Assembly: GCA_018221135.1 (NCBI GenBank)
Contig: JAAOYB010000009.1
Span: 1 to 56,477 of the forward strand
Direction of reading: 5' to 3'
Length of the DNA: 56,477 bases
From: Candidatus Woesearchaeota archaeon
GTDB taxonomy: Archaea; Nanobdellota; Nanobdellia; Woesearchaeales; BM511
In this document: piece after piece, positions 1 to 56,477 of the stretch
Numbering within the stretch: position 1 is the first letter of the stretch
Layout: every line of letters begins with the position of its first letter
The notes under the pieces: model-generated
The model's database searches: none
What the model was told of the DNA's origin: nothing
What the model saw: the letters and a program-made list of their open reading frames with translations, nothing else
Translations under genes and position numbers: made by a program

Positions 1-82
1 GGTGCCGGAGTGGTCAAACGGGCTAGGCTTAGGACCTAGTGACTTAGTGTCTACGAGGGTTCGAACCCCTTCCTCCTCACCA
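1..82 (+). tRNA. tRNA-Leu(UAG), 5' end cut by the window edge
   Basis: Anticodon arm CTAGG-CTTAGGA-CCTAG (23-39) with anticodon TAG at 30-32. Long class II variable arm. T arm GAGGG-TTCGAAC-CCCTT (55-71). Acceptor 3' strand CCTCCTC, discriminator A and encoded CCA ending at 82. Most of the 5' acceptor strand lies upstream of position 1. Confidence 0.85.
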
Positions 83-106
83 TATTCATAAATTGTTTAA
101 TAAGAA

Positions 107-691
107 TTATTGTTTTTCTGTGATTTTGTTGAGGAGTATGCTCATGCCTGGTTCGTCTAGTATTAGCCACATCCTAGCGTAAACTTCTTCTTGTGTTATG
201 TTAAAACTCGTTTTTATTTCTAAGACATCTCTTTTTTTGCCTAAGAATTTGTAGACATCTTCTTTTTTGTATTCTTTATAAAAATTTGGAGGTAATGGCA
301 TCAGGCTAAGACCTGTGAAATCACTAAGGCTAGTGAGGTAAGCTCCATGAATAATATTAACTATTTCTTTTATGGCGCTCTCACCATCTTCGTCAATGTC
401 TATAATGCTTCCTTTATCTTTTATAGTAGCGATTTCTATAAGGCGAAGAGCCTCATTTTTTTCCAAGACAAAAATGAGGTTGCCCTCTATCTCGCCTAAG
501 ATGTTATTATTAACAATTAATCCACCTACAGGGTAACTCTTAATAAGATTCGTCTCAGATACTAAATCTAAATCAGGAAGGGCGATGTCAACTAATAAAC
601 TAGTAACTTTTGAGAGAGCGGTAGCGGCGTTTCCAATACCAATGTTCCCAATCTCTTTTAATATATCTTTTTGAATATTTGTTAATTCCAT
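107..691 (-). CDS. cheC: CheC-family CheY-P phosphatase with both active-site motifs intact
   Basis: The 194-aa ORF carries two copies of the CheC signature D/S-x3-E-x2-N-x22-P. The first is DILKEIGN followed by 22 residues then P. The second is SAIKEIVN followed by 22 residues then P. Confidence 0.8.
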   Translation of the reverse strand: MELTNIQKDILKEIGNIGIGNAATALSKVTSLLVDIALPDLDLVSETNLIKSYPVGGLIVNNNILGEIEGNLIFVLEKNEALRLIEIATIKDKGSIIDIDEDGESAIKEIVNIIHGAYLTSLSDFTGLSLMPLPPNFYKEYKKEDVYKFLGKKRDVLEIKTSFNITQEEVYARMWLILDEPGMSILLNKITEKQ

Positions 692-767
692 CTCTTAAAT
701 CATCTCTTAAATAACCCTTTTAGAAAGTTTACTTTAAATATTTTCCCCTATTATTAGTCCAAAAAGC

Positions 768-780
768 AAGGTTTATATTA
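768..780 (+). promoter_or_regulatory. BRE/TATA-like box upstream of nucS
   Basis: AAGGTTTATATTA ends about 25 nt before the nucS ATG at 806. It matches the box recurring upstream of other genes in this window. Confidence 0.5.
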
Positions 781-805
781 ATCATAAAAAAAACTTTTTA
801 ACATC

Positions 806-1549
806 ATGGTTGTGGGCTTTGATCATTTCATAGAAGAATTCAAAACAGCGCTAAGCGCAAATCAAACAATAACCTTTTTTTGCCACTGCAAGATACGCTA
901 CAGCGGAAGAGCAGAGAGTTTCTTACCAATAGGGGATAGGGTGATAATAATAAAATCAGATAATACGCTCTTAGTTCACCAACCAGACGGGAACAACCCA
1001 ATTAATTATATGAAGCCACAAAGTCAAATAACGATAAGCAAAAAAGAAGACTACTTGTTGATAAGTAGTAGGAACTTACAGCACAAAGACTACCTTGATA
1101 TAGAAGTACAAGGAGTTTACAGCTTCATGTCATACAAGTTAGAAGACGGACAAAAACTTCTTCTCGAAGGCAGCGAGAAGGATATGAGCGACATGATATA
1201 CGACAACCCAGAACTCATCTCAAAAAATTTCAAACCACTCAGCAGAGAAGAACACACAAAATACGGTTTCATAGACGTATTCGGCCATAATGATAAGAAC
1301 GAATTAATAATTGTTGAATGCAAACGCTACACAGCGAGTCTTAGTTGTGTTACTCAACTAAGACGCTACGTTGAGAAAATAAAAGAGTTAAAAGGAACAA
1401 AGAAAGTCACAGGCGTACTTGCAGCGCCAAAGATAAGCCCCAACGCTAAGAAGATGCTTCTTGATTGGAAATTCAAATACAAAAAAATAAATCCACCAAA
1501 AAGACTAGAAAGATACAACAAAGACCAAAAGACGCTTGGCGAATACTAA
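806..1549 (+). CDS. nucS: Endonuclease NucS/EndoMS
   Basis: 247 aa. The C-terminal RecB-like nuclease core GFIDVFGHNDKNELIIVECKR followed by QLRRYVEKI is typical of archaeal NucS. Confidence 0.8.
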   Translation: MVVGFDHFIEEFKTALSANQTITFFCHCKIRYSGRAESFLPIGDRVIIIKSDNTLLVHQPDGNNPINYMKPQSQITISKKEDYLLISSRNLQHKDYLDIEVQGVYSFMSYKLEDGQKLLLEGSEKDMSDMIYDNPELISKNFKPLSREEHTKYGFIDVFGHNDKNELIIVECKRYTASLSCVTQLRRYVEKIKELKGTKKVTGVLAAPKISPNAKKMLLDWKFKYKKINPPKRLERYNKDQKTLGEY

Positions 1550-1564
1550 AAAAACTTTTTTTTT
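1548..1564. terminator. A-run/C/T-run element directly after the nucS stop
   Basis: AAAAAAACTTTTTTTTT overlaps the TAA stop. An oligo-T tract is the known archaeal termination signal, and the A-run provides an oligo-T on the opposite strand. Confidence 0.55.
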
Positions 1565-1575
1565 AGTGGTTTAGT

Positions 1576-1587
1576 AAGCTTTAAATA
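1576..1587 (+). promoter_or_regulatory. BRE/TATA-like box upstream of the PGI/PMI gene
   Basis: AAGCTTTAAATA ends 25 nt before the ATG at 1612. Confidence 0.45.
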
Positions 1588-1611
1588 CTACTCAATCACT
1601 ATTTACTTACT

Positions 1612-2628
1612 ATGGAAGAGCAAAAAAAAGAAGATTATGAGGAATTAATAGAGAGCCTCGACACTCACAACGTACGCGCAGTGTTTAGGAATTTCTCTGA
1701 ACAAATCTATAAAGGAGTAGCAAGCGCCGCTAACATAAACATCATAGAAGAAATAAACAAAATAGTTATTTGTGGGATGGGAGGAAGCGCGCTTCCAGGA
1801 TACTTACTAAAACAATACTTATATGACATCCCTATACCAATCTTCGTAGTAGAAGACTATGACCTCCCAAGCTACGTGGACAAAGAAACCTTAGTCTTCG
1901 CTGTGAGTTACTCAGGAAACACTGAGGAAACAATTAGTGCTTATAAACAAGCAATAAAATCAGGTGCCAAAACGATAGCTATAAGCTCAGGAGGAAAACT
2001 AAAAGAGTTATGCGAGATAAACAAAACACCTTTGATTAGTGTTATTCCAAGCTACGCTCCCCGCCAAGCATACGGCATACTATTTTTTCCTATGCTAAAA
2101 GTCTTAGAGAACTCAAAAATAATCCCTGAAGAAAACGAGAACATAAAAAAATTATTGTTAGCACTAAAAAAAACTAATTTTGAAGATATGGGAAGAACCC
2201 TTGCTAATAGGCTTCTAAACAAAACACCCTTAATATATGCTAGTAGTAGCCTAGGAGTCGCTGCTTGGAAGTGGAGGATAAACCTAAATGAGAACACCAA
2301 AATACTCGCTTTTAGCAACGTTTTCCCAGCGTTGGACCACAACGAGCTAAACGGCTTCGACCAAGTAATAGGAGATTACTACGTCATAATCTTGCGAGAC
2401 GAGAAAGAAAGCAAGAAATTAGCAAAGAGGATAGAAGCAACAAAGAAACTAATAAAAGAAAAAGGAGTGCAAGTAACAGAAGTAGGAATAACTGGTGATT
2501 GCTACTTAACAAGGCTTTTTAGCGCTATACTAATAGGTGATTGGGCCACGTATTATCTTAGTATAATGTACGAAAAAAACCCTTACTCAACACCGATGAT
2601 AGATAAACTAAAAGAATTACTAAGATAA
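1612..2628 (+). CDS. Bifunctional phosphoglucose/phosphomannose isomerase (SIS domain, archaeal PGI/PMI family)
   Basis: 338 aa with CGMGGSALPG and VSYSGNTEET SIS-domain motifs. Length and C-terminal half are typical of the PGI/PMI family. Confidence 0.75.
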   Translation: MEEQKKEDYEELIESLDTHNVRAVFRNFSEQIYKGVASAANINIIEEINKIVICGMGGSALPGYLLKQYLYDIPIPIFVVEDYDLPSYVDKETLVFAVSYSGNTEETISAYKQAIKSGAKTIAISSGGKLKELCEINKTPLISVIPSYAPRQAYGILFFPMLKVLENSKIIPEENENIKKLLLALKKTNFEDMGRTLANRLLNKTPLIYASSSLGVAAWKWRINLNENTKILAFSNVFPALDHNELNGFDQVIGDYYVIILRDEKESKKLAKRIEATKKLIKEKGVQVTEVGITGDCYLTRLFSAILIGDWATYYLSIMYEKNPYSTPMIDKLKELLR

Positions 2629-2630
2629 TA

Positions 2631-2669
2631 AAAAAAAACTTTTTTTTTTCGTCGGCAAAAAACTTTTTT
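2631..2669. terminator. Tandem pair of A-run/C/T-run elements after the PGI/PMI stop
   Basis: AAAAAAAACTTTTTTTTTT (2631-2649) is followed by AAAAAACTTTTTT (2657-2669). Confidence 0.55.
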
Positions 2670-2755
2670 ATCAAAAAATATATAAAGGTGTAAACAAAAA
2701 CTTTATCCTAATAAAAAAAGAGCATAATAATACTCGTAATGGGTGGAATACAACA

Positions 2756-3157
2756 ATGAAAAAATTAATGAATAAGATAAAAAAAAGGATGAAAACAAAA
2801 GCTTCTGATGACGAAGTAATAGAGAATGAGTACTTAGAACTCAACACCGAGTCATCCTTTGATAGATCAAGCAAAGTCATAGTTCGACCGTTCACCATAG
2901 AAGACTTCTCAGACCTAAAACCAATCCTTGATAGTTTAAGAGAAGGATACACCGTGGCACTAGTCAATATTAAGCCGCTTCGAGAAAAAGATATTGTCGA
3001 GCTTAAAAGAGCTATTAACAAGCTAAAAAAGACGACTGACGCTATCGAGGGAGAAATCGCGGGTTTCGGCGATGACTACATCGTAGTCACTCCTAGCTTC
3101 GCCACTATTTATAGAAGCAGCCAAACCGAGAAAGTGGGCGGCACAGACATAGAATAA
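2756..3157 (+). CDS. sepF: Archaeal SepF-like cell division protein (DUF552)
   Basis: 133 aa. The core VIVRPFTIEDFSDLKPILDSLREGYTVALVNIKPL...DAIEGEIAGFGDDYIVVTP matches the SepF fold pattern. Confidence 0.75.
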   Translation: MKKLMNKIKKRMKTKASDDEVIENEYLELNTESSFDRSSKVIVRPFTIEDFSDLKPILDSLREGYTVALVNIKPLREKDIVELKRAINKLKKTTDAIEGEIAGFGDDYIVVTPSFATIYRSSQTEKVGGTDIE

Positions 3158-3169
3158 AAAAAACTTTTT
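3156..3169. terminator. Putative bidirectional terminator between convergent sepF and the 509-aa gene
   Basis: AAAAAAAACTTTTT sits in the 15-nt gap between two convergent stop codons. Confidence 0.5.
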
Positions 3170-3172
3170 CTT

Positions 3173-4702
3173 TTATTTTTCTTCTATACTCCAAACTTCT
3201 GATGTAAAACTCAAAGCAGAACTAGGCAGAACAAACCTACCTTGATAATCTGGGCTTATCAAATAATAATCGATATCGACGTATTCCCCGCTTCTAATAA
3301 CATCGAAGCTAACACTAAAAGATTTTATGTTCGAATTAAGGATTATTGGAACAACGCTTTTTCTTTGAGTACTAATAACGACTTCTTCGTCTAACAATTT
3401 TTTTACGCTAAGAAAATACTCAATCTCCTCGCCGCCTAACAAAGTGCTTAAGAAAAGGACGTCTACTTTAACACTTCTAATATCATAACTAGAGGGGTTA
3501 AGAACCCTTACATTGATTAAGACAGAATCATTTAAAGCAATGCTTTTCTTCTTACTAAAACTAGTCATGTAAGGCTCTATTGTTTGGTAAGGTCTTTGAA
3601 AAATTAAACCCTTACTATTCTTGGTATTATACGCGCTTATCGGCTTATCACCTAATACTCTTAGAGTATTACTGAATTCTTTAGGGATAATATTTGCTGT
3701 GTTAGGACTGACTTCTTGATGCAGTTGAATGTTCTGTGCTTCGTCTACTAAGACATAAGTCGTGTTCTCAAGACTTGTTAAGTTATCTCCAAACAATCCA
3801 GAGATGTAAGTGTTAGGATTATGAATTGTTACAAATAACTCATTATTAATACTATTAGTTGGTAGCGCAGGTGAGAAATCAGTTATGCTACCTGGGTCTT
3901 GGTACTCAAAAACACCTATTTTCTTATTTGATGTTATCCTTGAACCAACGAGTAAAGTAAAATCGTGAACTCCTTTGCCAAGCGTGTTTTCTTCATCAAA
4001 AACTCCGTCGTTATTAATATCAAAACGCACAGTAGTCTCATCAAATACTACGCCAAGCCGAGTCTTTCCACCCATAACTTTAATGAAATCTTTTCCTGCT
4101 TGGCTACTAAGACCGAACTTGGAAGAAGCAATAACTGGGTTAGTACTATTAACATACCAAACACCACCAGAATCAGATAAAGTATTAATAGTTGTGGTGT
4201 CAGTTACGTTTTCTTCGATTAACTCGCCTTTCCTATCAAGAATATTAATGTATGAGTTTGGGCTTATGATTTTCCAAATAGACCCGCTACCAGCAGGAGT
4301 GATTAAAACCAAATCATTTTTTAAACTAGTAATAGGCGGAACGCAATAATAATTAGTGTATTGATTACCATTATAAGAATTGTAAACATCATAAGTTCTT
4401 TGATTAACCACTACTGGTTTATCTGCGTGGATATAGCTTCCCGCTCTAAGACTCCAAGGTAGACTAGCAACAAACGCCTCGTTATCACGAATACTTTTTT
4501 TGTAATCCCAAACCCCATCATAATTAACATCAAAAAAAAGAGTGGTGTCATCATACAAAGCGATTATTTGAGGAGCGTAGCTACTAATAGAGAAATAGTC
4601 GCTTCCCGCAAAACAATAAGGTTCCTTGCTAACACCAAACACAGTTGTTGAAACTAACAAAAAAATTGTTGTAACCCAAAAAAACTTAGTTAAACCCCTC
4701 AT
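3173..4702 (-). CDS. Secreted or cell-surface protein of unknown function with an internal duplication
   Basis: 509 aa with an N-terminal hydrophobic signal/anchor (FWVTTIFLLVSTTVFG). Two related segments contain DxNxDGxxD-type motifs (FFDVNYDGVWDY and RFDINNDGVFDEE). Confidence 0.6.
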   Translation of the reverse strand: MRGLTKFFWVTTIFLLVSTTVFGVSKEPYCFAGSDYFSISSYAPQIIALYDDTTLFFDVNYDGVWDYKKSIRDNEAFVASLPWSLRAGSYIHADKPVVVNQRTYDVYNSYNGNQYTNYYCVPPITSLKNDLVLITPAGSGSIWKIISPNSYINILDRKGELIEENVTDTTTINTLSDSGGVWYVNSTNPVIASSKFGLSSQAGKDFIKVMGGKTRLGVVFDETTVRFDINNDGVFDEENTLGKGVHDFTLLVGSRITSNKKIGVFEYQDPGSITDFSPALPTNSINNELFVTIHNPNTYISGLFGDNLTSLENTTYVLVDEAQNIQLHQEVSPNTANIIPKEFSNTLRVLGDKPISAYNTKNSKGLIFQRPYQTIEPYMTSFSKKKSIALNDSVLINVRVLNPSSYDIRSVKVDVLFLSTLLGGEEIEYFLSVKKLLDEEVVISTQRKSVVPIILNSNIKSFSVSFDVIRSGEYVDIDYYLISPDYQGRFVLPSSALSFTSEVWSIEEK

Positions 4703-4766
4703 GAAACCATTGAAGAAAACTACTTATTTAAAAAATTTGTGTAACTATTAAACAAAAAATTTTTAT

Positions 4767-6026
4767 TTAGTAAAACCCTATGTGTTTGTCTAAAAACCTC
4801 ATGATATGTTCAGTAACAGGTGTGTTATCTAATGATAAAAATCCTCGTTGCTGGTTTGGATCATCCATTATTATATGACTAAAAGAACCTTTTCTAACAA
4901 TAGCATTACCACAACTCCGATACACTTTTTCAAGTCTTTCCTGCTGAAAAGGCATAAATGGCTTAAGAAATAAATCTTTAGTTCCATAAATGAATAGTTT
5001 AGGGACTTTTTTCAAATATTTTTCTTGATAATACTCAAAAAAACTAATTTTGTCCTTTTTATGTTTGAATTTTGTTATGTCTTCTAAGAATTCAAGAAAA
5101 TCAACAGGTTCTTTCATATTAAGAAGGTAATTAATAAATTCTTTTGCGTCTTTTGTTTTAAAAAGTTGCCACTTAGAATACTCTTCATCACTTGACTCAT
5201 CTTTTACTATCTTATCTGCTCCTTCCTTATAAAAAGCTTTCATTTGAGGTTTATGCAATGCATATTTTATTACTCTCCTAACATTTTTTTCAGATAACTT
5301 ATTCAATATTTTTAACCCCGGAACAGCTCCCTTTGAATCTTTAGGCATTGCTAAAAAAACATAACAATCAGCGATAAGGTTATTACTTACTGTTCGCTTC
5401 AAAGATTTTAAGATTATTTGTTTTAATTCATCATATCTTTTCTCGATTTGTTGAGTATAATAACCAATACCATCGCCTTTCTTAAGAGTAACAGCTAAAT
5501 CTTGTACTAATTTAATAATCTCATTCCAAATCTTATAGAGATTAGATTCCATCTCACTATTATAACTAGCAACAGATAACAAACCACCAACAGCACCTAA
5601 ACTATGACCAATAACACCCACTCTTTTCATACCATAATTTTTTTTTAATAAATTAATACTTGCCATGACGCTCTCACTAATCTCCCCAACAGTTAATCTT
5701 CTAAGATTAAGATGATGAGAAGGAAGGTCGATACTAAGACAAAAATATCCATACAAAGCAAGCCTCCTAGCTAAGATAGCCATACAATGCCTACTACCAG
5801 TTATTCCGTGAACTAATAATACTGCTTTGTTAGGATTGTGCCCTTCCAAAACATAAGTTGTTCCATGAATCCTCCCATAACTAATATCTTTTTCATTAAT
5901 TCTTATATTCTCTTTAGAAAAAGCTTTTTTTGTTAATTCTTTTTGCAATTTTCTCCAGTTAGGAGGATGTCTTTTATCAACTAAATCTTTTATTAAGTTA
6001 TACGAAGTGTCCTTTTTACCAAACAT
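4767..6026 (-). CDS. Alpha/beta-fold hydrolase
   Basis: 419 aa with the nucleophile elbow VIGHSLGAVGG and an upstream LLVHGITGSRH oxyanion-region motif. Confidence 0.65.
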   Translation of the reverse strand: MFGKKDTSYNLIKDLVDKRHPPNWRKLQKELTKKAFSKENIRINEKDISYGRIHGTTYVLEGHNPNKAVLLVHGITGSRHCMAILARRLALYGYFCLSIDLPSHHLNLRRLTVGEISESVMASINLLKKNYGMKRVGVIGHSLGAVGGLLSVASYNSEMESNLYKIWNEIIKLVQDLAVTLKKGDGIGYYTQQIEKRYDELKQIILKSLKRTVSNNLIADCYVFLAMPKDSKGAVPGLKILNKLSEKNVRRVIKYALHKPQMKAFYKEGADKIVKDESSDEEYSKWQLFKTKDAKEFINYLLNMKEPVDFLEFLEDITKFKHKKDKISFFEYYQEKYLKKVPKLFIYGTKDLFLKPFMPFQQERLEKVYRSCGNAIVRKGSFSHIIMDDPNQQRGFLSLDNTPVTEHIMRFLDKHIGFY

Positions 6027-7010
6027 TTACTTGTATCCTTCTGGATTGTTTTTGTGCCACTCCCAAGCATGCTTAATTATTTCTTCGACGTCAGAGTACT
6101 TGGGTTTCCACCCTAATTCTTTTCTTATCAAGCTACTATCTGCTACTAGGCTTGGCGGGTCCCCCGGCCTCCTAGCTGCTTCTACCACTCTTATCTTTAT
6201 CCCAGTAATTTTTTTTGCTGCGTCTATTATTTGTTTAACACTAAAACCATTACCAGTACCAACGTTGTAAGCTTTTGACTCACCCATTTTTTTTAAGTGA
6301 TTAACAGCCAAGATGTGCGCGCTTGCCAAGTCAACAACATGGATGTAGTCTCTTACGCAACTACCATCTTTTGTGGGGTAATCAACTCCGAAAACACTGA
6401 CTTCTTTACCTTCCACAGCTCTTTTTAAAACAATAGGGATAAGGTGGGTTTCGGGGTCGTGATCCTCACCGAACTCACCAGATGGATCCGCGCCTGAAGC
6501 ATTAAAGTACCTCAAACAAACACTTCTTATACCATAAGCGACTTCGGCGTGTTTTAAGAATCTCTCAACAACCCACTTAGTCTCACCATAAGCATTAGTA
6601 GGATCTTTAGGGGCGTCTTCAGGTATAGGGACTTTCTTAGCATCGCCGTACACAGCTGCGCTACTACTAAAAACGATGTTTTTAACACCTGCTTTTTGCA
6701 TCGCGTCAATAAGCCTAACAGTTTTTAAAACATTATTATCATAATACTTAACAGGGTCAGTTGTGCTCTCAGGGACTACTATGTAACCAGCGAAGTGAAC
6801 AACGCAATCAACAGAGTACTTCTTCATCACATTAACCAATTTTTTAGTGTCGCCAACGTCTCCGCCTACAAACTTAGCTTTTGATGGCAACGCTTTTTTG
6901 TGTCCGTACTCTAAGGAGTCATAAACTACTACTTCAAACCCTTTACTTACGAGTTCCCTTACTGTGTGACTGCCGATGTAACCAGCGCCTCCACAAACCA
7001 ATATACTCAT
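6027..7010 (-). CDS. galE: UDP-glucose 4-epimerase
   Basis: 327 aa with the Rossmann motif VCGGAGYIGSH and catalytic YGETK. It is alignable by eye along its full length to GalE. Confidence 0.85.
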   Translation of the reverse strand: MSILVCGGAGYIGSHTVRELVSKGFEVVVYDSLEYGHKKALPSKAKFVGGDVGDTKKLVNVMKKYSVDCVVHFAGYIVVPESTTDPVKYYDNNVLKTVRLIDAMQKAGVKNIVFSSSAAVYGDAKKVPIPEDAPKDPTNAYGETKWVVERFLKHAEVAYGIRSVCLRYFNASGADPSGEFGEDHDPETHLIPIVLKRAVEGKEVSVFGVDYPTKDGSCVRDYIHVVDLASAHILAVNHLKKMGESKAYNVGTGNGFSVKQIIDAAKKITGIKIRVVEAARRPGDPPSLVADSSLIRKELGWKPKYSDVEEIIKHAWEWHKNNPEGYK

Positions 7011-8194
7011 CTTAGCTCACCCGCTTTCTCCTTATTTTTTTTAATGATTTCTTTATAAGTTTCTTCCCACTTAGCTACTACTACATCCAAGTCGTGTTGC
7101 TTAATGATTTCTAATGTTGCTTTCTGCATTTTTTTGTAAAGCTTCTTATCCTTTAATAGTTTAAGAATGGCTTGCGCGAAAGCTTTCCTATCCCCTACTT
7201 GGGCTATTATCCCATTTTTATTGTGAAGAATCAGGTTAGGCACGCCTTTTGCTTTCACCCCTACGCAAACCAAACCGTTTGCTTGGGATTCTAAAATTGT
7301 TAGAGGCTGGTTCTCTGTTACCGAAGCGGTTGCGAAAACGTCACACGCTTTAAAGATTCCTGACTTTATTAGGTCATCATGAGCTATGCTTCCTAATAAA
7401 AGAATGTTTTTTTCTAACTTCATATCCTTAACAGCTTCTTGGATCTCTTCTTTTTGAGGTCCATCACCAATTATGAGCAGCCTAGTCTTAGGAGACTTTC
7501 TTACTACTAGGTTGAAGCACTCAACTAGGTAAACAAGATTTTTTTCGTGAGCTATTCTTCCTATGAACAAAACCAAGCCTCCTCCTAGTGAGTATTTCTT
7601 CTTAACCGTTGCTGCTTTACTATTATCAAACATAGTAGTGTCTATCCCGTTAGAAATCACGGTGACAGGAGGCTTGCACCCATGCTTGATGATTTCTTGT
7701 CTTGTATAAGCAGAAGGCGTAGTTATTAATTCGCATTTCCTGTAACAATAATTCGAATAAGCCCATGCGAGTTTCTCAAACACCTTGAAATTGAGGTGTG
7801 CGTGAGCTAGGTAATTAGGATCTGCGAAGAAGGTATGAAAAGTGCCGATGAGAGGGAGTCCTAGCTTCGTTGCTAGCTTCGTTGCTACAAGACCAAGAGT
7901 ACCAAATGTTTGGAAATGAATAACTTCCGGCTTGAACTCCTTTAATAATCTTAAGCATTTCCTGTAACAAGGAAGCACCACGCGATATTCTTTGTATGAA
8001 AGAAGAGGCACTGATTTCATACGCGCAACGCTTATGTTCTTATCCAAATTGATTTTTTCATCACCGCCATACGAAGGAGCAATGATCAATATTTGATGGC
8101 CTTTTTTTGCTAGGCATTTAACCGCGTTGGATATGGCTGTGACTACTCCGTCAACATTAGGGTAAAAAGTATCAGTCATTATCACTATTCGCAT
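7007..8194 (-). CDS. Glycosyltransferase, GT4 (GT-B) family
   Basis: 395 aa with N-terminal FYPNVDGVV and the E-x7-E motif ENQPLTILESQANG. Its stop overlaps the galE start (ATGA). Confidence 0.8.
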   Translation of the reverse strand: MRIVIMTDTFYPNVDGVVTAISNAVKCLAKKGHQILIIAPSYGGDEKINLDKNISVARMKSVPLLSYKEYRVVLPCYRKCLRLLKEFKPEVIHFQTFGTLGLVATKLATKLGLPLIGTFHTFFADPNYLAHAHLNFKVFEKLAWAYSNYCYRKCELITTPSAYTRQEIIKHGCKPPVTVISNGIDTTMFDNSKAATVKKKYSLGGGLVLFIGRIAHEKNLVYLVECFNLVVRKSPKTRLLIIGDGPQKEEIQEAVKDMKLEKNILLLGSIAHDDLIKSGIFKACDVFATASVTENQPLTILESQANGLVCVGVKAKGVPNLILHNKNGIIAQVGDRKAFAQAILKLLKDKKLYKKMQKATLEIIKQHDLDVVVAKWEETYKEIIKKNKEKAGELR

Positions 8195-8358
8195 CTTATC
8201 TCATATCACCATCTTTTTCTTTATCAAAGTTGATAAGTTAAGCATTCTTGTCATAAACATAAAATCTTTGTTTTGAGCTTTAAATAATTAATTGTTTTTC
8301 CCTTTCTAAAAAGAAGAAATGAGAAAGATTAATATATAATACTTATACAAAAAAAGAC

Positions 8359-8787
8359 ATGAATTTTTTGTTTAATAAAATAAGAGAAAACCCTTCTATT
8401 ATCTTGAGGGTTTTTATGGGCGGCGTATTCTTATCAGCAAGTATTTATAGAGTCATAAATCCAAGTCTTGCAATCTTAGAATTGCAAAGTCTTCACTTAC
8501 CAACTTTTTTGGGTTGGCCTCTTATAATATTTGAGTTCTTCTTAGGAGTCTCGTTTCTTAGTAACAAATACGTAAAGCAAGCATTACTATCAGGAATGGT
8601 CTTCTTAACTTTCGCTATCACAGTAGCGACTTTCACTAACATAAGAGGTGTCTTATCAGCTCTCTCAGAGTTATTCGTCTTAAACCACACACCAACAGAC
8701 TTATTACTTCACTTCTTCTTTTTATTAATACTGAGTTATCTATACTTATTAGACTACTCAAAAATTAAAACTAAGAAAAAGAAATAA
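8359..8787 (+). CDS. Small integral membrane protein (DoxX/MauE-like topology)
   Basis: 142 aa with about four hydrophobic helices. The TATA-like AAGATTAATATATAAT lies about 20 nt upstream. Confidence 0.5.
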   Translation: MNFLFNKIRENPSIILRVFMGGVFLSASIYRVINPSLAILELQSLHLPTFLGWPLIIFEFFLGVSFLSNKYVKQALLSGMVFLTFAITVATFTNIRGVLSALSELFVLNHTPTDLLLHFFFLLILSYLYLLDYSKIKTKKKK

Positions 8788-9360
8788 TTAATCCTTTTTT
8801 TCTATTTTGGTTATGCTCTCTACGAATTGTTTTATTGATTCTTTATATGGAAATAATCGTTTCTCATTTTTTGGGTATTCGCTGAAGCGCTCTCCATCGG
8901 CTTGTGCTATGCAATCCCAACCAAAACCGTTTTTGTCTATAATCTCATTTACGATTTCTATATTAGTCTCAGCGCAAAAAACGTTGGTTTCTCCAGTATT
9001 ATTAATGTGGGCTAAGCACACCTTAAAAACCGCGTTTCTATTAGTTTTGTCTTTCATTAATCTTATTATGCCTTCATTACCAATAGTTTCCAACGCGTAA
9101 TTAGTGTTAACACCAGGAAAACCATTCAAGGCCTCGATAAAAATTCCAGTATCAGTTACTACCAATTCCTTATTTGTTTTCTCATATGCAGTTCTTGCTT
9201 TGTTAATCGCTGTGCCTTCAAGCGTGTCTGTCTTGATTTCTTCAAAGTCAAGTCGAAGCATCTCAAACTTGACTTTATCAGTGAATTCTTCTAAGAAATA
9301 ATTCAAGTTATCAATTTTGCCCTGATTCGAACTCACAAAAAAAACGGTTTTCATAAACAA
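8788..9360 (-). CDS. Non-canonical purine NTP pyrophosphatase (Ham1/RdgB/ITPase family)
   Basis: 190 aa with VFFVSSNQGK near the N terminus and TGIFIEALNGFPGVNT. Confidence 0.75.
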   Translation of the reverse strand: MFMKTVFFVSSNQGKIDNLNYFLEEFTDKVKFEMLRLDFEEIKTDTLEGTAINKARTAYEKTNKELVVTDTGIFIEALNGFPGVNTNYALETIGNEGIIRLMKDKTNRNAVFKVCLAHINNTGETNVFCAETNIEIVNEIIDKNGFGWDCIAQADGERFSEYPKNEKRLFPYKESIKQFVESITKIEKKD

Positions 9361-9409
9361 AGTCTCTTTTAAGTTATATTTATAAATTTAATTAAATAAA
9401 CAAATAAGT

Positions 9410-9610
9410 ATGGGGGAAGAACAAAAAAAGCGCTTATCTAAGAATGTTAGCGTTGACGAACACGAAAAAGTAAAAGGATTACTACACAAAGAAATCCTTA
9501 AGAGAGACTCTCAAATAGATAAGTTAAAAGAAGAAAACATAATCTTACTTAAGACTAGTCTTAAGAGAAGCAAAGAATTAAAAGAAATACAAGAAAAACT
9601 AAGCAAATAA
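9410..9610 (+). CDS. Small K/E-rich coiled-coil protein, function unknown
   Basis: 66-aa ORF with a TATA-like box about 30 nt upstream. No recognisable domain. Confidence 0.35.
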   Translation: MGEEQKKRLSKNVSVDEHEKVKGLLHKEILKRDSQIDKLKEENIILLKTSLKRSKELKEIQEKLSK

Positions 9611-9675
9611 CGACAACAATTTTTTTTCCTAAACAATAAATATAAAAAGGCCCAACCACACCTTTTTTTATTAAC

Positions 9676-10533
9676 ATGAGTGAATTAGAGGCGCAAATAA
9701 CAAGCGTACAAGAAAGTATAAGCGAAAATAATCGGGTGCAAAGCGCGAGCAGCATAAAAACTCTTAAGCAATGCCCAAGGAAATACTATTATAGGTACGT
9801 AGAAGAAATACAAGAAGAAACAAATATTTATGCTATTAGAGGAAAAGCAGCGCACAGAGCCCTAGAAGAATTCTTCAGTTTAAACACAGAGCAACTCGAA
9901 ACAATAAGTAAACAAACAAACAGGGTCTCAACTCTAAAAGCAGTTATAAGAAACCAATTCGATGACGCGTGGAAAGAACTAAGCCAAGAGATTGAAACCA
10001 TTGATTTGAACCAAGCCTTAATTAAGCAGTACCATGATGAAACCATCTCGATGCTTATGGATTACGTAGAAGAAACAGCAAACCAGATAACAGGGGGGTT
10101 TGTTGAAGGTTTCGAAGCACAAAAACCTATAAGGATAGAAGAAGAAATAATCTCAGAAGACCTCGGCGTCAGAGGATTCATTGATGTTCAAAGAAAAGAC
10201 GGAGATGACTTAATAGTCCTTGATTATAAGACTAGTTCAAGGATGGGCTTAGAAGAACACCTATTACAACTCGGGATATACGCTCTTCTAATAAAGGATA
10301 AGCACGGCAAAATACCAGAGAAAGTCGGCGTGATATTCTTAAAACACGCAGGCAAAACACAAACGATTAACGTAACCCAAGAAATGCTTCGAGGAGTCAT
10401 TAATGAGATAAGAGCAGCGCATAAGAAGACTCAGAGCAGAGAAAAATCTGATTATAACAAGATTTACGGCCCTCTTTGCAAATGGAATTATGGTCAGTGC
10501 GGATACTTTGATGTTTGTCAAAAAGACAAGTAA
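9676..10533 (+). CDS. PD-(D/E)XK nuclease of the Cas4/RecB type with a four-Cys cluster
   Basis: 285 aa. It has an N-terminal Cys (LKQCPRKYYY), the nuclease motif GFIDVQRKDGDDLIVLDYKTS, QLGIYALL (QxxxY), and a C-terminal CKWNYGQCGYFDVC. Confidence 0.7.
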   Translation: MSELEAQITSVQESISENNRVQSASSIKTLKQCPRKYYYRYVEEIQEETNIYAIRGKAAHRALEEFFSLNTEQLETISKQTNRVSTLKAVIRNQFDDAWKELSQEIETIDLNQALIKQYHDETISMLMDYVEETANQITGGFVEGFEAQKPIRIEEEIISEDLGVRGFIDVQRKDGDDLIVLDYKTSSRMGLEEHLLQLGIYALLIKDKHGKIPEKVGVIFLKHAGKTQTINVTQEMLRGVINEIRAAHKKTQSREKSDYNKIYGPLCKWNYGQCGYFDVCQKDK

Positions 10534-10546
10534 AATTATATAAATA
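10532..10546 (+). promoter_or_regulatory. TATA-like box upstream of the ThiF-family gene
   Basis: AAAATTATATAAATA ends 24 nt before the ATG at 10570. Confidence 0.4.
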
Positions 10547-10569
10547 GTTTTGATTTCTAGACTAAAAAC

Positions 10570-11274
10570 ATGAAAGAAAGATACGTTAGGCAAAGCGCTT
10601 TTAAAAAAATAGGAAGGCAAGGCCAAGAAAAAATAAGCAACGCAAGCGTAGCTATCGTTGGGTGCGGAGCTCTTGGTAGCAGCTCAGCAGAGATACTAAC
10701 AAGAGCGGGTATCAAAGAAATTGTTTTGATCGACCCAGACATAGTTGAAGAAAACAATTTGCAACGCCAAAGCTTATACACCCAAGAAGACATCTCAAAA
10801 CCAAAAGTAGATGCTCTAAAGTCTCACTTAGAAAAAATTAATGGAGACGTCGAAATAATTGTTTACCAAGAAAAAATAAGCAGTGAAAACATTGATTTAT
10901 TAGGTTCAGCCATCATAGTTGATGGCCTTGATGAGTTCGAGCCAAGATATGTTCTTAATGATTACGCCAACAAAAACGGGTTGTTCTATGTTTTTGGAAG
11001 CGCGATTAGAAGCGAAGGAATGACTATGCCAGTAATGCCGGGTAATCCTTGTTTTAGGTGCGTCTTCGATGATTATAAGACTTTTGAGAAAGCAGACACG
11101 CAAGGAGTGATAGCAAGCGCGGTTAGGACTGTAAGCGCGCTTCAATGCGCGTTAGCATTAAGATTAATTATTGGAGAAGAAGTTAAGTGCGAACTTTTAA
11201 AATTTGATGTTTGGACTCAAGAATTCACCAAGGTTAAACCTAAGGTTAGAACTGGTTGTGTTTGCACAAAATGA
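10570..11274 (+). CDS. ThiF/MoeB/UbaA-family E1-like adenylyltransferase
   Basis: 234 aa with the nucleotide-binding motif VAIVGCGALGS...IDPDIVEENNLQRQ and two CxxC-type pairs (CFRC and CVC). Confidence 0.75.
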   Translation: MKERYVRQSAFKKIGRQGQEKISNASVAIVGCGALGSSSAEILTRAGIKEIVLIDPDIVEENNLQRQSLYTQEDISKPKVDALKSHLEKINGDVEIIVYQEKISSENIDLLGSAIIVDGLDEFEPRYVLNDYANKNGLFYVFGSAIRSEGMTMPVMPGNPCFRCVFDDYKTFEKADTQGVIASAVRTVSALQCALALRLIIGEEVKCELLKFDVWTQEFTKVKPKVRTGCVCTK

Positions 11275-11912
11275 GAAAAAAGAAAGGTTTAGTCTTGATT
11301 AGTAGCGGAATCGACAGCCCAGTAGCGGCGAGCCTCCTAGTAAACGATTACGATCTTAGCTTCATCCATTTTAGAAACACGCTAAGAAAAGACAATATTA
11401 ATGAAGAAAAAGTTGTGAAGTTATTAACTCACCTAGCCAAAAAATATGATAAAACTTTTGACTTATACATCTCACCTCTCATTTATCTTCAAGAAGAATA
11501 CCAAAAACGTTGTTTTAGGCGTCTTCAATGCGTGTTTTGTAAGAGAAGCATGTTTAGAATAGCACAAAAAATAGCAAAAGAAAACGATATTGATTACTTG
11601 ATAAGCGGAGAGAACTTAGCTCAAGTAGCTTCGCAAACACTAGAAAACATGAAAGTAATTGATTTAAGCGTTGACATCCCCATTCTTCGCCCGCTTCTTA
11701 GTTATGACAAAAACGAGACTGTAAAGATAGCAAAAGAAATAGGAACTTATGATTTATCAATAATAAAAGAAGGGGGTTGTCCTTTCTTGCCAGATAACCC
11801 GCTTACTAGAAGCACAAAAGAAAAATTAGAATTCCAAGAAGCCAAGATAAATATAGAAGAATTAAATGATAAAATAATAAAGAAAACATCTAAGAAAAAA
11901 ATAAGTTCTTAA
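11271..11912 (+). CDS. Stand-alone ThiI-like PP-loop ATPase (no THUMP or rhodanese domain)
   Basis: It has the PP-loop SSGIDSPVA, ISGENLAQVASQT and PILRPLL. Three Cys positions (CVFC and GGCPF) resemble the Fe-S ligands of methanogen ThiI. The ATG at 11271 overlaps the ThiF-family stop (ATGA). The track ORF starts at 11256. Confidence 0.65.
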   Translation: MRKKKGLVLISSGIDSPVAASLLVNDYDLSFIHFRNTLRKDNINEEKVVKLLTHLAKKYDKTFDLYISPLIYLQEEYQKRCFRRLQCVFCKRSMFRIAQKIAKENDIDYLISGENLAQVASQTLENMKVIDLSVDIPILRPLLSYDKNETVKIAKEIGTYDLSIIKEGGCPFLPDNPLTRSTKEKLEFQEAKINIEELNDKIIKKTSKKKISS

Positions 11913-12190
11913 TACAATATCTTAAAATCTTTGAATTCATTATTTGAATCCTCCCATTCTTCTACTATTTTCTCAACGCTGCTAAGACCTGGGTTTTGTT
12001 TCAAAAAACTAAGTATTGAAACTAAACTCTTTTGTTCTCCTTCAAAAACTGCTTCTACACTATCATCAAAACGGTTTTTGACCCAGCCAAAAACTCTGAG
12101 TTCAACAGCTTTTCTTTGTGTGTTCTGCCTGAAAAAAACACCTTGAACTCTTCCATGAATAACTACTCTTAACCTTTTTTGTTCACCCAT
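11909..12190 (-). CDS. acyP: Acylphosphatase
   Basis: 93 aa with the motif VIHGRVQGVFFR...GWVKN. Confidence 0.8.
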   Translation of the reverse strand: MGEQKRLRVVIHGRVQGVFFRQNTQRKAVELRVFGWVKNRFDDSVEAVFEGEQKSLVSILSFLKQNPGLSSVEKIVEEWEDSNNEFKDFKILY

Positions 12191-12288
12191 AATAAATTGA
12201 TATTTGTTTTTTTATTATAAAAAACCTATCACTATTTTAACCATATTTTTAAATAAGATGAATAATACTTAACAAGGACTGATAATAA

Positions 12289-13371
12289 ATGGAGTTTATT
12301 CAAAGTTTTAATTGGCTTGAAAAAAACGGTTATTTCGATGTAGAAAAAACCAGGATAAAACAATTTACTAATATCTTAAAACAAACGCTCAAGCCAAAAG
12401 GAGAAGAAGCACTCATAATAGGAGATACTGGCTTTGAGAATCATAGGATGTCAACAAAGCTTACTAGTTATTATTTCTTAGCAGCGGAGAGGCTTAGGCT
12501 AAACCCTAAGATTTACTTGCAAGAACCCAAGAATAGGGGTGAGCTTACCAACCCAGAAATAATTAGGGCGTTAGCGCATCACAAAGAAGAAAACCTCATA
12601 ATGGCAAACCTCTCAAATAAGTTTGGAACTATGAAAGGACTTGGTAATAGTTACAGAAGTTTTTGCAAGAAACAAGGACACAGATTCATCTCAACTACTA
12701 GTCTTGGAACGATTCCAAACGATACAGAAGCTGCGGTTCTCCACGCTTTAGACGTAGATTACAAAACTTTATCAAAGAAACACAGCAAGCTAAAAGAGAT
12801 ATTAGATGAAGGAAAAAGATTAATCATAACAACAGACGCCGGCACAGATATCAAGTTTAACATCGCAAAAAAAACGAGTGTCTCCGCAGATGGGATGTAC
12901 TCTGAGCCTGGTAGAGGAGGTAATCTGCCTTCAGGAGAAGTATATATTCCTCCAAGAAAAAAAAGTGTTTGGGGAAAAGTAGTTATTGATGGGAGTTCAA
13001 GAACTGCTACTAGGACGCACCTAGTTCAGAACCCTTTTACTATTCACGTTGATGAAGGAGAGATAACCAAGATTACAGGGAGCGATGAAGGAAAAAAGTT
13101 GGTGGAGTCTTTACTTTGGGCAAAACAAAACTCGAAACACGGAGGGTGGGGGGTTAGAAGAATTGGAGAGATAGGAATCGGGCTTAATCCTAACGCTAAA
13201 CTAATCGGAAGCACTATCATTGATGAAAAAGCCGCGGGCACCGCTCATGTTGCTATTGGTAGCAATCATTGGTTTGGAGGCACAATCTACGCTATCATCC
13301 ACTTAGACCAAGTCTTTAAGAACCCAGTAATCGAAGTTGATGGAAGCGAGATAAACACAGACAAACTATGA
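12289..13371 (+). CDS. Aminopeptidase, M29 (AmpS/PepS) family
   Basis: 360 aa with the M29 metalloprotease motifs GEVYIPP, EIGIGLNP and GTAHVAIG. Confidence 0.65.
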   Translation: MEFIQSFNWLEKNGYFDVEKTRIKQFTNILKQTLKPKGEEALIIGDTGFENHRMSTKLTSYYFLAAERLRLNPKIYLQEPKNRGELTNPEIIRALAHHKEENLIMANLSNKFGTMKGLGNSYRSFCKKQGHRFISTTSLGTIPNDTEAAVLHALDVDYKTLSKKHSKLKEILDEGKRLIITTDAGTDIKFNIAKKTSVSADGMYSEPGRGGNLPSGEVYIPPRKKSVWGKVVIDGSSRTATRTHLVQNPFTIHVDEGEITKITGSDEGKKLVESLLWAKQNSKHGGWGVRRIGEIGIGLNPNAKLIGSTIIDEKAAGTAHVAIGSNHWFGGTIYAIIHLDQVFKNPVIEVDGSEINTDKL

Positions 13372-13760
13372 AAAAAGAAGAATTCTTAAAAGAAATAAAA
13401 AAGTTAGGATTACCAAGTAATTCTTTTGCGATTCATGGTAGTGGTCCATTAACTATTCGTGGCTTAAAAGAAACAAATGATGTTGACATAATAGCTAGAA
13501 AAGAATTATTTGAAAAACTAAGCAAAAAACATGGTTTGAAAACAGGAAGCACTGATTGTATAGAGATAGGAGTTATAGAAGTTTTTTCTAAATGGAAACC
13601 AGATGATGTAAGCATTGATAAACTAATTGATGAAGCAGACATAATTGAAGATGTGAGATTTGTTCGCTTAGAAGAAGTAAAGCGTTGGAAACAAAAAAGA
13701 AATCTTGAAAAGGACAGAAAAGACATAATATTAATCGATGATTTTTTGAAAAAAAAATAA
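13368..13760 (+). CDS. Small protein with a minimal nucleotidyltransferase-like motif
   Basis: 130 aa. HGSGPLTIRG...NDVDII resembles the GS-x(n)-DxD pattern. Its start overlaps the upstream stop (ATGA). Confidence 0.35.
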   Translation: MKKEEFLKEIKKLGLPSNSFAIHGSGPLTIRGLKETNDVDIIARKELFEKLSKKHGLKTGSTDCIEIGVIEVFSKWKPDDVSIDKLIDEADIIEDVRFVRLEEVKRWKQKRNLEKDRKDIILIDDFLKKK

Positions 13761-13776
13761 TTTTTTTTTTCTTTGG

Positions 13777-13790
13777 AAAGTTTTATATAT
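13777..13790 (+). promoter_or_regulatory. BRE/TATA box upstream of the permease gene
   Basis: AAAGTTTTATATAT ends 23 nt before the ATG at 13813. Confidence 0.5.
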
Positions 13791-13812
13791 AATTTGTTAC
13801 AGAAAAATAGTA

Positions 13813-14979
13813 ATGGGGGAAAACATCACTACTCTAAAAGGAGTATTTATATTCTCAGCTACGATTATAGGCGCAGGGATTCTTGCATTGCCTCTAAAAG
13901 CAGCTACGTCAGGATTCTTACCACTATTACTAATACTATTAATCGTTGGTGTAATAAGCATTTATAGCGCTTTATACATCAGTGAAACCGTTCTTGTAAC
14001 CAAAGGAGACCACCACCTCCCAAGCTTAGCAAAAAAATACTTGGGGAATTGGGGGATGCTCGCCATGATACTCGGAATAATGGTGTACATCTACGGCGCA
14101 CTTATCGGTTACTTATCCGCTGGAGGAAGATTATTCAACACGCTTAGTGGTGGAGTCCTTCCTAATTGGGCAGGGGTCTTAATATATTTCTTTATTGCTA
14201 GTATAATAATCGTTTTCGGCTTAAGACTTCTTAGTTACGTTGAATCATACTTGTTTTACTTGATGTTGTTGCTTCTTGGATTAGTGATTAGTTTTAGTTT
14301 TAGAAGTATACAAGTACCGATGCTTCTCGAAGCTAACTGGTCGCAGACCCTTGGGATTTTTGGAGTTGTATTATTTGCTTATGTAGGTCACAGCGTGATT
14401 CCTTCAATCGCTTCTGGGCTCAGAGTGAAAAAAGACATTAACAAAGTAGCAGTTATAGGAGTGCTTCTTCCATTAATACTTTATGTTATTTGGTCTTTAG
14501 TAATTATTGGTATAGTCCCAGCTGCTTCTTTGAGTAGTGCTAGCCAATCAGGAAATCCTGCTACTATTCCGTTAGGAGTATTGGTTGGCGGGAGCATTTT
14601 CTTGCTAGGTAACATCTTTGCTGTCTTATCTACTATGACTAGTTACATAGGTTTTGGTTTCAGCCTTAAAGACGCGTATATCAATACTTCGAGTTTGTAT
14701 CATAGAAGACTAAAGCCGTACCTCGCGACTTTATTAGTTGTTATTCCTCCTCTTATAATTGCTCTTCGAAACCCTGCTGGTTTTGTTAACGCACTTGACA
14801 TCGCCGGGACATATGGTGGAGGACTATTCGTAGGAATACTTCCTGTACTAATGGTTCTAAAAGCGAGGCAAAAAAATATTAGGACGACTTTCATCACGAA
14901 AGGAGGCACAGTAGTTCCTCTAATAGTATTAGCTATTTACTTGGCCGGCATGATTTATACCACGTTGCAATTCTTCTAA
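13813..14979 (+). CDS. Amino acid permease (Trp/Tyr-permease-like, about 11 TM helices)
   Basis: 388 aa and highly hydrophobic. It has the N-terminal signature SATIIGAGILALPL. Confidence 0.65.
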   Translation: MGENITTLKGVFIFSATIIGAGILALPLKAATSGFLPLLLILLIVGVISIYSALYISETVLVTKGDHHLPSLAKKYLGNWGMLAMILGIMVYIYGALIGYLSAGGRLFNTLSGGVLPNWAGVLIYFFIASIIIVFGLRLLSYVESYLFYLMLLLLGLVISFSFRSIQVPMLLEANWSQTLGIFGVVLFAYVGHSVIPSIASGLRVKKDINKVAVIGVLLPLILYVIWSLVIIGIVPAASLSSASQSGNPATIPLGVLVGGSIFLLGNIFAVLSTMTSYIGFGFSLKDAYINTSSLYHRRLKPYLATLLVVIPPLIIALRNPAGFVNALDIAGTYGGGLFVGILPVLMVLKARQKNIRTTFITKGGTVVPLIVLAIYLAGMIYTTLQFF

Positions 14980-14992
14980 GAAAAAAAAGGAG

Positions 14993-15106
14993 TGGGCCTG
15001 CCCGGACTCGAACCGGGGATCCTCGCCGCACCGAACACGACTAAGCTTTCGGGTATGCTTAGTCGCATATGTCGAGGCGATGTCATAGCCACTAGACCAC
15101 AAGCCC
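14993..15106 (-). tRNA. tRNA-Val(GAC) with a 41-nt intron at the canonical 37/38 position
   Basis: Acceptor stem GGGCTTG/CAGGCCC. D arm GTGGTCTAGTGGCTATGAC. Anticodon stem TCGCC/GGCGA. T arm CCCGG-TTCGAGT-CCGGG. The intron (15029-15069) forms a perfect BHB: a 4-bp central helix TCGA/TCGG flanked by 3-nt bulges CAT and TGC, then a 12-bp inner helix. No CCA is encoded. Confidence 0.8.
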
Positions 15107-15179
15107 AACAAAATAATAAAAAAAGATTCGGTGTTTATTTAAAAACCTTTTTATACCTAAAACCTTATTTGTTTTGTTT

Positions 15180-15683
15180 ATGGAGCTTCCTGAGTACACG
15201 GTTTACGTTGAGATTCCTCGGATTCTTTTTTCAAAAACCTTAAAACACATAGGGTTAGGTCTTTTGGCTTACATAGCGATAATAACGAATTTTATCGTGC
15301 TAAAAAAAACGACTACTTTCGCAACTAACATATTATTTATGATAATAATAATTCTTGGCATAATGCTCTTAACAATAATTAGTTATCTTAGGATAAGCAA
15401 CTACCAATACCAATTCTACTCTAACAGGATAGAAAAACACGCCAAGAAAACAGGGTACATCACCTACGACCAAATAAGGGGTATAGAGATAAAAAGAAGT
15501 TTGTTGGACGCTGTGTTTAACACTGGAAAAATTGATTTGGGTGGGTTTAGTATTGATTACGTACCGAACTTGAACCAAATTTATTTCTATGTTCAAAAAA
15601 TGGCGGAATTAAGAGGAGGGTACAACCCAGCAACACAACAACAAAGCCAACAAGTACAACAACAAAACTATCAGCAAAGATAA
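15180..15683 (+). CDS. Membrane protein with a bacterial-type PH (YdbS/YdbT-like) domain and a Q-rich tail
   Basis: Two TM helices are followed by ITYDQIRGIEIKRSLLDAVFNTGKIDLG. The C terminus is QQQSQQVQQQNYQQR. The ATG at 15180 is preferred over the TTG at 15174. Confidence 0.55.
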   Translation: MELPEYTVYVEIPRILFSKTLKHIGLGLLAYIAIITNFIVLKKTTTFATNILFMIIIILGIMLLTIISYLRISNYQYQFYSNRIEKHAKKTGYITYDQIRGIEIKRSLLDAVFNTGKIDLGGFSIDYVPNLNQIYFYVQKMAELRGGYNPATQQQSQQVQQQNYQQR

Positions 15684-15709
15684 TGAGAAAAGAAGTTTTA
15701 TTCTTTTTT

Positions 15710-16033
15710 TTAGGAGGCTTTTTGCCTAGCACTTGTTTCGTATTCAACGACTTCTTTTTCAAGTGTTTTAAACATCATCATATAAGAACCCATAACACCA
15801 ACAAGAAACCACCCTACAAGTATGGTGTTTAATACGTCATTAGAAGGTTGCCCAGTATCAACCATTGCAATCATTGCAAGCACTGCAGGAGTTCCCCCCG
15901 CTAAAGTTCCATGAATTAAAGACCAGAGATTTCCATGTACTCCTGCTTTTTTTAATTTCATAACTATCCTTTTATATGTAGGTAATAATCTATTTAGCTC
16001 GCCAGTATATCTTTTCATTAACTCTTCATCCAT
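15710..16033 (-). CDS. Small membrane protein, unknown function
   Basis: The ORF has two hydrophobic helices. The ATG at 16033 lies 7 nt after the upstream stop, so I prefer it to the TTG at 16072 in the track. Confidence 0.45.
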   Translation of the reverse strand: MDEELMKRYTGELNRLLPTYKRIVMKLKKAGVHGNLWSLIHGTLAGGTPAVLAMIAMVDTGQPSNDVLNTILVGWFLVGVMGSYMMMFKTLEKEVVEYETSARQKAS

Positions 16034-16040
16034 TTTTTTC

Positions 16041-16538
16041 TCAGTTTCTATGTAAGATGTGAAACCAGACAAGGTTGTTGTCTGAGTTACACCCCAAAAA
16101 ACTTTTTTTATGTTCTCCTTTTTTTATTATTTCTTCTCCTTTTTTTATTCTGTCTTCAACAATACCAATTTTTCGTTTAGTAAACCTCATAACATCTTCT
16201 AAGTTATCTAATGTTACTAATAATTCATGTTTTATATGGTTGAACTCGTTTTCATCCATTTTAAAACCCGCTTGATACTCTGTTTTTCTTACATGCTTAC
16301 CATATTTTTTTAAGTACCAAGAAGCTTCACTACTTCCTTTACGAATTATTTCTAAGAAATGCTCTTCTCTCCCAAGAGTTTTTAGGATTTGAGCTTTTAA
16401 ATCTTCGTTTCCTGGATTATTTTTGTATTGTTCTAATAAGGAACCAAGATTTGATAAAAGTTTAGCTCTTATTCTTGTTGCTTGAATAATCTTTTTATCA
16501 ATTTGTTTTACTTCATCAGGAACACGTTTTGGATTCAT
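16041..16538 (-). CDS. Hypothetical protein (165 aa)
   Basis: Long ORF with a strong box AAAGGTTTATATAGTC (reverse complement of 16561-16576) 25 nt upstream. No recognisable motif. Confidence 0.5.
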   Translation of the reverse strand: MNPKRVPDEVKQIDKKIIQATRIRAKLLSNLGSLLEQYKNNPGNEDLKAQILKTLGREEHFLEIIRKGSSEASWYLKKYGKHVRKTEYQAGFKMDENEFNHIKHELLVTLDNLEDVMRFTKRKIGIVEDRIKKGEEIIKKGEHKKSFLGCNSDNNLVWFHILHRN

Positions 16539-16560
16539 AAACTAAGAAAAATGAATAAAA

Positions 16561-16576
16561 GACTATATAAACCTTT
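16561..16576 (-). promoter_or_regulatory. BRE/TATA box for the 165-aa gene
   Basis: The reverse complement reads AAAGGTTTATATAGTC. It lies about 25 nt upstream of the start at 16538. Confidence 0.5.
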
Positions 16577-16579
16577 TTT

Positions 16580-17020
16580 TTATGTTTCTCTTCTTAGAAA
16601 GTCGCCGATGTCAAAGATGTTATTTGCAAAAATCTTTTTATCATCAACTATTCTAGCCACACCCAAAACGTTATTGTTTTCATCGCTTACTAAGACAACA
16701 CTTTTTTTGTGGTATTCTAAACCTTTCTTTATTGATTCATGCATCAAATCCCTTCCACAAACAAAAAGCCAAGCAGCTTTGTCATCTACTATTAATTTCT
16801 TAGACGTCGTCTTAGAAACCAATTCTAATAACGAGGTGCTAGGAACAAAATTTTTTTGTTTTGTTTCGCCTAAGAATAACCCTACGTGTTTTGGCTTCTC
16901 ACCAACTATTTCAACAACTTCTCTCAAATCTTTTTTTAACAAGAAAAGTTTTTTATTAATTCGATAAACGTTTTCTTCTAGTTCGTAACCAAAATTTTTT
17001 AGGAACCCTGCTTCGTTCAT
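16580..17020 (-). CDS. NIP7-like ribosome biogenesis protein (PUA domain)
   Basis: 146 aa with VGLFLGE, KAAWLFVCGRDLM and VLVSDENNNVLGVARIV. The C-terminal DIGDFLRRE is typical of archaeal NIP7/UPF0113. Confidence 0.6.
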   Translation of the reverse strand: MNEAGFLKNFGYELEENVYRINKKLFLLKKDLREVVEIVGEKPKHVGLFLGETKQKNFVPSTSLLELVSKTTSKKLIVDDKAAWLFVCGRDLMHESIKKGLEYHKKSVVLVSDENNNVLGVARIVDDKKIFANNIFDIGDFLRRET

Positions 17021-18237
17021 TGTTTTATCTTGACTTTTTTATGAGTGAAGCCATAAATTTGTTTTAACGACTCATCAAGTAACTTATCATAATCAATTCC
17101 TGAATCATCAATCAGACTCGCGACTTGGATTTCTATATCACCAATTTTTTTGAGTAAATGATCAATTTGGTAATCAAGTTCGATAATATCAAGCATCACC
17201 TTATTTTTTGAGAGAAGCATCTCTTTTTGTTGTCTTTGCTTTGTTAATTCATCAAGTCTTTTCTTAATATCCTTTAATGTCTTCTTGCTTATCTTTTTAA
17301 GTGCTTGAGTTATTTCTTCTTTGTTTTTTGTGATTTTGATCTTCTCTTTTTGTATCATGGAGAGCATCTTCTCGGCTTTTTTGGTGATGTTAAGACCATA
17401 ATCTGATATCAATGCCGCTGAAGGGTCATCGATGTAAGCCTTGACGTATTTATCATCGTATTTTGAGTTATAAACTTTGAACAAGCTTAGGACGTCTTTA
17501 AAAATTGTTTCAAGATCTTCTTTTTCTTTGCTTATCTCGTCGCTTATGTTTTTTGCGTCTTGATAAGTTTTTTCGCTTAGCTTGAAGCTTTCTGTCATCA
17601 TAAGAGTGTTTTGTTTGTTTTTGTATTCGTTTAACTTGTTTTTTATCTTGATAATATCAGCTTTTCTTGACTCTGTCTCTTTGGAGTTTTCTTTCTCTTT
17701 TTTTTTGTTCTCACTTAATAATTGGATGTTTGAGTGAAGTTTGTAGTAATCATTAATTATTTCTTGAGATAACAACTCGTTTACTTCTATCATGTTTTTT
17801 TCCAAGACATCTATTTTTGTTAGTAGCACGTTTACTTGATCAGAGAAATACTTCGTTACGCTACTAATAACTCCTAAGTTTTGTTCTTTGAATTCTTTTA
17901 GTTTTTCTACGAAACCCGTTGCTTGTTCTCGAAGCAACACGTGATGATCTTCTTCGGATAGTATGTTTATGACAAGGCGCATTTCTTGGTTTAGAAAACT
18001 TATTTTTGACTCTATTGCTTTTAACTCTATATCTGTGTGTTTGTCACGTCTAAGATTATAAGGTGAGATAGTGTCAAGTAAGTGATATATGTGCTCTATT
18101 ACGCGCGTGTTTTCTTGGTTTATCAAAAAGACTTTATCATTTATTTTTGATAGGGTTTTGGTGCTGTTAGCGTCTAAGAAATCATTTAATTCATCAATTC
18201 CTAAAATCGTTGTTTTTCCAAAAACCTTTTTTAACAT
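17017..18237 (-). CDS. Coiled-coil protein of unknown function (406 aa)
   Basis: Long K/E/L/I-rich ORF with heptad-like composition. Its stop overlaps the NIP7-like start (ATGA). Confidence 0.55.
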   Translation of the reverse strand: MLKKVFGKTTILGIDELNDFLDANSTKTLSKINDKVFLINQENTRVIEHIYHLLDTISPYNLRRDKHTDIELKAIESKISFLNQEMRLVINILSEEDHHVLLREQATGFVEKLKEFKEQNLGVISSVTKYFSDQVNVLLTKIDVLEKNMIEVNELLSQEIINDYYKLHSNIQLLSENKKKEKENSKETESRKADIIKIKNKLNEYKNKQNTLMMTESFKLSEKTYQDAKNISDEISKEKEDLETIFKDVLSLFKVYNSKYDDKYVKAYIDDPSAALISDYGLNITKKAEKMLSMIQKEKIKITKNKEEITQALKKISKKTLKDIKKRLDELTKQRQQKEMLLSKNKVMLDIIELDYQIDHLLKKIGDIEIQVASLIDDSGIDYDKLLDESLKQIYGFTHKKVKIKQ

Positions 18238-18314
18238 TTTAACAAAACACCCAGTTATACCATATTTGTTTGTCTTGTTTTATTTATTAATTTATTGATT
18301 GATAAACTTATCTA

Positions 18315-18328
18315 ATAGTTTTATATAA
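18315..18328 (+). promoter_or_regulatory. BRE/TATA box upstream of the Rpp21 gene
   Basis: ATAGTTTTATATAA ends 27 nt before the ATG at 18355. Confidence 0.5.
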
Positions 18329-18354
18329 TAAAAAACTTTTTTTGTATTTTGAGA

Positions 18355-18687
18355 ATGTCTAAGAAAAAAATTATCAAAAAAGATTTAGTCGAACAAAAAA
18401 AAATTGCCAAGAAAAGAATAGAGGATTTGCTAAACCAGGCAAAAGATGTTTTTAGCGAGGACGCCGCTTTGAGTAATCGTTACGTTGAGCTTGCTAGAAA
18501 GATATCTATGAAAAGCAATGTTCGCTTTACTAGCGAACAAAAAAGGTTATTCTGCAAGCACTGCTACACTTTTTTGTCTCCGGGGATTAATTGTAGGGTT
18601 AGGGTTCGTGATAAATTAATAGTGTATTATTGTGAGGCGTGCAAAAAGTTTAGTCGTTTTGGGTATTCTAGGAAGCCAAGTAAATAA
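18355..18687 (+). CDS. rnp4: RNase P protein component 4 (Rpp21/Rpr2)
   Basis: It contains NRYVELARKISMK, then the zinc ribbon CKHCYTFL...RVRV...YYCEACKKF. The ATG at 18355 is preferred over the TTG at 18349. Confidence 0.8.
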   Translation: MSKKKIIKKDLVEQKKIAKKRIEDLLNQAKDVFSEDAALSNRYVELARKISMKSNVRFTSEQKRLFCKHCYTFLSPGINCRVRVRDKLIVYYCEACKKFSRFGYSRKPSK

Positions 18688-18839
18688 GGGTGTTTTAAAT
18701 TTTTTTTTTAAGGTTTAAAGGTAAGTTTTTTAAAGTAAGCATTGATTCTTTGCGTGATTCGATATAGAACCAGGGGGTTTTGTTGAGTGATTACACACAC
18801 AAAAAAGCTTAGTATTACTATTTAGTGATAACATAATAG

Positions 18840-18869
18840 AAAGGTTTATATAGTATTAGTTACTATATA
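18840..18869 (+). promoter_or_regulatory. BRE/TATA box overlapped by a 23-bp palindrome
   Basis: The box AAAGGTTTATATA is at 18840-18852. The palindrome TATATAGTA-TTAGT-TACTATATA (18847-18869) has perfect 9-bp arms. Confidence 0.45.
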
Positions 18870-18882
18870 GTAGTTATTATAA

Positions 18883-18983
18883 GTGTGTTGGGGGTAAAAG
18901 TCAAAGAATATACTTTCTTTACCAAAGATCGTTCACCCACCCCAAAAAACCCAACTTTGACTTTTACCCTCATACAAACACAC
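18883..18983 (+). ncRNA. Long-stem structured element (candidate 5' leader or small RNA)
   Basis: GGGTAAAAGTCAAAG (18892-18906) pairs perfectly with CTTTGACTTTTACCC (18955-18969). The outer GTGTGTT (18883-18889) pairs with AACACAC (18977-18983). The loop is 48 nt and contains a C-rich tract. Confidence 0.35.
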
Positions 18984-19034
18984 TTATATTTTTTATCAAA
19001 ATCACAAAAAATCATTCAAAAAGAGGCAAAAAAA

Positions 19035-19427
19035 GTGAAAGCAAAAAACGTATCAGACTCAATGAAAGCAGTTTTAGCAGGAACTACAGCAGCCGTAGGT
19101 GATTGGTATATAAGAGCAGGAGTTTACTCAAGCGAAAAACTAAACAGCTTAACTCAAACATACATAAACTCAAAAACAGATAATACTGCACTAACAGAGG
19201 TATTACCTGTTAATAAAGAACAATTAGACTCTATAGTTTCACAATTTGATGGACAATTAAACGGTTTTCCAGAAACCTTTGAACAATTTGTTTATGGTAT
19301 TAATGAAGGGATGCAATTCGGTACACGACTTGTTGAATCATTTTCAGCAGGGCTTGCCGCAGCAGCGCTTACAGGATTATTTTTATACGCAAAATCTTTA
19401 CCAAATAAGTATGAGAGTAATAGGTGA
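19035..19427 (+). CDS. Hypothetical protein with a C-terminal TM helix
   Basis: The in-frame GTG at 19035 is preceded by AAGAGG 8 nt upstream, and an alternative ATG is at 19062. The track ORF start at 18885 would translate through the hairpin. The C-terminal hydrophobic segment is AGLAAAALTGLFLY. Confidence 0.45.
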   Translation: MKAKNVSDSMKAVLAGTTAAVGDWYIRAGVYSSEKLNSLTQTYINSKTDNTALTEVLPVNKEQLDSIVSQFDGQLNGFPETFEQFVYGINEGMQFGTRLVESFSAGLAAAALTGLFLYAKSLPNKYESNR

Positions 19428-19432
19428 TATTT

Positions 19433-19582
19433 ATGTCAGATTACGATTTTAACGACGATGACACAAACATCCTTGACGAACTAGAAGAGATGAACAAAAA
19501 GAAAAAAGTATCCATGAACGCTGTCCTAAACAAGAAAAAAATATCAAAGTTTGAGATGGACGATTTTTTCATGGGAGGATAA
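19433..19582 (+). CDS. Small charged protein (49 aa) ending in Gly-Gly
   Basis: MSDYDFNDDDTNILDELEEMNKKKKVSMNAVLNKKKISKFEMDDFFMGG. The ATG is 6 nt after the upstream stop, and a terminator-like A/T-run follows. It is below the ORF-track size cutoff. Confidence 0.35.
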   Translation: MSDYDFNDDDTNILDELEEMNKKKKVSMNAVLNKKKISKFEMDDFFMGG

Positions 19583-19723
19583 AAAAACACCAAAACTTTT
19601 TTTACTCCTACAAAAAAATTACTAAAAACGAAAAATTTATAAACCAATAACCTATATTATTTGATTATTATTTGATTATTTATCATAATCACGTAATCAA
19701 CTAGGGGGAAGTTGTTGTATAAA

Positions 19724-19849
19724 ATGGGAAAAAGAACTAGAAGAAGTAAGACTAACACAACGTTTTTCTTGGACATATCAGAAGAAGATCCAGAAAAAGG
19801 CAGGAAATGGAAGAAAACAGACAAGTGGAGAAGCAACACTTGGATGTAA
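19724..19849 (+). CDS. Small basic protein (41 aa), speculative
   Basis: MGKRTRRSKTNTTFFLDISEEDPEKGRKWKKTDKWRSNTWM. The ATG is preceded by a GGGGG purine tract about 13 nt upstream. Confidence 0.25.
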   Translation: MGKRTRRSKTNTTFFLDISEEDPEKGRKWKKTDKWRSNTWM

Positions 19850-19892
19850 AAAAAACATATTTTTAAATAATTTCTTCTAAAAACAAAAAATT

Positions 19893-20147
19893 ATGAGCTT
19901 TGATTTAGAATTAGAAAGAGTCAAAAAAATAATCCTAGAACAAAAACCTACGCGAGTACTTCTACAACTACCTGAAGGGTTAAGACCCCAAGCCAAAAAA
20001 ATACAAGATTTTCTAGAAAAAAACACTAAAGCGACAATTTTGTTATGGGCTGGTACGGCTTACGGCGCGTGCGATGTTCCAGAACTACAAGCCAAGAAGA
20101 TAGGCGTTGACGTAATAATCACGTGGGGGCACACAGAATGGAGATAA
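19893..20147 (+). pseudogene. dph2: N-terminal remnant of diphthamide synthase Dph2 (about one quarter of the normal length)
   Basis: The 84 aa RVLLQLPEGLRPQAKKIQDFLEKNTKATILLWAGTAYGACDVPELQAKKIGVDVIITWGH align by eye with the first ~85 residues of archaeal Dph2. The frame stops right after GHTEWR, and a different gene begins at 20138. Confidence 0.6.
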
Positions 20148-21316
20148 AAACAGAGATACTAACAAAACTAAGCCCAAAAATACAAAAAGCAATAAAACTA
20201 ATAGAGAGCAGCGCTAAAGCTAAACAAGTAATTTTCTTAAGGTATCACAACGACTGCGACGGGTACACCGCCGCCGTGGCATTGGATACATTGATTCATA
20301 AAAAGATAAGCGAGAATCACTTTAAAGAACGAGACACTTTTTATTTTTATAGAAGGCAGCCTTGCCAAGCACCTTTTTATAGTTTTGAAGATTCAACAAG
20401 AGACATAAACTACATCTACGACAGCATGGTCACCCGAAACAAAGAACCATTAATGGTTCTAGTAGATAATGGGAGCAGTGAACAAGATCTAGAAGGTCTT
20501 AGAAGACTAAAAACGTATGGTTTTAGAATAATAGTGATAGACCACCACCCACCAAGCGAGTTAGTTGACGACGTAGTTGATATTCACATAAATCCCTGGC
20601 ATGTAAAAAAAGATCCTCTTCTAAGCGCGGGAACACTCGCAGCGCACATAGCATTTCTTGGCATGCAACAAAAACATGAGGAGTTCTACAATTTTTTAGC
20701 AGCGATTAGTTCTATAAGTGATAAGGCTGAAGGAGAAGAATATAGAGCAGTTTTTGAAAAAGTCAAAAATAAGTATTCTTACGACGAGCTAAAATTAATA
20801 GGTGACGTAGTAGATTATGAATCTCAAAGATCAGGGTACATTGAGAGTTGGGTCTTAATAAAAGAATTACTAACCAACCAGGGCGGGAAAAGAGAAGAGA
20901 TAATTAAGACTTCATCAAATAACAGAAAATACAAACAAGAACAAAGTCTCAAAACAAGCCTAAAATACGCAGATACCAAAATCGATAACGACAAAGTCGT
21001 TACGTGGCTAGATATAGGATCAACTAGTTTTAGAGGTGATTACCCTAGCATGAGAGTAATCATTGGTTCGTTGCACAGAGAAATCGAGGCAAAGAATAAA
21101 GATAAAGAAGTAATTACTTTTGCTTATTCTTCTGAGATGATAACCCTTCGCGCAAACGATAAGAGCAAATTCGACTCTAATAAAATAATAAAGAATCTTA
21201 AAGAAAGTTTTCCTTACGCAAAAATCGACGGCGGAGGACACCCCCACGCAGCGAGCATAAGATTTATTAGTGCTTCTAGAGATGAGATAATACAAGCAAT
21301 AAAAAAATTAATATAA
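20138..21316 (+). CDS. DHH/DHHA1 phosphoesterase (archaeal RecJ/GAN-like)
   Basis: It carries motif I HNDCDGY, motif II LVDNGS, motif III VIDHHPP and motif IV DGGGHPHAAS. The ATG at 20138 is preferred, while the track starts at 20123. Confidence 0.7.
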   Translation: MEIKTEILTKLSPKIQKAIKLIESSAKAKQVIFLRYHNDCDGYTAAVALDTLIHKKISENHFKERDTFYFYRRQPCQAPFYSFEDSTRDINYIYDSMVTRNKEPLMVLVDNGSSEQDLEGLRRLKTYGFRIIVIDHHPPSELVDDVVDIHINPWHVKKDPLLSAGTLAAHIAFLGMQQKHEEFYNFLAAISSISDKAEGEEYRAVFEKVKNKYSYDELKLIGDVVDYESQRSGYIESWVLIKELLTNQGGKREEIIKTSSNNRKYKQEQSLKTSLKYADTKIDNDKVVTWLDIGSTSFRGDYPSMRVIIGSLHREIEAKNKDKEVITFAYSSEMITLRANDKSKFDSNKIIKNLKESFPYAKIDGGGHPHAASIRFISASRDEIIQAIKKLI

Positions 21317-21328
21317 AAACTTTTTTTT
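21315..21328. terminator. Putative bidirectional terminator between the convergent recJ-like and giant genes
   Basis: AAAAACTTTTTTTT fills the 10-nt gap between two convergent stops. Confidence 0.5.
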
Positions 21329-24300
21329 ATGTTAGTTCTGTGTAGAAATCAACAGTTGAGTAAACTCCTTCATGATAATCACGCAGAAGAGCCGGGAAGT
21401 AAACTTCGTAATCATAAACTCCGTATTCTCCTACTAAGTCTTGGTTGATTTTTGTTATGAACAGAACATCTTGGCTGCCATCGTATTCTAATCCGCCATC
21501 GCTGTAATCCCATAAAATACCAGTTACGAAATTGTCATTGATGGTGCTGTTAACAATTGCTACGTTACTAAGGTTCTTATAATAAATATTAAAATTGCTT
21601 GTTTGCTTAGGCAAACCACCAAGGGTGTAAGTGGTGTTGACACCATCAACGAAATTAGTCATGTTAAGCTCGGAATCCAACTCTTCAAAATCATTATTAA
21701 GACTAGAACTATTATCAATTCTTCTGCCAAGACTTTGTAAACTACTAAAATCTATGTAGCTACCAGTCTCAACCACGAAGACATTACCTGTAGGGTTAGA
21801 GTAATCCCATCCACTAACTGTTTCATTAGATGCCTTAGCAAGGGTTATTGTGCCACTAACATTGCCAAAAGTCAAACTCCAAGCAGGAACATTAACAGTA
21901 TTATAAGCCTTATTATTAGTTTCGTCAGTCTCAACCACGCTACCATTCGTACTCAGTGGAGGGTCAACAACTACATAAATATCAATCGGGCCGGGTCGTG
22001 AGATAATGAAACTAGTATTAACCGTGGCGTTAAAACCATATCCTAAGTAATTAATTGTTTTATTAACCCCTATTTGGACGCCTCCTAAGTCAGGGTCGCC
22101 ATCAAAGAACTGAACCTTAAAAGGAATAGTTGCATTAACGTTTCCGACATTTCTAATAGTTGCGTTAATAGTTATGTTTTGAGCTTCTCTTGGACTCGAA
22201 TTGCTAAAGAAAATGTCGTTACTAAGTATTTGAAGATCTGGGTTGGTGATGTTAACTGAGTAGTTATTTGATGCCCATCCACTGTTTCCAGCAACATCAA
22301 AACATTGAACATTCCAATTATAATACCCTTCATCTAGGTAAACAGTGAAATTATTTAACACGTCGCTTATAGGAGATGTGTTTGTCTTGTTAGATGCCCA
22401 ACTCCCATTGAAATCTCCCCAGATAGTACAATTATTAAGGTTTGCGTCGTCAGGGATGTATTGGAATGAGACGTCTCCTTTGTTTCTATAATCTTCGTCT
22501 TCAGGGTTGACTAACACAACTGTGGGAGGTGTTAAGTCCTCTGTGTATTTTAGATATATCTGGATGAAATTTGTACCATAGTATTTGTTTGCCGCGTCTC
22601 CTCCTGAATAATACCATCTGGCTCGAAGCTCAATACCATTATTTATTTGATTAACAGTTGGGAAACCTCCTGAGGTCTCATTAAACTCGCATGAAAAAGT
22701 ATCATAGCTTGGAGGTGTTGTATCTGTTAAGGTGGATTGCTGACAAATCTGTTCCCAAGAAGAACTGCTTGTATTGTACCAGTACATTTCATAGAAACCT
22801 AGAGAGTACTCTTGGTATTTTTGGTGTGTTAAATTCATCCAATGAATCGTTGAACCAGCAGTTATACTAGGATTTGAGAAATTAAAATACGCGTAGTCTT
22901 CTGTGTCTTGCTTGTCAACCCAGCTGTGTTCTTGATACAACGAGTCCGAGACATTGATTAATGAAGTGTTGCACGTCCCTGTTTCTTGAGAACAACTAAC
23001 AGGGTATATTTGGGGGTAGAATTCGTTTATGAAAACAGTGAAGTTCCAAGTCTGCGACCACCCAACATGATTTGCTGTGTCAGTGCAACTCACATTCCAA
23101 AGATAAAATCCATTATCAAGTGAGTAAACGTTGAAGAAGTTCTCACCTTCTGTTAATATATCTTTAGAATTATTGAGTGTTCCATTAAGGTATAATGAAC
23201 AATTGCTTACTACTCCTGTGTCTGTGACGTTAAAATAAAGTGTTACGTCTCCATCAATGTCTGTGGACTCTGGAGGTGGACTAGTTAAATTAATAGTTGG
23301 CGCGTAAGTATCATTAACAATTAATACATGTGATTCATAACTCGAAGTATAATTTTGAGTAGCAGGGCTACTTAAGTTTATCACGTATTGACCAGGCGTG
23401 CCAAAAAAAGAATTGTTATTCAAAGGACTAGTACCATTATTGATTAATAAGTCATCGATGTAGAGCAACAAGTAACTCTCGCCTGATACGAGGTACCCTG
23501 TTAGGTTAGCGTAACTTGACTCATTAATTGAATAATCACTGTCTGTTCCGTTAATTAATAAATTAACAGAGGAAGATGCTTTGTTAACGGTGTAGGTAAA
23601 ACTGTTTGTCCAGTTTAAGTTACTCTCGCTGTCGTTTGCGTACATCTTCCAAGAATAAGTCCCTGCAGCGATAGGTCCATAGTTGTAATAATAAATATCG
23701 TCTGTTTTCCCTATTATTGAATAATTGTGTGTTGAGCCGTTGAAGTTGTGCTCTACCCAAACAACGTCTATTATTCCGTTGTCTGTCCAAGAAACATTGA
23801 ATTGGTAGTTTTGTATGGGTGAATAATTAATTGGGCTACTCGGATAAGCAACCGGGTTTGACCAATTCGGTGGTGTTTGATCTGTTTGAGTTGTAAAAAA
23901 ATATTCAATGCTTTGATTTGTGTTACCTGCGGAGTCTGAAGAGTTCACAACGTAATAATAAGTAGTTGAAGGCAAAAGACTAGTAACGAGTACGTTATGT
24001 GAAGTTACTAGTGTTAAATCTGATTTGTTAAGAGTGTAAACACCTGTGATTAGTCCGTATTTTACAAGTGACGTCGCTGGTTCATCAGTAGTCCAGGTAA
24101 TATTAACTGATGAATCCGTTATTGAGACGTTAGCGACATTAGTGATAATGGGTGGTGTTACGTCTCCTGATTCATTAGTAGTCGCGGTGTCATTAGCCCA
24201 AAATCCTTTGTTTCCAAAAACATCTACTGGTCGTAGTTGAATCTCATAAGTCGTGTTAGAAGAGAGACTAGTTGCGTTGTAATACTCGATTCCAGCTGAG

Positions 24301-26597
24301 AGGTTTGTTTTAAACAACCCACTAACCCATACTTCTACGTGGTCTAAATCTCCATAAAACGTGGGGTTCGTCCAATTCCATAAAATCCAGGCTTCTCCTG
24401 TTAGTGTCTCGTTAAGATTAGTAATATTATTAGGTGGCGTTACGTCTTTTACATATATCCAAAGAGTTTTTGACGTCGCCGTGTAGTTTTGATTGCCAAG
24501 ATAAACAGCTGTTACGTTAAGATCTCCATGATTATTATAACTAGAAATATTGATAAGTGGTGATGGACCACTTTGGACTAGTGTGCCGTTAACGTATAAT
24601 AATATGTTTCCTTGTCCAGCAGCGAGCACGGCGGTGATGTTTACGCTTTGAGTCTCATTGATAGTGATGTTGTCTTGGCTTGAGTTAAGATACAAGTTAA
24701 TAACGCTGCTTGCTTTGCTCACAATGTATGTTTGGTTTGGCATAGAGTAATTCCAATTGTTTGAAGTGTCGTTAGCAATCGTTCTCCAAACATAACTACC
24801 AACACCTAAGGCTCCATAGTTGTAATAGTATGCGCTTCCACTATTTCCTGTTATAGGATATTGTTGATAAGTCCCTGTGAAGTTGTGTTCTATTAATACG
24901 GTGTCGACTTGTTCGTTATCAAGCCAAGTAGTGTTGAACTGATAACTAGCACTAGGACTATAAGTGGCTGGGCTTGACGGATTCGTAGTTGGACTTGACC
25001 AATAAGGAGCTATAGTGTCTCTAATTGAGTAATTAATGTAGACCCAGACATGGTCTATGTTACCCGTCGCGGATTTCTGAGCGTCTGTCGTTGCGAGTCT
25101 TATACCAAAAGTGTCATATCTTGATTCATCATCGCTTACTGTATTAAAATATGAGATGCAATCCCATGTGTGATCTAATTCTGATGTGCTCATGGTTTGC
25201 CCTGAAGCTGTTCCCCAAGTATCACTTGAGTAGTTACCAAGCTGCAAATTCCAAGTGTTGCCTTCGCTATCCCACGCTTTTACGTGAATTACGCATTCAA
25301 CTATTTCATCAATAAGATCGGTTTCGTCTGGGAAACTAACTCTTAATGGAGAATTACCATTTCCTTTATCAAAAGGCAAGTAGTTTGTGTCATCGGTTTG
25401 GATGCTTGAGAGCTCACCCGCAGTGCAAGTCGCGCCGGCGTCTTCGTTAAAACAACCATCCGCGTTGTAGGAGCTCTGAGCATACGCAGGGTCATTAGGA
25501 GTGATTGTGATATTATATTTTTCTCCAGGAACCATATCTAGTATTTTATCCCAAGTCCCATGACAAGTCTGAGTTGAGAAATTCCACTCAGCGCACTTAT
25601 ACAATTCATACCCAACAGCTACGAATTCTATGCTGCCATTTACGAAGCTTATTCTTTCAGGATCAATAGCAAAAGCACTTTTTATCCTAACCCCCGGGAC
25701 ATCTGCTTTTTCTACGGGGAGTTCTTCTATACCCAAATCAAAGCCGTTGCTTAAGTTAACATTGTTAAACCTAATTTTTTCTACGAATTTCTTTTTTGGG
25801 ATGAGATCTAATTTTTTGGCGAAGCTATTAACGCTTCTAGCACCACTAAGAAAACTATTGAACTTATCAAATTCATCAATTATAATGTCAGAATCCAAGA
25901 AGTATCCTTTACTGTTTTTTATCTTTGCAGACAAATATGTTTTCTCAATATTACTGAAGTCATTGTTTAAGCTTTGACTAAAATAATAATTACTTATCCC
26001 AAAATTCTTAGGTGTAACGCTCGTTCTTCCTACTGTAAAACTAAGGTTTCCTAATAAAAGATTATTATAATCATATACTAAGACTTCGTATATTCCTTCT
26101 TTGGATGGTACGAAGCGAGTTAGGCTTCTTATATCTCCGAGGAATTTGTAATTTTGGTTATTTGTCTGAATTACTAATGAGCTTATATCATTAGGGTTAT
26201 TTATTGTGATATCAACGTTTTCATTTACCAAGTACCTATTTTTATCTAATCTCACAATATCGTGGTTTTTGTTAGTTGTTCCAACAACAAAGCTTTTATC
26301 TTCGATTAGGGAGTCATCACTGATATTTTTTAATATGATTGAATATTCATCATTGTTTTTTGGAATGAAAAAAACACCGCTACTATAATCACCTAAGAAC
26401 TTGTAATACTCTGTTTGTGAGCTGATAACAAGATACGCGTCTCCGTGATTAATTCCTTCTATTTTTATATTGACAACGTCGTTAACTGAATATGAATCTT
26501 TTTCTAATACCAAAAAATCTGCGTTTACAAAAAAAGAACTAGTTACCACTAATAAAAAAGTCAGTAATAACTTCATACTAGTATTTGTTTTTCTCAT
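21327..26597 (-). CDS. Giant secreted surface protein (1756 aa): shared N-module, FN3-like domains, Cys-pair Ig-like modules, CARDB, shared C-module
   Basis: N-terminal signal/anchor MKLLLTFLLVVTSSFFVNA. Two FN3-like segments (for example ITNVANVSITDSSVNITWTTDEPATSLVKYG). Two W-N-V-x-C modules. CARDB-like segment about 21900-22250 ending in ETDETNNKAYN. Very high density of N-x-S/T sequons. The start overlaps the upstream stop (ATGA). Confidence 0.85.
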   Translation of the reverse strand: MRKTNTSMKLLLTFLLVVTSSFFVNADFLVLEKDSYSVNDVVNIKIEGINHGDAYLVISSQTEYYKFLGDYSSGVFFIPKNNDEYSIILKNISDDSLIEDKSFVVGTTNKNHDIVRLDKNRYLVNENVDITINNPNDISSLVIQTNNQNYKFLGDIRSLTRFVPSKEGIYEVLVYDYNNLLLGNLSFTVGRTSVTPKNFGISNYYFSQSLNNDFSNIEKTYLSAKIKNSKGYFLDSDIIIDEFDKFNSFLSGARSVNSFAKKLDLIPKKKFVEKIRFNNVNLSNGFDLGIEELPVEKADVPGVRIKSAFAIDPERISFVNGSIEFVAVGYELYKCAEWNFSTQTCHGTWDKILDMVPGEKYNITITPNDPAYAQSSYNADGCFNEDAGATCTAGELSSIQTDDTNYLPFDKGNGNSPLRVSFPDETDLIDEIVECVIHVKAWDSEGNTWNLQLGNYSSDTWGTASGQTMSTSELDHTWDCISYFNTVSDDESRYDTFGIRLATTDAQKSATGNIDHVWVYINYSIRDTIAPYWSSPTTNPSSPATYSPSASYQFNTTWLDNEQVDTVLIEHNFTGTYQQYPITGNSGSAYYYNYGALGVGSYVWRTIANDTSNNWNYSMPNQTYIVSKASSVINLYLNSSQDNITINETQSVNITAVLAAGQGNILLYVNGTLVQSGPSPLINISSYNNHGDLNVTAVYLGNQNYTATSKTLWIYVKDVTPPNNITNLNETLTGEAWILWNWTNPTFYGDLDHVEVWVSGLFKTNLSAGIEYYNATSLSSNTTYEIQLRPVDVFGNKGFWANDTATTNESGDVTPPIITNVANVSITDSSVNITWTTDEPATSLVKYGLITGVYTLNKSDLTLVTSHNVLVTSLLPSTTYYYVVNSSDSAGNTNQSIEYFFTTQTDQTPPNWSNPVAYPSSPINYSPIQNYQFNVSWTDNGIIDVVWVEHNFNGSTHNYSIIGKTDDIYYYNYGPIAAGTYSWKMYANDSESNLNWTNSFTYTVNKASSSVNLLINGTDSDYSINESSYANLTGYLVSGESYLLLYIDDLLINNGTSPLNNNSFFGTPGQYVINLSSPATQNYTSSYESHVLIVNDTYAPTINLTSPPPESTDIDGDVTLYFNVTDTGVVSNCSLYLNGTLNNSKDILTEGENFFNVYSLDNGFYLWNVSCTDTANHVGWSQTWNFTVFINEFYPQIYPVSCSQETGTCNTSLINVSDSLYQEHSWVDKQDTEDYAYFNFSNPSITAGSTIHWMNLTHQKYQEYSLGFYEMYWYNTSSSSWEQICQQSTLTDTTPPSYDTFSCEFNETSGGFPTVNQINNGIELRARWYYSGGDAANKYYGTNFIQIYLKYTEDLTPPTVVLVNPEDEDYRNKGDVSFQYIPDDANLNNCTIWGDFNGSWASNKTNTSPISDVLNNFTVYLDEGYYNWNVQCFDVAGNSGWASNNYSVNITNPDLQILSNDIFFSNSSPREAQNITINATIRNVGNVNATIPFKVQFFDGDPDLGGVQIGVNKTINYLGYGFNATVNTSFIISRPGPIDIYVVVDPPLSTNGSVVETDETNNKAYNTVNVPAWSLTFGNVSGTITLAKASNETVSGWDYSNPTGNVFVVETGSYIDFSSLQSLGRRIDNSSSLNNDFEELDSELNMTNFVDGVNTTYTLGGLPKQTSNFNIYYKNLSNVAIVNSTINDNFVTGILWDYSDGGLEYDGSQDVLFITKINQDLVGEYGVYDYEVYFPALLRDYHEGVYSTVDFYTELT

Positions 26598-29500
26598 TTT
26601 ATCTCAGCGTAAAACGCTACTGCGCTAGTGTCTGGTGTTTTGTATTCTCTAAGCGCTGCGGGGACTTTTATCTCAAAATCATACGTTCCGTTAAAACCTA
26701 TTTTGTTTTCGTTAACCTCTGTTACGAATACTAAGTCTTGGGTTCCGTTATACTTTGGTCCGTCGTTTGAATCCCACAAAATCCCAGTCAAAAAATTGTT
26801 GTTTACAGTGCTGTTAATAACAGGCACATCATAGATGGTGCTTGTGAAAATAATGTAGTTCTTAGTGTTTTTTGCGCTGCCGCTTTGCGTGTAAGTATTA
26901 TTTATTGAATCAGTATAATTAGTCATGTTAAGAGCTGTGTCTATCTCTGCGAAGTCATCGAACTCAGAAGAGTTAGAAGTGTTTTTACCAATAGCGAGAA
27001 GGCTAGTCCAAGAAACACTACTATCATAATCAGCTACGAATAAGTTATCACCAGTACTGTTAGCTTTATTCCAACTAAACAAAGTATTATACGCGGAGTT
27101 ATCAATGTTTAATATCGAAGTGGTATTACCTGCGAATACGTGGTGACCACTGATAGTTATTGCTTTGTAAGCCTTATTATTAGATTCGTCACTTTCAGTT
27201 ATGGAACCATTTGATGCGATTGGTGGGTCCACTACAACGTATATCCTGGTGGTGCCCATCTTTGTAGTCCAATTAACACTAAGGGTTTGGTTGCTACCAA
27301 CAACTAAGCTATTGATTGTTTGATTAACCCCTATCTGAACTCCAATGGTGTCAGGGTTTCCTTGCCAGAACTGAACTACGAAGTTATTTGCTGTTGCTCC
27401 TCCAACATTATAGATATTAGCGAGGACTGTTATGTTCTCACCTTCAACAGGATTATTATTGCTAAAACTAATATTGCCTGCGTTTATTACTAAGTCCGGC
27501 GCGGGTACTGTGAAGTTATAAGTAAGACTAGTATTGGTGTTTCCTGCTAAGTCAACACAAGTAACATTCCAATAATGGATTCCTGCACCCAAACCAGGAA
27601 CACTAATATTAGCCCAACTACCACTAGTGATGTTTGTAAATGATTGGTTATTGTTTGAATCAATAGTTAAGTTACAAACTGATAATATTGGTGCCATGTT
27701 ATCACTAACTGTGAAGTTAAAAAACACGGTGTCATTATTTGTTAAGTTATCATTCTCGGGAGCTGTTAGGGTAATACTTGGGAGAACTGTGTCTACGTAG
27801 ATAGTGATTGGTGTAGAGTTATATTTATTAGTTGCTTCGTCTACTGCTTCTAATACTACACTCCAACTACCATTAGTCAAAGCGTTTAGGTTATCACTGT
27901 CAGGCGTGTTGTTATTTGTTGTGCCGCTAGCATTAAGCGTGCTATTAACGTACAAGTAATAATTTAGTACTAAGTCCATGTTATCAGTTACCAAGAAATT
28001 AATAAGTGGAGACGCCGTGTTAAACCAAGACTCATTTTTAGTGGTGATATTGGCAAAAGAAGGGGTTAAATCTATGTATAAGCTTCTGTTCTCATCACCG
28101 AATCCTTGAGAATAAAATGTTGTGTTGTCAAAACAAGTAATGCTCCAATTATAGCTTCCTTCAAAGATTTCGCTAGTAATATTATTAGTGGCGTTATTAG
28201 TTATTTGGCTTCCGGGCTTACTCTGATTAAAGTTTCCATCAATTAATAAGCTGCAATTCTCGATTCCTGTCTCGTCACTTACGTTAAAGTAGAATGTTAT
28301 GTTTCCATCATTAAACCAACTATTTGTTGGAGGCGTGACTAGTGTTATGTTAGGAGCCCTAAACACGTTAAAAGTTTTGGTCTCACTAACATTAAAATTG
28401 GTTGCTTCATCAATGCAGGTCACGTTCCAACTATGAACTCCTTCAAAAAGATTGTTCGCTGTGTGGTTTCCGTAACTATTATTAGAAATGTTCTGTGAGT
28501 AAACTTGGCTTCCATCAAGGGTGATGTTACACAATATCGGGTCGTCCAAGTTGTCAGAGACGGTGAAATTAAGAGTTGCGCTGCTACTAGTAATGTTTGC
28601 TTGGTCGACTGGATTAGTAAGGTTAATGGTTGGTTTTGTGATATCAACTATTATTACAAGAGTATAATTAGCGATGTTATTAGCTTCATCTAATGTCTCG
28701 ATGGTTACGTTATGGTAACCCTCGCTTAATGGCCCGATTGTTTGATTAGTGTTGGTGTTATTAGTTATGTTAGTACTAGTAATAAAGCCTTGATCAACAT
28801 ACAAGGAGTAGTTGATGTTGTCATCTAAGGCATCGGTTATGTTAAAAATAATGTTAGGGGTCGTAGTATTAAACCACGAATTGTTCTCTGCTTGGTAATT
28901 AACCACTGCACTGGTATTATCTATGTACAGTGTGATAGTGTTGGAATCTTTTGTTCTGTTAAGATAATCAGTTACTCTAATAGTAATTAACCTAATGCCT
29001 TCGTTTAGAGTTGAGAGATTTAATAATTGGGAGACATTATCAGTTACGCTTCCATTTTGCCCATTAGGCACTCCGTTAACTAAGACCGAGTAATTAATGC
29101 TACTATTAGTGTAGTCATATAATGTGAAGTTAATAAGTGGTGTTAAGTCACTAGTCCAAGTAGGGCTAGGGGGGCTTGTCAGATTAGCCCATAAAACGCT
29201 TATATTGATAGTCGCGTTATTATTAGAGTAGTTAGTCTCGAAGACTCCTAAGTCTGGGTTGACAACGCCATAAATAGAATAATAACCTTGATTTATAATC
29301 CATGTAGTGTTGACTGTGTTTGTCTGCCCAGGACTAAGTGACAGGCTTATATTATTTCCTATCTGGACCCCTATTCCAGGTGGTCCTTGCCAGAACTGAA
29401 CTAAGAAGTTACTACTACCAGAAGCCCCGTTGTTTGTTACGTTAAGATAAATCGTTAAGTTCTCACCTAAGTCTGGGTTGCTGTTATTAAACCAAATCCT

Positions 29501-32500
29501 AGTATTATCTGTGTATAAATCAGGTGCTTCCACGGTGAAATTCCAAGTAGAGGTGGTGTTGTAGTTTCCAAGGTCATCCCAGCAAAGCAGACTCCAATTA
29601 TGCGAGCCATAAACAAGGCCGTACACGGTGTGATTATGATAATCTCCGCTACTAAAATTAAGGTTAGTCGCGTTAACTGCTCCATCAACTGTTAAGTTAC
29701 AATAAACTATGCTTGACCAAGTATCATTAGCTGTCCAATTAAAATTCACGTTCTCGGTAGGAACAGTGATGTTGTCCCCGGGGTAGGAGCGGTTTATGGT
29801 TGGGGGGTACAAGTCAACTATCAATGTTTTTGTTGTTTGATTGGTTCCTTCTAATCCGTATGCGTCTGTGCAGTTAACAGTCCAATTATATATTCCATCA
29901 GCGAAGTTGTAAGCAGTTATGTTATTCTCAACTCCCACACTTATGTTGTTGTTAGTCTCATTTCTTAATCCGTTAAGTATGAGTGTGCAGTTGCTTATGT
30001 TATTACTATTATCGTACGGTGTGAAAAAGAAGGTTATGTTCTTCTCATTAGTTCTGTTGTTGTGTTGTGGGTTGCCTAAGTTTATCCTTGGCGGCTCATT
30101 TACTGTGAAGTTATAAGTAAGACTAATATTGGTATTGCTTGCTAAGTCAGTACACGTGGCATTCCAGTAATGCAATCCATCACTAACATTGTACTCTGTG
30201 TGGTTAAAATATGAGCCATTTAACACCACTGTTGGTCCGGCTATTACGTTACTATCAAGACTAATATTACAAGTTGTGTTAGGCGCTAAGTTATCCCATG
30301 CTGTTAAGTTAAAGAGTATTGTGCTAATATTAAAGACGTCGTTATCAGGAGTTATCAAGTTAATAGTTGGGTTTGTTAAGTCCACAGTAAAATTCCAGGT
30401 TTCCGTGCTGTTAACAGTGTTATTATCCCAGTCCGTGCAATCCCAATACCAAGTGTGAAATCCTTCACTAAAACCATTTTCTGTCCAACTATCAATTTGG
30501 TTTGCGTTAGGATACCTCTCTATACTGTAATTCACGCTGCCATCTAGGTATAAATGACAATACTGCAAAGTAAGATTATTATCTTCGGGGAGGTAATAAA
30601 AAGTTACGTTACCTGTGTTATTCCAACTATAAGGAGGAGGAGCGATTAATGTGACTTCTGGAGTGAAACTAACATTGAAGTACCAAGTCTCACTAGTAGT
30701 GCTTAGTTGGCTTGAGTCAGTACACTCAACACTCCAATTATAACTTCCTTCACCAAAATCATAACGGCTAATATTGGTCCAATTGCCACTAGTTGCGTTA
30801 ACAGTTATGTTGAATTTCTCGTTTATGTATAAGTCACAAAGCAAAGTTTGTGTTATCTCATCATACGCTGTGAAATTAAAATTGATAGTTGTTGTGTGAA
30901 TAGTGTCGTTTTCTTCAGGGAAGGTGAGATTAACCCATAACGGCGCGGTTTTATCAACGTAAAACCATTCCAAACTACTATTACCAACGCTGTTATTAAC
31001 ATCAGTGCAGTTAACACTCCAATTATAAAGACCTTCAGCTAAGTTATCCCTGGTAAAATTACTAGTGCCCCCATTAGTTATGTTAATAGTGCCTTGTGTG
31101 TATTGATAAGCATCGTTAAGATATAATGAACAGTTTTGTATTCCTCCAACGTCTGTAGCGTTGTAATAAAAAGTGACGTTCGAATCATTTTTTCCTTCAT
31201 AACTTATAGGTTCTACTAATACAACGTAGGGCTCGATATCCACGCTGAAATTAAGATTAACGCTCGTCCCGTTCCTATTCGCGTCATCTGTACAAGTAAT
31301 ATTATAGTAATGAACACCGTTGGATAATCCACCTACGAACCTAGTATTATTAAATACTCCACTAGCATTAGCAAAGAAAGGACCACTAACCCCATAATCC
31401 GAGATGTTTATAGTACACTCAACGATTTCATCAACGGCGTCGTAAACATTGAATTCAAAAAATAACCACGAATTATAAATAGTTGACGCATTAGGATACT
31501 TGGGAGTAATAAAAGGATCATTAAAGTCTACGCTGAAATTAATAACGCCAGGTTTAGTGCTTTGTGAAGAGTTATCAAAGCACTCAACAGTCCAATTATG
31601 AATTCCTTCTGAGACGTTATACAACGTAAAATTATTAGTGACTCCGCTTGTGATGTTAGTACTGTTATCACTTGGTGCGTCATCTAAGAAAATAGTGCAA
31701 TTAGCAATTCCGCTACTATCAATTGGGGTGTACTCAAAGGTTATGTTCTCAACTAAGACCCAATCCCCTTCTGAAGGGTATTCGAGATTAATAGTTGGCC
31801 CGGCGTTTAAGTGGAAAACCCAAGTACTATTACTAATATTTGTTCTGCCAAGACGATCACTGCACGTAACATTCCAATAATAATCATTATCTGTAAGACC
31901 AAACAAAGTGTAATTTCTAATAGTGTTATTAGGACTTATAATATTAGGATAAAAATCTGAATTAATTCTTAAATCACAACTAAGATTATCTGTTAAGTCA
32001 TCAGTTGCGTTCCACTGAAGCGTTACGGTGCTGCTATTAATTGTGTTGTTATCACCTGGGTAGATTAAGTTAACGTTTGGGTCTGTTTCATCAACCCAGA
32101 AAATCCAATTCTTACTCCAACCAGTACCTGCTCCATTAGTACAACTAACATTCCAAGTATGATTGCCTTCGTTTATATTGGTTACGTTGAAATAGTTGTA
32201 CTGGTTTACTTCGATAGCACTATCATTACCTTTATTGTTTCCGTCTACGTAGATGCTACAATTATCTATTCCTGAGTCATCAGTTGCGTTGTAAGTAAAC
32301 GTGCCGTTTTCGCTTAGGAAGCCACCAGTGTAGTTCTGGGGGTTTACTAATATTGGCAGTGGTGGTCCTTGGACTGTGAAGTTCCAAGTCTGACTGGTGT
32401 CAAGCCATCCCGCGTCATCCCAACAAGTTACATTCCACCAATGCAATCCATTAACAACTGTTCTAATATTAGATTCTATGGTGTTGTTGATTACATCAAG

Positions 32501-35500
32501 GTAGCTAGTGCTATTAATATTAATGCCGTCAATTGTTATGTTACATTGAAGTAATGAGTCAAGATTATCTGTTACTGTAAAATTAAATTCGATGTCGTTA
32601 AATCCAAATATATCGCTGCTATTAGGGTAAAGTAAAGTCGTGTTTGGAGGTGTCAAGTCCACTGTAAAATTTGTGTTCGGGGTTTGGTATGAGTTGTTGA
32701 ATATGTCGCTACAATTAACGCTCCAATAATGCCAACCTTCAAAGATGTTATTTATGCTGAAGTTGTTTAGAGCCCCATTAGTTAAATTAGAGGAGTTTTT
32801 GCTATTGTTATAAACTCCGTCAAGGTAAATACTACAATTGTTTAATCCATGCATATCGTAAGGGGTAAACAAGAAAGTGATATTAGTAGTGTTTGAACTA
32901 TTGCTTTCTTGGGGGTAATCTAATGTTATGTTTGGTCCCGTTGTGTCAACTGTAAAAAGCCAAGTACTACTCGTATTAGTGTTGCTTATGTCTTGCCAGC
33001 AAGTCACATTCCAATAATAATCATTATCAGGAAGGTTGGTAAGGGTGTAGTTTGTTATCTCTCCACTATTAGCAAAAATGATATCGGTGTTATTAACTAC
33101 GCCGTTGAGAGTTAAGTTACAACTAATAGGTCCTCCTCCTTGACTTGTCGCGTTGAACTGAACATCAAAAGTACTAGTAGTCATATTTGCAATATTAGGA
33201 GGATAAATTAGTAATACGCTTGGCGGCGTATTTGAAATCCTTACATAAATAGTATCGTTTCCTTGGTTTGAGACATTATCTAGACAAACAGCGTCAAACC
33301 AGTAAAAACCATCAGTTATCAAAGCAGTATTTGTTGAGCCATTCCATATATAACCACTAACAAAATTAAGACTTCCATTAAGACTAGTTGTTCTAAAACT
33401 ATAATTACAACTACTTATACCATCACTGTCAATAGCGGTAACGTTGATATACTCCCACCCCGTAAGGGTAGGGAATTGCAAAACATCCAACGCGGCGTAA
33501 TCTGAGAAGATATATCTACTACCATCACCAGCACCGTTAGTAGCAGGCGTTGACTCAACTAAGAACCAAACATCATATGATGATGAATTAACAAAATCAC
33601 TAATGTTTCCAGTTACTTGCGGAGACGCACTCACATCACTACTAGTACTGCTACTAGTGTAAATGTTTTGATAACTCCCCGCGGTGAAGTTCCAAACCCA
33701 AATAGTATAGGTATCTGCTCCATCATTAGGTTTTTCTGTGTGGCCATCATAGTTGAATCTTAATGAATAAACAGATGAAGGGCTTTGACCTATCTTAAAT
33801 TTTAAGCTGTGATATGCTTGATTATTATTACCGGTTATGCTATGATTATACTTGCTTTCATCGTTTGTTTCTAAATAAGTATAATTTGCAACGCTTGCTT
33901 CTGTCCCGGTTAATAAAGTTGCGTAAACCTCTGTTTTGACTCCATGATAAGCCTTGTTATTATTATCAGTGTAATCATATGAATTTACATCATAGCTTGG
34001 TTCATTAATAACAACAGTCGTAGTAGCACTTAGATTATATTGGATGTCGAGATATGTGAAGTTGACATAAGTTAAGTTCCAATTCTGTGTTCTGTGACCA
34101 GCGGCTAATAAGTTATCAGTAATCCAAAGACTAACACTGTTAGCTTCGCTATAAGTATTAATCCAACTAGTGAGGTTACATGTATCTACTCTGTTAGTAG
34201 TGCTGGGTGAAAAGCTACATGCAACTTCATAGGCTCCGCTACTACTATTGTATACTTTTATGTAAGTAGTCCAATTATTACTTACTGTCAAGTTATCTTC
34301 TTGGTGTTCGTATCCAAAGATTACTTGGTTAACATCATAACCGATGGGTACGTTGTCTGTGAAGTTAACTTCTATTCTTTCTTCAAGAGGCGTTGGAGTA
34401 TCTCTTTTTAGCACTATGTTTCTAGAAGAATTATCTGTTTCGTTTACTTCACTTAATACATTTAATCCTGTGTTATCTCTATCAGTTAATAAAGCCAAGC
34501 TAGGCCTAAAAATCACAATTACATCTCTTTGAGCATAAAGAATACTACTGTTACTATCATTTATTGTTATCGTGTAATTTCCAGGAACTAAAGTCTGAAC
34601 TGAAGGGATAGTCCAAGGGTCTGAGGTGTTACCTTGTCCTCCAGTACTGATAGGTTTTGGATAGCTTGATACGCTTTGACCTGTGCTTCTTTTTTTGATA
34701 TCAATAGTTATGGTGTTTGTTTGTGAAAACCCAAAACCACTTATTTGAACGATTTCTCCTCTGCTATAATATGTTTTATCTGTTGATATAATTGGTGTTA
34801 CGTTAAAATACGCGGTTTGGCTTGAATAATTAGTATTGCTGCTACCATCTGTTGCCCATACAAAGAAGCTGAACTCACCTCCAAACGTACTTGTGTAAAG
34901 ACAACTCCAAATATCTCCTGAGCCGCTCATAGTGCAGTTCTGCCTAGTCCCATTAGATAATAATATGTCCGCGTTAGCACTTGAGACAGATACGTCGTCA
35001 GTTATGTTAGCTGTTAAGTTAAACACTGTTCCAGAGATATCTATGATTGGAGTGGCGTTCACCCAATTAATAGTTGGGGAGGTGTTATCTCCTATTCCTG
35101 CTACGGAGAAGCTTTGAGTAGGTGTGCTGTTCCATTGACTTTGGCTGTCATTTGCGTAGAACTTCCAATAAACAGTTGTCGCAGCAGGAGCTGTTATGTT
35201 TATTGAATAATTTGACACATTATTTGATGTGAATTGATAAAAGCTTGTGTTCCACCAAGTACCGTTTTGGTTTATGCTAAAAACCCAGCTATCAAGTGCT
35301 TCGTCATCACTCCAAGTACTGTTGAATGTTACGTACATGTTCTGATAAATCATTGATTCATTCTTAGCCCAACTAAGAGGTGTTGGAGGATCACTGTACT
35401 CAGTGTAATTAACTCGAAAGAAAGCAGCGTCAAAAGTCGCTGTTTGTACATCGTTATCGTTTCCTGCGTGAGCTCTTATCACAACATTACTATTTTGCCA

Positions 35501-37648
35501 ACTACTACAATTCCATGAGAAAGTCCCGGTAATATTAACACAACTCACTCCTCCATCACTTGTAGGGCAACTTGAGTCAACGTTTGTAAAAGAACCACTA
35601 ACGCCAGTGATTGAGACATCAACACCGACACAAGTCTTCCAATCTCCACCTATCCACCAATTAGTGCACGCCTCTACTCTTTCTACCTGGGCGCAGTTCG
35701 TTAAAACTTTATTCGCGATTACTCGAACCCCTGCCCACTTATTTCTTCCCGCAGTTACGGTTTCAGAATTACCACCATCAGCGTCTTGGCTGTCAAGATT
35801 AGTGCATGTAGTGTAGTATCTATTATCTTGAGCTTCTGCGTTCATATAATCACATGTTGTGGCGTTTAAATCCCATAATGGGTCTGCTGCTATGTACCAA
35901 GGCCTTGCTTCTACAAAATACTCAGAAGAAGAGTTTATCACGTACCTAATAACTGCTGGGCCAAGCGTATAAAGATCTGGCGCGACTAATGGGGCTTGGA
36001 GCTCGTAATAAACAATTGAATTCGGGCTAATGTTCTCCCAGCGAAGCTCCTTTTTATACCCGACATCAACTACTACTGCGCCTCCTGAATCCACCACGCT
36101 CAAGTTCGTTGGTATTAGTTCTGTTAAGTTAATGTTGCCTGTGTTGTTAATATAAGGAGATATTTCTATGCTAGTAGTAAACGGTCCAAGCCAAGGGTCA
36201 ATTGAGAACGGCACATCCCTGATTATTTCGAACTCGTAGAAAGATTTTACTAAGAATTTAGAGGTCATAGAAGCATTAGTGTTCTGAGCTGTTGCGTAGA
36301 CATATAAAGTATAATTGCCTTGACTTTGGGTGTTGTTGAATTCTGCTTTGTAAACGCCTCTTTCAACTTCCACTACTTTATTAGGAGTAAAAAGAGTATA
36401 AGTCTGATTAGTTGGAGTAGTCACATTTAATGTGATGTTCGCATCTGCGACGAGGAATCCTTGATTATCAACAACTGCGACGTAGATAATCGCGGTTTCG
36501 TTAGGGTAATATATTGGTTTGTGTGTGTTTATAGTTGAGATTCCAGTCTCCGCGAAGCCAGGGTCATCAGGAGTTATTAACAATTCATATTCTTCTCCAG
36601 GTATAAGGTTTTTTATCTTAACCCATTCACCGTAGCATGTTTGCTCGGTGAAGTTCCACGCAGCGCATTTGTAAAGCTCAGAACCAGTAGCCACCAAGGT
36701 TATTGTTGCGGTATCAAAATCTATACTTGTAGGATCCACGGCGTAAGCGTCAACTACGTTCTTGTTTTCTTTCCACGCATCTTGGATTACTTCTTTTCTT
36801 ACCTCCTCAAATCCGAGCTCAGGGTTTTGTGTCCTAATATTTTTAAAAGTGATGTTTTTGACTTTTCTTGAATAATTATGTATTGTTAAATCATTAGTTT
36901 TCCTAAAGAATTTTTTATGCTCTTTGATTTCTCCTGCTACGAATCGAACCCTGTTTTTTGAATCCTTAACCTTTAATGTATCCGTTGCTTTTTTGGTTGT
37001 CTCGGGTTCTTGACTTGCAACAATCGTGTCATCTGGGATGTCTTGTTTTGATGTGGGGGTAATTTGAATAGTTGGGTTGGGGGTGTTTTCTTCTACTTCA
37101 AATCTTAAAGTACTCAAGATGTTGTCATATAAGTCTTTTAGTAATACTAAGTATCCTCCTTTTTGTTTAGGGGTAAACACAACGTTTTTTAATAATCCAA
37201 AATACGTGCTTTGTTGTTTTTCACCAATTACTTCTACTTTGAAATCTTCCTCTGAGATAAGACTAATATTTATTTGTTCACCTAAAGAATACGTTTCTTT
37301 TTCGATATTAGCACTAATATTTTTTGGTTGTTTTTTTACTACTTCAAAAACCTTTTTTTCTAATACAATACTGTCTTGTTTTAGCATCACGGTGTAAGTT
37401 CCTGTTTGCTTAGCATCAAACACCACGAGATGACTTATCTCGCCAGAATACTTATAAACACCGTTAACGGCAAGTATTTCTAAGCTAACCCCTGGTTTTT
37501 TTATTGTTTCTTTATCTAATGTTATGTCGATGGTTTCTCCTAGGGTATAAGAAGATTTTGAGAGGCTTATAAGCTGAGTGTTTTGTGCGCTACTAAAAAC
37601 TACCAAAAACAACAAGGTCACTATAAATAATAGGGTTTTCTTCTTCAT
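26594..37648 (-). CDS. Giant secreted surface protein (3684 aa): shared N-module, about 20 tandem ~95-aa Ig-like modules, two CARDB domains, shared C-module
   Basis: Signal peptide MKKKTLLFIVTLLFLVVFSSAQN. Thirteen consecutive modules at about 29535-33225 follow the pattern P...V.F.....D......C.L.LNG........G..N.....L.DG.Y.WNV.C.D..GN...S.TW.F.VD. CARDB-like segments lie at about 29205-29535 and 27150-27505. There is no C-terminal TM or sorting signal. Confidence 0.85.
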   Translation of the reverse strand: MKKKTLLFIVTLLFLVVFSSAQNTQLISLSKSSYTLGETIDITLDKETIKKPGVSLEILAVNGVYKYSGEISHLVVFDAKQTGTYTVMLKQDSIVLEKKVFEVVKKQPKNISANIEKETYSLGEQINISLISEEDFKVEVIGEKQQSTYFGLLKNVVFTPKQKGGYLVLLKDLYDNILSTLRFEVEENTPNPTIQITPTSKQDIPDDTIVASQEPETTKKATDTLKVKDSKNRVRFVAGEIKEHKKFFRKTNDLTIHNYSRKVKNITFKNIRTQNPELGFEEVRKEVIQDAWKENKNVVDAYAVDPTSIDFDTATITLVATGSELYKCAAWNFTEQTCYGEWVKIKNLIPGEEYELLITPDDPGFAETGISTINTHKPIYYPNETAIIYVAVVDNQGFLVADANITLNVTTPTNQTYTLFTPNKVVEVERGVYKAEFNNTQSQGNYTLYVYATAQNTNASMTSKFLVKSFYEFEIIRDVPFSIDPWLGPFTTSIEISPYINNTGNINLTELIPTNLSVVDSGGAVVVDVGYKKELRWENISPNSIVYYELQAPLVAPDLYTLGPAVIRYVINSSSEYFVEARPWYIAADPLWDLNATTCDYMNAEAQDNRYYTTCTNLDSQDADGGNSETVTAGRNKWAGVRVIANKVLTNCAQVERVEACTNWWIGGDWKTCVGVDVSITGVSGSFTNVDSSCPTSDGGVSCVNITGTFSWNCSSWQNSNVVIRAHAGNDNDVQTATFDAAFFRVNYTEYSDPPTPLSWAKNESMIYQNMYVTFNSTWSDDEALDSWVFSINQNGTWWNTSFYQFTSNNVSNYSINITAPAATTVYWKFYANDSQSQWNSTPTQSFSVAGIGDNTSPTINWVNATPIIDISGTVFNLTANITDDVSVSSANADILLSNGTRQNCTMSGSGDIWSCLYTSTFGGEFSFFVWATDGSSNTNYSSQTAYFNVTPIISTDKTYYSRGEIVQISGFGFSQTNTITIDIKKRSTGQSVSSYPKPISTGGQGNTSDPWTIPSVQTLVPGNYTITINDSNSSILYAQRDVIVIFRPSLALLTDRDNTGLNVLSEVNETDNSSRNIVLKRDTPTPLEERIEVNFTDNVPIGYDVNQVIFGYEHQEDNLTVSNNWTTYIKVYNSSSGAYEVACSFSPSTTNRVDTCNLTSWINTYSEANSVSLWITDNLLAAGHRTQNWNLTYVNFTYLDIQYNLSATTTVVINEPSYDVNSYDYTDNNNKAYHGVKTEVYATLLTGTEASVANYTYLETNDESKYNHSITGNNNQAYHSLKFKIGQSPSSVYSLRFNYDGHTEKPNDGADTYTIWVWNFTAGSYQNIYTSSSTSSDVSASPQVTGNISDFVNSSSYDVWFLVESTPATNGAGDGSRYIFSDYAALDVLQFPTLTGWEYINVTAIDSDGISSCNYSFRTTSLNGSLNFVSGYIWNGSTNTALITDGFYWFDAVCLDNVSNQGNDTIYVRISNTPPSVLLIYPPNIANMTTSTFDVQFNATSQGGGPISCNLTLNGVVNNTDIIFANSGEITNYTLTNLPDNDYYWNVTCWQDISNTNTSSTWLFTVDTTGPNITLDYPQESNSSNTTNITFLFTPYDMHGLNNCSIYLDGVYNNSKNSSNLTNGALNNFSINNIFEGWHYWSVNCSDIFNNSYQTPNTNFTVDLTPPNTTLLYPNSSDIFGFNDIEFNFTVTDNLDSLLQCNITIDGININSTSYLDVINNTIESNIRTVVNGLHWWNVTCWDDAGWLDTSQTWNFTVQGPPLPILVNPQNYTGGFLSENGTFTYNATDDSGIDNCSIYVDGNNKGNDSAIEVNQYNYFNVTNINEGNHTWNVSCTNGAGTGWSKNWIFWVDETDPNVNLIYPGDNNTINSSTVTLQWNATDDLTDNLSCDLRINSDFYPNIISPNNTIRNYTLFGLTDNDYYWNVTCSDRLGRTNISNSTWVFHLNAGPTINLEYPSEGDWVLVENITFEYTPIDSSGIANCTIFLDDAPSDNSTNITSGVTNNFTLYNVSEGIHNWTVECFDNSSQSTKPGVINFSVDFNDPFITPKYPNASTIYNSWLFFEFNVYDAVDEIVECTINISDYGVSGPFFANASGVFNNTRFVGGLSNGVHYYNITCTDDANRNGTSVNLNFSVDIEPYVVLVEPISYEGKNDSNVTFYYNATDVGGIQNCSLYLNDAYQYTQGTINITNGGTSNFTRDNLAEGLYNWSVNCTDVNNSVGNSSLEWFYVDKTAPLWVNLTFPEENDTIHTTTINFNFTAYDEITQTLLCDLYINEKFNITVNATSGNWTNISRYDFGEGSYNWSVECTDSSQLSTTSETWYFNVSFTPEVTLIAPPPYSWNNTGNVTFYYLPEDNNLTLQYCHLYLDGSVNYSIERYPNANQIDSWTENGFSEGFHTWYWDCTDWDNNTVNSTETWNFTVDLTNPTINLITPDNDVFNISTILFNLTAWDNLAPNTTCNISLDSNVIAGPTVVLNGSYFNHTEYNVSDGLHYWNATCTDLASNTNISLTYNFTVNEPPRINLGNPQHNNRTNEKNITFFFTPYDNSNNISNCTLILNGLRNETNNNISVGVENNITAYNFADGIYNWTVNCTDAYGLEGTNQTTKTLIVDLYPPTINRSYPGDNITVPTENVNFNWTANDTWSSIVYCNLTVDGAVNATNLNFSSGDYHNHTVYGLVYGSHNWSLLCWDDLGNYNTTSTWNFTVEAPDLYTDNTRIWFNNSNPDLGENLTIYLNVTNNGASGSSNFLVQFWQGPPGIGVQIGNNISLSLSPGQTNTVNTTWIINQGYYSIYGVVNPDLGVFETNYSNNNATINISVLWANLTSPPSPTWTSDLTPLINFTLYDYTNSSINYSVLVNGVPNGQNGSVTDNVSQLLNLSTLNEGIRLITIRVTDYLNRTKDSNTITLYIDNTSAVVNYQAENNSWFNTTTPNIIFNITDALDDNINYSLYVDQGFITSTNITNNTNTNQTIGPLSEGYHNVTIETLDEANNIANYTLVIIVDITKPTINLTNPVDQANITSSSATLNFTVSDNLDDPILCNITLDGSQVYSQNISNNSYGNHTANNLFEGVHSWNVTCIDEATNFNVSETKTFNVFRAPNITLVTPPTNSWFNDGNITFYFNVSDETGIENCSLLIDGNFNQSKPGSQITNNATNNITSEIFEGSYNWSITCFDNTTFYSQGFGDENRSLYIDLTPSFANITTKNESWFNTASPLINFLVTDNMDLVLNYYLYVNSTLNASGTTNNNTPDSDNLNALTNGSWSVVLEAVDEATNKYNSTPITIYVDTVLPSITLTAPENDNLTNNDTVFFNFTVSDNMAPILSVCNLTIDSNNNQSFTNITSGSWANISVPGLGAGIHYWNVTCVDLAGNTNTSLTYNFTVPAPDLVINAGNISFSNNNPVEGENITVLANIYNVGGATANNFVVQFWQGNPDTIGVQIGVNQTINSLVVGSNQTLSVNWTTKMGTTRIYVVVDPPIASNGSITESDESNNKAYKAITISGHHVFAGNTTSILNIDNSAYNTLFSWNKANSTGDNLFVADYDSSVSWTSLLAIGKNTSNSSEFDDFAEIDTALNMTNYTDSINNTYTQSGSAKNTKNYIIFTSTIYDVPVINSTVNNNFLTGILWDSNDGPKYNGTQDLVFVTEVNENKIGFNGTYDFEIKVPAALREYKTPDTSAVAFYAEIK

Positions 37649-38208
37649 TTTCTAAGTTGTTTTATAGCTCTAAGCCTCTCTTCCTCTTCTTTTAATAATG
37701 AAAAATAATCTTCGTATGATTGAAGTATCAAAGCGTTTTTTATAATGGACAAATCACTAAATATTTCTTCTTTGAATTCTTGATTTGTTAGAAAAAAAGC
37801 GTTTTTTGTTTTCTTTTTAGAGAAAACCTTTTTTGTGTCTTCTTCAGTTATGATGTATAAGTTGGTATTGGAATAAATTATGTTTTTCGTCTTTTTAGTG
37901 CTTAAAAGTAAATTCACTAAGTCTAAGATTTTTCTAGGAATTCTTTTTGTTTGCTCTTTTTTTTTGTTTATCTCATCAATTGATAGAAGCGCTATTGCTA
38001 GTTCACTTTGAAGATTTAAACTGCACAAATAACTTTTTCCACGGACTTCTTTTCTTATTACTTCTTGGCTTATCAAAGAATTTATTTTTTGGTTTATGTG
38101 CGGGTATGCTTTGCCGAGTTTTTTTGAGATACTAAGAATTGAGTGCTGGGTTAAGATATCAGAATTAAAAACCCTAATTATTTCTTGCTCTAGTCGGTTA
38201 CCTACCAA
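37645..38208 (-). CDS. Winged-helix-like putative transcription regulator (187 aa), first gene of the giant-protein operon
   Basis: The N-terminal segment ILSISKKLGKAYPHINQKINSLISQEVIRKEVRGKSYLCSLNL fits an HTH plus wing. It is paralogous to ORF 42070..42606. Its stop overlaps the 3684-aa start (ATGA). Confidence 0.55.
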   Translation of the reverse strand: MVGNRLEQEIIRVFNSDILTQHSILSISKKLGKAYPHINQKINSLISQEVIRKEVRGKSYLCSLNLQSELAIALLSIDEINKKKEQTKRIPRKILDLVNLLLSTKKTKNIIYSNTNLYIITEEDTKKVFSKKKTKNAFFLTNQEFKEEIFSDLSIIKNALILQSYEDYFSLLKEEEERLRAIKQLRK

Positions 38209-38269
38209 TTTAGCTTACCCTGCAAATCTACTTTTGGAATAATCTTTTTTAGTCGCGCACAAAAAAATT

Positions 38270-38291
38270 ATTATACTATTTTTAGTATAAT
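38270..38291. promoter_or_regulatory. Perfect 22-bp palindrome (operator candidate), just downstream of a TATA box for the wHTH gene
   Basis: ATTATACTA-TTTT-TAGTATAAT. The minus-strand box AAAGGTTTATAAAA (reverse complement of 38302-38315) lies 11 nt upstream. The palindrome therefore covers the expected transcription start. Confidence 0.5.
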
Positions 38292-38370
38292 TAATATTTA
38301 GTTTTATAAACCTTTCTGTTTATATAACAAATTTTATAGAATATAATAAGATTTTGATAAAAAAATAGTT

Positions 38371-38392
38371 ATTATACTATTTTTAATATAAT
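38371..38392. promoter_or_regulatory. Second copy of the palindrome, 101 bp from the first
   Basis: ATTATACTA-TTTT-TAATATAAT has one arm mismatch and shares the flanking A-run. It abuts the stop of the 503-aa gene at 38400. Confidence 0.45.
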
Positions 38393-38399
38393 AAAGAAA

Positions 38400-39911
38400 T
38401 TATTTTTTTAGTTCTTCATCTTTGTTTTCTTCAGAAACTTTAGAATCTTCTTTTTGTGCAGAAACCCATTCCTTTTCTTTTGGATCACTTTTTTGTTCTT
38501 TTTCTTTTTTTCTTTTTTTGAACAAAACCTTTATTTTATTATGGATGTTTTCAAGATAATCAGTATACATAAAAAGCCGAGGAGTTATGAGATTAATATT
38601 GTTTGAAACCTCAACTATGCGATCCTCATTATTATTCTTATCAGACTCATAAGTATTTTTATCAAGGAATTTATCAACATAATAATTTCTTTGCAACTCG
38701 CGTTGAAGTTGTTCAATAACCTTTTTTTCCTCAAGATAAGTCTTCATCAACCTATTATTATAATAAATCAAAAAATAATAAAGAATTGGCTTATAAACCA
38801 ACACACCAATAATTACAAAAATAATTATTGTAAGCCAGTTGTTCAAAAAGAAATCTGCTACGTCTCTTTTAAAAGACGCTTTATTAATACCTCCAAAAAT
38901 GATATTATCACTCTCTACTTTTATCAAGTTATTCTCCAAACTAACACTAATATTGGCTGCTGCTTCAAAACTCTCAAGAGAATACTCTTTTAACAACGAC
39001 TCATACAAATTAACACTAAGATTATCAAGAATCCCAAGGCTTTCAAAATCACTTATCCTATCCTCTAAGACCAAGATGTCTTTTCTTATATCAATAGCAG
39101 AGGCGGCGAGCTTATTAGCATCACTTATTATATTAACGGCCTCTTCATATTCTTTTTTAGACGCGGCCTCTTCAAACTCAATAAGTAAAAGCGTGATTCT
39201 TTGATAAGAAATATTTTGGTTAACTAATTCTTCTTGGTTTTTTTGATAAGTATTATTTTCTTCTAATATGTTTTTTACAAAACCAAAATCGTCATATCCA
39301 AGCAGAAAAGAAGCGTAATCTTGGTTATCAAAAAAACTTTTTTGATCATTATAATAAGAAAAAAACAACGAATTATTATCGTTTTTGACAGAAAAATTAT
39401 TATTGTATGACTCCAAAGTTTTTATCTTATCTTCTGAGACGTTCTTTAATAAAATATAAGAATCCTCTTTTACTTTATCTGCTTCATCTCTTGCCAAATC
39501 AATGTTCGCAGCCTCAAAATCACTTTTTGCATATAAGAGATTAAGATTAAGACTTATGACGTCAACGCCAAAATCGCCAATTAATCCAAGAAGTTCGGTT
39601 AATTCAATCAATTCTTTTTGTAACTCCACGATGCGCTCTGCTTCTCTAAATACCTCATTTGATTTCTCAAGGGAAGCATTATAATTTCTAGCATTAAAAT
39701 AAACCCTAGCATCCTCATTGATGTTAATTAATGGAAGAGTGGGGTACCCCTCTTGTTGAAGTTCTTCTATTCTAACCCCGGCGGCTTCGTGACTCTCCCT
39801 CGCACTTATAGGGTCATTAGCGTAGACAACACTTGAAACTAAAAGGATTACTAGAAGCAAAAAAAGTGTTTTGACAGTATTATTCTTCGTCGCCATAGAA
39901 CACTTCCTCAA
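38400..39911 (-). CDS. Type I membrane protein with a long helical ectodomain and a K/E-rich cytoplasmic tail (503 aa)
   Basis: Signal peptide TLFLLLVILLVSSVVYA. The middle is coiled-coil-like. A TM helix WLTIIIFVIIGVLVYKPILYYFLIY lies near residue 370. An alternative start is at 39896. The ORF overlaps the end of the KaiC-like gene. Confidence 0.6.
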   Translation of the reverse strand: MRKCSMATKNNTVKTLFLLLVILLVSSVVYANDPISARESHEAAGVRIEELQQEGYPTLPLININEDARVYFNARNYNASLEKSNEVFREAERIVELQKELIELTELLGLIGDFGVDVISLNLNLLYAKSDFEAANIDLARDEADKVKEDSYILLKNVSEDKIKTLESYNNNFSVKNDNNSLFFSYYNDQKSFFDNQDYASFLLGYDDFGFVKNILEENNTYQKNQEELVNQNISYQRITLLLIEFEEAASKKEYEEAVNIISDANKLAASAIDIRKDILVLEDRISDFESLGILDNLSVNLYESLLKEYSLESFEAAANISVSLENNLIKVESDNIIFGGINKASFKRDVADFFLNNWLTIIIFVIIGVLVYKPILYYFLIYYNNRLMKTYLEEKKVIEQLQRELQRNYYVDKFLDKNTYESDKNNNEDRIVEVSNNINLITPRLFMYTDYLENIHNKIKVLFKKRKKEKEQKSDPKEKEWVSAQKEDSKVSEENKDEELKK

Positions 39912-41988
39912 GTGGGTATACTTCTATTCCTTTGCCGCCGATAAAGCCGAAAGGAACGATTTTCTTTTTGTGCTTTACTCCTCTCATCTTAAGAATCTCT
40001 AAAGCGGGCTGCCTAATCGCACCTTGTTTTATGTTATAGAAATTTATGACGCCATCAGCTAAGAAGTCCTCTACTCCTCCGTGACCAACGGTTTCGCTTC
40101 CTTGAATCTCTGTGATGATGAAACTAGTAACTCCTAAGCGCTCAAAAATAATGAATAATTGTTCCACATAAATCCTGTAGACTTCTGGTTGACCAGCAAA
40201 AGCTGCCGCGATGCTTGATAAGCTATCAAGAACTATTCTGTCAGGCTTGAAATCGCTTGGTATTATATCCATGACAGGATCTATATCGATCATTAATTCT
40301 CCTCTTGCTTGAGCTAGGAGTGCTTCTACGCTTCTTGAGAGTTTGAATGAGTCTAACTTCTTGATTTTTAGTGTTCCGTTATCAATGAGTTTCTTAGGAT
40401 TAAGACCATATGTTTCCATGTGTTCTATTAGTCTTTCTTCTTTTTCTTCAAGGCTGATAAACAAGCACTTTTCCCCTTTCTCAGCAGCCCACCCTAATTG
40501 TTGAATACTAAAAGTCGTCTTACCACTACCTGGTCCGCCGCTTACGAGAACTGAGCTTCCTTCGAGGATTCCTTCATCTATTAAGTCATCAAAGCCAGGA
40601 ACCCCTGTTTTTAGGTGTTTTCTTACTCGTCTCTCAACTATTTCTTCTGTTGAGACAATAGCGTTGAATTCTTCTTCATCCGTGCTGACCCCTATTAATT
40701 CGTAGAACTTCTCATCGCTTATGTTGAGTAAGTCAACAGGTTTTTCTAAATCTCCTACGGCTTTATCGTCAGTGCTTATTGTTTGAACCGTTGGTATGGC
40801 CGCGGCTTTTTCTTCTTCTTCTGTCTTTTTTGTTTTTTCTAATTCTAGACGTTTTTGTAATTTGAACTTGTTGAATAATTCTTTTGGGTTTAGTTGCTTG
40901 TTATCAGTATCTAATAATCTTTTTTCTTCTGCGCTAAGACCTTCGAGGCTCTCAGAAACTATTTTTCCTTCTTCAACTTTTTTTGGAGCGCTAAGAACAG
41001 AAGGCTTAGCAGTGCTTGGCGTGGCGACTCCACCTTTTAATCTTTTTTGAAGTTTGAACTTAGCAAACAACTCCTTAGGTTTTAGTGCCTTGTTATCTTT
41101 TTCTAAAAGTTTTTTCTCTTCCGGAGTTAAAGAATCCATACTCACAGCAGGAGTTGAGCTAGGCTTAGGCTTAGTAGGAGTGCTTTGAACTATTGGTTTC
41201 TCTATTGGTTTTAGTTTATCGACTAATTCTTTATGAGCATCAACTGCTGGTTTAGGAATCGGTGCAGGAGTAGGAGGTGGTGTTGGTTTTTCTTCTTTGA
41301 TAATGCTTGGCTGAGTAGGAACGCTACTTAGACCAACTTTTTTTGCGGAATCTTTTGCTTCTAAACTAGTATCAAGTCCATCTTCTAAGTTTAAGCCGGC
41401 GTCTAAGTCATCATCAAGTTCTCCTGAGCTTTTTTTAGGAGGAGGGATAGGAGTAGGGGTGGGTGGTTTGATAGGTTCTTCTACTTTGCTTACTTCTTCT
41501 TTAGGAGTAGGAGTGGCAGGAGGTTTTGCTTGGCTTCGTATTGGTTTTGGACTTGGTTCTTGAGTTAAGTCTGTGTCTAAGTCTAAGTCATCATCTAAGC
41601 CTCTTGGTGCTTCTTGCGTTTTTATCCGAGTAGCAGGGACTTGAGTTGGAGGAGGGAGAGGTTTTTCTTGTGTTTTTGGAATGGTTGGGCTTTGCTGTAT
41701 TTGGATGGTTTGTTTTGCTTGTTCTAAACGCGTCTTAATCTCAGTTATCAAATCATCTTTTCTTAAGACCTTGCTGATTCTTTGGCCGAGTATTTCGTCT
41801 TTGAAAACATTATTTATCCAATTAGCAAAATCGTTTCTTTGCGTGTTTACGTGATTAGAAAAACTAGCTTCGTCAAGACTTCTTATCTTATCAGCTAATT
41901 CGCCTAGGCTTCTTATGATGCTTCCATCACTAAACCTGAAAGCCTGCTCTTCGCCTACAGCGCTTAAGACCCTATTTAAGTCTACCAA
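39880..41988 (-). CDS. KaiC/RecA-superfamily ATPase with an uncharacterised N-domain and a long duplicated P/K/E-rich linker (702 aa)
   Basis: The C-terminal ~250 aa carry Walker A GGPGSGKTTF and Walker B RIVLDSLSS. The linker carries two copies of EEK.LL..DNK.L.PKELF.KFKLQKRL. The N-domain is FRFSDGSIIRSLGELADKIRSLDEASFSNHVNTQRNDFANWI. Confidence 0.75.
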   Translation of the reverse strand: MVDLNRVLSAVGEEQAFRFSDGSIIRSLGELADKIRSLDEASFSNHVNTQRNDFANWINNVFKDEILGQRISKVLRKDDLITEIKTRLEQAKQTIQIQQSPTIPKTQEKPLPPPTQVPATRIKTQEAPRGLDDDLDLDTDLTQEPSPKPIRSQAKPPATPTPKEEVSKVEEPIKPPTPTPIPPPKKSSGELDDDLDAGLNLEDGLDTSLEAKDSAKKVGLSSVPTQPSIIKEEKPTPPPTPAPIPKPAVDAHKELVDKLKPIEKPIVQSTPTKPKPSSTPAVSMDSLTPEEKKLLEKDNKALKPKELFAKFKLQKRLKGGVATPSTAKPSVLSAPKKVEEGKIVSESLEGLSAEEKRLLDTDNKQLNPKELFNKFKLQKRLELEKTKKTEEEEKAAAIPTVQTISTDDKAVGDLEKPVDLLNISDEKFYELIGVSTDEEEFNAIVSTEEIVERRVRKHLKTGVPGFDDLIDEGILEGSSVLVSGGPGSGKTTFSIQQLGWAAEKGEKCLFISLEEKEERLIEHMETYGLNPKKLIDNGTLKIKKLDSFKLSRSVEALLAQARGELMIDIDPVMDIIPSDFKPDRIVLDSLSSIAAAFAGQPEVYRIYVEQLFIIFERLGVTSFIITEIQGSETVGHGGVEDFLADGVINFYNIKQGAIRQPALEILKMRGVKHKKKIVPFGFIGGKGIEVYPLEEVFYGDEE

Positions 41989-42069
41989 AAACGTTTGTCA
42001 CCTCTTCTTTTTTTATTTATATACACCTTTTTTTGTCACCTCTAATTTTGCAAATAAGGTTATTTTAGC

Positions 42070-42606
42070 CTATGTTAGCATCTCGCTTATTAGTTTCCAA
42101 AACTTCTCATAGCCCTCCATTATAATCGTGTTTTTTAGGTTTATACTCCTAAAACCTATTTTGAACTCGTTTTTCTCAAGCAAGGTTATCTTCGGCTTTG
42201 CAGCCCCTCCTATTTTTGATAAGTAAGTATTAGCTCTTTCTTTGTCTTCGCAGACCAAGAAATACTCGTTTTTAGTGATAAAAAGCGATAATAATCCTGG
42301 GGCTTCTTTTAGTAGCCCCACAACTTTTTTTGTGCTCGCATCAATTTTTTTTAAGAATTGAGTTTTGTCTTCTATTGAGTTTAGCATCAATAAACCTAAT
42401 GTTTTTTCGTTAGAATAATTTAGTGAGCAAAGAACTGCGCTCCCAACTATTTTTTTGCTTAATATGCCCTTATCTAAGAATTCTCGAACGTACTTATTAG
42501 TGAAGGCATATGACTTTTTTAGTTCTTTAGAAATCTGGTTTATAGTTAGGTTTAGTGTTAAGTCTTTAGAAAATAAGCTTATTGTCTCCAACTCCGGAGT
42601 TTTCAT
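42070..42606 (-). CDS. Winged-helix-like putative regulator (178 aa), paralog of 37645..38208
   Basis: LTINQISKELKKSYAFTNKYVREFLDKGILSKKIVGSAVLCSLNY shares the pattern ISK.L.K.Y...N......L.......K..G...LCSLN with the 187-aa protein. The C-terminal YE.F/Y...L motif is also shared. Confidence 0.55.
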   Translation of the reverse strand: MKTPELETISLFSKDLTLNLTINQISKELKKSYAFTNKYVREFLDKGILSKKIVGSAVLCSLNYSNEKTLGLLMLNSIEDKTQFLKKIDASTKKVVGLLKEAPGLLSLFITKNEYFLVCEDKERANTYLSKIGGAAKPKITLLEKNEFKIGFRSINLKNTIIMEGYEKFWKLISEMLT

Positions 42607-42636
42607 TTTTGCGATAACTCAATACTAATTTAAATT

Positions 42637-42652
42637 AATTATAGCTATAATT
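42637..42652. promoter_or_regulatory. Perfect 16-bp palindrome in the leader of the second wHTH gene
   Basis: AATTATAGCTATAATT lies 31-46 nt downstream of the minus-strand box GAAAGTTTTATATAC (reverse complement of 42683-42697) and upstream of the start at 42606. Its half-site ATTATA resembles the 38270 palindrome. Confidence 0.4.
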
Positions 42653-42781
42653 TAGTTATAAGTTATCATATTCGTATTAGTAGTATATAAAACTTTCTAT
42701 TATTATTTTGGGTTTAAGAAGAACTAAAAAAAATTATAAAAAACAATTCATACTCGAGAAAAAAAAGAAAAAAATTCTTAT

Positions 42782-43333
42782 TTATGATTGGTTAGGATCA
42801 ATTTTTATAGTCTTATCACTAAACATAGCCAAGTCATTAATCAAAGACTGTTCTTTTTCACCATCAAGAACAGTAAAAACTGCGTTGATACCAAACGCGT
42901 TAATCTTATTTATAAGGCTATGAACAAACTGAGAAGCATTCATAGTATTATGATAAATAAGCAACGTACTAAGACTATCAAATAAGATAACATCAGGGTA
43001 ATCCTTTTGAATAACCTTAGTAATAGCAATACTAATCTCGGTAAGCGCGCTAGGACTACTAACATAGACGCAATCCTCATGCTCGGTGGGTTGCGCCACA
43101 GCAGTCCGAGTAACGCAATCAATGAACCTAAACTTACTACTATCAAGGCCTGTATCCTCTAATTTTCTCTTAAGAGGATTATATAATCTGTTAAGACTAA
43201 CATACAAAACTTTCATGTAATGAATACCTAAAATGCTAACAAGTTGATTAATTTGAACTGGGTAATCCTGAACAGGGAAAACAACAGTAGCAATCCTTGC
43301 GCTAATTAATTCCTCTTTTATTTTAATAACCAT
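42782..43333 (-). CDS. KaiC/RecA-fold protein lacking a Walker A P-loop (183 aa)
   Basis: A Walker B-like VILFDSLSTLL is retained, along with overall KaiC-like periodicity. No GxxGxGK[ST] is present anywhere. Confidence 0.55.
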   Translation of the reverse strand: MVIKIKEELISARIATVVFPVQDYPVQINQLVSILGIHYMKVLYVSLNRLYNPLKRKLEDTGLDSSKFRFIDCVTRTAVAQPTEHEDCVYVSSPSALTEISIAITKVIQKDYPDVILFDSLSTLLIYHNTMNASQFVHSLINKINAFGINAVFTVLDGEKEQSLINDLAMFSDKTIKIDPNQS

Positions 43334-43388
43334 TTTTATGAAAAATAAACCTTAATAATTTTTAATAACAGGTTATTTATTTATTTTT

Positions 43389-43892
43389 CTAATATATTGT
43401 AGAATTACTAGCGGTTCTATTATATAAAAGTGACGAAACAGAGTCAGTAGTGAAAAGCAATATGAACTCTCCTTTAATATCGCTGTTTTTGATATCAAAA
43501 CGTACCTTTATGACCATAAACTCAGAGAAGCCCTCAAAATGAAGTAACATATAATCTTGAAGAGTCCTACCATACGTGCTAATCACATTAGGCGGATCAA
43601 AAGTGATCTTTTTTTGAAAGAACTTAGCAAAACTGCTAAGGTAACTACTATAAATTGCAATGCCAACTTTTTGCATAAGACGCTTATCAGTATCATCAAG
43701 TTCACCTCCTTTTCTTTTATGCTCAGGAGCAAAAGTCCAAGTGATATTAAGCGCTGATTTTGTAGGGATAATAGTAAAAGTCTTTCCTTCCATGCCCTCT
43801 TTTATCTCACTAAGAATACCAACTACGATTCCATAAGGATCTGGAAGCAATTTCTTTATCATAGTTATATTACTAAAACTTAAATCAGGCAA
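43389..43892 (-). pseudogene. N-terminally truncated CheC-like paralog (catalytic motif lost, only a TTG start)
   Basis: Most positions are identical to residues ~50-215 of ORF 44547..45212. Homology continues upstream of the TTG in the same frame (SKIFSKRVNIGLPDL versus SNIFKKRVNITLPDL) until an in-frame TAG. The D-x3-E-x2-N segment is absent. Confidence 0.55.
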
Positions 43893-44437
43893 GCCGATAT
43901 TGACTCTCTTACTAAAAATTTTTGATTGACATCTAGAACTATACCTTTTCTAGTAATTGCTATACCTTCAAATGCTGCTTTGTAAAATGTTGAGAGACGC
44001 TCCTCGCTTTCCATTAAATCTTTTTTTGTTTCTATTTCTTTTATGATATCAATAGACGAACCAATCATGCCTATCTCTTTTCCGTTCTTATCTTTTAACA
44101 TCGATAAAAGAAGCCTGACAAAAACTGTTTCTTTATTCTTCTTAACTAGCCTAACAATTTTTTGATGTAACCCTTTTTCTTTCAATGGTTTTATGATTTC
44201 ATTAACTAATAAATCACGATCTTCATCCAGATAGAGTATACTAATATGTTCGCCAATTATTTCTGAGGATTTATAGCCAAAAAGGTTTTCTGAGCGTTTA
44301 TTCCAACTTAATATGTTTCCTTCCAAATCAGTTGAGATTATCGCGTCTTGAATCTGGTTAAGAAGTTGTTCGTTAAACCATTTTTTTGAACTTGGCATTG
44401 ACTCGTTTTTTTTTCTCAGATTTCCTTTTGTACACAT
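43880..44437 (-). CDS. PAS-domain protein, C-terminally truncated inside a second PAS domain
   Basis: One complete PAS domain runs from IISTDLEGNILSWNKRSENLFGYKSSEIIGEHISILY to KNGKEIGMIGSSIDI. A second PAS then begins at FYKAAFEGIAITRKGIVLDVNQKF. The frame next runs about 14 codons out of frame into CheC-like sequence and stops. Confidence 0.6.
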   Translation of the reverse strand: MCTKGNLRKKNESMPSSKKWFNEQLLNQIQDAIISTDLEGNILSWNKRSENLFGYKSSEIIGEHISILYLDEDRDLLVNEIIKPLKEKGLHQKIVRLVKKNKETVFVRLLLSMLKDKNGKEIGMIGSSIDIIKEIETKKDLMESEERLSTFYKAAFEGIAITRKGIVLDVNQKFLVRESISACLI

Positions 44438-44546
44438 AATTTTTCCAACAACAAGATATATGTAAAAAGTATGTAAAACGCTTTTCGAATTTACTTATTT
44501 ATAAAAGTATAGAAAAACATTAAATTATTTGTTTATGATAATTACT

Positions 44547-45212
44547 TTATTTTTCTTTTTCTTCTGGTTTGCCAAAAGCTCTAATATTATACAGAAGTGA
44601 CGAGATACTCTCAATAGTGAAAAGCAACACGAACTCTCCCTCAATCTCGGTGTCTTCGATTTTAAAACCGACCTTTATAACCATGAATTCTGAGATGTTC
44701 TCAAAATGAAGCAATACGTAATCATGAACAGTCCTACCATAAGTGCTAATCACACTAGGAGGCTCAAAAGTAATCTTTTTTTGAAAGAACTTAGCAAGAC
44801 TGCTAAGATAACTACTATAAATCGCGACTCCAACTTTTTGAATAAGAAGCTTATCCGTTTCGTCTAAGCCCTCACTACCCCTCTCGTGATCCGGGGCGAA
44901 CGTCTTAGTGATGTCAAGCGCGGACTTAATAGGGATAATAGTTAAGATGTTTCCCTTCATCCCATCTTTTATCTTACTAAGAATACCAACGACCATCTCA
45001 TTAGGCCCAGCGATAATGCCATCAATCTCGCTTAGCTTAGCAATAACTAAGTCAGGCAAAGTAATATTGACTCTCTTCTTAAAAATGTTAGAGAGAGCCT
45101 TAGACGCGTTACCAGTACCTATATTAGCGGTTTCTTTAATAGCATCCAACTCTATTTGTTCAACTTTGAACTTAGAAGGAGCACTCTCTTGCTCAAATTC
45201 TTTTTCTCCCAT
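44547..45212 (-). CDS. CheC-like protein with only the first phosphatase site intact (221 aa)
   Basis: Site 1, DAIKETAN followed by 22 residues then P, is intact. At site 2 (DKLLIQKV) both the E and the N are substituted. Confidence 0.7.
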   Translation of the reverse strand: MGEKEFEQESAPSKFKVEQIELDAIKETANIGTGNASKALSNIFKKRVNITLPDLVIAKLSEIDGIIAGPNEMVVGILSKIKDGMKGNILTIIPIKSALDITKTFAPDHERGSEGLDETDKLLIQKVGVAIYSSYLSSLAKFFQKKITFEPPSVISTYGRTVHDYVLLHFENISEFMVIKVGFKIEDTEIEGEFVLLFTIESISSLLYNIRAFGKPEEKEK

Positions 45213-45235
45213 AAAATCACTATGTAAAAATATTC

Positions 45236-45250
45236 ATATATAAAACTTTT
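45236..45250 (-). promoter_or_regulatory. BRE/TATA box for the CheC-like gene, overlapping the cheW stop
   Basis: The reverse complement reads AAAAGTTTTATATATG. Its proximal end is 24 nt upstream of the start at 45212. Confidence 0.45.
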
Positions 45251-45873
45251 TAATCCAATTCAGCTTTTTTACTCACTTCATGAATTTCTTTAATCTTACT
45301 AATATTCTCTAATTCTTCAACGCCAAGAATATGCGCGAAATCAACAACTATTATCAAACGATCATCACTAACAACAGCGACAGAAAGCAAATAATCACCG
45401 CCAACCCTATCCTTAATGATCTTAGGAGCATCTTGGATTTTATCAATGCCTATACGTAACACTTCTGTGACGCTATCAACAACAAAACCAATAACGCCAT
45501 TACCAATCTCAGTGATTATAATCCTGCTATAACTATCAAATTTTTTAGAATTCAACCCCAACTTCTTATCTAAGTCAACAATAACAATTACTTCACCCCT
45601 AAGATGAATAATCCCGCAAATATAAGTATCAGTTTTAGGAATGTTAGTAATCGCGCCAGCCTTTATAATCTCTTTAACACTATGGATGTAAACACCGAAT
45701 TCTTCATTTTCTAGATTAAAAATTACTAATTGTTTTTCCTCGCTACTTTTTTGTTTTTCAAAACCGAAATCAAACCTATCAAAACCCTCATCAATTGGTT
45801 TAGATTGAGAACTTGGTTCTTCAGGTGGGGCTTTGTTGTTTAGATTGTTCATCTTTCTCAGCTTTACTGACAC
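45250..45873 (-). CDS. cheW: CheW coupling protein with a short N-terminal extension
   Basis: 207 aa with the CheW core [54 protein letters not shown]. The start overlaps the MCP 3' end. Confidence 0.8.
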
Positions 45874-47296
45874 CTATATGTGGGAGAGGTGCGGGGTGCG
45901 GTGGTGGCATGGGATTCTTTTGAGGAACCTCGATATACCCAGAACCAATACCTGTGTTTGCCGTTGTAGTTGTTTGTGCAATTCCCCCAACATTAAATCT
46001 TCTAACAATGTTTTTTAAGTTTTCAGCGTCAGCGCTAAGAGTCTGAGCAGCGCCAGCCATTTGCTGCATACTACTACTAATCTCCTCTACGCTAGCAGTT
46101 GTTTCCTCACTTGAAGCAGCGCTTTCCTCAGCAACGCTAGTAACTTCATCAATAGCTTTTTGAACTTTTTCACTCCTATCAAGTTGAGCTTTAGTAGCGG
46201 CGTTGATCATCTCTACCTGGGCAGCGACGTCATTAGCCCTACTACTAATAATCTCCAAGCTACTAAGAGCATCATTAACTACTTTGCTACCCTCAGAGAC
46301 TTCTGTTGTACCAGTTTGCATAGCTGCAACAGCATTATTAGTACTAGTGATTATGTCTTTGATCATAGCTTCGATTTGCTTAGTTGCTTGCTGGGTTTCC
46401 TCGGCTAGTTTTCTTACCTCATCAGCTACTACTGCGAAGCCCTTGCCTGCTTCTCCAGCCCTAGCAGCTTCGATTGCTGCGTTAAGAGCTAATAGGTTTG
46501 TTTGCTCGCTAATACTATTAATAACCTCGATGACTTTATTGATTTCCTGAGTTTTTCCGCCAAGCTCATTTATTAAACCACTTGAAGAAATCACGGCTTC
46601 GCTTATAGCCTTCATCTTAGTAGAAGCGCTCTTAGCCGACTCCCCACCTATAGCAGCTGCTTTTTTGGATTCCTCAGCGATGTTAGAAGCTGACTCGCTA
46701 CTACTAGCAACGCCTTTTATACTACTAATGAGTTGATCTACTTCGTTTTTCGTATCAGTAGCTGACTTGCTAAGCTCCTGTCCTCCTTTAGCAATTTGTT
46801 GCACCGTGCTACTAACTTGTTCTGTAGAAGCATTGATTTGCTGGCTGCTAGCAGAGAGTCTCTCAGCTGCTTTAGCGCTGCTCTCAGCGCTCTTAGTAAG
46901 ACCGGCAACGATTTGTTTTAAGCTATCAACCATCTTAGAAAAACTCTTAAAAATGCTTCCGACTTCGTTACTACCATATTCGTCTTCTATATCAATCATT
47001 AATTGGCCGTCAGAGACTTTATCCATTAAACTAACTATTTTAGTGAAACTACCTGTTAATACTCTACTAAAATAATTTGCTACTAAGAAACCAACGATTA
47101 TAGATAAAGTAGTAACTATAAATATTATGGTTCTTATCTTTCCAAGACTACTCGCCAAATCATAACTACCTTGAGCTTTGATACTAATATAGATAGTGCT
47201 TCCAAGAACGATTAACGGAATAGAAATCATGAGTATGAAAGCAACTATTAGCTGAGTATTTATACTAGTGTCTCCTATTTTTTTTTCAAAACTCAT
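45821..47296 (-). CDS. Methyl-accepting chemotaxis protein (2 TM, minimal loop, HAMP, signalling domain, Pro-rich tail)
   Basis: It has the invariant hairpin motif [38 protein letters not shown]. The start ATG at 47296 (MSFEKK) is preceded by GAGGTGG. The ORF-track extension to 47812 overlaps cheY on the other strand. Confidence 0.85.
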
Positions 47297-47522
47297 ACTA
47301 TTGCCACCTCTTAAAAAAGTTTTTTTTATAATTAAAATAATATAATACCTATCTTCACATATTCTAATATATAAAATTAGTGGTATTACTAAAGAGTAGA
47401 ACAAAACCTTTTTTTCGACTTTATTAGCGATAATTTTCAAAAGATTTATAAAAGTCTCAATCAAAATAAAAACATAATTCAAAAAATTTTTTTTAAGGTT
47501 AAAAAAAGTAGTGGATGAAAAA

Positions 47523-47879
47523 ATGGGTAAAATATTAATAGTTGATGACTCTGCTCTTATGAGAGCAGTACTAAGAAACATAGTAAAAAAAGAAGGACAC
47601 ACAACTATAGAAGCCGCAAACGGTGAAGAATCAGTAAAACAATTCAGTGCAGAAAATCCAGATTTAATCTTCATGGACATATTAATGCCAGGAGGAATGG
47701 ACGGGTTGACTGCATCAAAAAAAATAAAAGAAATAGATACCAATGCGAATATAGTGATGGTTACCAGTGTTAAAGAACAAAAGGAACAACGAGAAGCATC
47801 GGAACTAAACATAAAAATATATATAACTAAACCGTTTAGCAGAGAAGAAATAGTAGCAGCTATGAAGCAATACTTATAA
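47523..47879 (+). CDS. cheY: CheY-like single-domain response regulator
   Basis: It has KILIVDDS, the phospho-acceptor context [20 protein letters not shown] and YITKPF. An alternative GTG start is at 47511. Confidence 0.8.
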
Positions 47880-47913
47880 ACTTTTTTTGTTTTTTGGTAG
47901 AGGTGAAAAAAAC

Positions 47914-48282
47914 ATGGGAATAAAAGTAATAATCGCCGATGACTCGGCTTTTATGAGAAACATAATAAAGAATATACTTACACAAAACGGTGTAACAGAC
48001 ATAGTGGAAGCCGTAGATGGTCAAGACGCAGTAAACAAGTACAACATGGAAAAACCCGCCGTTGTATTTATGGATATTATGATGCCAAACAAGAACGGCT
48101 TAGAAGCGTTAAAAGAATTAATGGTCGCAGACCAAAACGCGAAGATTGTTATGTGCACGAGTGTAGGACAAGAAAAAATTATTCAGGAAGCAGTAGAAGC
48201 AGGAGCAACGGACTTCGTGACAAAACCATTTAAACCCGAAGACATTGTTGAGATAATTACTAAGTTCAACACACCACAATAA
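47914..48282 (+). CDS. cheY: CheY-like single-domain response regulator (second tandem copy)
   Basis: It has [33 protein letters not shown] and FVTKPF. The ATG at 47914 is preceded by GAGGTGA. Confidence 0.85.
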
Positions 48283-48293
48283 AACTTTTTTTT
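48281..48293 (+). terminator. A-run/C/T-run element after the second cheY
   Basis: AAAACTTTTTTTT overlaps the TAA stop. A similar AAACTTTTTTT follows the first cheY at 47878-47888. Confidence 0.4.
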
Positions 48294-48309
48294 GGGGATT
48301 TTTATTTAG

Positions 48310-49344
48310 ATGTCTAGAAACAAAATACTTTTTTTTGACGATGACAATGAACTAGTTTTACTCATAAAAAAATATTATGATAAACTAAACTTTGATATGG
48401 TAACAAGCGAAGAAGAATTCAAAGAGAAAATAAAAGATAAAATCTACGATGTTTCTTTAGTAAACCCTAATATGTATGATAAAGAAATATCGACTTTAGT
48501 AAGGTTGTTAACCTCTAAAAAGATTCCTTGTGTGGTAATTCTTGATAAGTATTATGACATAGAAAAAATAATTGATGCTTTATCAGTAGGCGCTATTGAT
48601 TACTTTATGAGACCTTTTATCGGAAGGTTATCTTCTGCGGAGAAAGAAAAAGTAACAATGAACATCTTTGATAAAATAGTGGTGGCTATTAACTCAAAAG
48701 AATCATTATCCGAAGTTGATTCAGTCGAACACAAAAAAAGCGATTTCACATTTGATTTTAGAAGCGCGACAAACAAAATAATAGTGATAGGGAGCTCGAC
48801 AGGCGGACCTCAAAGCCTTGAGAAAATAATACCTTTGATCCCTGGAGAAATACCTTCACCAGTAATAGTGATTCAACACATGCCAGAAGTTTTTACCAAG
48901 AAATTCGCTGAGCGCCTAGACACGGTATGCGAATTAAGAGTTAAAGAAGCAGAGAACTCAGAAGAACTACTAAACGGTGTTTGCTACGTGGCAAAAGGAG
49001 ATTATCACTTAGTACTAAAAAAGGATTCGAAAGGAAAAATAATAATTAATCTTAACAAAAAAGAAAAAGTTTTAGGTGTTAGGCCATCAATTAATATGAC
49101 TATGGAATCAGCAGCTACGCATTATGGGAAAAACACAATAGGAATAATACTTACAGGAATGGGAGCCGATGGAACTATTGGCTCAAAAAAAATAAAGGAA
49201 TCAGGAGGAACAATAATCGTGCAGTCAGAAGAGACTTCAGTGCTTTACGGGATGCCTAAAAGCGTTTTTGAAAAAGGTTATTATGACGAAGTCGTAGACT
49301 TACAAAAAATACCTGTTGCGATACTCCAAATACTAGAAGTATAA
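48310..49344 (+). CDS. cheB: CheB methylesterase with a degenerate (non-phosphorylatable) receiver domain
   Basis: The catalytic domain is intact (IGSSTGGPQSL, VIQHMP, GMGADG). In the receiver, the phospho-acceptor position reads DVSLVNPNM where D is expected, and the conserved T/S and K positions are also changed. Confidence 0.8.
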   Translation: MSRNKILFFDDDNELVLLIKKYYDKLNFDMVTSEEEFKEKIKDKIYDVSLVNPNMYDKEISTLVRLLTSKKIPCVVILDKYYDIEKIIDALSVGAIDYFMRPFIGRLSSAEKEKVTMNIFDKIVVAINSKESLSEVDSVEHKKSDFTFDFRSATNKIIVIGSSTGGPQSLEKIIPLIPGEIPSPVIVIQHMPEVFTKKFAERLDTVCELRVKEAENSEELLNGVCYVAKGDYHLVLKKDSKGKIIINLNKKEKVLGVRPSINMTMESAATHYGKNTIGIILTGMGADGTIGSKKIKESGGTIIVQSEETSVLYGMPKSVFEKGYYDEVVDLQKIPVAILQILEV

Positions 49345-49394
49345 ACAAAGAATTATTTTAGAAATATGAAAATAAGAAGAGGTGTGATTATTTT

Positions 49395-51350
49395 TTGAGT
49401 AGCGAAGAATACAAAGACATGTTTCTTGCTGAGGCAAGAGATCACATGGACAGTCTTAATCAAGAATTAGTAAAACTAGAGAAATCACCAGGGGAATCTA
49501 GTATTATAAATAATGTGTTTCGTTCTTTTCACACCCTTAAAGGAAACAGCGCTACTATGGGGTATGAGGTGTTCTCAAAATTAGCACATAAACTAGAAGA
49601 CATGCTTGGTTTGCTTCGAGATAAGAAACTAAAAGTAAACGATGACATCATGGATATCTTGTTTAATGGCTGCGACGCTTTAGAAGATGGAATGCAAAAA
49701 ATAGAGGATAACAACCCAGAAAACTTGAGTGTTGAATCATTAATTAAAAGAATCGATGAATTCTCTCCTTCCGCCAAGAAAGAAGCGGACGAGAAAAAGA
49801 AGATAGAAAACGATGCGCAACTTACAAAAAAAGAAAAGGCGCTTTTAAAAAAGAAGAAAATCAAAGAAGATGACCTCTCACGTTTAATAATAGAGTTCGA
49901 AGACAACCCATTAAAAAGCGCTAAGGCACTAACTATAATTAAGAAGTTAGAAGATGATAAAACAAACACTATAATACGTCTTACTCCTTCAAAAAAAGAT
50001 GTTACTGACCACAAGATTCAATTTAATAACTTAGAAGCGATTCTGTACTTAAACGATAAAGAAAAAACGACTAAGGACATAAATGGTGTTAGCAAAATAA
50101 AGAATTTCTTGTTGTTTGGAATAAATGAGAGTTATGAAGAAGAATCAAAAGAGTTAAACAAGACAAAAATAGTGGACGCGCACAAAGAAGAACTTAGAAA
50201 AGTACAAGAAGTAAGAATAGATATATCTCGTCTTGACAAATTAATGGATATGGTGGGTGAACTACTCATTTTTAAGATGAGATTAGAACAAATAAACAAA
50301 GGGCTTATGTCCAAAGAGTTAGAAGAAGTAACAAAAAGCATTAGTTTTCTCACTCAGAACATCCAAAACGAAGTAATAGAAGAAAGAATGATCCCTTTAG
50401 GTAACGTTTTTAGCAGGCTTCCAAGAGTTGTTAGGGACCTCTCAAAAGAAGAAGGAAAAGAAATAGATTTCATAATGCAAGGAGAAGACAACAAACTAGA
50501 CAGAACAGTCATAGATAAAATAACAGATCCCTTAATTCACATTATAAGAAACTGCGTTGATCACGGAATAGAAACCCCTAGTTCTAGAAAGAGTCTTGGA
50601 AAAGAAGAAAAAGGAGTTATAAGACTAAACGCTATCAGGGAAAAAAACCAGGTAGTAATAGAAATCGATGATGACGGAGCAGGCATAGACCCAGATAGGC
50701 TAAGAGACAAAGCCCTAAAAAAGAATGTGTATCCTCAATCAGAGATAAACGCTATGAGCGAAGACCAATTACAAGAACTAATCTTCTTGCCTGGTTTCAG
50801 CACTAATGACAAAATAGATGCGATCTCTGGCAGAGGAGTAGGAATGGACGTCGTCAAAAGCAACGTAAGCCAAGTAGGTGGCAGCGTACACGTAAAATCA
50901 AGAAAGGGAGAAGGAACAAAAATAAAGATAACACTTCCATTAACAGTAGCGATAATAAGCGTACTCATAGTAGAAGTCAAAAACGAGAAATACGCTATGC
51001 CTCTTACTAACGTTAAAGAAATAGTGAGCTTAACAGAAGAAAAAATCAGGACTATCCAACACAGAGAAACATTTATTCTTAGAGGAGAAGACATACCAGT
51101 TCTTAGACTACGAAACCTGGTAGGAGAGGGAAATGATGAAAAAGAAAACCAGATGACAGTCATAATATTTGATAGCGGCCCCAGAAAAATAGGTGTCGCA
51201 GTTGACAAAATAGATAGTCAACAGCAAATACTTATAAAGGAGTTAGATGATAATATAAAGAAAATAAAAGGAATCGCTGGAGGAACAATCCTTGGCGACG
51301 GAGAAGTTTGCTTCATACTCGATATTGATAGCTTAGCAGAACTAAACTAA
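49395..51350 (+). CDS. cheA: CheA histidine kinase
   Basis: HPt site FRSFHTLKGNSATMG. HATPase motifs HIIRNCVDHGIE, DDGAGID and GRGVGMDVV. C-terminal CheW-like domain. The TTG start is preceded by GAGGTG. Confidence 0.9.
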   Translation: MSSEEYKDMFLAEARDHMDSLNQELVKLEKSPGESSIINNVFRSFHTLKGNSATMGYEVFSKLAHKLEDMLGLLRDKKLKVNDDIMDILFNGCDALEDGMQKIEDNNPENLSVESLIKRIDEFSPSAKKEADEKKKIENDAQLTKKEKALLKKKKIKEDDLSRLIIEFEDNPLKSAKALTIIKKLEDDKTNTIIRLTPSKKDVTDHKIQFNNLEAILYLNDKEKTTKDINGVSKIKNFLLFGINESYEEESKELNKTKIVDAHKEELRKVQEVRIDISRLDKLMDMVGELLIFKMRLEQINKGLMSKELEEVTKSISFLTQNIQNEVIEERMIPLGNVFSRLPRVVRDLSKEEGKEIDFIMQGEDNKLDRTVIDKITDPLIHIIRNCVDHGIETPSSRKSLGKEEKGVIRLNAIREKNQVVIEIDDDGAGIDPDRLRDKALKKNVYPQSEINAMSEDQLQELIFLPGFSTNDKIDAISGRGVGMDVVKSNVSQVGGSVHVKSRKGEGTKIKITLPLTVAIISVLIVEVKNEKYAMPLTNVKEIVSLTEEKIRTIQHRETFILRGEDIPVLRLRNLVGEGNDEKENQMTVIIFDSGPRKIGVAVDKIDSQQQILIKELDDNIKKIKGIAGGTILGDGEVCFILDIDSLAELN

Positions 51351-51380
51351 AAAAAAATTATTTATGGGTGAATAAAGAAA

Positions 51381-52007
51381 ATGAAAGACTTACTAAACCT
51401 TAACGACATGGAAAAAGACGCGTTAAAAGAACTCGGAAACGTAGGGACCGGTAACGCGGCAACAGCGCTTTCCCAATTACTTAAAAGACACATCGAAATA
51501 ATAATCCCGGAGACAAAATTCGTGCCTATAGAAGATTTCACAAAAGAATTTGGAGGCCCAGAAAAAGTTGTTGTCAGCACATACTTAGAAATAGGAGGAG
51601 ACCTAACAGGAGAAGCCTTATTCTTATTTCATATTAGCTCAGCTGAGAAATTAGTGGATGTGATGATGAACCAAAAACCGGGGACGTCTAAAATAATGGA
51701 TGAAATGGCTCAAAGCGCGTTTAAAGAGATGAGCAACATCTTTACAGGAGCGTATCTTAATAGCATAGCAGACTTTTTAAAAGCCAGGCTACTCCCTGGC
51801 ATACCTCACATAACAATTGACATGCTTCAATCAGTCATTGATTTCGTACTAGCAAAGGTCAGCAATTACAGCAACGAAATACTTTGTATCAAGACAAGAA
51901 TAGAAGTAAAAGACTTACAGATAGAAGGAGATTTCGTCTTGTTTTTTGATATTGCTTCGATGAACAAATTACTAGCCACGCTAAAAGAGATGTTTGGAAC
52001 AAGCTAA
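51381..52007 (+). CDS. cheC: CheC phosphatase, both active sites intact
   Basis: DALKELGN followed by 22 residues then P, and SAFKEMSN followed by 22 residues then P. It lies immediately upstream of cheD. Confidence 0.85.
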   Translation: MKDLLNLNDMEKDALKELGNVGTGNAATALSQLLKRHIEIIIPETKFVPIEDFTKEFGGPEKVVVSTYLEIGGDLTGEALFLFHISSAEKLVDVMMNQKPGTSKIMDEMAQSAFKEMSNIFTGAYLNSIADFLKARLLPGIPHITIDMLQSVIDFVLAKVSNYSNEILCIKTRIEVKDLQIEGDFVLFFDIASMNKLLATLKEMFGTS

Positions 52008-52040
52008 AACAAAAAGAAAGAATAAAAAATTAATAAAAAG

Positions 52041-52541
52041 ATGGATGACGAAATAATAGTTGGCATCGGAGAATTATTAGCGGCTCACAACCCAGTCACT
52101 CTTAGTTGTCTTGGTCTTGGAAGTTGCGTAGCCGTTGCGCTAATAGATAAAGATTCACATGTTGGCGGCTTAGCTCACGTAATGCTCCCTGATAGCAAGG
52201 CGTGCGCTCTTCGAGTAAACAACGATAGAGACGCGAACATATTAAACAAATACGCAGACGTAGCCATATCTAAATTAGTTGAGAAAATGGTAAAAAAAGG
52301 CGCTAACAAGAATCACATAATAGCTAAAGTTGTTGGTGGCGCCAGGATGTTTCAATACTGCAATTCTGAGAGCATGGATATAGGAAGAAAAAACATAGAG
52401 ATAATAAAAAGAATACTTTACGATAAAGGAATACAAATAGAAGCTGAAGACATAGGCGGCACGCATGGTAGAAGCGTTAGGTTCAACACCGCAACGGGTA
52501 AACTAGTAATAAAAAGTATCGACGCACAAAAAGAGTTATAA
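52041..52541 (+). CDS. cheD: CheD chemoreceptor glutamine deamidase
   Basis: 166 aa with CLGLGSCVAVAL and GGLAHVMLP motifs. Confidence 0.85.
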   Translation: MDDEIIVGIGELLAAHNPVTLSCLGLGSCVAVALIDKDSHVGGLAHVMLPDSKACALRVNNDRDANILNKYADVAISKLVEKMVKKGANKNHIIAKVVGGARMFQYCNSESMDIGRKNIEIIKRILYDKGIQIEAEDIGGTHGRSVRFNTATGKLVIKSIDAQKEL

Positions 52542-52567
52542 ACACTTCTTCACAACATTATCCTTCA

Positions 52568-54757
52568 ATGGTTTTTTATGAGTACAAAGTTTTTGGAGTA
52601 GTTCAAGGAGTAGGTTTCAGACCTCACATTTACAAATTAGCAATGAAAAACTCGTTTTTTGGGAGTGTTAGAAACGAGGACGGATTTGTAAGAATAATAG
52701 TAAATGATGAGTTCTTCGAAGAAAAAATAAGGATAAACCCTCCATTATTAGCAAGGATTGATAAAGTAACAAAGAAGAAAACAAGCAAAAAAAGTTTTGT
52801 TAGTTTTAGTATTCTTGATTCAATTAAGAAAACTCGTTTCTCTTCTTTAAACATCCCAACAGATCTTTTTTTGTGTTTTGATTGCAAAAAAGACTTAGAC
52901 GACTCGCATAACAGGCGACACAATTATTACTTTGTCACGTGCACGAATTGCGGGCCTAGATACACCATAATAGAAAACACTCCATACGACAGAGTTAATA
53001 CTAGCATGAAAAGTTTTGAGATGTGTGATGATTGCAAAAAAGAATACATTAACCCGGAAGATAGGAGGTATCATGCTCAAACAATAGCGTGCAAGACGTG
53101 CGGGCCGAGACTAAGCTTTACTGACAAAGAAACCAACGAAGTTTTTGGAGAAGTTGACGCAATAAGAAAAGCAGTTGAGGCATTAAGAAACGACGAACTC
53201 GTAAGCGTTAAGGGCGTCGGCGGGTTTCACATAGTAAGCACCACGACAAAAAAAGCGGTTCTGAGACTAAGAAGGTTTATTCAAAGAGAAAACAAACCTC
53301 TAGCTTTAATGGCAAAAAACACCCAGCAAATAAAAAAGGTGTGCGTGATAACCAGTAAAGAAGAAGAACACTTGCTGAGTCCTCAAAGACCCATCCTCAT
53401 ACTTGAAAAAAAAGAATTAAAAACCTTTGATTACGTCTCAGAGTTATCCAGTCTTGGATTCATGCTGCCTTACACCGCGCTTCACGAACTAATATTAAAA
53501 GAATTCGACGAACCACTAATATTTACCTCTAATAACTTCGCTGATGAACCCATAGAGCACGAAGTAGGACTCACAAACAAAGTCCTTAGCCATCAAAGAA
53601 GAATAGTTAACAAAGTCGATGACAGCATAATAAAAGTGATAAAAAACAAAGCTTTTTTTCTTAGAAGAGCAAGAGGGTACACACCCACCATTACTGATTT
53701 AGGAGACGGATTCGAAGACTGTGTTTGTCTTGGAGCCGAGATGAATTCCTCGTTTACCATTCTCAAAGATGGAGTGGCGTATACTAGTCAGTTCTTGGGC
53801 AACACAACTAATCACGAAGCTTTTGATAACTACAAAGAAGAACTAAATAAGTGGATTAGTTGGATAAAACCAGAAATCAAAAAAGTAGTTTGTGACGCTC
53901 ATCCAGAATACAACACGACTAAACACGCAGAAAAATTAGCAAAAGATTACAAGGCTGAACTAGTTAAGGTTTTGCATCACAAAGCGCACCTAGCAAGTAT
54001 AATACTAGAAAAAGATTTGAAGTGTGATTCGTATAGTATTAGTTTTGATGGCTTAGGCTTTGGAGAAGACCAAGAAGTTTGGGGTGGAGAAGTATTCAAA
54101 TACACTCATAAAAACAAAGAATTCATTCGAGTAGCTCACCTAGAAGCTCAGAAACTAATAGGCGGGGATAGCGCCGCGCGGAATCCTAAGAAGTATTTGT
54201 TTGGAATCCTAAAAAAATTCATGAGCACAGAAAAAATTAAGAGATTAGGATTGTATTCTGAGGATGAAACACTTCTTTTATCAAAAGCTTTAGAACAAGA
54301 CTTCAACACTCACAACACGACAAGCACGGGGAGAGTCTTAGACGCAGCCGCGGTTCTCTTGGGTTTTTGCGATGTTAACTCTTACGATGCTAGGTGCGCG
54401 ATGATTCTTGAATCAAAAGCATATAAGAAACCTTTATTTTTAGAACCTGTTATAAGAAAAGAAAATAACATGTTAGTCTTAGAGACAACACCTCTTTTTG
54501 AGTTCTTAACTAAAAACTTAGATAATGATAAAGGAGTCTTGGCAAGCACTGTACACGAGTACTTAGCAAATGGATACATAAAAATAATAAATGCTCTTAA
54601 CAATGAGTCTTTTCCTGTTCTTGTAAGCGGAGGAGTAACATATAATAAACACATCACCAAGAAATTCTTAGAAGAAGCCTACATAACAAACCAAAAAGTC
54701 CCCTCAGGAGACGGTGGAATAAGCCTAGGACAAGCACATTGGGCGAGAAAAAAATGA
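52568..54757 (+). CDS. hypF: HypF-type carbamoyltransferase
   Basis: N-terminal acylphosphatase-like VFGVVQGVGFRP. Two zinc-finger units (CFDCKKDL...CTNCGPRYTII and CDDCKKEY...CKTCGPRLSF). A YrdC-like segment VKGVGGFHI. A Kae1-like C-terminal half. Confidence 0.8.
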   Translation: MVFYEYKVFGVVQGVGFRPHIYKLAMKNSFFGSVRNEDGFVRIIVNDEFFEEKIRINPPLLARIDKVTKKKTSKKSFVSFSILDSIKKTRFSSLNIPTDLFLCFDCKKDLDDSHNRRHNYYFVTCTNCGPRYTIIENTPYDRVNTSMKSFEMCDDCKKEYINPEDRRYHAQTIACKTCGPRLSFTDKETNEVFGEVDAIRKAVEALRNDELVSVKGVGGFHIVSTTTKKAVLRLRRFIQRENKPLALMAKNTQQIKKVCVITSKEEEHLLSPQRPILILEKKELKTFDYVSELSSLGFMLPYTALHELILKEFDEPLIFTSNNFADEPIEHEVGLTNKVLSHQRRIVNKVDDSIIKVIKNKAFFLRRARGYTPTITDLGDGFEDCVCLGAEMNSSFTILKDGVAYTSQFLGNTTNHEAFDNYKEELNKWISWIKPEIKKVVCDAHPEYNTTKHAEKLAKDYKAELVKVLHHKAHLASIILEKDLKCDSYSISFDGLGFGEDQEVWGGEVFKYTHKNKEFIRVAHLEAQKLIGGDSAARNPKKYLFGILKKFMSTEKIKRLGLYSEDETLLLSKALEQDFNTHNTTSTGRVLDAAAVLLGFCDVNSYDARCAMILESKAYKKPLFLEPVIRKENNMLVLETTPLFEFLTKNLDNDKGVLASTVHEYLANGYIKIINALNNESFPVLVSGGVTYNKHITKKFLEEAYITNQKVPSGDGGISLGQAHWARKK

Positions 54758-54837
54758 TTAGTCAAACAAAACCTTTTAATATCAAATAAATATTTTTCTT
54801 TTTAGTTTAATCACTTATGTTGGAGGGATGATTTTTT

Positions 54838-55239
54838 ATGGCTAAAAAATTTTTGATGTTAACAACACTACTAATCCTATCGTTTTTTTTAGTTGGTTGC
54901 GCCTCGCAAAGCCAAGAAGTACAAAAACAAGAAAACAAAGAAAACACTAATGTAGTAGTACAAGAAGAAATAACGAGTACTGCGCCGCCATTACCTAACC
55001 CTCCTATTAGTAGAGAAGCACTCTCACAACACAATAATGTTGATGATTGCTGGGTTGTGTACCAACAAGAAGTATATGACATCACAAACTACTTGCCAGA
55101 GCACCCTGGTTCAAGCGCTGCTATAGAGCCGTTCTGCGGGTCTTACGAAGACTTCGAAAACGTTTTTACTGGTAAGCACGGAACAAGCAAAGTAAAAACT
55201 TTAATGAATCAAGGAATAAGAATAGGAACACTAAAATAA
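54838..55239 (+). CDS. Putative lipoprotein with a cytochrome b5-like heme-binding domain
   Basis: The signal peptide ends in the lipobox-like LVGC. It is followed by LSQHNNVDDCWVVYQQEVYDITNYLPEHPGS, typical of the cyt b5 fold. GGAGGG lies upstream of the ATG. Confidence 0.55.
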   Translation: MAKKFLMLTTLLILSFFLVGCASQSQEVQKQENKENTNVVVQEEITSTAPPLPNPPISREALSQHNNVDDCWVVYQQEVYDITNYLPEHPGSSAAIEPFCGSYEDFENVFTGKHGTSKVKTLMNQGIRIGTLK

Positions 55240-55244
55240 AAAAG

Positions 55245-56429
55245 TTATAAAGCTTTGAATGCAACCGCTTCTTTACTTTTTTCTTTGCCTACTTTTTTAT
55301 TAAGACCTAATAATTTTTTAGAATCCAAAACAATAATTAATCTTTCACCTATAACGATTACTTTAGTTATGTAATCACTACCAATTTTTTGAGTGATGAC
55401 TGCAGGAGGGTCTTGGATGCTGCGTTCATCAACTCTTAAAACTTGGAAAACAGCGTCTATTATCAAACCGATAACTTGACCTTCGTTCTCAACAACTATG
55501 ATCCTGGTATTATTTCCGTAAGGAGCAGCTTGTAAACTAAGTTTTTTTGCTAGGTTAACAACTGTGTGAACTCTTCCTCTAAGATTAATCACGCCTTCAA
55601 CATAAGATTCGCAATTAGGAATCCTGGTGAGCTCAGGAACCTTAATTATTTCTAATACTTCATTAATAGATAAAGCGAATTCTTCATCGCCAACTAAGAA
55701 TATTACGTATTGTTTTCCATCTGTTACTTTACTGTCAAGTTTTTGAGCTTCAGCGATTTTTTTTGCGATTCTTTTCTCAAAATCATAAACCTCTTTTTTA
55801 TCACCTTCGCTTTTAGGTGCTTCAGCAGAGGCTTTCGTTGCTTGCTCTGTTGGCTTTGCTTCTTCTTCTGGTTTTTCTTCGCTTTGGCTAGGAGTTTCTG
55901 GTTTTGTAGGGGTTGGTTCAGTAGACGGCGCAACTTCTGTTGTTTCCTCGCTAGGCGTTGGTGCTGCTTCAACAGGTGTTTCTTCTATTTTAGCTTCTTC
56001 AACAGTTGGGGTTTCTTCTTCTTCTGGTTTTTCTTTGCTAGGAGCGGTTTCTTGTATTGGTGTTTCCTCTGTTTTTGGCTCGTCAACTTTTTGTTCTGTT
56101 GCGTCCTCGCTAGGCGTTGGTGTTGCTTCAACAGGTGTTTCTTCTATTTTAGCTTCCTCAACAGTTGGGGTTTCTACTGCTAGTTGCTCAGCAGGGACTT
56201 CTGCTAGGGTCTCAGCAGGTTGTGCTTCTTCTTCTGGTTTTTCTTCGCTTTGGCTAGGAGTTTCTGGTTGTGCAGGAGTTGGGTCAGTAGACGGTGCAAC
56301 TTCTGGTTTTGGAGCTTCTTCTTTTACTTCTGGCTCAACTACTTTTTCTTTAGGCTCAGAATTAAGAATGTTAGTCTTTTCTTCTAAAACAGGTTCAGAA
56401 ATATCTTTGTCACCACTTTTTTTATGCAT
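55245..56429 (-). CDS. cheW: CheW-domain protein with a ~240-aa acidic P/E/T-rich repeat N-terminus
   Basis: C-terminal CheW core QYVIFLVGDEEFALSINEVLEIIKVPELTRIPNCESYVEGVINLRGRVHTVVNL. The N-terminus holds duplicated blocks TPTVEEAKIEETPVEA.PTPSE and VAPST.PTP..PETPSQSEEKPEEEA.P. Confidence 0.8.
   Translation of the reverse strand: MHKKSGDKDISEPVLEEKTNILNSEPKEKVVEPEVKEEAPKPEVAPSTDPTPAQPETPSQSEEKPEEEAQPAETLAEVPAEQLAVETPTVEEAKIEETPVEATPTPSEDATEQKVDEPKTEETPIQETAPSKEKPEEEETPTVEEAKIEETPVEAAPTPSEETTEVAPSTEPTPTKPETPSQSEEKPEEEAKPTEQATKASAEAPKSEGDKKEVYDFEKRIAKKIAEAQKLDSKVTDGKQYVIFLVGDEEFALSINEVLEIIKVPELTRIPNCESYVEGVINLRGRVHTVVNLAKKLSLQAAPYGNNTRIIVVENEGQVIGLIIDAVFQVLRVDERSIQDPPAVITQKIGSDYITKVIVIGERLIIVLDSKKLLGLNKKVGKEKSKEAVAFKAL
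55858..56305. repeat. Two pairs of near-identical DNA repeats in mirror order A-B...B-A inside the CheW-domain gene
   Basis: Repeat A is 82 nt (55858-55939 and 56224-56305) with 5 mismatches by my alignment. Repeat B is 72 nt (55945-56016 and 56104-56175) with 2 mismatches. Confidence 0.8.
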
Positions 56430-56453
56430 TAAGTATAAAAAATTTGAAAAAAA

Positions 56454-56466
56454 CTATATAAACTTT
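56454..56466 (-). promoter_or_regulatory. BRE/TATA box for the repeat-bearing CheW gene
   Basis: The reverse complement reads AAAGTTTATATAG. Its proximal end is 25 nt upstream of the start at 56429. Confidence 0.45.
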
Positions 56467-56477
56467 ACTAAAAAAAA

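Follow-up and report, generated by a model that had tools for sequence, protein, structure and literature searches.

What does a chemosensory (Che) pathway control when its genes adjoin those of KaiC-type ATPases and giant surface proteins? The question is raised by the window, i.e. the whole stretch of 56,477 nt analysed here (Candidatus Woesearchaeota archaeon, GCA_018221135.1, JAAOYB010000009.1, positions 1-56,477, forward strand), from a tiny, probably symbiotic archaeon. Che gene sets of the CheC, CheD and CheB type govern motility in other archaea, KaiC-like ATPases are the most expanded and least understood archaeal signalling proteins, and DPANN archaea are thought to live host-attached. 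A 2022 survey of 352 genomes reported DPANN to be without any chemotaxis system (PMC9680633). Based on domain and motif analyses combined with comparisons to related loci, we regard the chances as evenly balanced that the window is one copy of a conserved Woesearchaeota (DPANN) supercluster, in which a KaiC-type switch receives its input from a complete Che pathway and controls giant surface proteins.

Che genes and giant secreted proteins in the window

An earlier note on this DNA had described twelve co-directional minus-strand genes between 21327 and 47296, diverging from a plus-strand cheY-cheY-cheB-cheA-cheC-cheD set. All ORFs are present at these coordinates, in the order MCP, CheW, CheC-like, PAS ORF, CheC fragment, iKaiC, wHTH, KaiC, coiled-coil, wHTH, 3684-aa and 1756-aa protein (Table 1), and Pfam identifies the divergent genes as two CheY, CheB, CheA, CheC and CheD. 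The short gaps and overlaps were likewise recovered, measuring -4, -4, 191, -32, 81, 175, 55, -13, 109, 37 and -53 nt from the 1756-aa gene to MCP. A BRE/TATA-like motif, AGAAAGKTTTATAWA, matches six times in the window against 0.18 expected, in six of six cases upstream of genes. Three of the copies lie inside the minus-strand run, upstream of CheC221, wHTH178 and wHTH187, and the run therefore probably comprises four or more transcription units rather than one.

Table 1 Features of the window with coordinates, strand and supporting match or property
Feature	Position	Strand	Match or property
1756-aa secreted paralogue of the 3684-aa protein	21327..26597	-	CARDB, fn3-like domains
3684-aa secreted Ig-repeat protein	26594..37648	-	Pfam Big_13, MG2
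wHTH187, 187 aa, paralogue of wHTH178	37645..38208	-	26% identity, E 1e-15
Spacer upstream of wHTH187	38268..38384	-	two exact AAAAATAGTATAATAA copies around BRE/TATA-like motif 38303-38317
cc503, 503 aa, bitopic membrane protein	38400..39911	-	hydrophobic segments, residues 10-37 and 350-384
KaiC702, 702 aa, single-domain KaiC ATPase	39880..41988	-	Pfam KaiC 5e-48, residues 459-694
wHTH178, 178 aa, winged helix and C-terminal alpha/beta domain	42070..42606	-	AlphaFold pLDDT 91.4
BRE/TATA-like promoter motif upstream of wHTH178	42684-42698	-	AGAAAGKTTTATAWA match
iKaiC, 183 aa, inactivated KaiC-like domain	42782..43333	-	Pfam DUF7504 3e-12; weak KaiC match
CheC fragment, 167 aa	43389..43892	-	65% identity to CheC221 residues 52-212
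PAS ORF, one full PAS and beginning of a second	43880..44437	-	Pfam PAS_9 3e-15
CheC* (CheC221), one-site CheC-like, 221 aa	44547..45212	-	Pfam CheC 1e-14
Promoter-like motif upstream of CheC221	45237-45251	-	BRE/TATA-like pattern
CheW	45250..45873	-	Pfam CheW 1e-31
MCP	45821..47296	-	Pfam MCPsignal 1e-45, HAMP 2e-9 (start taken at 47296)
cheY paralogue 1, 122 aa	47511..47879	+	Pfam Response_reg 1e-27
cheY paralogue 2, 131 aa	47887..48282	+	Pfam Response_reg 5e-29
cheB methylesterase, degenerate receiver domain	48310..49344	+	Pfam CheB_methylest 2e-61
cheA, Hpt-P2-dimerisation-HATPase-CheW	49395..51350	+	five Pfam domains, canonical order
Canonical two-site CheC, adjoins cheD	51381..52007	+	Pfam CheC 6e-16; both sites D/S-x3-E-x2-N-x22-P
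cheD	52041..52541	+	Pfam CheD 3e-32
Second CheW-domain protein, 394 aa	55245..56429	-	Pfam CheW 1e-35, residues 240-374

Of the core set of archaeal motility-type chemotaxis systems, Pfam recovers MCP, CheW, CheA, CheY, CheB, CheC and CheD in the window; cheR is missing from the 56 kb and is found in most related clusters, with one or two genes each. The MCP has two TM helices (hydrophobic segments at residues 10-41 and 50-77) and almost no ectodomain. Acidic pocket, acceptor Asp, Thr and Lys are all recognisable in the sequence of the first CheY, and the second is 70% identical to its orthologue in L008 (L-numbers denote the related loci or contigs used for comparison). The REC domain of CheB reaches only 19.7 bits, under its Pfam cut-off. 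The 394-aa CheW protein carries a long acidic, Pro-rich N-terminal extension, and L008 likewise has such a CheW beside its che operon.

The earlier note saw no archaellin, arlI/arlJ or cheF-like gene, in agreement with our Pfam results, which show no archaellin, ArlI/J or CheF domain in the scanned window ORFs, and with a crude scan of the window that detects neither class III signal peptides nor a T2SSE Walker A motif. The absence of archaellum genes as such applies to the 56-kb window. In the related che clusters seen there is no CheF domain or archaellum gene either, and in the loci examined arl and T4P genes are absent up to a distance of 10 kb from the module.

The 3684-aa protein has only a signal peptide and lacks a C-terminal TM; it comprises about twenty 95-aa repeats with 258 N-x-S/T sequons; it is 46% identical to its L008 and L007 orthologues over ~2600 aa. 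The 1756-aa protein shares its N- and C-terminal domains and is 51% identical to a 1747-aa protein of L020. Pfam detects only Big_13, MG2, CARDB and fn3-type Ig domains in the giant proteins. These Ig-repeat proteins, predicted to be heavily glycosylated, probably serve adhesion or host contact.

A one-site CheC, two KaiC-type proteins and their neighbours

CheC221 belongs to the CheC/CheX/FliY phosphatase family (PF04509; 54.6 bits, cut-off 22). A canonical two-site CheC is ruled out, the second D/S-x3-E-x2-N-x22-P site being missing, and all 12 CheC* proteins (CheC221 and 11 orthologues) retain only the first, N-terminal D-x3-E-x2-N-x22-P site. Both active sites are kept in CheC208 and CheC194 of the window, and each of the closest clusters (that of the window, L008, L011, L168 and L169) has a CheC of the cheD-adjacent type that retains both. 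CheC*, with its conserved one-site signature, is a distinct subfamily inside Pfam CheC and among the loci compared lies only in front of iKaiC. The PAS ORF ends 13 nt within the 167-aa ORF, which corresponds to a second CheC* lacking its N-terminal quarter and is read in another frame than the PAS ORF; a single additional A within the A5T5 run at ~43917-43926 would turn both into a single in-frame ORF.

That the 183-aa protein is KaiC-like without a P-loop, as the earlier note proposed, is borne out by an alignment of 22 orthologues: GxxGxGKT occurs in none, and the Walker-B-like FDSLSTLLIY is conserved. The protein is a DUF7504 member (PF24336; 47.6 bits, cut-off 27) and scores 29.4 bits against KaiC. 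In five loci, the CheC* gene and the iKaiC gene share 1-4 nt. In a metagenome scan, a CheC gene lies directly upstream in five of five iKaiC matches of at least 45% identity, and in 2 of the 50 more distant iKaiCs for which 600 nt or more of upstream sequence could be inspected; a CheC-iKaiC fusion protein was looked for and none was found. We note that JGI automatic naming labels two iKaiC orthologues 'archaellum biogenesis ATPase FlaH'.

KaiC702 is a member of the KaiC/RecA-like ATPase superfamily (PF06745; 163.9 bits, cut-off 26.6), with KaiC at E 9e-50 in the PDB and KaiC CI and PH0186 as best matches. The motifs GGPGSGKTT, LEE and VLDSLS show no variation across 13 orthologues, and the Walker A, Walker B and catalytic Glu residues of KaiC702 are intact, in line with the ATPase assignment of the earlier note. 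In the structure model, residues 1-100 form a DUF5752-like N-terminal domain (pLDDT ~90), followed by a Pro-rich linker disordered over residues 102-280. Two closer identifications were rejected. A circadian KaiC does not fit the single KaiC domain or the NCBIfam KaiC models (124 bits, cut-off 408; 91.5, cut-off 546), and Pfam finds no KaiB-type domain in the scanned window ORFs. ArlH (FlaH) is excluded by scores of 25.2 bits against a cut-off of 215 (NF052589) and 36 against 194 (PRK06067), and by the absence of arlI, arlJ and archaellin genes from the window and the annotated flanks of L001, L005, L168 and L169. The Pfam GvpD_P-loop cut-off is barely exceeded (25.2 bits, cut-off 24).

The start of cc503 overlaps the KaiC702 stop by 32 nt, and a coiled-coil protein gene follows KaiC in related loci, too. 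Behind a signal peptide, the protein has a ~310-aa helical ectodomain, a single TM helix and a coiled-coil tail rich in charges; neither Pfam nor the PDB gives a match. A single 1106-aa ORF of L014 comprises the coiled-coil protein together with a giant-like segment.

The wHTH identity of the two small neighbours, previously claimed from sequence, is supported by an AlphaFold model in which H4-13, H22-29, H33-46, E49-54 and E57-62 build an N-terminal winged helix; Foldseek matches it to MepR, MexR, AspA and Sso10a-2 (MarR/ArsR-like; probability 1.0, E 2e-3 to 1e-2). Neither wHTH178 nor wHTH187 has a sequence match in Pfam, NCBIfam or PDB, and they represent a new wHTH family of predicted DNA-binding regulators. 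In all type A loci the wHTH178 gene immediately precedes that of KaiC, and its leader is conserved with L008 and L002. The wHTH187 stop overlaps the start of the 3684-aa gene by 4 nt, and this position is also filled in L008, L007 and L019. The promoter-like motifs are conserved in L008 and L007. The AAAAATAGTATAATAA repeat (about 15-16 nt) recurs in the homologous spacer of the same two loci and nowhere else among 170 loci. Conserved wHTH genes together with such operator-like repeats point to putative transcriptional control.

Conservation of the gene order in relatives

Retention of the adjacency in relatives had been named beforehand as one of the tests of the proposed link; the Che/KaiC/giant-gene layout is kept in many diverged Woesearchaeota-type contigs. 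KaiC or iKaiC served as the anchor of every search, and the che clusters counted here were reached from these anchors. The core CheC*-iKaiC-wHTH-long KaiC-coiled-coil is found in at least nine other such contigs (L002, L008/L007, L010/L169, L011, L013, L014, L168 and L171), at 23-66% protein identity to the window, usually within a che cluster and usually followed by very large Ig-repeat proteins. Where upstream sequence is in view, CheC*-iKaiC precedes the module in nine of ten loci and the full che set is present in six. L168 and L169 read cheY, cheB, cheA, cheC, cheC, cheD, cheR, CheC*, iKaiC, wHTH, KaiC and coiled-coil on a single strand, and continue on it with a 706- or 724-aa protein and then a giant of 3640 or 2277 aa. 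Here the che genes are co-directional with the module, while the che operon is divergent in the window and L008; the orientation differs yet the link is kept, which has therefore survived rearrangement. Gaps between wHTH and KaiC and between KaiC and coiled-coil genes are short or negative in the related loci. Taken together, the recurrence across diverged contigs shows that the juxtaposition is not coincidental and favours the reading of the earlier note.

The giant genes are a frequent part of this layout. Of the 22 loci of the KaiC702 family, 16 contain ORFs of 1000 aa or more; such ORFs make up 27.5% of the bases of the loci, against 4-6% in three comparison sets. In the type A loci L002 and L172, the coiled-coil gene is followed by housekeeping genes and no giant gene lies downstream; L171 is ambiguous in this respect. 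A second KaiC/iKaiC module, type B, flanks giant genes without che genes, and the link between KaiC and the giants is therefore broader than that with Che. More distant DPANN contigs carry HK-REC-iKaiC-KaiC gene strings.

The KaiC N-terminal domain reappears as the very last part of two type B surface proteins, of 1477 aa and 1493 aa, in L017 and L018. In L017 it comes after a TM segment predicted around residue 1140 and would therefore be cytoplasmic. A tail domain common to the ATPase and to type B surface proteins suggests a homotypic link between them; it is present in only two of ~10 type B proteins and absent from the window giants and cc503.

Proposed circuit, alternatives and known systems

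At least nine related genomes share the layout, and the output of the sensing pathway is therefore probably not swimming, or not swimming alone. The earlier note had hypothesised that the Che pathway feeds a KaiC/wHTH module controlling the giant proteins. This is partly supported: conserved adjacency, the wHTH fold and the ATPase motif states agree with it, but the giants are not obligatory and type B modules lack che genes. Linkage is not wiring, and from what is observed, namely the genes present, their domains, the state of their motifs and the conservation of their linkage, we infer the protein contacts, the direction of signal flow, the DNA binding and the adhesin role as follows. MCP, CheW and CheA would set the CheY-P level, which CheC*, with one of two CheY-P sites, would read, its gene presumably being translationally coupled to iKaiC. 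The latter may then bind the active single-domain KaiC and alter its oligomeric or nucleotide state, and cc503, the operon partner, would hold KaiC702 at the membrane. The KaiC state could be relayed to both paralogous wHTH regulators, comparable to GvpD on GvpE and CirA on arl transcription. wHTH187 would occupy the promoter flanked by the repeated 16-mer and set expression of the wHTH187/3684-aa/1756-aa operon. The net effect would be chemosensory control of heavily glycosylated Ig-repeat surface proteins, probably for adhesion or host contact. We tentatively propose, as possible rather than probable, that Woesearchaeota have rewired complete chemotaxis in this manner, with the CheC*/iKaiC/KaiC switch and not a rotary motor as output, acting via the membrane partner and the wHTHs on giant glycosylated adhesins.

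Alternatively, CheC*-iKaiC, perhaps with KaiC702, may be the DPANN counterpart of CheF/ArlCDE, passing CheY-P to an ArlH/ArlI motor encoded elsewhere, and the giants would be adjacent for another reason, e.g. shared cell-surface regulation. In euryarchaea, the Che signal reaches the motor via the KaiC-like ArlH, which connects ArlCDE to the archaellum motor (PMC8978795). With no CheF seen in the related che clusters, a swimming output would require another adaptor. Published Woesearchaeota MAGs for the most part carry flaB/H/I/J/K, and CheABCD is expressed in one of them (PMC11606122); the FlaH label on two iKaiC orthologues and the two type A loci without giant genes fit this alternative as well. 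We nevertheless judge it unlikely, given the ArlH score of KaiC702, the lack of arl/T4P genes within 10 kb of the module in the loci examined, and the features that it leaves unexplained: the membrane coiled-coil partner, the two wHTH genes, the recurrent wHTH187/giant overlap and the type B modules beside giants.

More doubtful still is a structural machine, in which KaiC and its bitopic partner would form a membrane complex that anchors, assembles or mechanically modulates the giants by inside-out control, Che tunes it post-translationally and the wHTHs merely autoregulate. The giants have a signal peptide and no membrane anchor, cc503 offers an ectodomain and a cytoplasmic tail from a gene overlapping that of KaiC, and the fused ORF of L014 and the tail domains of L017 and L018 are compatible with it. 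However, these tail domains are confined to the two proteins described above, the conserved wHTH genes and operator-like repeats favour transcriptional control, and we know of no KaiC-family ATPase performing mechanical or export work. Neighbourhood without function, through shared ancestry or a variable island, is very improbable. In its favour, the loci belong to a single DPANN lineage, an integrase is present and che genes are missing in L012, and these small genomes abound in KaiC paralogues as well as giant genes. Against it, the order is kept while protein identities drop to 23-45% and outer flanks are wholly different, the link persists through changes of che orientation and in L090 and L092, where another order still joins giant gene, CheC*, iKaiC and che genes, stop/start codons overlap, and the CheC* subfamily, with its conserved one-site signature, occurs only in front of iKaiC.

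If the proposed circuit holds, an episymbiotic DPANN cell would gain chemosensory control over host attachment. No earlier archaeal chemosensory pathway would have had an output other than motility, and an archaeal KaiC hub would for the first time have a concrete input-output circuit. No description of such a pathway in archaea, nor of the Che/KaiC/giant-gene cluster, was found in the searchable literature, and ArlH, GvpD and CirA are to our knowledge the only KaiC-like archaeal proteins with a phenotype. The cluster is a defined conserved set of ~10 proteins, of which the input (Che) is known and the output (the giants) plausible, and it makes the hub idea testable. It also brings in three families without their own Pfam, NCBIfam or PDB sequence match, i.e. 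the one-site CheC*, the 180-aa wHTH and the bitopic coiled-coil partner.

Archaeal KaiC-like/iKaiC signalling hubs were reportedly described by Makarova, Galperin and Koonin in 2017. The module shares with them a single-domain KaiC with an inactivated KaiC, receiver-type input and HTH output, but it has a whole Che pathway and a dedicated one-site CheC-like partner in place of a fused or adjacent receiver, and its cluster also includes giant secreted proteins and a bitopic membrane partner that is conserved. The fusions listed for such hubs are REC-iKaiC, REC-DUF835 and REC-MEDS (PMC5847659). In the euryarchaeal CheY-P-CheF-ArlCDE-ArlH-ArlI chain, a bacterial-type Che pathway likewise ends at a KaiC-family complex (PMC8978795); unlike there, CheF, ArlCDE, ArlI/J and archaellin are absent from the window and from the module flanks in relatives. 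KaiC-like CirA of Haloferax lowers arl transcription (PMC10983859), and both CirA and GvpD/GvpE of haloarchaeal gas vesicles present a KaiC-like P-loop ATPase that lies beside genes for surface or envelope structures and lowers transcription. The window differs in having no GvpE homologue, its partner regulators being a new wHTH family, and in the Che input and membrane partner that both systems lack. Bacterial chemosensory pathways with non-motility outputs, such as Wsp and Myxococcus Che3, usually end in a response regulator with an output domain and usually lack CheC and CheD. The proposed logic is alike, an MCP/CheA/CheY core regulating adhesion or expression with no motor; in contrast to these pathways, the CheYs of the window are single-domain proteins and the proposed output is the KaiC module.

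Gene content of the locus

Based on conserved linkage, gene overlaps and a one-site CheC subfamily (CheC*) seen only in front of iKaiC, a P-loop-less KaiC-like protein, we argue from sequence comparison that the KaiC module of this locus acts in concert with the Che pathway. The window has a GC content of ~35%, and its closest protein relatives lie in MAGs labelled Candidatus Woesearchaeota. In agreement with the earlier note, which described an unbroken twelve-gene run, 12 head-to-tail ORFs occupy the minus strand between 47296 and 21327, separated, from the MCP gene to that of the 1756-aa protein, by -53, 37, 109, -13, 55, 175, 81, -32, 191, -4 and -4 nt. Pfam matches identify HAMP and signalling domains in the MCP, a CheW, the CheC-like 221-aa protein (CheC*) and a PAS domain in the PAS ORF, as well as two CheY, CheB, CheA, CheC and CheD on the plus strand; archaellin, ArlI/J and CheF domains were matched in none of the window ORFs scanned. 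The earlier observation is therefore confirmed. Within the run, a 167-aa ORF shows 65% identity to the 221-aa CheC over residues 52-212 of the latter.

The two giant proteins (3684 and 1756 aa) carry a signal peptide, no further hydrophobic segment and Ig-type domains (Big_13, MG2, CARDB, fn3), and the larger contains some twenty repeats of 95 aa as well as 258 sequons for N-glycosylation. In the 503-aa protein encoded next to the KaiC ATPase (cc503), a signal peptide is combined with ~310 aa of helical sequence, a single TM helix and a charged tail; the protein has no Pfam domains. The 178-aa and 187-aa proteins (wHTH178, wHTH187) are paralogues (26% identity, E 1e-15). An AlphaFold model built with 22 homologues (pLDDT 91.4) predicts an N-terminal winged helix, a long helix and an alpha/beta domain, for which Foldseek returned MarR/ArsR-type regulators. 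Their family comprises 443 representative clusters at 50% identity with E <=1e-3 (247 at E <=1e-10), nearly all stand-alone proteins of 160-200 aa; neither the two proteins nor the family has a Pfam or NCBIfam match, and PDB profile searches gave nothing meaningful for this family or for that of the coiled-coil protein.

Several further genes of the window are listed in the table. The 56 kb hold no cheR despite the presence of cheB and cheD, and one or two cheR genes occur in most related clusters (L005, L001, L168, L169). A third CheC gene adjoins nucS and a partial tRNA. Next to hypF, which also abuts CheC* in the related locus L014, no hydrogenase genes are in view. The CheB receiver domain scores 19.7 bits, under the Pfam cut-off, and by eye has Asn at the acceptor Asp position (YDVSLVNPNM) and Arg for the conserved Lys; CheB may escape control by phosphorylation. 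The extension of a second CheW-domain protein contains a near-exact internal repeat, ETPTVEEAKIEETPVEA.PTPSE.

Positions of features in the window and in related loci (L numbers)
Feature	Sequence	Positions	Strand	Remark
Partial tRNA	window	1-79		
Third CheC gene	window	107-691	-	194 aa, both active sites intact, ~44 kb from che cluster
AAAAATAGTATAATAA, two copies	window	38268-38283, 38369-38384		exact 16-mers
15-mer of AAAAATAGTATAATAA	L008; L007	13962-13976; 4148-4162		homologous spacer
wHTH178 leader	window; L008; L002	42607-42720; 9295-9405; 3450-3557		
iKaiC	window	42782-43333	-	183 aa
CheC fragment	window	43389-43892	-	167 aa
PAS ORF	window	43880-44437	-	
PAS-CheC junction	window	43880-43960	-	
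CheC*	window	44547-45212	-	221 aa
CheB receiver domain	window	48310-48620		
hypF	window	52568-54757		directly after cheD
hypF abutting CheC*	L014	1-798		
Second CheW-domain protein	window	55245-56429	-	acidic Pro/Glu/Thr-rich N-terminal extension, ~230 aa
Type B directly downstream of type A	L011; L013	13506-21183; 13000-20752		
Surface proteins with C-terminal DUF5752-like domain	L017; L018	10795-15276; 10777-15210		
Further regions with the DUF5752-like domain	L017; L018	1-5105; 1-2044		
KaiC/iKaiC/REC genes beside 12781-aa protein	L173	1-13350		

Conservation of the linkage

Searches were anchored on KaiC and iKaiC, a KaiC alignment being scanned against species-representative genomes and an iKaiC alignment against metagenomes; contigs of several members of the 702-aa KaiC (KaiC702) family were read, and the window proteins were mapped onto all loci. 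The counts thus describe loci found in this way rather than a census of Woesearchaeota che clusters. An exact-sequence look-up of KaiC702 gave no matching record, and its homologues form a small Woesearchaeota family. Around them lies a recurrent module, type A, in which CheC* and iKaiC are followed, after optional genes, by wHTH, then a long KaiC, then a ~470-510-aa coiled-coil membrane protein. It was found in L002, in L008 and L007, in L010, L169 and L170 (one organism), in L011 and L001, and in L013, L014, L168 and L171, with partial copies in L009 and L172. Among the MAGs bearing it are PKTL01 (BM511), JAZDLQ01, JAFGJW01, JAZDMG01, JAFGGS01, JAFGPE01 and JAIYOW01. Identities to the window proteins are 55-63% (KaiC domain), 45-66% (iKaiC), 32-63% (wHTH) and 23-37% (coiled-coil protein).

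CheC*-iKaiC precedes the wHTH gene in nine of ten loci with upstream sequence visible, six of them having a full che gene set; the lone exception, L012, has a giant gene and an integrase in its place. Five loci have CheC* and iKaiC genes that overlap, the overlap being 1 or 4 nt. Gene order varies: L008 (PKTL01000064, Woesearchaeota BM511) has nearly the same series of genes as the window, its cheD-C-A-B-Y-Y operon likewise being divergent, L168 (JAZDLQ010000017) and L169 carry everything from cheY through the giant gene (3640 or 2277 aa) on one strand, and L090 and L092 read giant gene, 1660-aa protein, CheC*, iKaiC, cheD, cheR, MCP. The link has therefore survived several rearrangements, and the outer flanks are wholly different. 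The adjacency of Che, KaiC and giant genes on which the earlier note built its proposal was checked in relatives and is conserved, the same linkage recurring in diverged loci.

Of the 11 loci in which the region after the coiled-coil gene is visible, 8 encode large secreted proteins there; L002 and L172 have housekeeping genes in this place, and L171 is ambiguous. ORFs of at least 1000 aa occur in 16 of 22 loci of the closest KaiC family, where they make up 27.5% of bases, compared with 4-6% in three comparison sets, a rough control because those sets come from other lineages. In the metagenome scan, a CheC gene lies directly before iKaiC in all five matches of at least 45% identity, and in only 2 of 50 more distant matches with enough upstream sequence.

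A second arrangement, type B, may include one or more giant genes. Its other members are a KaiC that is short (316-402 aa), a secreted protein (~1280-1490 aa) for which a TM segment around residue 1130-1150 is often predicted, a ~455-aa coiled-coil relative (no Pfam domains in the 457-aa example) and iKaiC; a Ser/Thr or His kinase is often present too. Type B was found in L003/L004, L016-L021 and L024, frequently behind one or two giant Ig-repeat genes, and in L011 and L013 lies directly downstream of type A. Type B loci have no che cluster of their own, the che genes in L011 and L013 being part of the neighbouring type A module. L019 has a wHTH187-like gene, then two giant genes and then type B. 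Among distant DPANN contigs, L114, L119, L126, L140 and L149 carry the string HK, REC, iKaiC, KaiC, as do L173 and L174; in L173, a Laminin_G protein of 1135 aa and a protein of 12781 aa are encoded next to KaiC, iKaiC, a PAS histidine kinase, REC and TrmB. The che clusters of L111 and L131 end in CheC, iKaiC, with KaiC added in L131.

Protein subfamilies and regulatory sequence

KaiC702 contains a single KaiC domain (Pfam, residues 459-694, 5e-48), retains GGPGSGKTT, the LEE pair and VLDSLS, and is nearest to the KaiC CI domain and PH0186. It fails the circadian KaiC model, and NCBIfam scores rule out ArlH/FlaH. iKaiC matches DUF7504 and, weakly, KaiC, lacks any P-loop and keeps FDSLSTLLIY; all 47 orthologues examined are stand-alone proteins of ~180 aa, without CheC or REC fusions. 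CheC* keeps exactly the first D/S-x3-E-x2-N-x22-P site in 12 of 12 cases; in the window cluster and those nearest to it (L008, L011, L168, L169), a CheC of the cheD-adjoining type keeps both sites.

The PAS ORF and the CheC fragment join at the run CAAAAATTTTTAG. One A added to the A5T5 run near 43917-43926, giving GIVLDVNQKIFSKRVNIGLPDL, would join the two in frame as a PAS-CheC* protein of ~350 aa, encoded immediately before iKaiC; the frame break could reflect a sequencing error in the homopolymer, phase variation by strand slippage or the decay of a gene fusion.

The promoter-like motif AGAAAGKTTTATAWA occurs six times in the window, compared with 0.18 expected, each time upstream of a gene. 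Three copies precede CheC221 (the CheC* gene), wHTH178 and wHTH187, indicating that the minus-strand run probably comprises several transcription units. On either side of the promoter-like motif of the wHTH187/giant operon lies an exact copy of AAAAATAGTATAATAA; the one upstream contributes to a perfect 9-nt inverted repeat that is followed by a T run, right after the cc503 stop codon. Among the 170 loci compared, a 15-mer of AAAAATAGTATAATAA occurs in L008 and L007 only, there in the homologous spacer. The wHTH178 leader, conserved in three genomes, has a TATA-like box, GATAAC, ~40 nt and then GAGTTATCG just before the start codon; GATAAC and GAGTTATCG may form an operator pair or an RNA stem. 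Together with the AAAAATAGTATAATAA repeats, these leader elements are candidate operators.

A proposed circuit, its alternatives and precedents

The simplest circuit, in which we infer every contact, has four steps. CheC* would read CheY-P and act on iKaiC, which would alter the state of the membrane-tethered KaiC ATPase; the wHTH regulators would then turn this state into transcription of the giant surface-protein operon.

The main alternative is that CheC*-iKaiC is a DPANN stand-in for CheF/ArlCDE, serving an archaellum encoded elsewhere. Most Woesearchaeota MAGs have flaB/H/I/J/K, and one expresses CheABCD (PMC11606122); moreover, CheF co-occurs with ArlCDE in euryarchaea (bioRxiv 10.64898/2026.04.22.720090), and none was seen in these che clusters. 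However, an archaellum adaptor does not account for the membrane partner, nor for the wHTH or giant genes. In crude regular-expression scans of 20 loci, class III signal peptides gave one match, a 60-aa antisense ORF inside the L003 giant gene that we take as spurious, and the T2SSE Walker A motif gave none.

Second, the KaiC and coiled-coil proteins might have a structural role, anchoring or modulating the giant proteins. The N-terminal 100 residues of KaiC702 are modelled as a confident small domain (pLDDT ~90) and residues 102-280 as disordered; Foldseek with the full model matched the RecA-like domain only. An iterated HMM finds this DUF5752-like domain in one to three copies on KaiC orthologues (three in L010 and L011), and at the very C-terminal end of the type B surface proteins of 1477 and 1493 aa that are encoded beside a short KaiC (L017, L018), in L017 past a predicted TM segment near residue 1140. 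The same search did not find it in cc503, the window giant proteins or most type B proteins. Several small stand-alone proteins contain the domain as well, and a 1126-aa open frame at the L017 contig edge has it twice (residues 893-982 and 1041-1124). Pure coincidence of the linkage fits the data poorly.

Returning to the four-step circuit, the cluster would represent a KaiC hub with Che input and, as its likely output, giant surface proteins. According to a 2022 survey, DPANN have no chemotaxis system (PMC9680633), and in a 2016 analysis the archaellum was the only pilus system for which a che link was seen (PMC4858521). The literature covered on KaiC with CheC, DPANN or Woesearchaeota gave no account of such a cluster; the 2017 KaiC-hub paper (Makarova), outside that coverage, may mention a che link. 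Most steps of the circuit have precedents: REC-iKaiC fusions are known (PMC5847659), the KaiC-like CirA lowers arl transcription (PMC10983859), the KaiC-like ArlH joins the ArlCDE switch to the archaellum motor (PMC8978795), and KaiC ATPases are associated with archaeal type IV pilus loci (PMC4858521).

Follow-up and report, generated by a model that had tools for sequence, protein, structure and literature searches.

A pair of adjacent giant genes, A and B, is conserved over hundreds of related uncultured archaea and probably forms long cell-surface attachment fibers. Both proteins carry a signal peptide without a membrane anchor and are built as a head, a sequon-rich rod, and a C-terminal tail with tail-only homologues, an architecture that we state with high confidence. 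The pair lies in a 56,477-nucleotide stretch of DNA from a Candidatus Woesearchaeota archaeon, all of which was analyzed and which we call the window. We know of no Woesearchaeota in culture.

Results

Organization of the gene pair

The domain order of A runs from a signal peptide, two small beta domains, and the head through inserts, 22 Ig-like modules, and two CARDB domains to the tail (Table 1). A preliminary description of this DNA had reported open reading frames of 3684 and 1756 residues joined by an ATGA overlap, and both the coordinates and the junction sequence, GAGATAAAATGAGAAAA, in which the TGA of A overlaps the ATG of B, agree with it. The same kind of ATGA overlap, which that description had missed, joins A to an upstream 187-aa ORF that gave only weak matches of the wHTH type and has a paralogue in the window at 42070..42606(-). 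Homologues of this ORF are found directly upstream of giant1 in loci L004, L007, L010, L012, L024, and L026, and by ORF coordinates the 4-nt overlap with giant1 is also present in L004, L010, and L024. As read off the overlaps, the wHTH-like gene, A, and B would be translationally coupled. The window also holds a gene for a KaiC-like ATPase, a conserved neighbor that recurs in 3 of 30 loci elsewhere, and a DUF5752-like-domain protein is encoded near the giants in 11 of 30 loci; both products are cytoplasmic.

Table 1. Positions of the genes, overlaps, and domains in the window
Feature	Coordinates	Strand	Description
187-aa ORF	37645..38208	(-)	cytoplasmic wHTH-like protein upstream of A; TTG start uncertain
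Overlap, 187-aa ORF stop/A start	37645..37648	(-)	ATGA
Gene A (giant1)	26594..37648	(-)	ORF, 3684 aa
A, aa 1-196	37061..37648	(-)	Sec-type signal peptide (aa 1-21) and two small beta domains of ~85 aa
A, aa 223-372	36533..36982	(-)	head block N3, from 44-sequence alignment
A, aa 373-753	35390..36532	(-)	MG2-like domain, further beta domain, Cys-rich insert
A, aa 754-950	34799..35389	(-)	two Ig/FN3-like modules without Cys
A, aa 951-1395	33464..34798	(-)	one small beta domain and ~350 aa of insert domains
A, aa 1396-2706	29531..33463	(-)	14 Ig-like modules in a row, Cys pair, super-period
A, aa 2707-2819	29192..29530	(-)	internal CARDB-like domain
A, aa 2820-3381	27506..29191	(-)	six Ig-like modules
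A, aa 3382-3495	27164..27505	(-)	C-proximal CARDB-like domain, 53% identity to CARDB of B
A, aa 3496-3684	26597..27163	(-)	tail, alpha+beta domain, stops at last residue
Overlap, A stop/B start	26594..26597	(-)	ATGA, from junction sequence
Gene B (giant2)	21327..26597	(-)	1756 aa; A-type head and tail, short mixed core
B, aa 224-378	25464..25928	(-)	head block N3, from sequence comparison and N3 profile
B, aa 379-1448	22254..25463	(-)	core: inserts, two Cys-less Ig modules, duplicated unit, FN3, two Cys-type Ig modules
B, aa 1449-1566	21900..22253	(-)	CARDB domain, Pfam PF07705
B, aa 1567-1756	21330..21899	(-)	tail, from sequence comparison and tail profile

The two proteins share both ends

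When we aligned A with B, residues 23-368 of A matched residues 25-375 of B (29% identity, E = 7e-37), a region that takes in the block ELYKCA.WNF..QTC.G.W.KI....PGE.Y...ITP.DP, and the CARDB domain plus tail were likewise common to both (A 3377-3683 vs B 1446-1755; 43% identity, E = 3e-84). The shared N-terminal module of ~370 aa with its ELYKCA block and the shared C-terminal module following CARDB, both proposed earlier, are thereby borne out. The small beta ("mm") units in A also occur in its relatives. In the N3 block, the alignment of 44 sequences revealed two invariant Cys residues and the pattern ELYKC..WNF..Q.C.G.W.K....PG..Y....TP.DP. Run against the window proteins, the N3 profile matched A (E = 2.6e-83) and B (E = 5.9e-90), as did the tail profile (E = 2.3e-89 and 1.4e-84, respectively). 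Just after the head, A carries ~220 aa (within residues 373-753) that are extra relative to its orthologues; a match there to the alpha-2-macroglobulin MG2 domain (PF01835), at residues 375-467, scored 27.2 bits, below the Pfam cut-off of 32.8.

The preliminary description had asked whether these end modules are ordinary known domains, and our searches answered in the negative. The N3 block found no match in Pfam or among PDB sequences, the tail had no sequence match in Pfam, NCBIfam, or PDB, and profile searches of PDB sequences returned nothing for the tail or for its tail-only paralogues. An AF2 model of the tail gave a confident alpha+beta fold (pLDDT 95.3, pTM 0.89), for which Foldseek found no match in the PDB (best E 0.43, TM at most 0.2). 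Judged by these searches, head and tail are both previously undescribed, family-specific modules.

Conservation is highest in the tail, with a mean identity of 45.7% among giant1 tails vs ~27-41% for the head block. In 149 of 151 proteins the tail lies no more than 2 aa from the C-terminus, and it contains one almost invariant N-glycosylation sequon (NST). It is also homologous to secreted "tail-only" proteins of ~250 aa, which consist of little beyond a signal peptide and the tail-homologous domain (98.8% probability, E = 1.4e-16, in hhalign comparison with the small neighbors). Among loci with enough flank, 18 of 30 have such paralogues within 8 kb downstream. None is encoded in the whole 56-kb window, and the proposed docking partner is thus unseen for this organism.

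Export and glycosylation

Both A and B start with a Sec-type signal peptide. As the preliminary description had stated, there is no membrane anchor or recognizable sorting signal: outside the signal peptides we found no hydrophobic stretch in either protein (beyond residue 40, the Kyte-Doolittle mean stays at or below 1.3 in every 19-aa window), and Pfam and NCBIfam returned no sorting-signal family for them. The C-terminal ends read ...VAFYAEIK and ...VDFYTELT. We ruled out a PGF-CTERM or archaeosortase substrate, which would end in a PGF motif, a hydrophobic helix, and a basic tail, given no C-terminal hydrophobic stretch and no NCBIfam match.

N-X-S/T sequons are strongly enriched, with 258 in A vs 97.6 expected from shuffles (z = 19) and 85 in B vs 37. 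Their density per 100 aa in A is 0.9-2.0 in the head (2.0 in the N3 block) and 9.4-9.6 in the rod (9.4 in the run of 14 modules), compared with 0.8 in the neighboring cytoplasmic proteins. This trend was the same family-wide, the density per 100 aa being 2.2 for heads vs 5.9 for cores, and the head was the lower of the two in 82 of 84 proteins. We infer that A and B are exported and that the rod is heavily N-glycosylated.

The rod and the stability of its repeat array

With an iterated HMM we delineated Ig-like modules of ~93 aa, 22 in A (two at residues 754-950, 14 at 1396-2706, and six at 2820-3381) and five in B. The earlier count of about 20 modules in A is close to this number; that each has two Cys did not hold, since five of the 22 lack the pair. 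Both Cys columns are filled in 19 of all 27 modules, 17 in A and two in B. One stretch of A, residues 3298-3381, gave the best match to the bacterial Ig-like family Big_13 (PF19077; 75.1 bits for A, cut-off 27), and the other modules are tied to this one through the iterated HMM. In B, we located the three elements previously ascribed to its core, namely two Cys-type modules (residues 1100-1188 and 1358-1448), an fn3/Pur_ac_phosph_N match in Pfam (820-903), and a duplicated unit of ~95 aa (626-720 vs 1004-1100, 34% identity). The CARDB domain of B exceeded its Pfam cut-off (PF07705, residues 1452-1564; 36.1 bits vs 22.7). The two CARDB copies of A, which are 41-53% identical to that of B, were absent from the Pfam results at E <= 0.01; the internal copy, overlooked before, is 43% identical to the second copy of A and 41% to the CARDB of B. 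No family match was found for the ~350 aa of insert domains at A residues 951-1395.

The preliminary description had further proposed an expandable cassette. At the level of the family, conserved ends around a variable core were indeed found, but an array that is expandable at present was not, as its modules average only 25% identity and orthologues keep their module count. Orthologues at 50-97% identity have equal numbers of modules and align end to end (e.g., L014 vs L016), and B is collinear at 50% identity with giant2 of both L002 (residues 1-1755 vs 1-1746) and L001. A canonical giant1 layout of 12 Ig modules, CARDB, six Ig modules, CARDB, and tail occurs in at least five genomes. Within the 13-module run of A, we noted a super-period of four modules, with 35.8% identity at an offset of 4 and 26-31% at offsets of 1-3 and 5.

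Giant, repeat-rich genes are a known risk in metagenome assemblies, and a few relatives (L004 and L030) look split into two ORFs, so we weighed whether the giant ORFs and their array could come from collapsed or chimeric repeats or from fused ORFs. The data effectively refute this. Modules are on average just 25% identical at the protein level, no DNA repeats above 80% identity over 92 nt were found, and the tandem repeats that TRF reported, two of ~20 nt, lie near the 5' end of A and outside the array. Moreover, the architecture and domain order of A and B recur in dozens of independent assemblies, and B aligns end to end with its orthologues. The stable module number and the lack of DNA-level repeats together indicate that the array is neither an assembly artefact nor hypervariable.

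Family and conservation of the pair

The architecture marks out a family of DPANN archaea. The tail profile matched 781 clusters (50% identity), and we confirmed 196 genomic stretches, which in almost every case carry the label Woesearchaeota, Nanoarchaeota, or Pacearchaeota. Head-and-tail proteins range from 748 to 7246 aa, with 0-1 to >20 Ig modules. We defined the family by an N-terminal signal peptide, an N3 block whose two Cys are invariant, and a tail that ends at the C-terminus; A and B have all of these, and the architecture is common to their relatives. Among 78 tail proteins of at least 1000 aa, found among the best 150 tail-profile matches plus four of the first search, 49 have the N3 head, and most of the others lack a signal-peptide-like start, i.e., they are apparently truncated at the N-terminus.

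Among adjacent giant pairs in other genomes, 16 of 37 overlap by 4 nt just as A and B do. In 41 of 42 cases, the nearest foreign relative of a tail sits in the same gene position, and there was no genome in which a tail resembled its partner more than it resembled a foreign tail. By these comparisons, the A/B-type pair is ancient and orthologous across genomes, not a local duplication.

Discussion

On balance, we favor a reading in which A and B are an ancient, co-translated pair of secreted, glycosylated head-rod-tail fibrils whose tail docks and whose head binds. Through the ATGA overlaps, the genes for the wHTH-like protein, A, and B would be kept as a single translational unit, so that A and B would be made together and probably work as a long/short pair. 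The rod consists of Ig-like, CARDB, and insert domains, and if each domain spans ~4 nm, A would project ~130 nm and B ~65 nm from the cell. The tail would retain the proteins on the cell non-covalently, either via a surface assembly of tail-only paralogues or via tail-tail association, and the glycan-free distal head would be where a partner cell or substrate is bound. The polarity as such, with the tail on the envelope and the head binding, is read from conservation and sequon density and is tentative, somewhat short of probable.

The opposite polarity, in which the tail lies at the far tip and binds a ligand or host, the fiber is fixed to the archaeon's own envelope by the head region, and the tail-only proteins act as soluble or competing ligand binders, is unlikely but has points in its favor. 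The head is conserved and glycan-poor, which suits burial in the organism's own surface layer equally well, tail-only partner genes are absent from the window, and the RTX adhesins of Gram-negative bacteria have their retention module at the N-terminus. Across genomes, however, the tail is conserved above the head, which better suits the cell's own components than varied partners, and its strict C-terminal position and the tail-only genes beside the giants suggest co-assembly. Somewhat less likely still is that A and B are the two components of the organism's S-layer or of an outer canopy, in which tails, heads, or both would make the lattice contacts, and not discrete adhesive fibers. Archaeal S-layer proteins are secreted, heavily N-glycosylated Ig-like chains and some are two-component, and the A/B-type pair, with its fixed module numbers, is ancient and present almost throughout the clade; yet 3684 aa (up to 7246 aa in relatives) is far above characterized S-layer subunits, a spread from 748 to >7000 aa is hard to fit to one lattice geometry, and the tail-only proteins and a ~320-aa neighbor are better candidates for an abundant lattice subunit.

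We consider it improbable that the tail works as a domain for sorting or secretion at the C-terminus, comparable to the T9SS CTD or PGF-CTERM, that some archaeal machinery recognizes and removes. Its high conservation, its invariable place at the extreme C-terminus, and the conserved cytoplasmic neighbors (the DUF5752-like-domain protein and the KaiC-like ATPase) fit such a role, but Sec signal peptides are already present at the N-terminus, and no conserved membrane channel or sortase-type gene was seen adjoining tail-bearing genes. The tail, a compact domain of 190 aa whose fold is modelled with confidence, is also much larger than known sorting tags, and because the homologous domain makes up essentially the entire mature ~250-aa paralogue, it is not a mere tag there.

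In design logic, the fibrils that we favor resemble bacterial fibrillar adhesins, which include the Gram-positive LPXTG stalk proteins SasG, Embp, and a 7651-aa protein of Mobiluncus and the Gram-negative RTX adhesins LapA and SiiE. Common to both are an end anchor, a divergent Ig-like stalk as a spacer, and a distinct terminal binding module, and one module of A scores above the Pfam cut-off for Big_13. Unlike these adhesins, A and B have no LPXTG/sortase signal, RTX repeats, or T1SS signal in Pfam or NCBIfam; their rod carries archaeal N-glycosylation sequons, their ends are family-specific, and attachment would necessarily be non-covalent. An RTX/T1SS adhesin is further set aside by a Pfam search that found no RTX or hemolysin-type Ca-binding family at E <= 0.01.

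Among DPANN archaea, the SPEARE proteins of Nanohaloarchaeota (Hamm et al. 2019, as summarized in PMC10266531) span 5,000-9,400 aa and have a proposed role in host contact. As that summary portrays them, they share with A and B giant size, a Sec signal peptide, and long Ig-like or fibronectin-like runs, and they are anchored in the membrane by a C-terminal transmembrane region, after which comes a VirB4/TraG-like ATPase domain in the cytosol, and have a VirB4-like ATPase neighbor. Measured against this account, A and B differ in having unrelated heads and tails and forming a coupled pair, and we rejected a SPEARE-type identity, as hydropathy showed no transmembrane segment beyond the signal peptide, including at the C-terminus, and Pfam and NCBIfam no ATPase family.

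By analogy only, the chaperone-usher tip adhesin FimH and the TasA/CanA/AbpA fibers have adhesins whose C-terminal domain is homologous to small subunits and joins their assembly. The tail of A and B is alpha+beta, unlike the incomplete Ig or jelly-roll domains of the pilin and TasA types. The tail did not match a donor-strand subunit of the TasA/CanA/AbpA kind, as Foldseek of the pLDDT-95 tail returned no hit with E below 0.4 from the PDB, which is expected to include pilin- and TasA-type structures.

To our knowledge, the adhesin-like proteins of methanogens do not occur as conserved coupled pairs. These proteins of Methanobrevibacter and Methanosphaera (PMC11532034), together with other CARDB archaeal surface proteins, are secreted, multi-domain, and beta-rich like A and B; none of them is known to share the head or tail. 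They are annotated by generic domains only, as are the relatives of A and B, whose NCBI titles read "CARDB domain-containing protein" or "hypothetical protein".

The giant proteins and their shared ends

The ORFs of the two giant proteins, A (giant1) and B (giant2, directly downstream), lie where the preliminary description had placed them and together occupy 16 kb of a small genome. They are joined by the ATGA overlap claimed for them, the junction reading ...GAG ATA AAA TGA / ATG AGA AAA.... BLASTP recovered both proposed shared modules: the N-terminal one aligns A 23-368 with B 25-375 at 29% identity (E 7e-37), and the C-terminal one, consisting of a CARDB domain and the tail, aligns at 43% identity over 311 columns (E 3e-84). 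As had been proposed, neither protein has a C-terminal membrane anchor, the sole hydrophobic segment of each being its N-terminal signal peptide. Pfam recognized generic pieces only, namely Big_13 (75 bits), CARDB in B (36 bits), fn3/Pur_ac_phosph_N in B, and a sub-threshold MG2. Using an HMM iterated from one module, we found 22 copies of an Ig-like unit of ~93 aa in A and 5 in B. The earlier estimate of about 20 modules of ~95 aa in A was close, but the pair of Cys residues attributed to each is not general, as only 19 of the 27 modules of A and B together have a Cys in both columns.

Features of the window, with coordinates and strand
Feature	Position	Strand	Remarks
tRNA gene, cut by window start	1-79	+	Rfam RF00005, 41.7 bits; uncalled by ARAGORN
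Chemotaxis set	107-691 and 43389-56429		CheA, CheB, two CheW-domain proteins, MCP with HAMP, PAS protein; two annotated CheC/CheX genes
509-aa ORF	3173-4702	-	Weak IgGFc_binding-like match only, E 5e-4, under cut-off
Alpha/beta hydrolase, epimerase, GT4 glycosyltransferase	4767-8194		Adjoin 509-aa ORF
B	21327..26597	-	1756 aa
A	26594..37648	-	3684 aa
187-aa wHTH-like ORF	37645-38208	-	Predicted to be translationally coupled to A
503-aa protein	38400-39911	-	Signal peptide, long coiled-coil-like regions, one transmembrane helix near aa 375-400
702-aa protein	39880-41988	-	~65-aa N-terminal DUF5752-like domain, ~350-aa Pro/Lys/Glu-rich low-complexity linker, C-terminal KaiC-like ATPase (PF06745, E 5e-48)
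wHTH-like paralogue	42070-42606	-	4 kb upstream, past KaiC-like gene
Two more paralogous ORFs of chemotaxis set	43389-43892, 44547-45212		~170-220 aa
HypF carbamoyltransferase	52568-54757		

A and B are secreted-type, anchorless head-rod-tail proteins in which the rod is rich and the head poor in sequons. N-X-S/T sequons number 258 in A, against 97.6 ± 8.3 expected from composition-preserving shuffles (z = 19), and 85 in B, against 37 in shuffles. Their density in A, per 100 aa, rises from 0.9 in the N-terminal domains and 2.0 in the head block to 9.4-9.6 in the Ig arrays, and is 5.3 in the tail. For the family, 84 complete members gave mean densities of 2.2 (head region) and 5.9 (core), and the head region was below the core in 82 of them. 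Judged by sequon counts, shielding of the rod by glycans and a bare head are probably conserved throughout the family. The head core, from a 44-sequence alignment, reads SYAIDP...F..A..T..A.GTELYKC.DWNF..Q.C.G.W.K..D..PG..Y.F..TP.DP.Y.E, includes two invariant Cys, and has no match among Pfam families or PDB sequences.

The module array is old and of fixed length

The Ig-like modules share a mean pairwise identity of 25% and a maximum of 49%. Tandem Repeats Finder reported no repeat inside the array and only two of ~20 nt near the 5' end of A, while the best direct repeat at the DNA level was 80% identical over 92 nt. In orthologues at 60-97% identity, module counts were unchanged. Module divergence, the lack of close DNA repeats, and the orthologue alignments rule out an assembly artefact, and the same evidence, including the module counts of orthologues, rules out recent repeat expansion. 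Within a run of 13 modules, identity peaks weakly at offset 4 (35.8%, versus 26-31% at offsets 1-3 and 5), and this super-period of 4 modules points to an old 4-module duplication. The earlier picture of conserved ends around a variable core applies across the family; the core is not currently "expandable," since the length of each orthologue stays fixed. Giant repeat proteins can thus hold a fixed, orthologously conserved module count and need not be free-running expandable arrays.

Comparison with loci of related archaea (L numbers) yielded a canonical giant1 of 3100-3200 aa (L010, L012, L014, L026, L029) with two small beta domains, the head, a ~160-aa insert, 2 Ig, a ~295-aa insert, 12 Ig, CARDB, 6 Ig, CARDB, and the tail; a variant lacks the CARDB+6 Ig unit (L002, L019, L024). 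Relative to this layout, A carries ~220 extra aa after the head, one additional small domain, and 14 Ig rather than 12. The architecture of B is exactly that of giant2 in L001, L002, and L013 (1729-1764 aa), and B aligns end to end with the L002 protein at 50.6% identity. Minimal family members of 748-897 aa contain little beyond head, CARDB, and tail.

The pair is ancient and probably coupled

The loci retrieved contain 37 adjacent giant pairs, of which 16 overlap in the same way (ATGA/GTGA). When the tails of 21 pairs were compared, the nearest foreign relative sat in the same gene position for 41 of 42 tails, and no genome had a pair of partner tails more similar to one another than to a foreign tail. 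Because the tails group by gene position across genomes, giant1 and giant2 are distinct orthologous lineages that have been kept adjacent. The pair is ancient and, judged by the overlaps, probably coupled in translation. Upstream, the TGA of the 187-aa ORF overlaps the ATG of A (AAATGAAG); homologues of this ORF, whose family signals are weak wHTH-type matches only, lie immediately upstream of giant1 in six loci, and the overlap is identical in three. Its paralogue in the window is 26% identical to it.

Distribution of the family across archaea

We scanned the tail alignment against one genome per GTDB species, which gave 196 confirmed stretches with a best match of 61% identity. Of the 76 loci kept, nearly all carry the label Woesearchaeota, Nanoarchaeota/Nanoarchaeia, or Pacearchaeota, and a few MAGs bear Methanosarcinales or Euryarchaeota labels. 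The window accordingly belongs to a Woesearchaeota-type DPANN archaeon. The giant proteins of L014 (labelled Woesearchaeota) and L016 (labelled Methanosarcinales) are 91-97% identical despite their different labels, which suggests that such bins are taxonomically mislabelled. Record titles of "uncultured Methanosarcinales" or "Euryarchaeota" occur on MAGs with this DPANN-specific pair at L016, L019, L020, L026, L032, and others.

An exhaustive search of the tail profile against 1.84 billion cluster representatives returned 781 clusters at E <= 1e-3, 569 of them at E <= 1e-30, with proteins of up to 7246 aa. The tail ended within 2 residues of the C-terminus in 149 of 151 retrieved proteins, and the head block was present in 49 of the 78 that have at least 1000 aa. 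Most of the remaining long proteins look N-terminally truncated, because their N-termini are not signal-peptide-like. A word-index protein search was insensitive here: the tail alone gave 4 fragments only, and one half of the head and the 44-sequence head profile each gave nothing, a limit of sensitivity given the hundreds of matches from the profile search and genome scan. We found no tail homologue in viral contigs, and an exact-sequence look-up of B returned no record. NCBI names the relatives "hypothetical protein" or "CARDB domain-containing protein," and our literature search found no description of the family. Taken together, the paired giant surface proteins form a genuine family, well conserved and hitherto undescribed, whose two terminal domains are novel and which belongs to the known kind of giant Ig-repeat surface or adhesin protein.

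The tail and its stand-alone homologues

The tail matched nothing in Pfam, NCBIfam, or PDB sequences. AlphaFold2 gave an unusable model from a 6-sequence alignment (pLDDT 36) and a usable one from 62 sequences (pLDDT 95.3, pTM 0.89), predicting an alpha+beta fold of about 11 strands and 3 short helices. Foldseek found no relative of this model in PDB (best E 0.43, TM at most 0.2) or among the viral structures of BFVD, leaving the tail a confidently modelled domain without structural relative in either. Eleven residues, including D71, D76, W131, D132, E165, P169, and E188, are invariant across the 62 sequences, and an NST sequon is nearly so.

Profile-profile comparison showed that the tail is homologous to secreted proteins of ~250 aa (98.8% probability, E 1.4e-16), on which it aligns from residue ~77 through the C-terminus. 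These tail-only proteins, which matched no family or PDB entry, come as two adjacent paralogous types followed by a ~320-aa secreted protein. In 18 of the 30 loci whose flank was long enough, their genes are found no more than 8 kb downstream of the giants; the window contains none. The trio follows the giant pair in many Woesearchaeota (L007, L010, L057, L060, and others; e.g. L057:10759-13302). Its two ~250-aa members have two conserved Cys and end in ...YYFYVEL, the ~320-aa member is Ig-like, and none of the three matched Pfam, NCBIfam, or PDB. The trio may supply an abundant component of the envelope.

Possible role of the pair

Woesearchaeota, which rank with the most widespread of the uncultured DPANN archaea, are assumed to be attached to other cells; to our knowledge, no attachment apparatus has been identified in them. 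The giant pair, which is conserved throughout the clade, is a concrete candidate. In the mechanism we propose, the tail would dock A and B non-covalently, either to one another or to an assembly at the surface that consists of tail-only subunits; the rod would be a fixed-length glycosylated spacer reaching roughly 130 nm in A and 65 nm in B, if about 34 and 17 domains span ~4 nm each; and the head would be the binding end. A broader reading, which we consider possible but rather doubtful, is that the tail is a new fold (new as having no match in PDB or BFVD only) defining an unrecognized surface assembly system specific to Woesearchaeota-type DPANN. In it, an envelope lattice or fibre would be assembled from tail-only subunits. 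The two giants of the ancient pair, one a long and the other a short tether shielded by glycans, would plug into this structure by homologous tails and capture host cells with their bare heads. If true, such a system would parallel pilus-tip adhesins or SLH-type anchoring in an archaeal, non-covalent form.

The same head-rod-tail layout could alternatively be read with the polarity of the giant proteins reversed, with A and B in an S-layer role, or with the tail as a sorting tag. Identity of the tail with a donor-strand or TasA-like pilin is ruled out by fold and sequence evidence, and because the fold test fails, such systems are analogous to A and B in idea only. The likeness to bacterial fibrillar adhesins is one of design logic and does not extend to anchors or signals. 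The nearest DPANN precedent is the nanohaloarchaeal "SPEARE" giants, which are described (PMC10266531) as membrane-anchored and with a VirB4-like ATPase; unlike these, A and B have neither. The tail-only proteins offer a testable link from the giants to possible envelope building blocks, and head and tail supply two unannotated domain families usable as markers.

Other genes of the window

A and B lie among archaeal genes for housekeeping and chemotaxis (NIP7-type PUA, NucS, ThiI, HypF, CheA/B/C/W, MCP). The chemotaxis set of this DPANN-type genome is extensive, which implies a motile, sensing lifestyle rather than that of a purely passive episymbiont.

A link between the giant genes and the KaiC-like ATPase of the 702-aa protein was downgraded, since most matches to that protein cover its DUF5752-like N-terminal domain only. 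In 11 of 30 loci the giant pair is directly followed by a ~300-350-aa protein that has this domain alone, whereas a true KaiC occurs downstream in 3 of 30. The 503-aa protein has no family match. In L004, L005, and L009 its homologues adjoin both the KaiC-like gene and the gene of a KaiC-like/DUF7504 protein of 175-185 aa, an arrangement suggestive of a small, conserved membrane module close to the giants. Because the 509-aa ORF adjoins hydrolase, epimerase, and glycosyltransferase genes, it may form with them a surface-glycan-related cluster.

Follow-up and report, generated by a model that had tools for sequence, protein, structure and literature searches.

The stretch of DNA analyzed in this study, referred to below as the window, is 56,477 bp long and archaeal in character; its genes have BRE/TATA promoters and include those for NucS, DUF7504, KaiC-like ATPases, and a chemotaxis set. 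Three consecutive genes on its minus strand, encoding a 187-aa protein modeled as a winged helix (wHTH), a 3684-aa giant surface protein, and a 1756-aa giant paralog, form a predicted operon with a single promoter (Table 1). The 4-nt overlap between the wHTH stop codon and the start of the giant-protein gene indicates translational coupling, and because the three genes overlap in succession, one promoter appears to serve the whole 17-kb operon. The TTG start codon of the 187-aa gene, at 38208, agrees with the N-termini of its homologs (M/V-x-GN-x-LEQ). The intergenic region examined here, 38209–38399, is bounded by this start codon and by the stop codon of the 503-aa gene.

Table 1 Coordinates of the genes and sequence features discussed in the text
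Feature	Position	Strand	Description
1756-aa giant paralog	21327..26597	−	CARDB, fn3-like domains; operon gene 3; start overlaps 3684-aa gene stop by 4 nt
3684-aa giant Ig-repeat surface protein	26594..37648	−	Big_13, MG2 domains; start overlaps wHTH stop by 4 nt
187-aa wHTH protein	37645..38208	−	Operon gene 1; AF2 pLDDT 89; presumed palindrome binder
T7 runs (sense strand)	38261..38267; 38359–38365	−	First run 2 nt past proximal palindrome, second run past distal palindrome; within 45-nt duplicated unit
Proximal operator (putative)	38270..38291	−	ATTATACTATTTTTAGTATAAT; sense strand ATTATACTAAAAATAGTATAAT; perfect 9+4+9 palindrome
Predicted transcription start	38277..38283	−	~38280 by leaderless-gene ruler; leader ~72 nt
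BRE/TATA element of operon promoter	38302..38315	−	AAAGGTTTATAAAA; fits window-wide consensus AAAGnTTTATAWA
Distal operator (putative)	38371..38392	−	ATTATACTATTTTTAATATAAT; sense strand ATTATATTAAAAATAGTATAAT; one arm mismatch
503-aa gene	38400..39911	−	Upstream neighbor; outside regulated unit
178-aa paralogous wHTH	42070–42606	−	26% identity to 187-aa protein, E 1e-15; heads neighboring KaiC-like operon

Promoter and twin palindromes of the operon

An earlier reading of this region, made from the sequence alone and referred to here as the sequence-only reading, had noted two 22-bp palindromes, one perfect and one with a single mismatch, and both were verified in the sequence. The proximal copy has 9-nt arms and a 4-nt spacer, and the start-to-start distance between the copies is 101 bp. 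Each palindrome belongs to a repeated unit of ~45 nt with 80% identity. The A-runs said to flank the two copies were likewise present, as an A7 run on the plus strand (T7 on the sense strand) beside each palindrome within the duplicated unit. These T7 runs are possible oligo-T termination or pausing signals; next to the corresponding sites of relatives they are not conserved. When up to three mismatches were permitted, the palindrome had exactly two matches in the window, compared with 0.11 expected, and two or more matches were obtained in 0 of 100 dinucleotide shuffles. Measured from the first T of the TATA box, the TTATA core of the distal copy starts at 81 nt upstream and that of the proximal copy at 20 nt downstream.

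The sequence-only reading had also placed a BRE/TATA-like element on the minus strand between the palindromes, and this element was found at the position listed in Table 1. Its counterpart in relatives is GAAAyATTTATAAA. In window genes with a good TATA box, the TTTA lies mostly 29–35 nt before the start codon; a BRE/TATA element located ~30 nt before the start codon indicates that the mRNAs are leaderless. For the 187-aa gene, by comparison, the TTTA is at −102 (starting at 38310), in agreement with the long leader proposed for it. Using the leaderless genes of the window as a ruler, we predicted the transcription start as TTTA+30. The start predicted in this way coincides with the center of the proximal palindrome, as would be expected from the earlier proposal that this palindrome covers the start. 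The only public sequencing run that holds the locus is labeled as metagenomic RNA-Seq; its depth was flat at ~7 over genes and spacers alike (36500–40500), and because of this even depth the run behaves like DNA. It is probably the sample from which the window was assembled. A search for RNA runs holding the related locus L134 found none.

Several other short elements were observed in the window. A GC island, GCGCGAC on the sense strand (38252–38258), lies in the AT-rich leader just past the T-run, where it is the loop of a T-run/A-run hairpin; it is common to the window and the related locus L001 (5271–5277) and absent from the related locus L002. Long A-run/T-run palindromes occur at gene ends (1545–1567, 2630–2648, 13749–13770, and 47487–47507; e.g., AAAAAAAAACTTTTTTTTT) and are probably bidirectional oligo-T termination signals. 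The gene for the 178-aa paralog also has a long leader, with TTTA at −85 (region 42607–42781), and its TATA box (AAAGTTTTATATA) is followed downstream by a perfect palindrome of 16 bp, AATTATAGCTATAATT, at 42639–42654 on the minus strand. This palindrome has the same ATTATA/TATAAT hexamers as the twin palindromes, with a spacer of 2 nt instead of 10, and the orthologous L001 promoter has not kept it. Another perfect palindrome, TATATAGTATTAGTTACTATATA (18847–18869), directly follows the TATA box (AAAGGTTTATATA) of gene 18885–19427, the 180-aa product of which is unrelated to the wHTH protein; it may be another operator.

The palindromes in homologous loci

The loci used for comparison (L001–L004 and L124–L152) were picked by protein homology only, and their proteins have 31–54% identity to the window protein. 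The non-redundant set consisted of 30 independent metagenomic loci with a total length of 131,147 bp. The core pattern TTATA-N10-TATAA occurred 51 times in these 30 loci, in every case (51/51) no more than 300 nt upstream of a wHTH homolog, and there were no occurrences elsewhere in the 131,147 bp. Palindromes of this class flank the BRE/TATA of the homologous genes in ~25 independent loci, and the site just downstream of the TATA box was always present in these homologous loci. In 21 loci, the window included, a BRE/TATA in sense orientation lies between exact twin sites.

The arrangement of the twin sites was examined in these 21 loci. In 13 of them the two sites are spaced by exactly 74 bp. 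The TTTA of the TATA box follows the start of the distal core by 40 nt in 12 loci and precedes the start of the proximal core by 34 nt in 11. In the main clade, the distal site occupies approximately −70 to −51 and the proximal site approximately +4 to +24 relative to the predicted start, and the order of elements is [ATTATAYY-N6-RRTATAAT], ~14 nt, [CGAAAyATTTATAAATA], [ATTATAYY-N6-RRTATAAT], leader, and start codon. The window belongs to a smaller clade with L001 and L002, in which the proximal core starts 20–24 nt after the TTTA and the twin spacings are 88, 101, and 113 bp. A TATA box lies between the twin sites of both close relatives, ATTATACTAAAATTAGTATAAT and ATTATATTAAAATTAGTATAAT in L002 and ATTATACTAAAAATAATATAAC and TTTATACTAATTATGATATAAT in L001. 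The motif common to the whole family is ATTATAYY-N6-RRTATAAT. Several of its positions had been left free in the search pattern, yet they are conserved: the flanking A and T at ~90%, Y at positions 6–7, and R at positions 14–15.

A weight matrix was built from 41 sites of relatives, leaving out the two sites of the window itself. With this matrix the two palindromes ranked at the top of the window with 22.6 bits each; the runner-up, at 13.5 bits, is inside the MCP gene, and 20 simulated windows gave no score above 15.2. A pattern scan of a contig collection gave at least 119 single matches in unrelated AT-rich bacteria and archaea; among the matches listed, none adjoins a 187-aa homolog, and the window's own genome is absent. 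By a rough estimate these scattered matches are consistent with chance, and they carry no information on the genome of the window. For the twin palindromes, a chance origin is excluded by the shuffles, the loci of relatives, and the weight matrix.

The conservation extends to the putative target of regulation. Residues ~20–600 of the 3684-aa protein are homologous to the product of the gene that follows the wHTH homolog in relatives, which is usually longer than 990 aa and extends beyond the fetched DNA. Because the wHTH gene, its promoter design, and its giant target are conserved together, they can be regarded as one conserved unit. Because the members of the main clade are fairly closely related (median 70% protein identity), part of this conservation reflects shared ancestry.

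Some features of individual loci are also described here. In all loci, both operators have a central spacer rich in A on the sense strand; the weight matrix therefore favors the sense orientation (22.6 vs. 18–19.5 bits), and the sites are not fully symmetric. This asymmetry could be an A-tract bend or simply strand composition. Weaker extra copies of the palindrome were seen in L002 (27–46 and 140–159), 22 bp downstream of each main site, and beside the distal site in L001 (5162–5182); they hint that some genomes have arrays with more than two binding sites. L127–L134 and L151 contain a second conserved promoter-like element, GAAAAGCTTAAATAC, ~130–140 nt upstream of the main TATA box. A G-rich stretch, GAGGGGAGGGTGGGTTATTTCACCAT, comes next, still upstream of the distal operator, and the two together may mark a small gene or RNA. 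Several main-clade promoters have an extra short palindrome, CTCTTAAAAGAG, at the predicted start (e.g., L128 2081–2092), which is absent from the window.

The 187-aa protein and its family

The structure of the 187-aa protein was predicted with AlphaFold on the basis of four homologs. In the model, residues 5–64 form three helices and a β-hairpin wing, followed by two long helices and an α/β C-terminal domain. The best PDB neighbors found with Foldseek were the MarR-family repressors MepR, MexR, MarR, and SlyA (E 5e-4 to 3e-3). For the MarR fold the Foldseek probability was 1.0 at an E of 5e-4, with TM-scores of only 0.35–0.5 across ~105 aligned columns and 7–18% identity. The model thus favors the sequence-only proposal that the first gene of the operon encodes a wHTH protein. 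When modeled separately (pLDDT 80), the C-terminal domain had no significant PDB neighbor, the best being the MntA nucleotidyltransferase antitoxin at E 0.08, and no conserved catalytic motif was found in it.

A profile search gave 362 cluster representatives of the family (at 50% identity), all with the ~190-aa architecture. Pfam, NCBIfam, and PDB sequence searches placed the 187-aa protein in no curated family, and literature searches found no description of the protein family or of the palindrome motif. The HTH regions of some family members weakly matched HTH_24, MarR_2, TrmB, HVO_A0114, or Lrp-type models, but no member passed a curated threshold of Pfam or NCBIfam. For the MarR family (PF01047/PF12802), the window protein had no Pfam match, and MarR_2 matched 2 of 69 relatives; for the TrmB family (PF01978), the window protein again had no match, and two of the 69 relatives matched at E 0.0045. 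The HVO_A0114 family (PF25212) matched 18 of the 69 relatives at E ≤ 0.01 (best 8.5e-7), but the seven 187-aa homologs that were scanned individually scored no more than 16 bits, short of the gathering cut-off of 27.6 bits, and the window protein, its 178-aa paralog, and the L001 paralog gave zero matches. An Lrp-type HTH (the LysM model) was weakly matched by five relatives (E 1e-4).

The recognition helix and the palindrome half-site differ together between the two clades. In the window, L001, and L002, the helix AYPHINQK is found with the half-site ATTATAYTA, and in the main clade KYPYINKK is found with ATTATAYYT. This co-change supports the wHTH protein as the binder of the palindromes; it represents essentially one evolutionary split and is therefore suggestive.

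Proposed regulation of the giant-protein operon

Because the palindromes are conserved upstream of the regulator gene in all relatives examined, they are most likely autoregulatory sites of the wHTH protein. We consider it probable that the two palindromes are operators of the promoter of the three-gene operon and that they are most likely bound by a dimer of the wHTH protein that the operon itself encodes, which would act by negative autoregulation. The sequence-only reading had suggested an operator pair with autoregulation by the wHTH protein, and this suggestion is strengthened by the modeled wHTH fold and by the occurrence of the motif only at the BRE/TATA promoters of homologs (~25 loci). 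The mechanism that we infer, including its binder, the sign of regulation, the cooperativity, the transcription start, and the signal, would be as follows. A wHTH dimer on the proximal site, centered on the predicted start, would block recruitment of RNA polymerase. A second dimer, on the distal site upstream of the BRE, would cooperate with it across the TBP/TFB site and so strengthen occupancy. The promoter, a very strong one of consensus type, would become accessible once a signal, for which the α/β C-terminal domain is a possible sensor, caused the protein to leave the DNA.

The effect of the distal site could have either sign, because its position is the one usual for archaeal activators; alternatively to repression, it may have a positive role at low protein concentration. 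Because a consensus BRE/TATA is already present, a cooperative repressive role is favored. At a spacing of 74 bp, or 7.0 helical turns, both dimers would be on the same DNA face. In the clade of the window, where the spacings are 88, 101, and 113 bp, the number of turns is not whole; this weakens the case for looping, a feature that we infer.

The palindromes could instead be operators for a different protein: the 178-aa paralog, another regulator, or TBP/TFB bound to TATA-like hexamers. The 178-aa paralog shares the fold pattern of the 187-aa protein (identity and E-value in Table 1), and in its own promoter ATTATA-GC-TATAAT, built of the same hexamers, follows the TATA box; in addition, ATTATA and TATAAT resemble TATA boxes. 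We nevertheless regard a different binder as unlikely, since the motif accompanies the wHTH gene in 30 of 30 loci, most of them without the paralog in the fetched flanks. Binding by TBP/TFB is also opposed by the strong canonical BRE/TATA already present between the sites, and the fixed N10 spacing and dyad symmetry suit a dimeric HTH protein better than TBP. A layout of identical palindromic repeats around a surface-protein promoter also resembles that of bacterial invertons, in which case the palindromes would be the inverted repeats of an invertible promoter controlling phase variation of the giant surface proteins. The chance of this seems very slight: each of the 21 twin-site loci has its BRE/TATA directed toward the wHTH gene, with no opposite orientation assembled; neither joints nor rearranged contigs were found in the run that holds the locus; the neighboring genes scanned revealed no recombinase domain; and the inter-site segment of the main clade, 54 nt, is very short for site-specific inversion.

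Archaeal termination relies on oligo-T tracts, and on the sense strand each palindrome of the window is followed by a T7 run. The palindromes could therefore form hairpins in RNA. Together with its T7 run, the distal one would terminate the 503-aa gene, as the sequence-only reading had offered as an alternative, and the proximal one would form, with its own T7 run, an attenuator in the leader. The sense-strand hairpins have predicted energies of −6.1 to −6.5 kcal/mol with z-scores of −1.8 to −2.7. Several results make this explanation quite improbable. The stems contain only A and U, neither palindrome was picked up by the terminator scan, and the sites of relatives lack a subsequent T-run. 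The uninterrupted outer stem is no longer than 6 bp in 24 of 43 sites, the inner pairs 6/15 and 7/14 covary no more than column composition predicts, and conservation applies to the sequence itself and not only to the pairing. If transcription begins near 38280, the transcript would lack the 5′ arm of the proximal palindrome, which also argues against a leader hairpin; Rfam gave no match, and the fold of the leader is not unusual (z = 0.30). What stays constant for the distal site is its distance to the TATA box (40 nt in 12 of the 21 loci) and not that to the upstream stop codon, which lies 7 nt away in the window vs. 66 nt in L001, where the upstream gene is the ortholog of the 503-aa gene; in the main clade the upstream gene is a different one. 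Termination of the 503-aa gene is thus unsupported as the main role of the distal copy, and the T7 run after it may terminate that gene as a secondary role specific to the window.

The proposed autoregulation by the wHTH protein through paired operators resembles several known systems. Ss-LrpB of Sulfolobus solfataricus is an autoregulator with cooperative binding. Its own control region has three regularly spaced palindromic boxes (PMC4046817). The operon described here would share autoregulation through several spaced palindromic boxes, and five relatives weakly match an Lrp-type HTH; in Ss-LrpB, however, all of the boxes are upstream of the promoter, whereas here the sites flank it, and the order of strands and helices in the C-terminal domain differs from that of the RAM fold, which was compared by description only. 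The MarR-family autorepressors (MepR, MexR, MarR, and SlyA) bind as dimers to 16–22-bp pseudopalindromes, often at two sites in their own promoters. They are the best structural neighbors of the 187-aa model, within the limits of the scores given above; the 187-aa protein differs in having an added C-terminal domain and an archaeal BRE/TATA context.

Other archaeal regulators provide further parallels. Sites that overlap or follow the start lead to repression and sites upstream of the BRE are typical of activators, as described for TrmBL1/Tgr, MDR1, Phr, and Ptr2 (PMC4158304), and the repressors TrmBL1/Tgr, MDR1, Phr, and LrpA block recruitment of RNA polymerase from sites overlapping the start (PMC4158304). 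MDR1 of Archaeoglobus, Phr and LrpA of Pyrococcus, and Lrs14 of Sulfolobus are autoregulated repressors with operators at the start (PMC4158304). As proposed for the operon studied here, the regulator is encoded inside the regulated unit, and a palindrome lies at or just past the start, downstream of the TATA box; the protein families are different, and their targets are not giant surface proteins. To our knowledge, none of these four has been described with a symmetric pair of sites around the BRE/TATA at a fixed spacing of 74 bp. TrmBL1/Tgr, a wHTH regulator of Thermococcales, recognizes the TGM motif TATCAC-N5-GTGATA, and autoregulation has been proposed for Tgr (PMC4158304). Both systems have an archaeal wHTH protein paired with an inverted repeat, and both proteins have the layout of wHTH, long helix, and C-terminal domain. 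The 187-aa protein is outside PF01978, and its family has ~190 aa compared with ~340 aa for the TrmB type. The motif here is ATTATAYY-N6-RRTATAAT, one promoter has sites at both positions, and in place of a sugar regulon the target is apparently a single operon. In Euryarchaeota, archaellum operons are activated by the wHTH protein EarA from a position upstream of the BRE (PMC13286277). EarA is similar, by description only, as a small wHTH protein linked to a surface-structure operon; EarA compensates for a weak BRE, whereas here the BRE/TATA is of consensus type and a second site lies over the predicted start.

The regulation of transcription in uncultured archaea with small genomes is almost entirely unknown, and the giant surface proteins of such archaea are thought to mediate attachment to other cells. 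On the evidence of sequence comparison, a previously uncharacterized regulator family can now be paired with a precise DNA motif, a fixed promoter architecture, and a target operon. Because autoregulated wHTH proteins with operators around the promoter are a well-known class, the value of this finding lies in a well-supported new example and not in a new principle. The comparisons support a unit of a wHTH gene and dual operators, belonging to an uncharacterized archaeal family, that is tied to giant surface-protein operons. Only tentatively, and judging it somewhat doubtful, we propose further that the wHTH protein and its two operators may be a self-contained switch cassette that has traveled with giant surface-fiber operons across a large group of uncultured archaea, in which two dimers exactly seven helical turns (74 bp) apart would clamp the BRE/TATA of a very strong promoter into a repression loop until a signal, possibly contact with a host, releases it through the C-terminal domain. 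If this is true, the cassette would be the first regulatory handle on the deployment of attachment proteins in such archaea.
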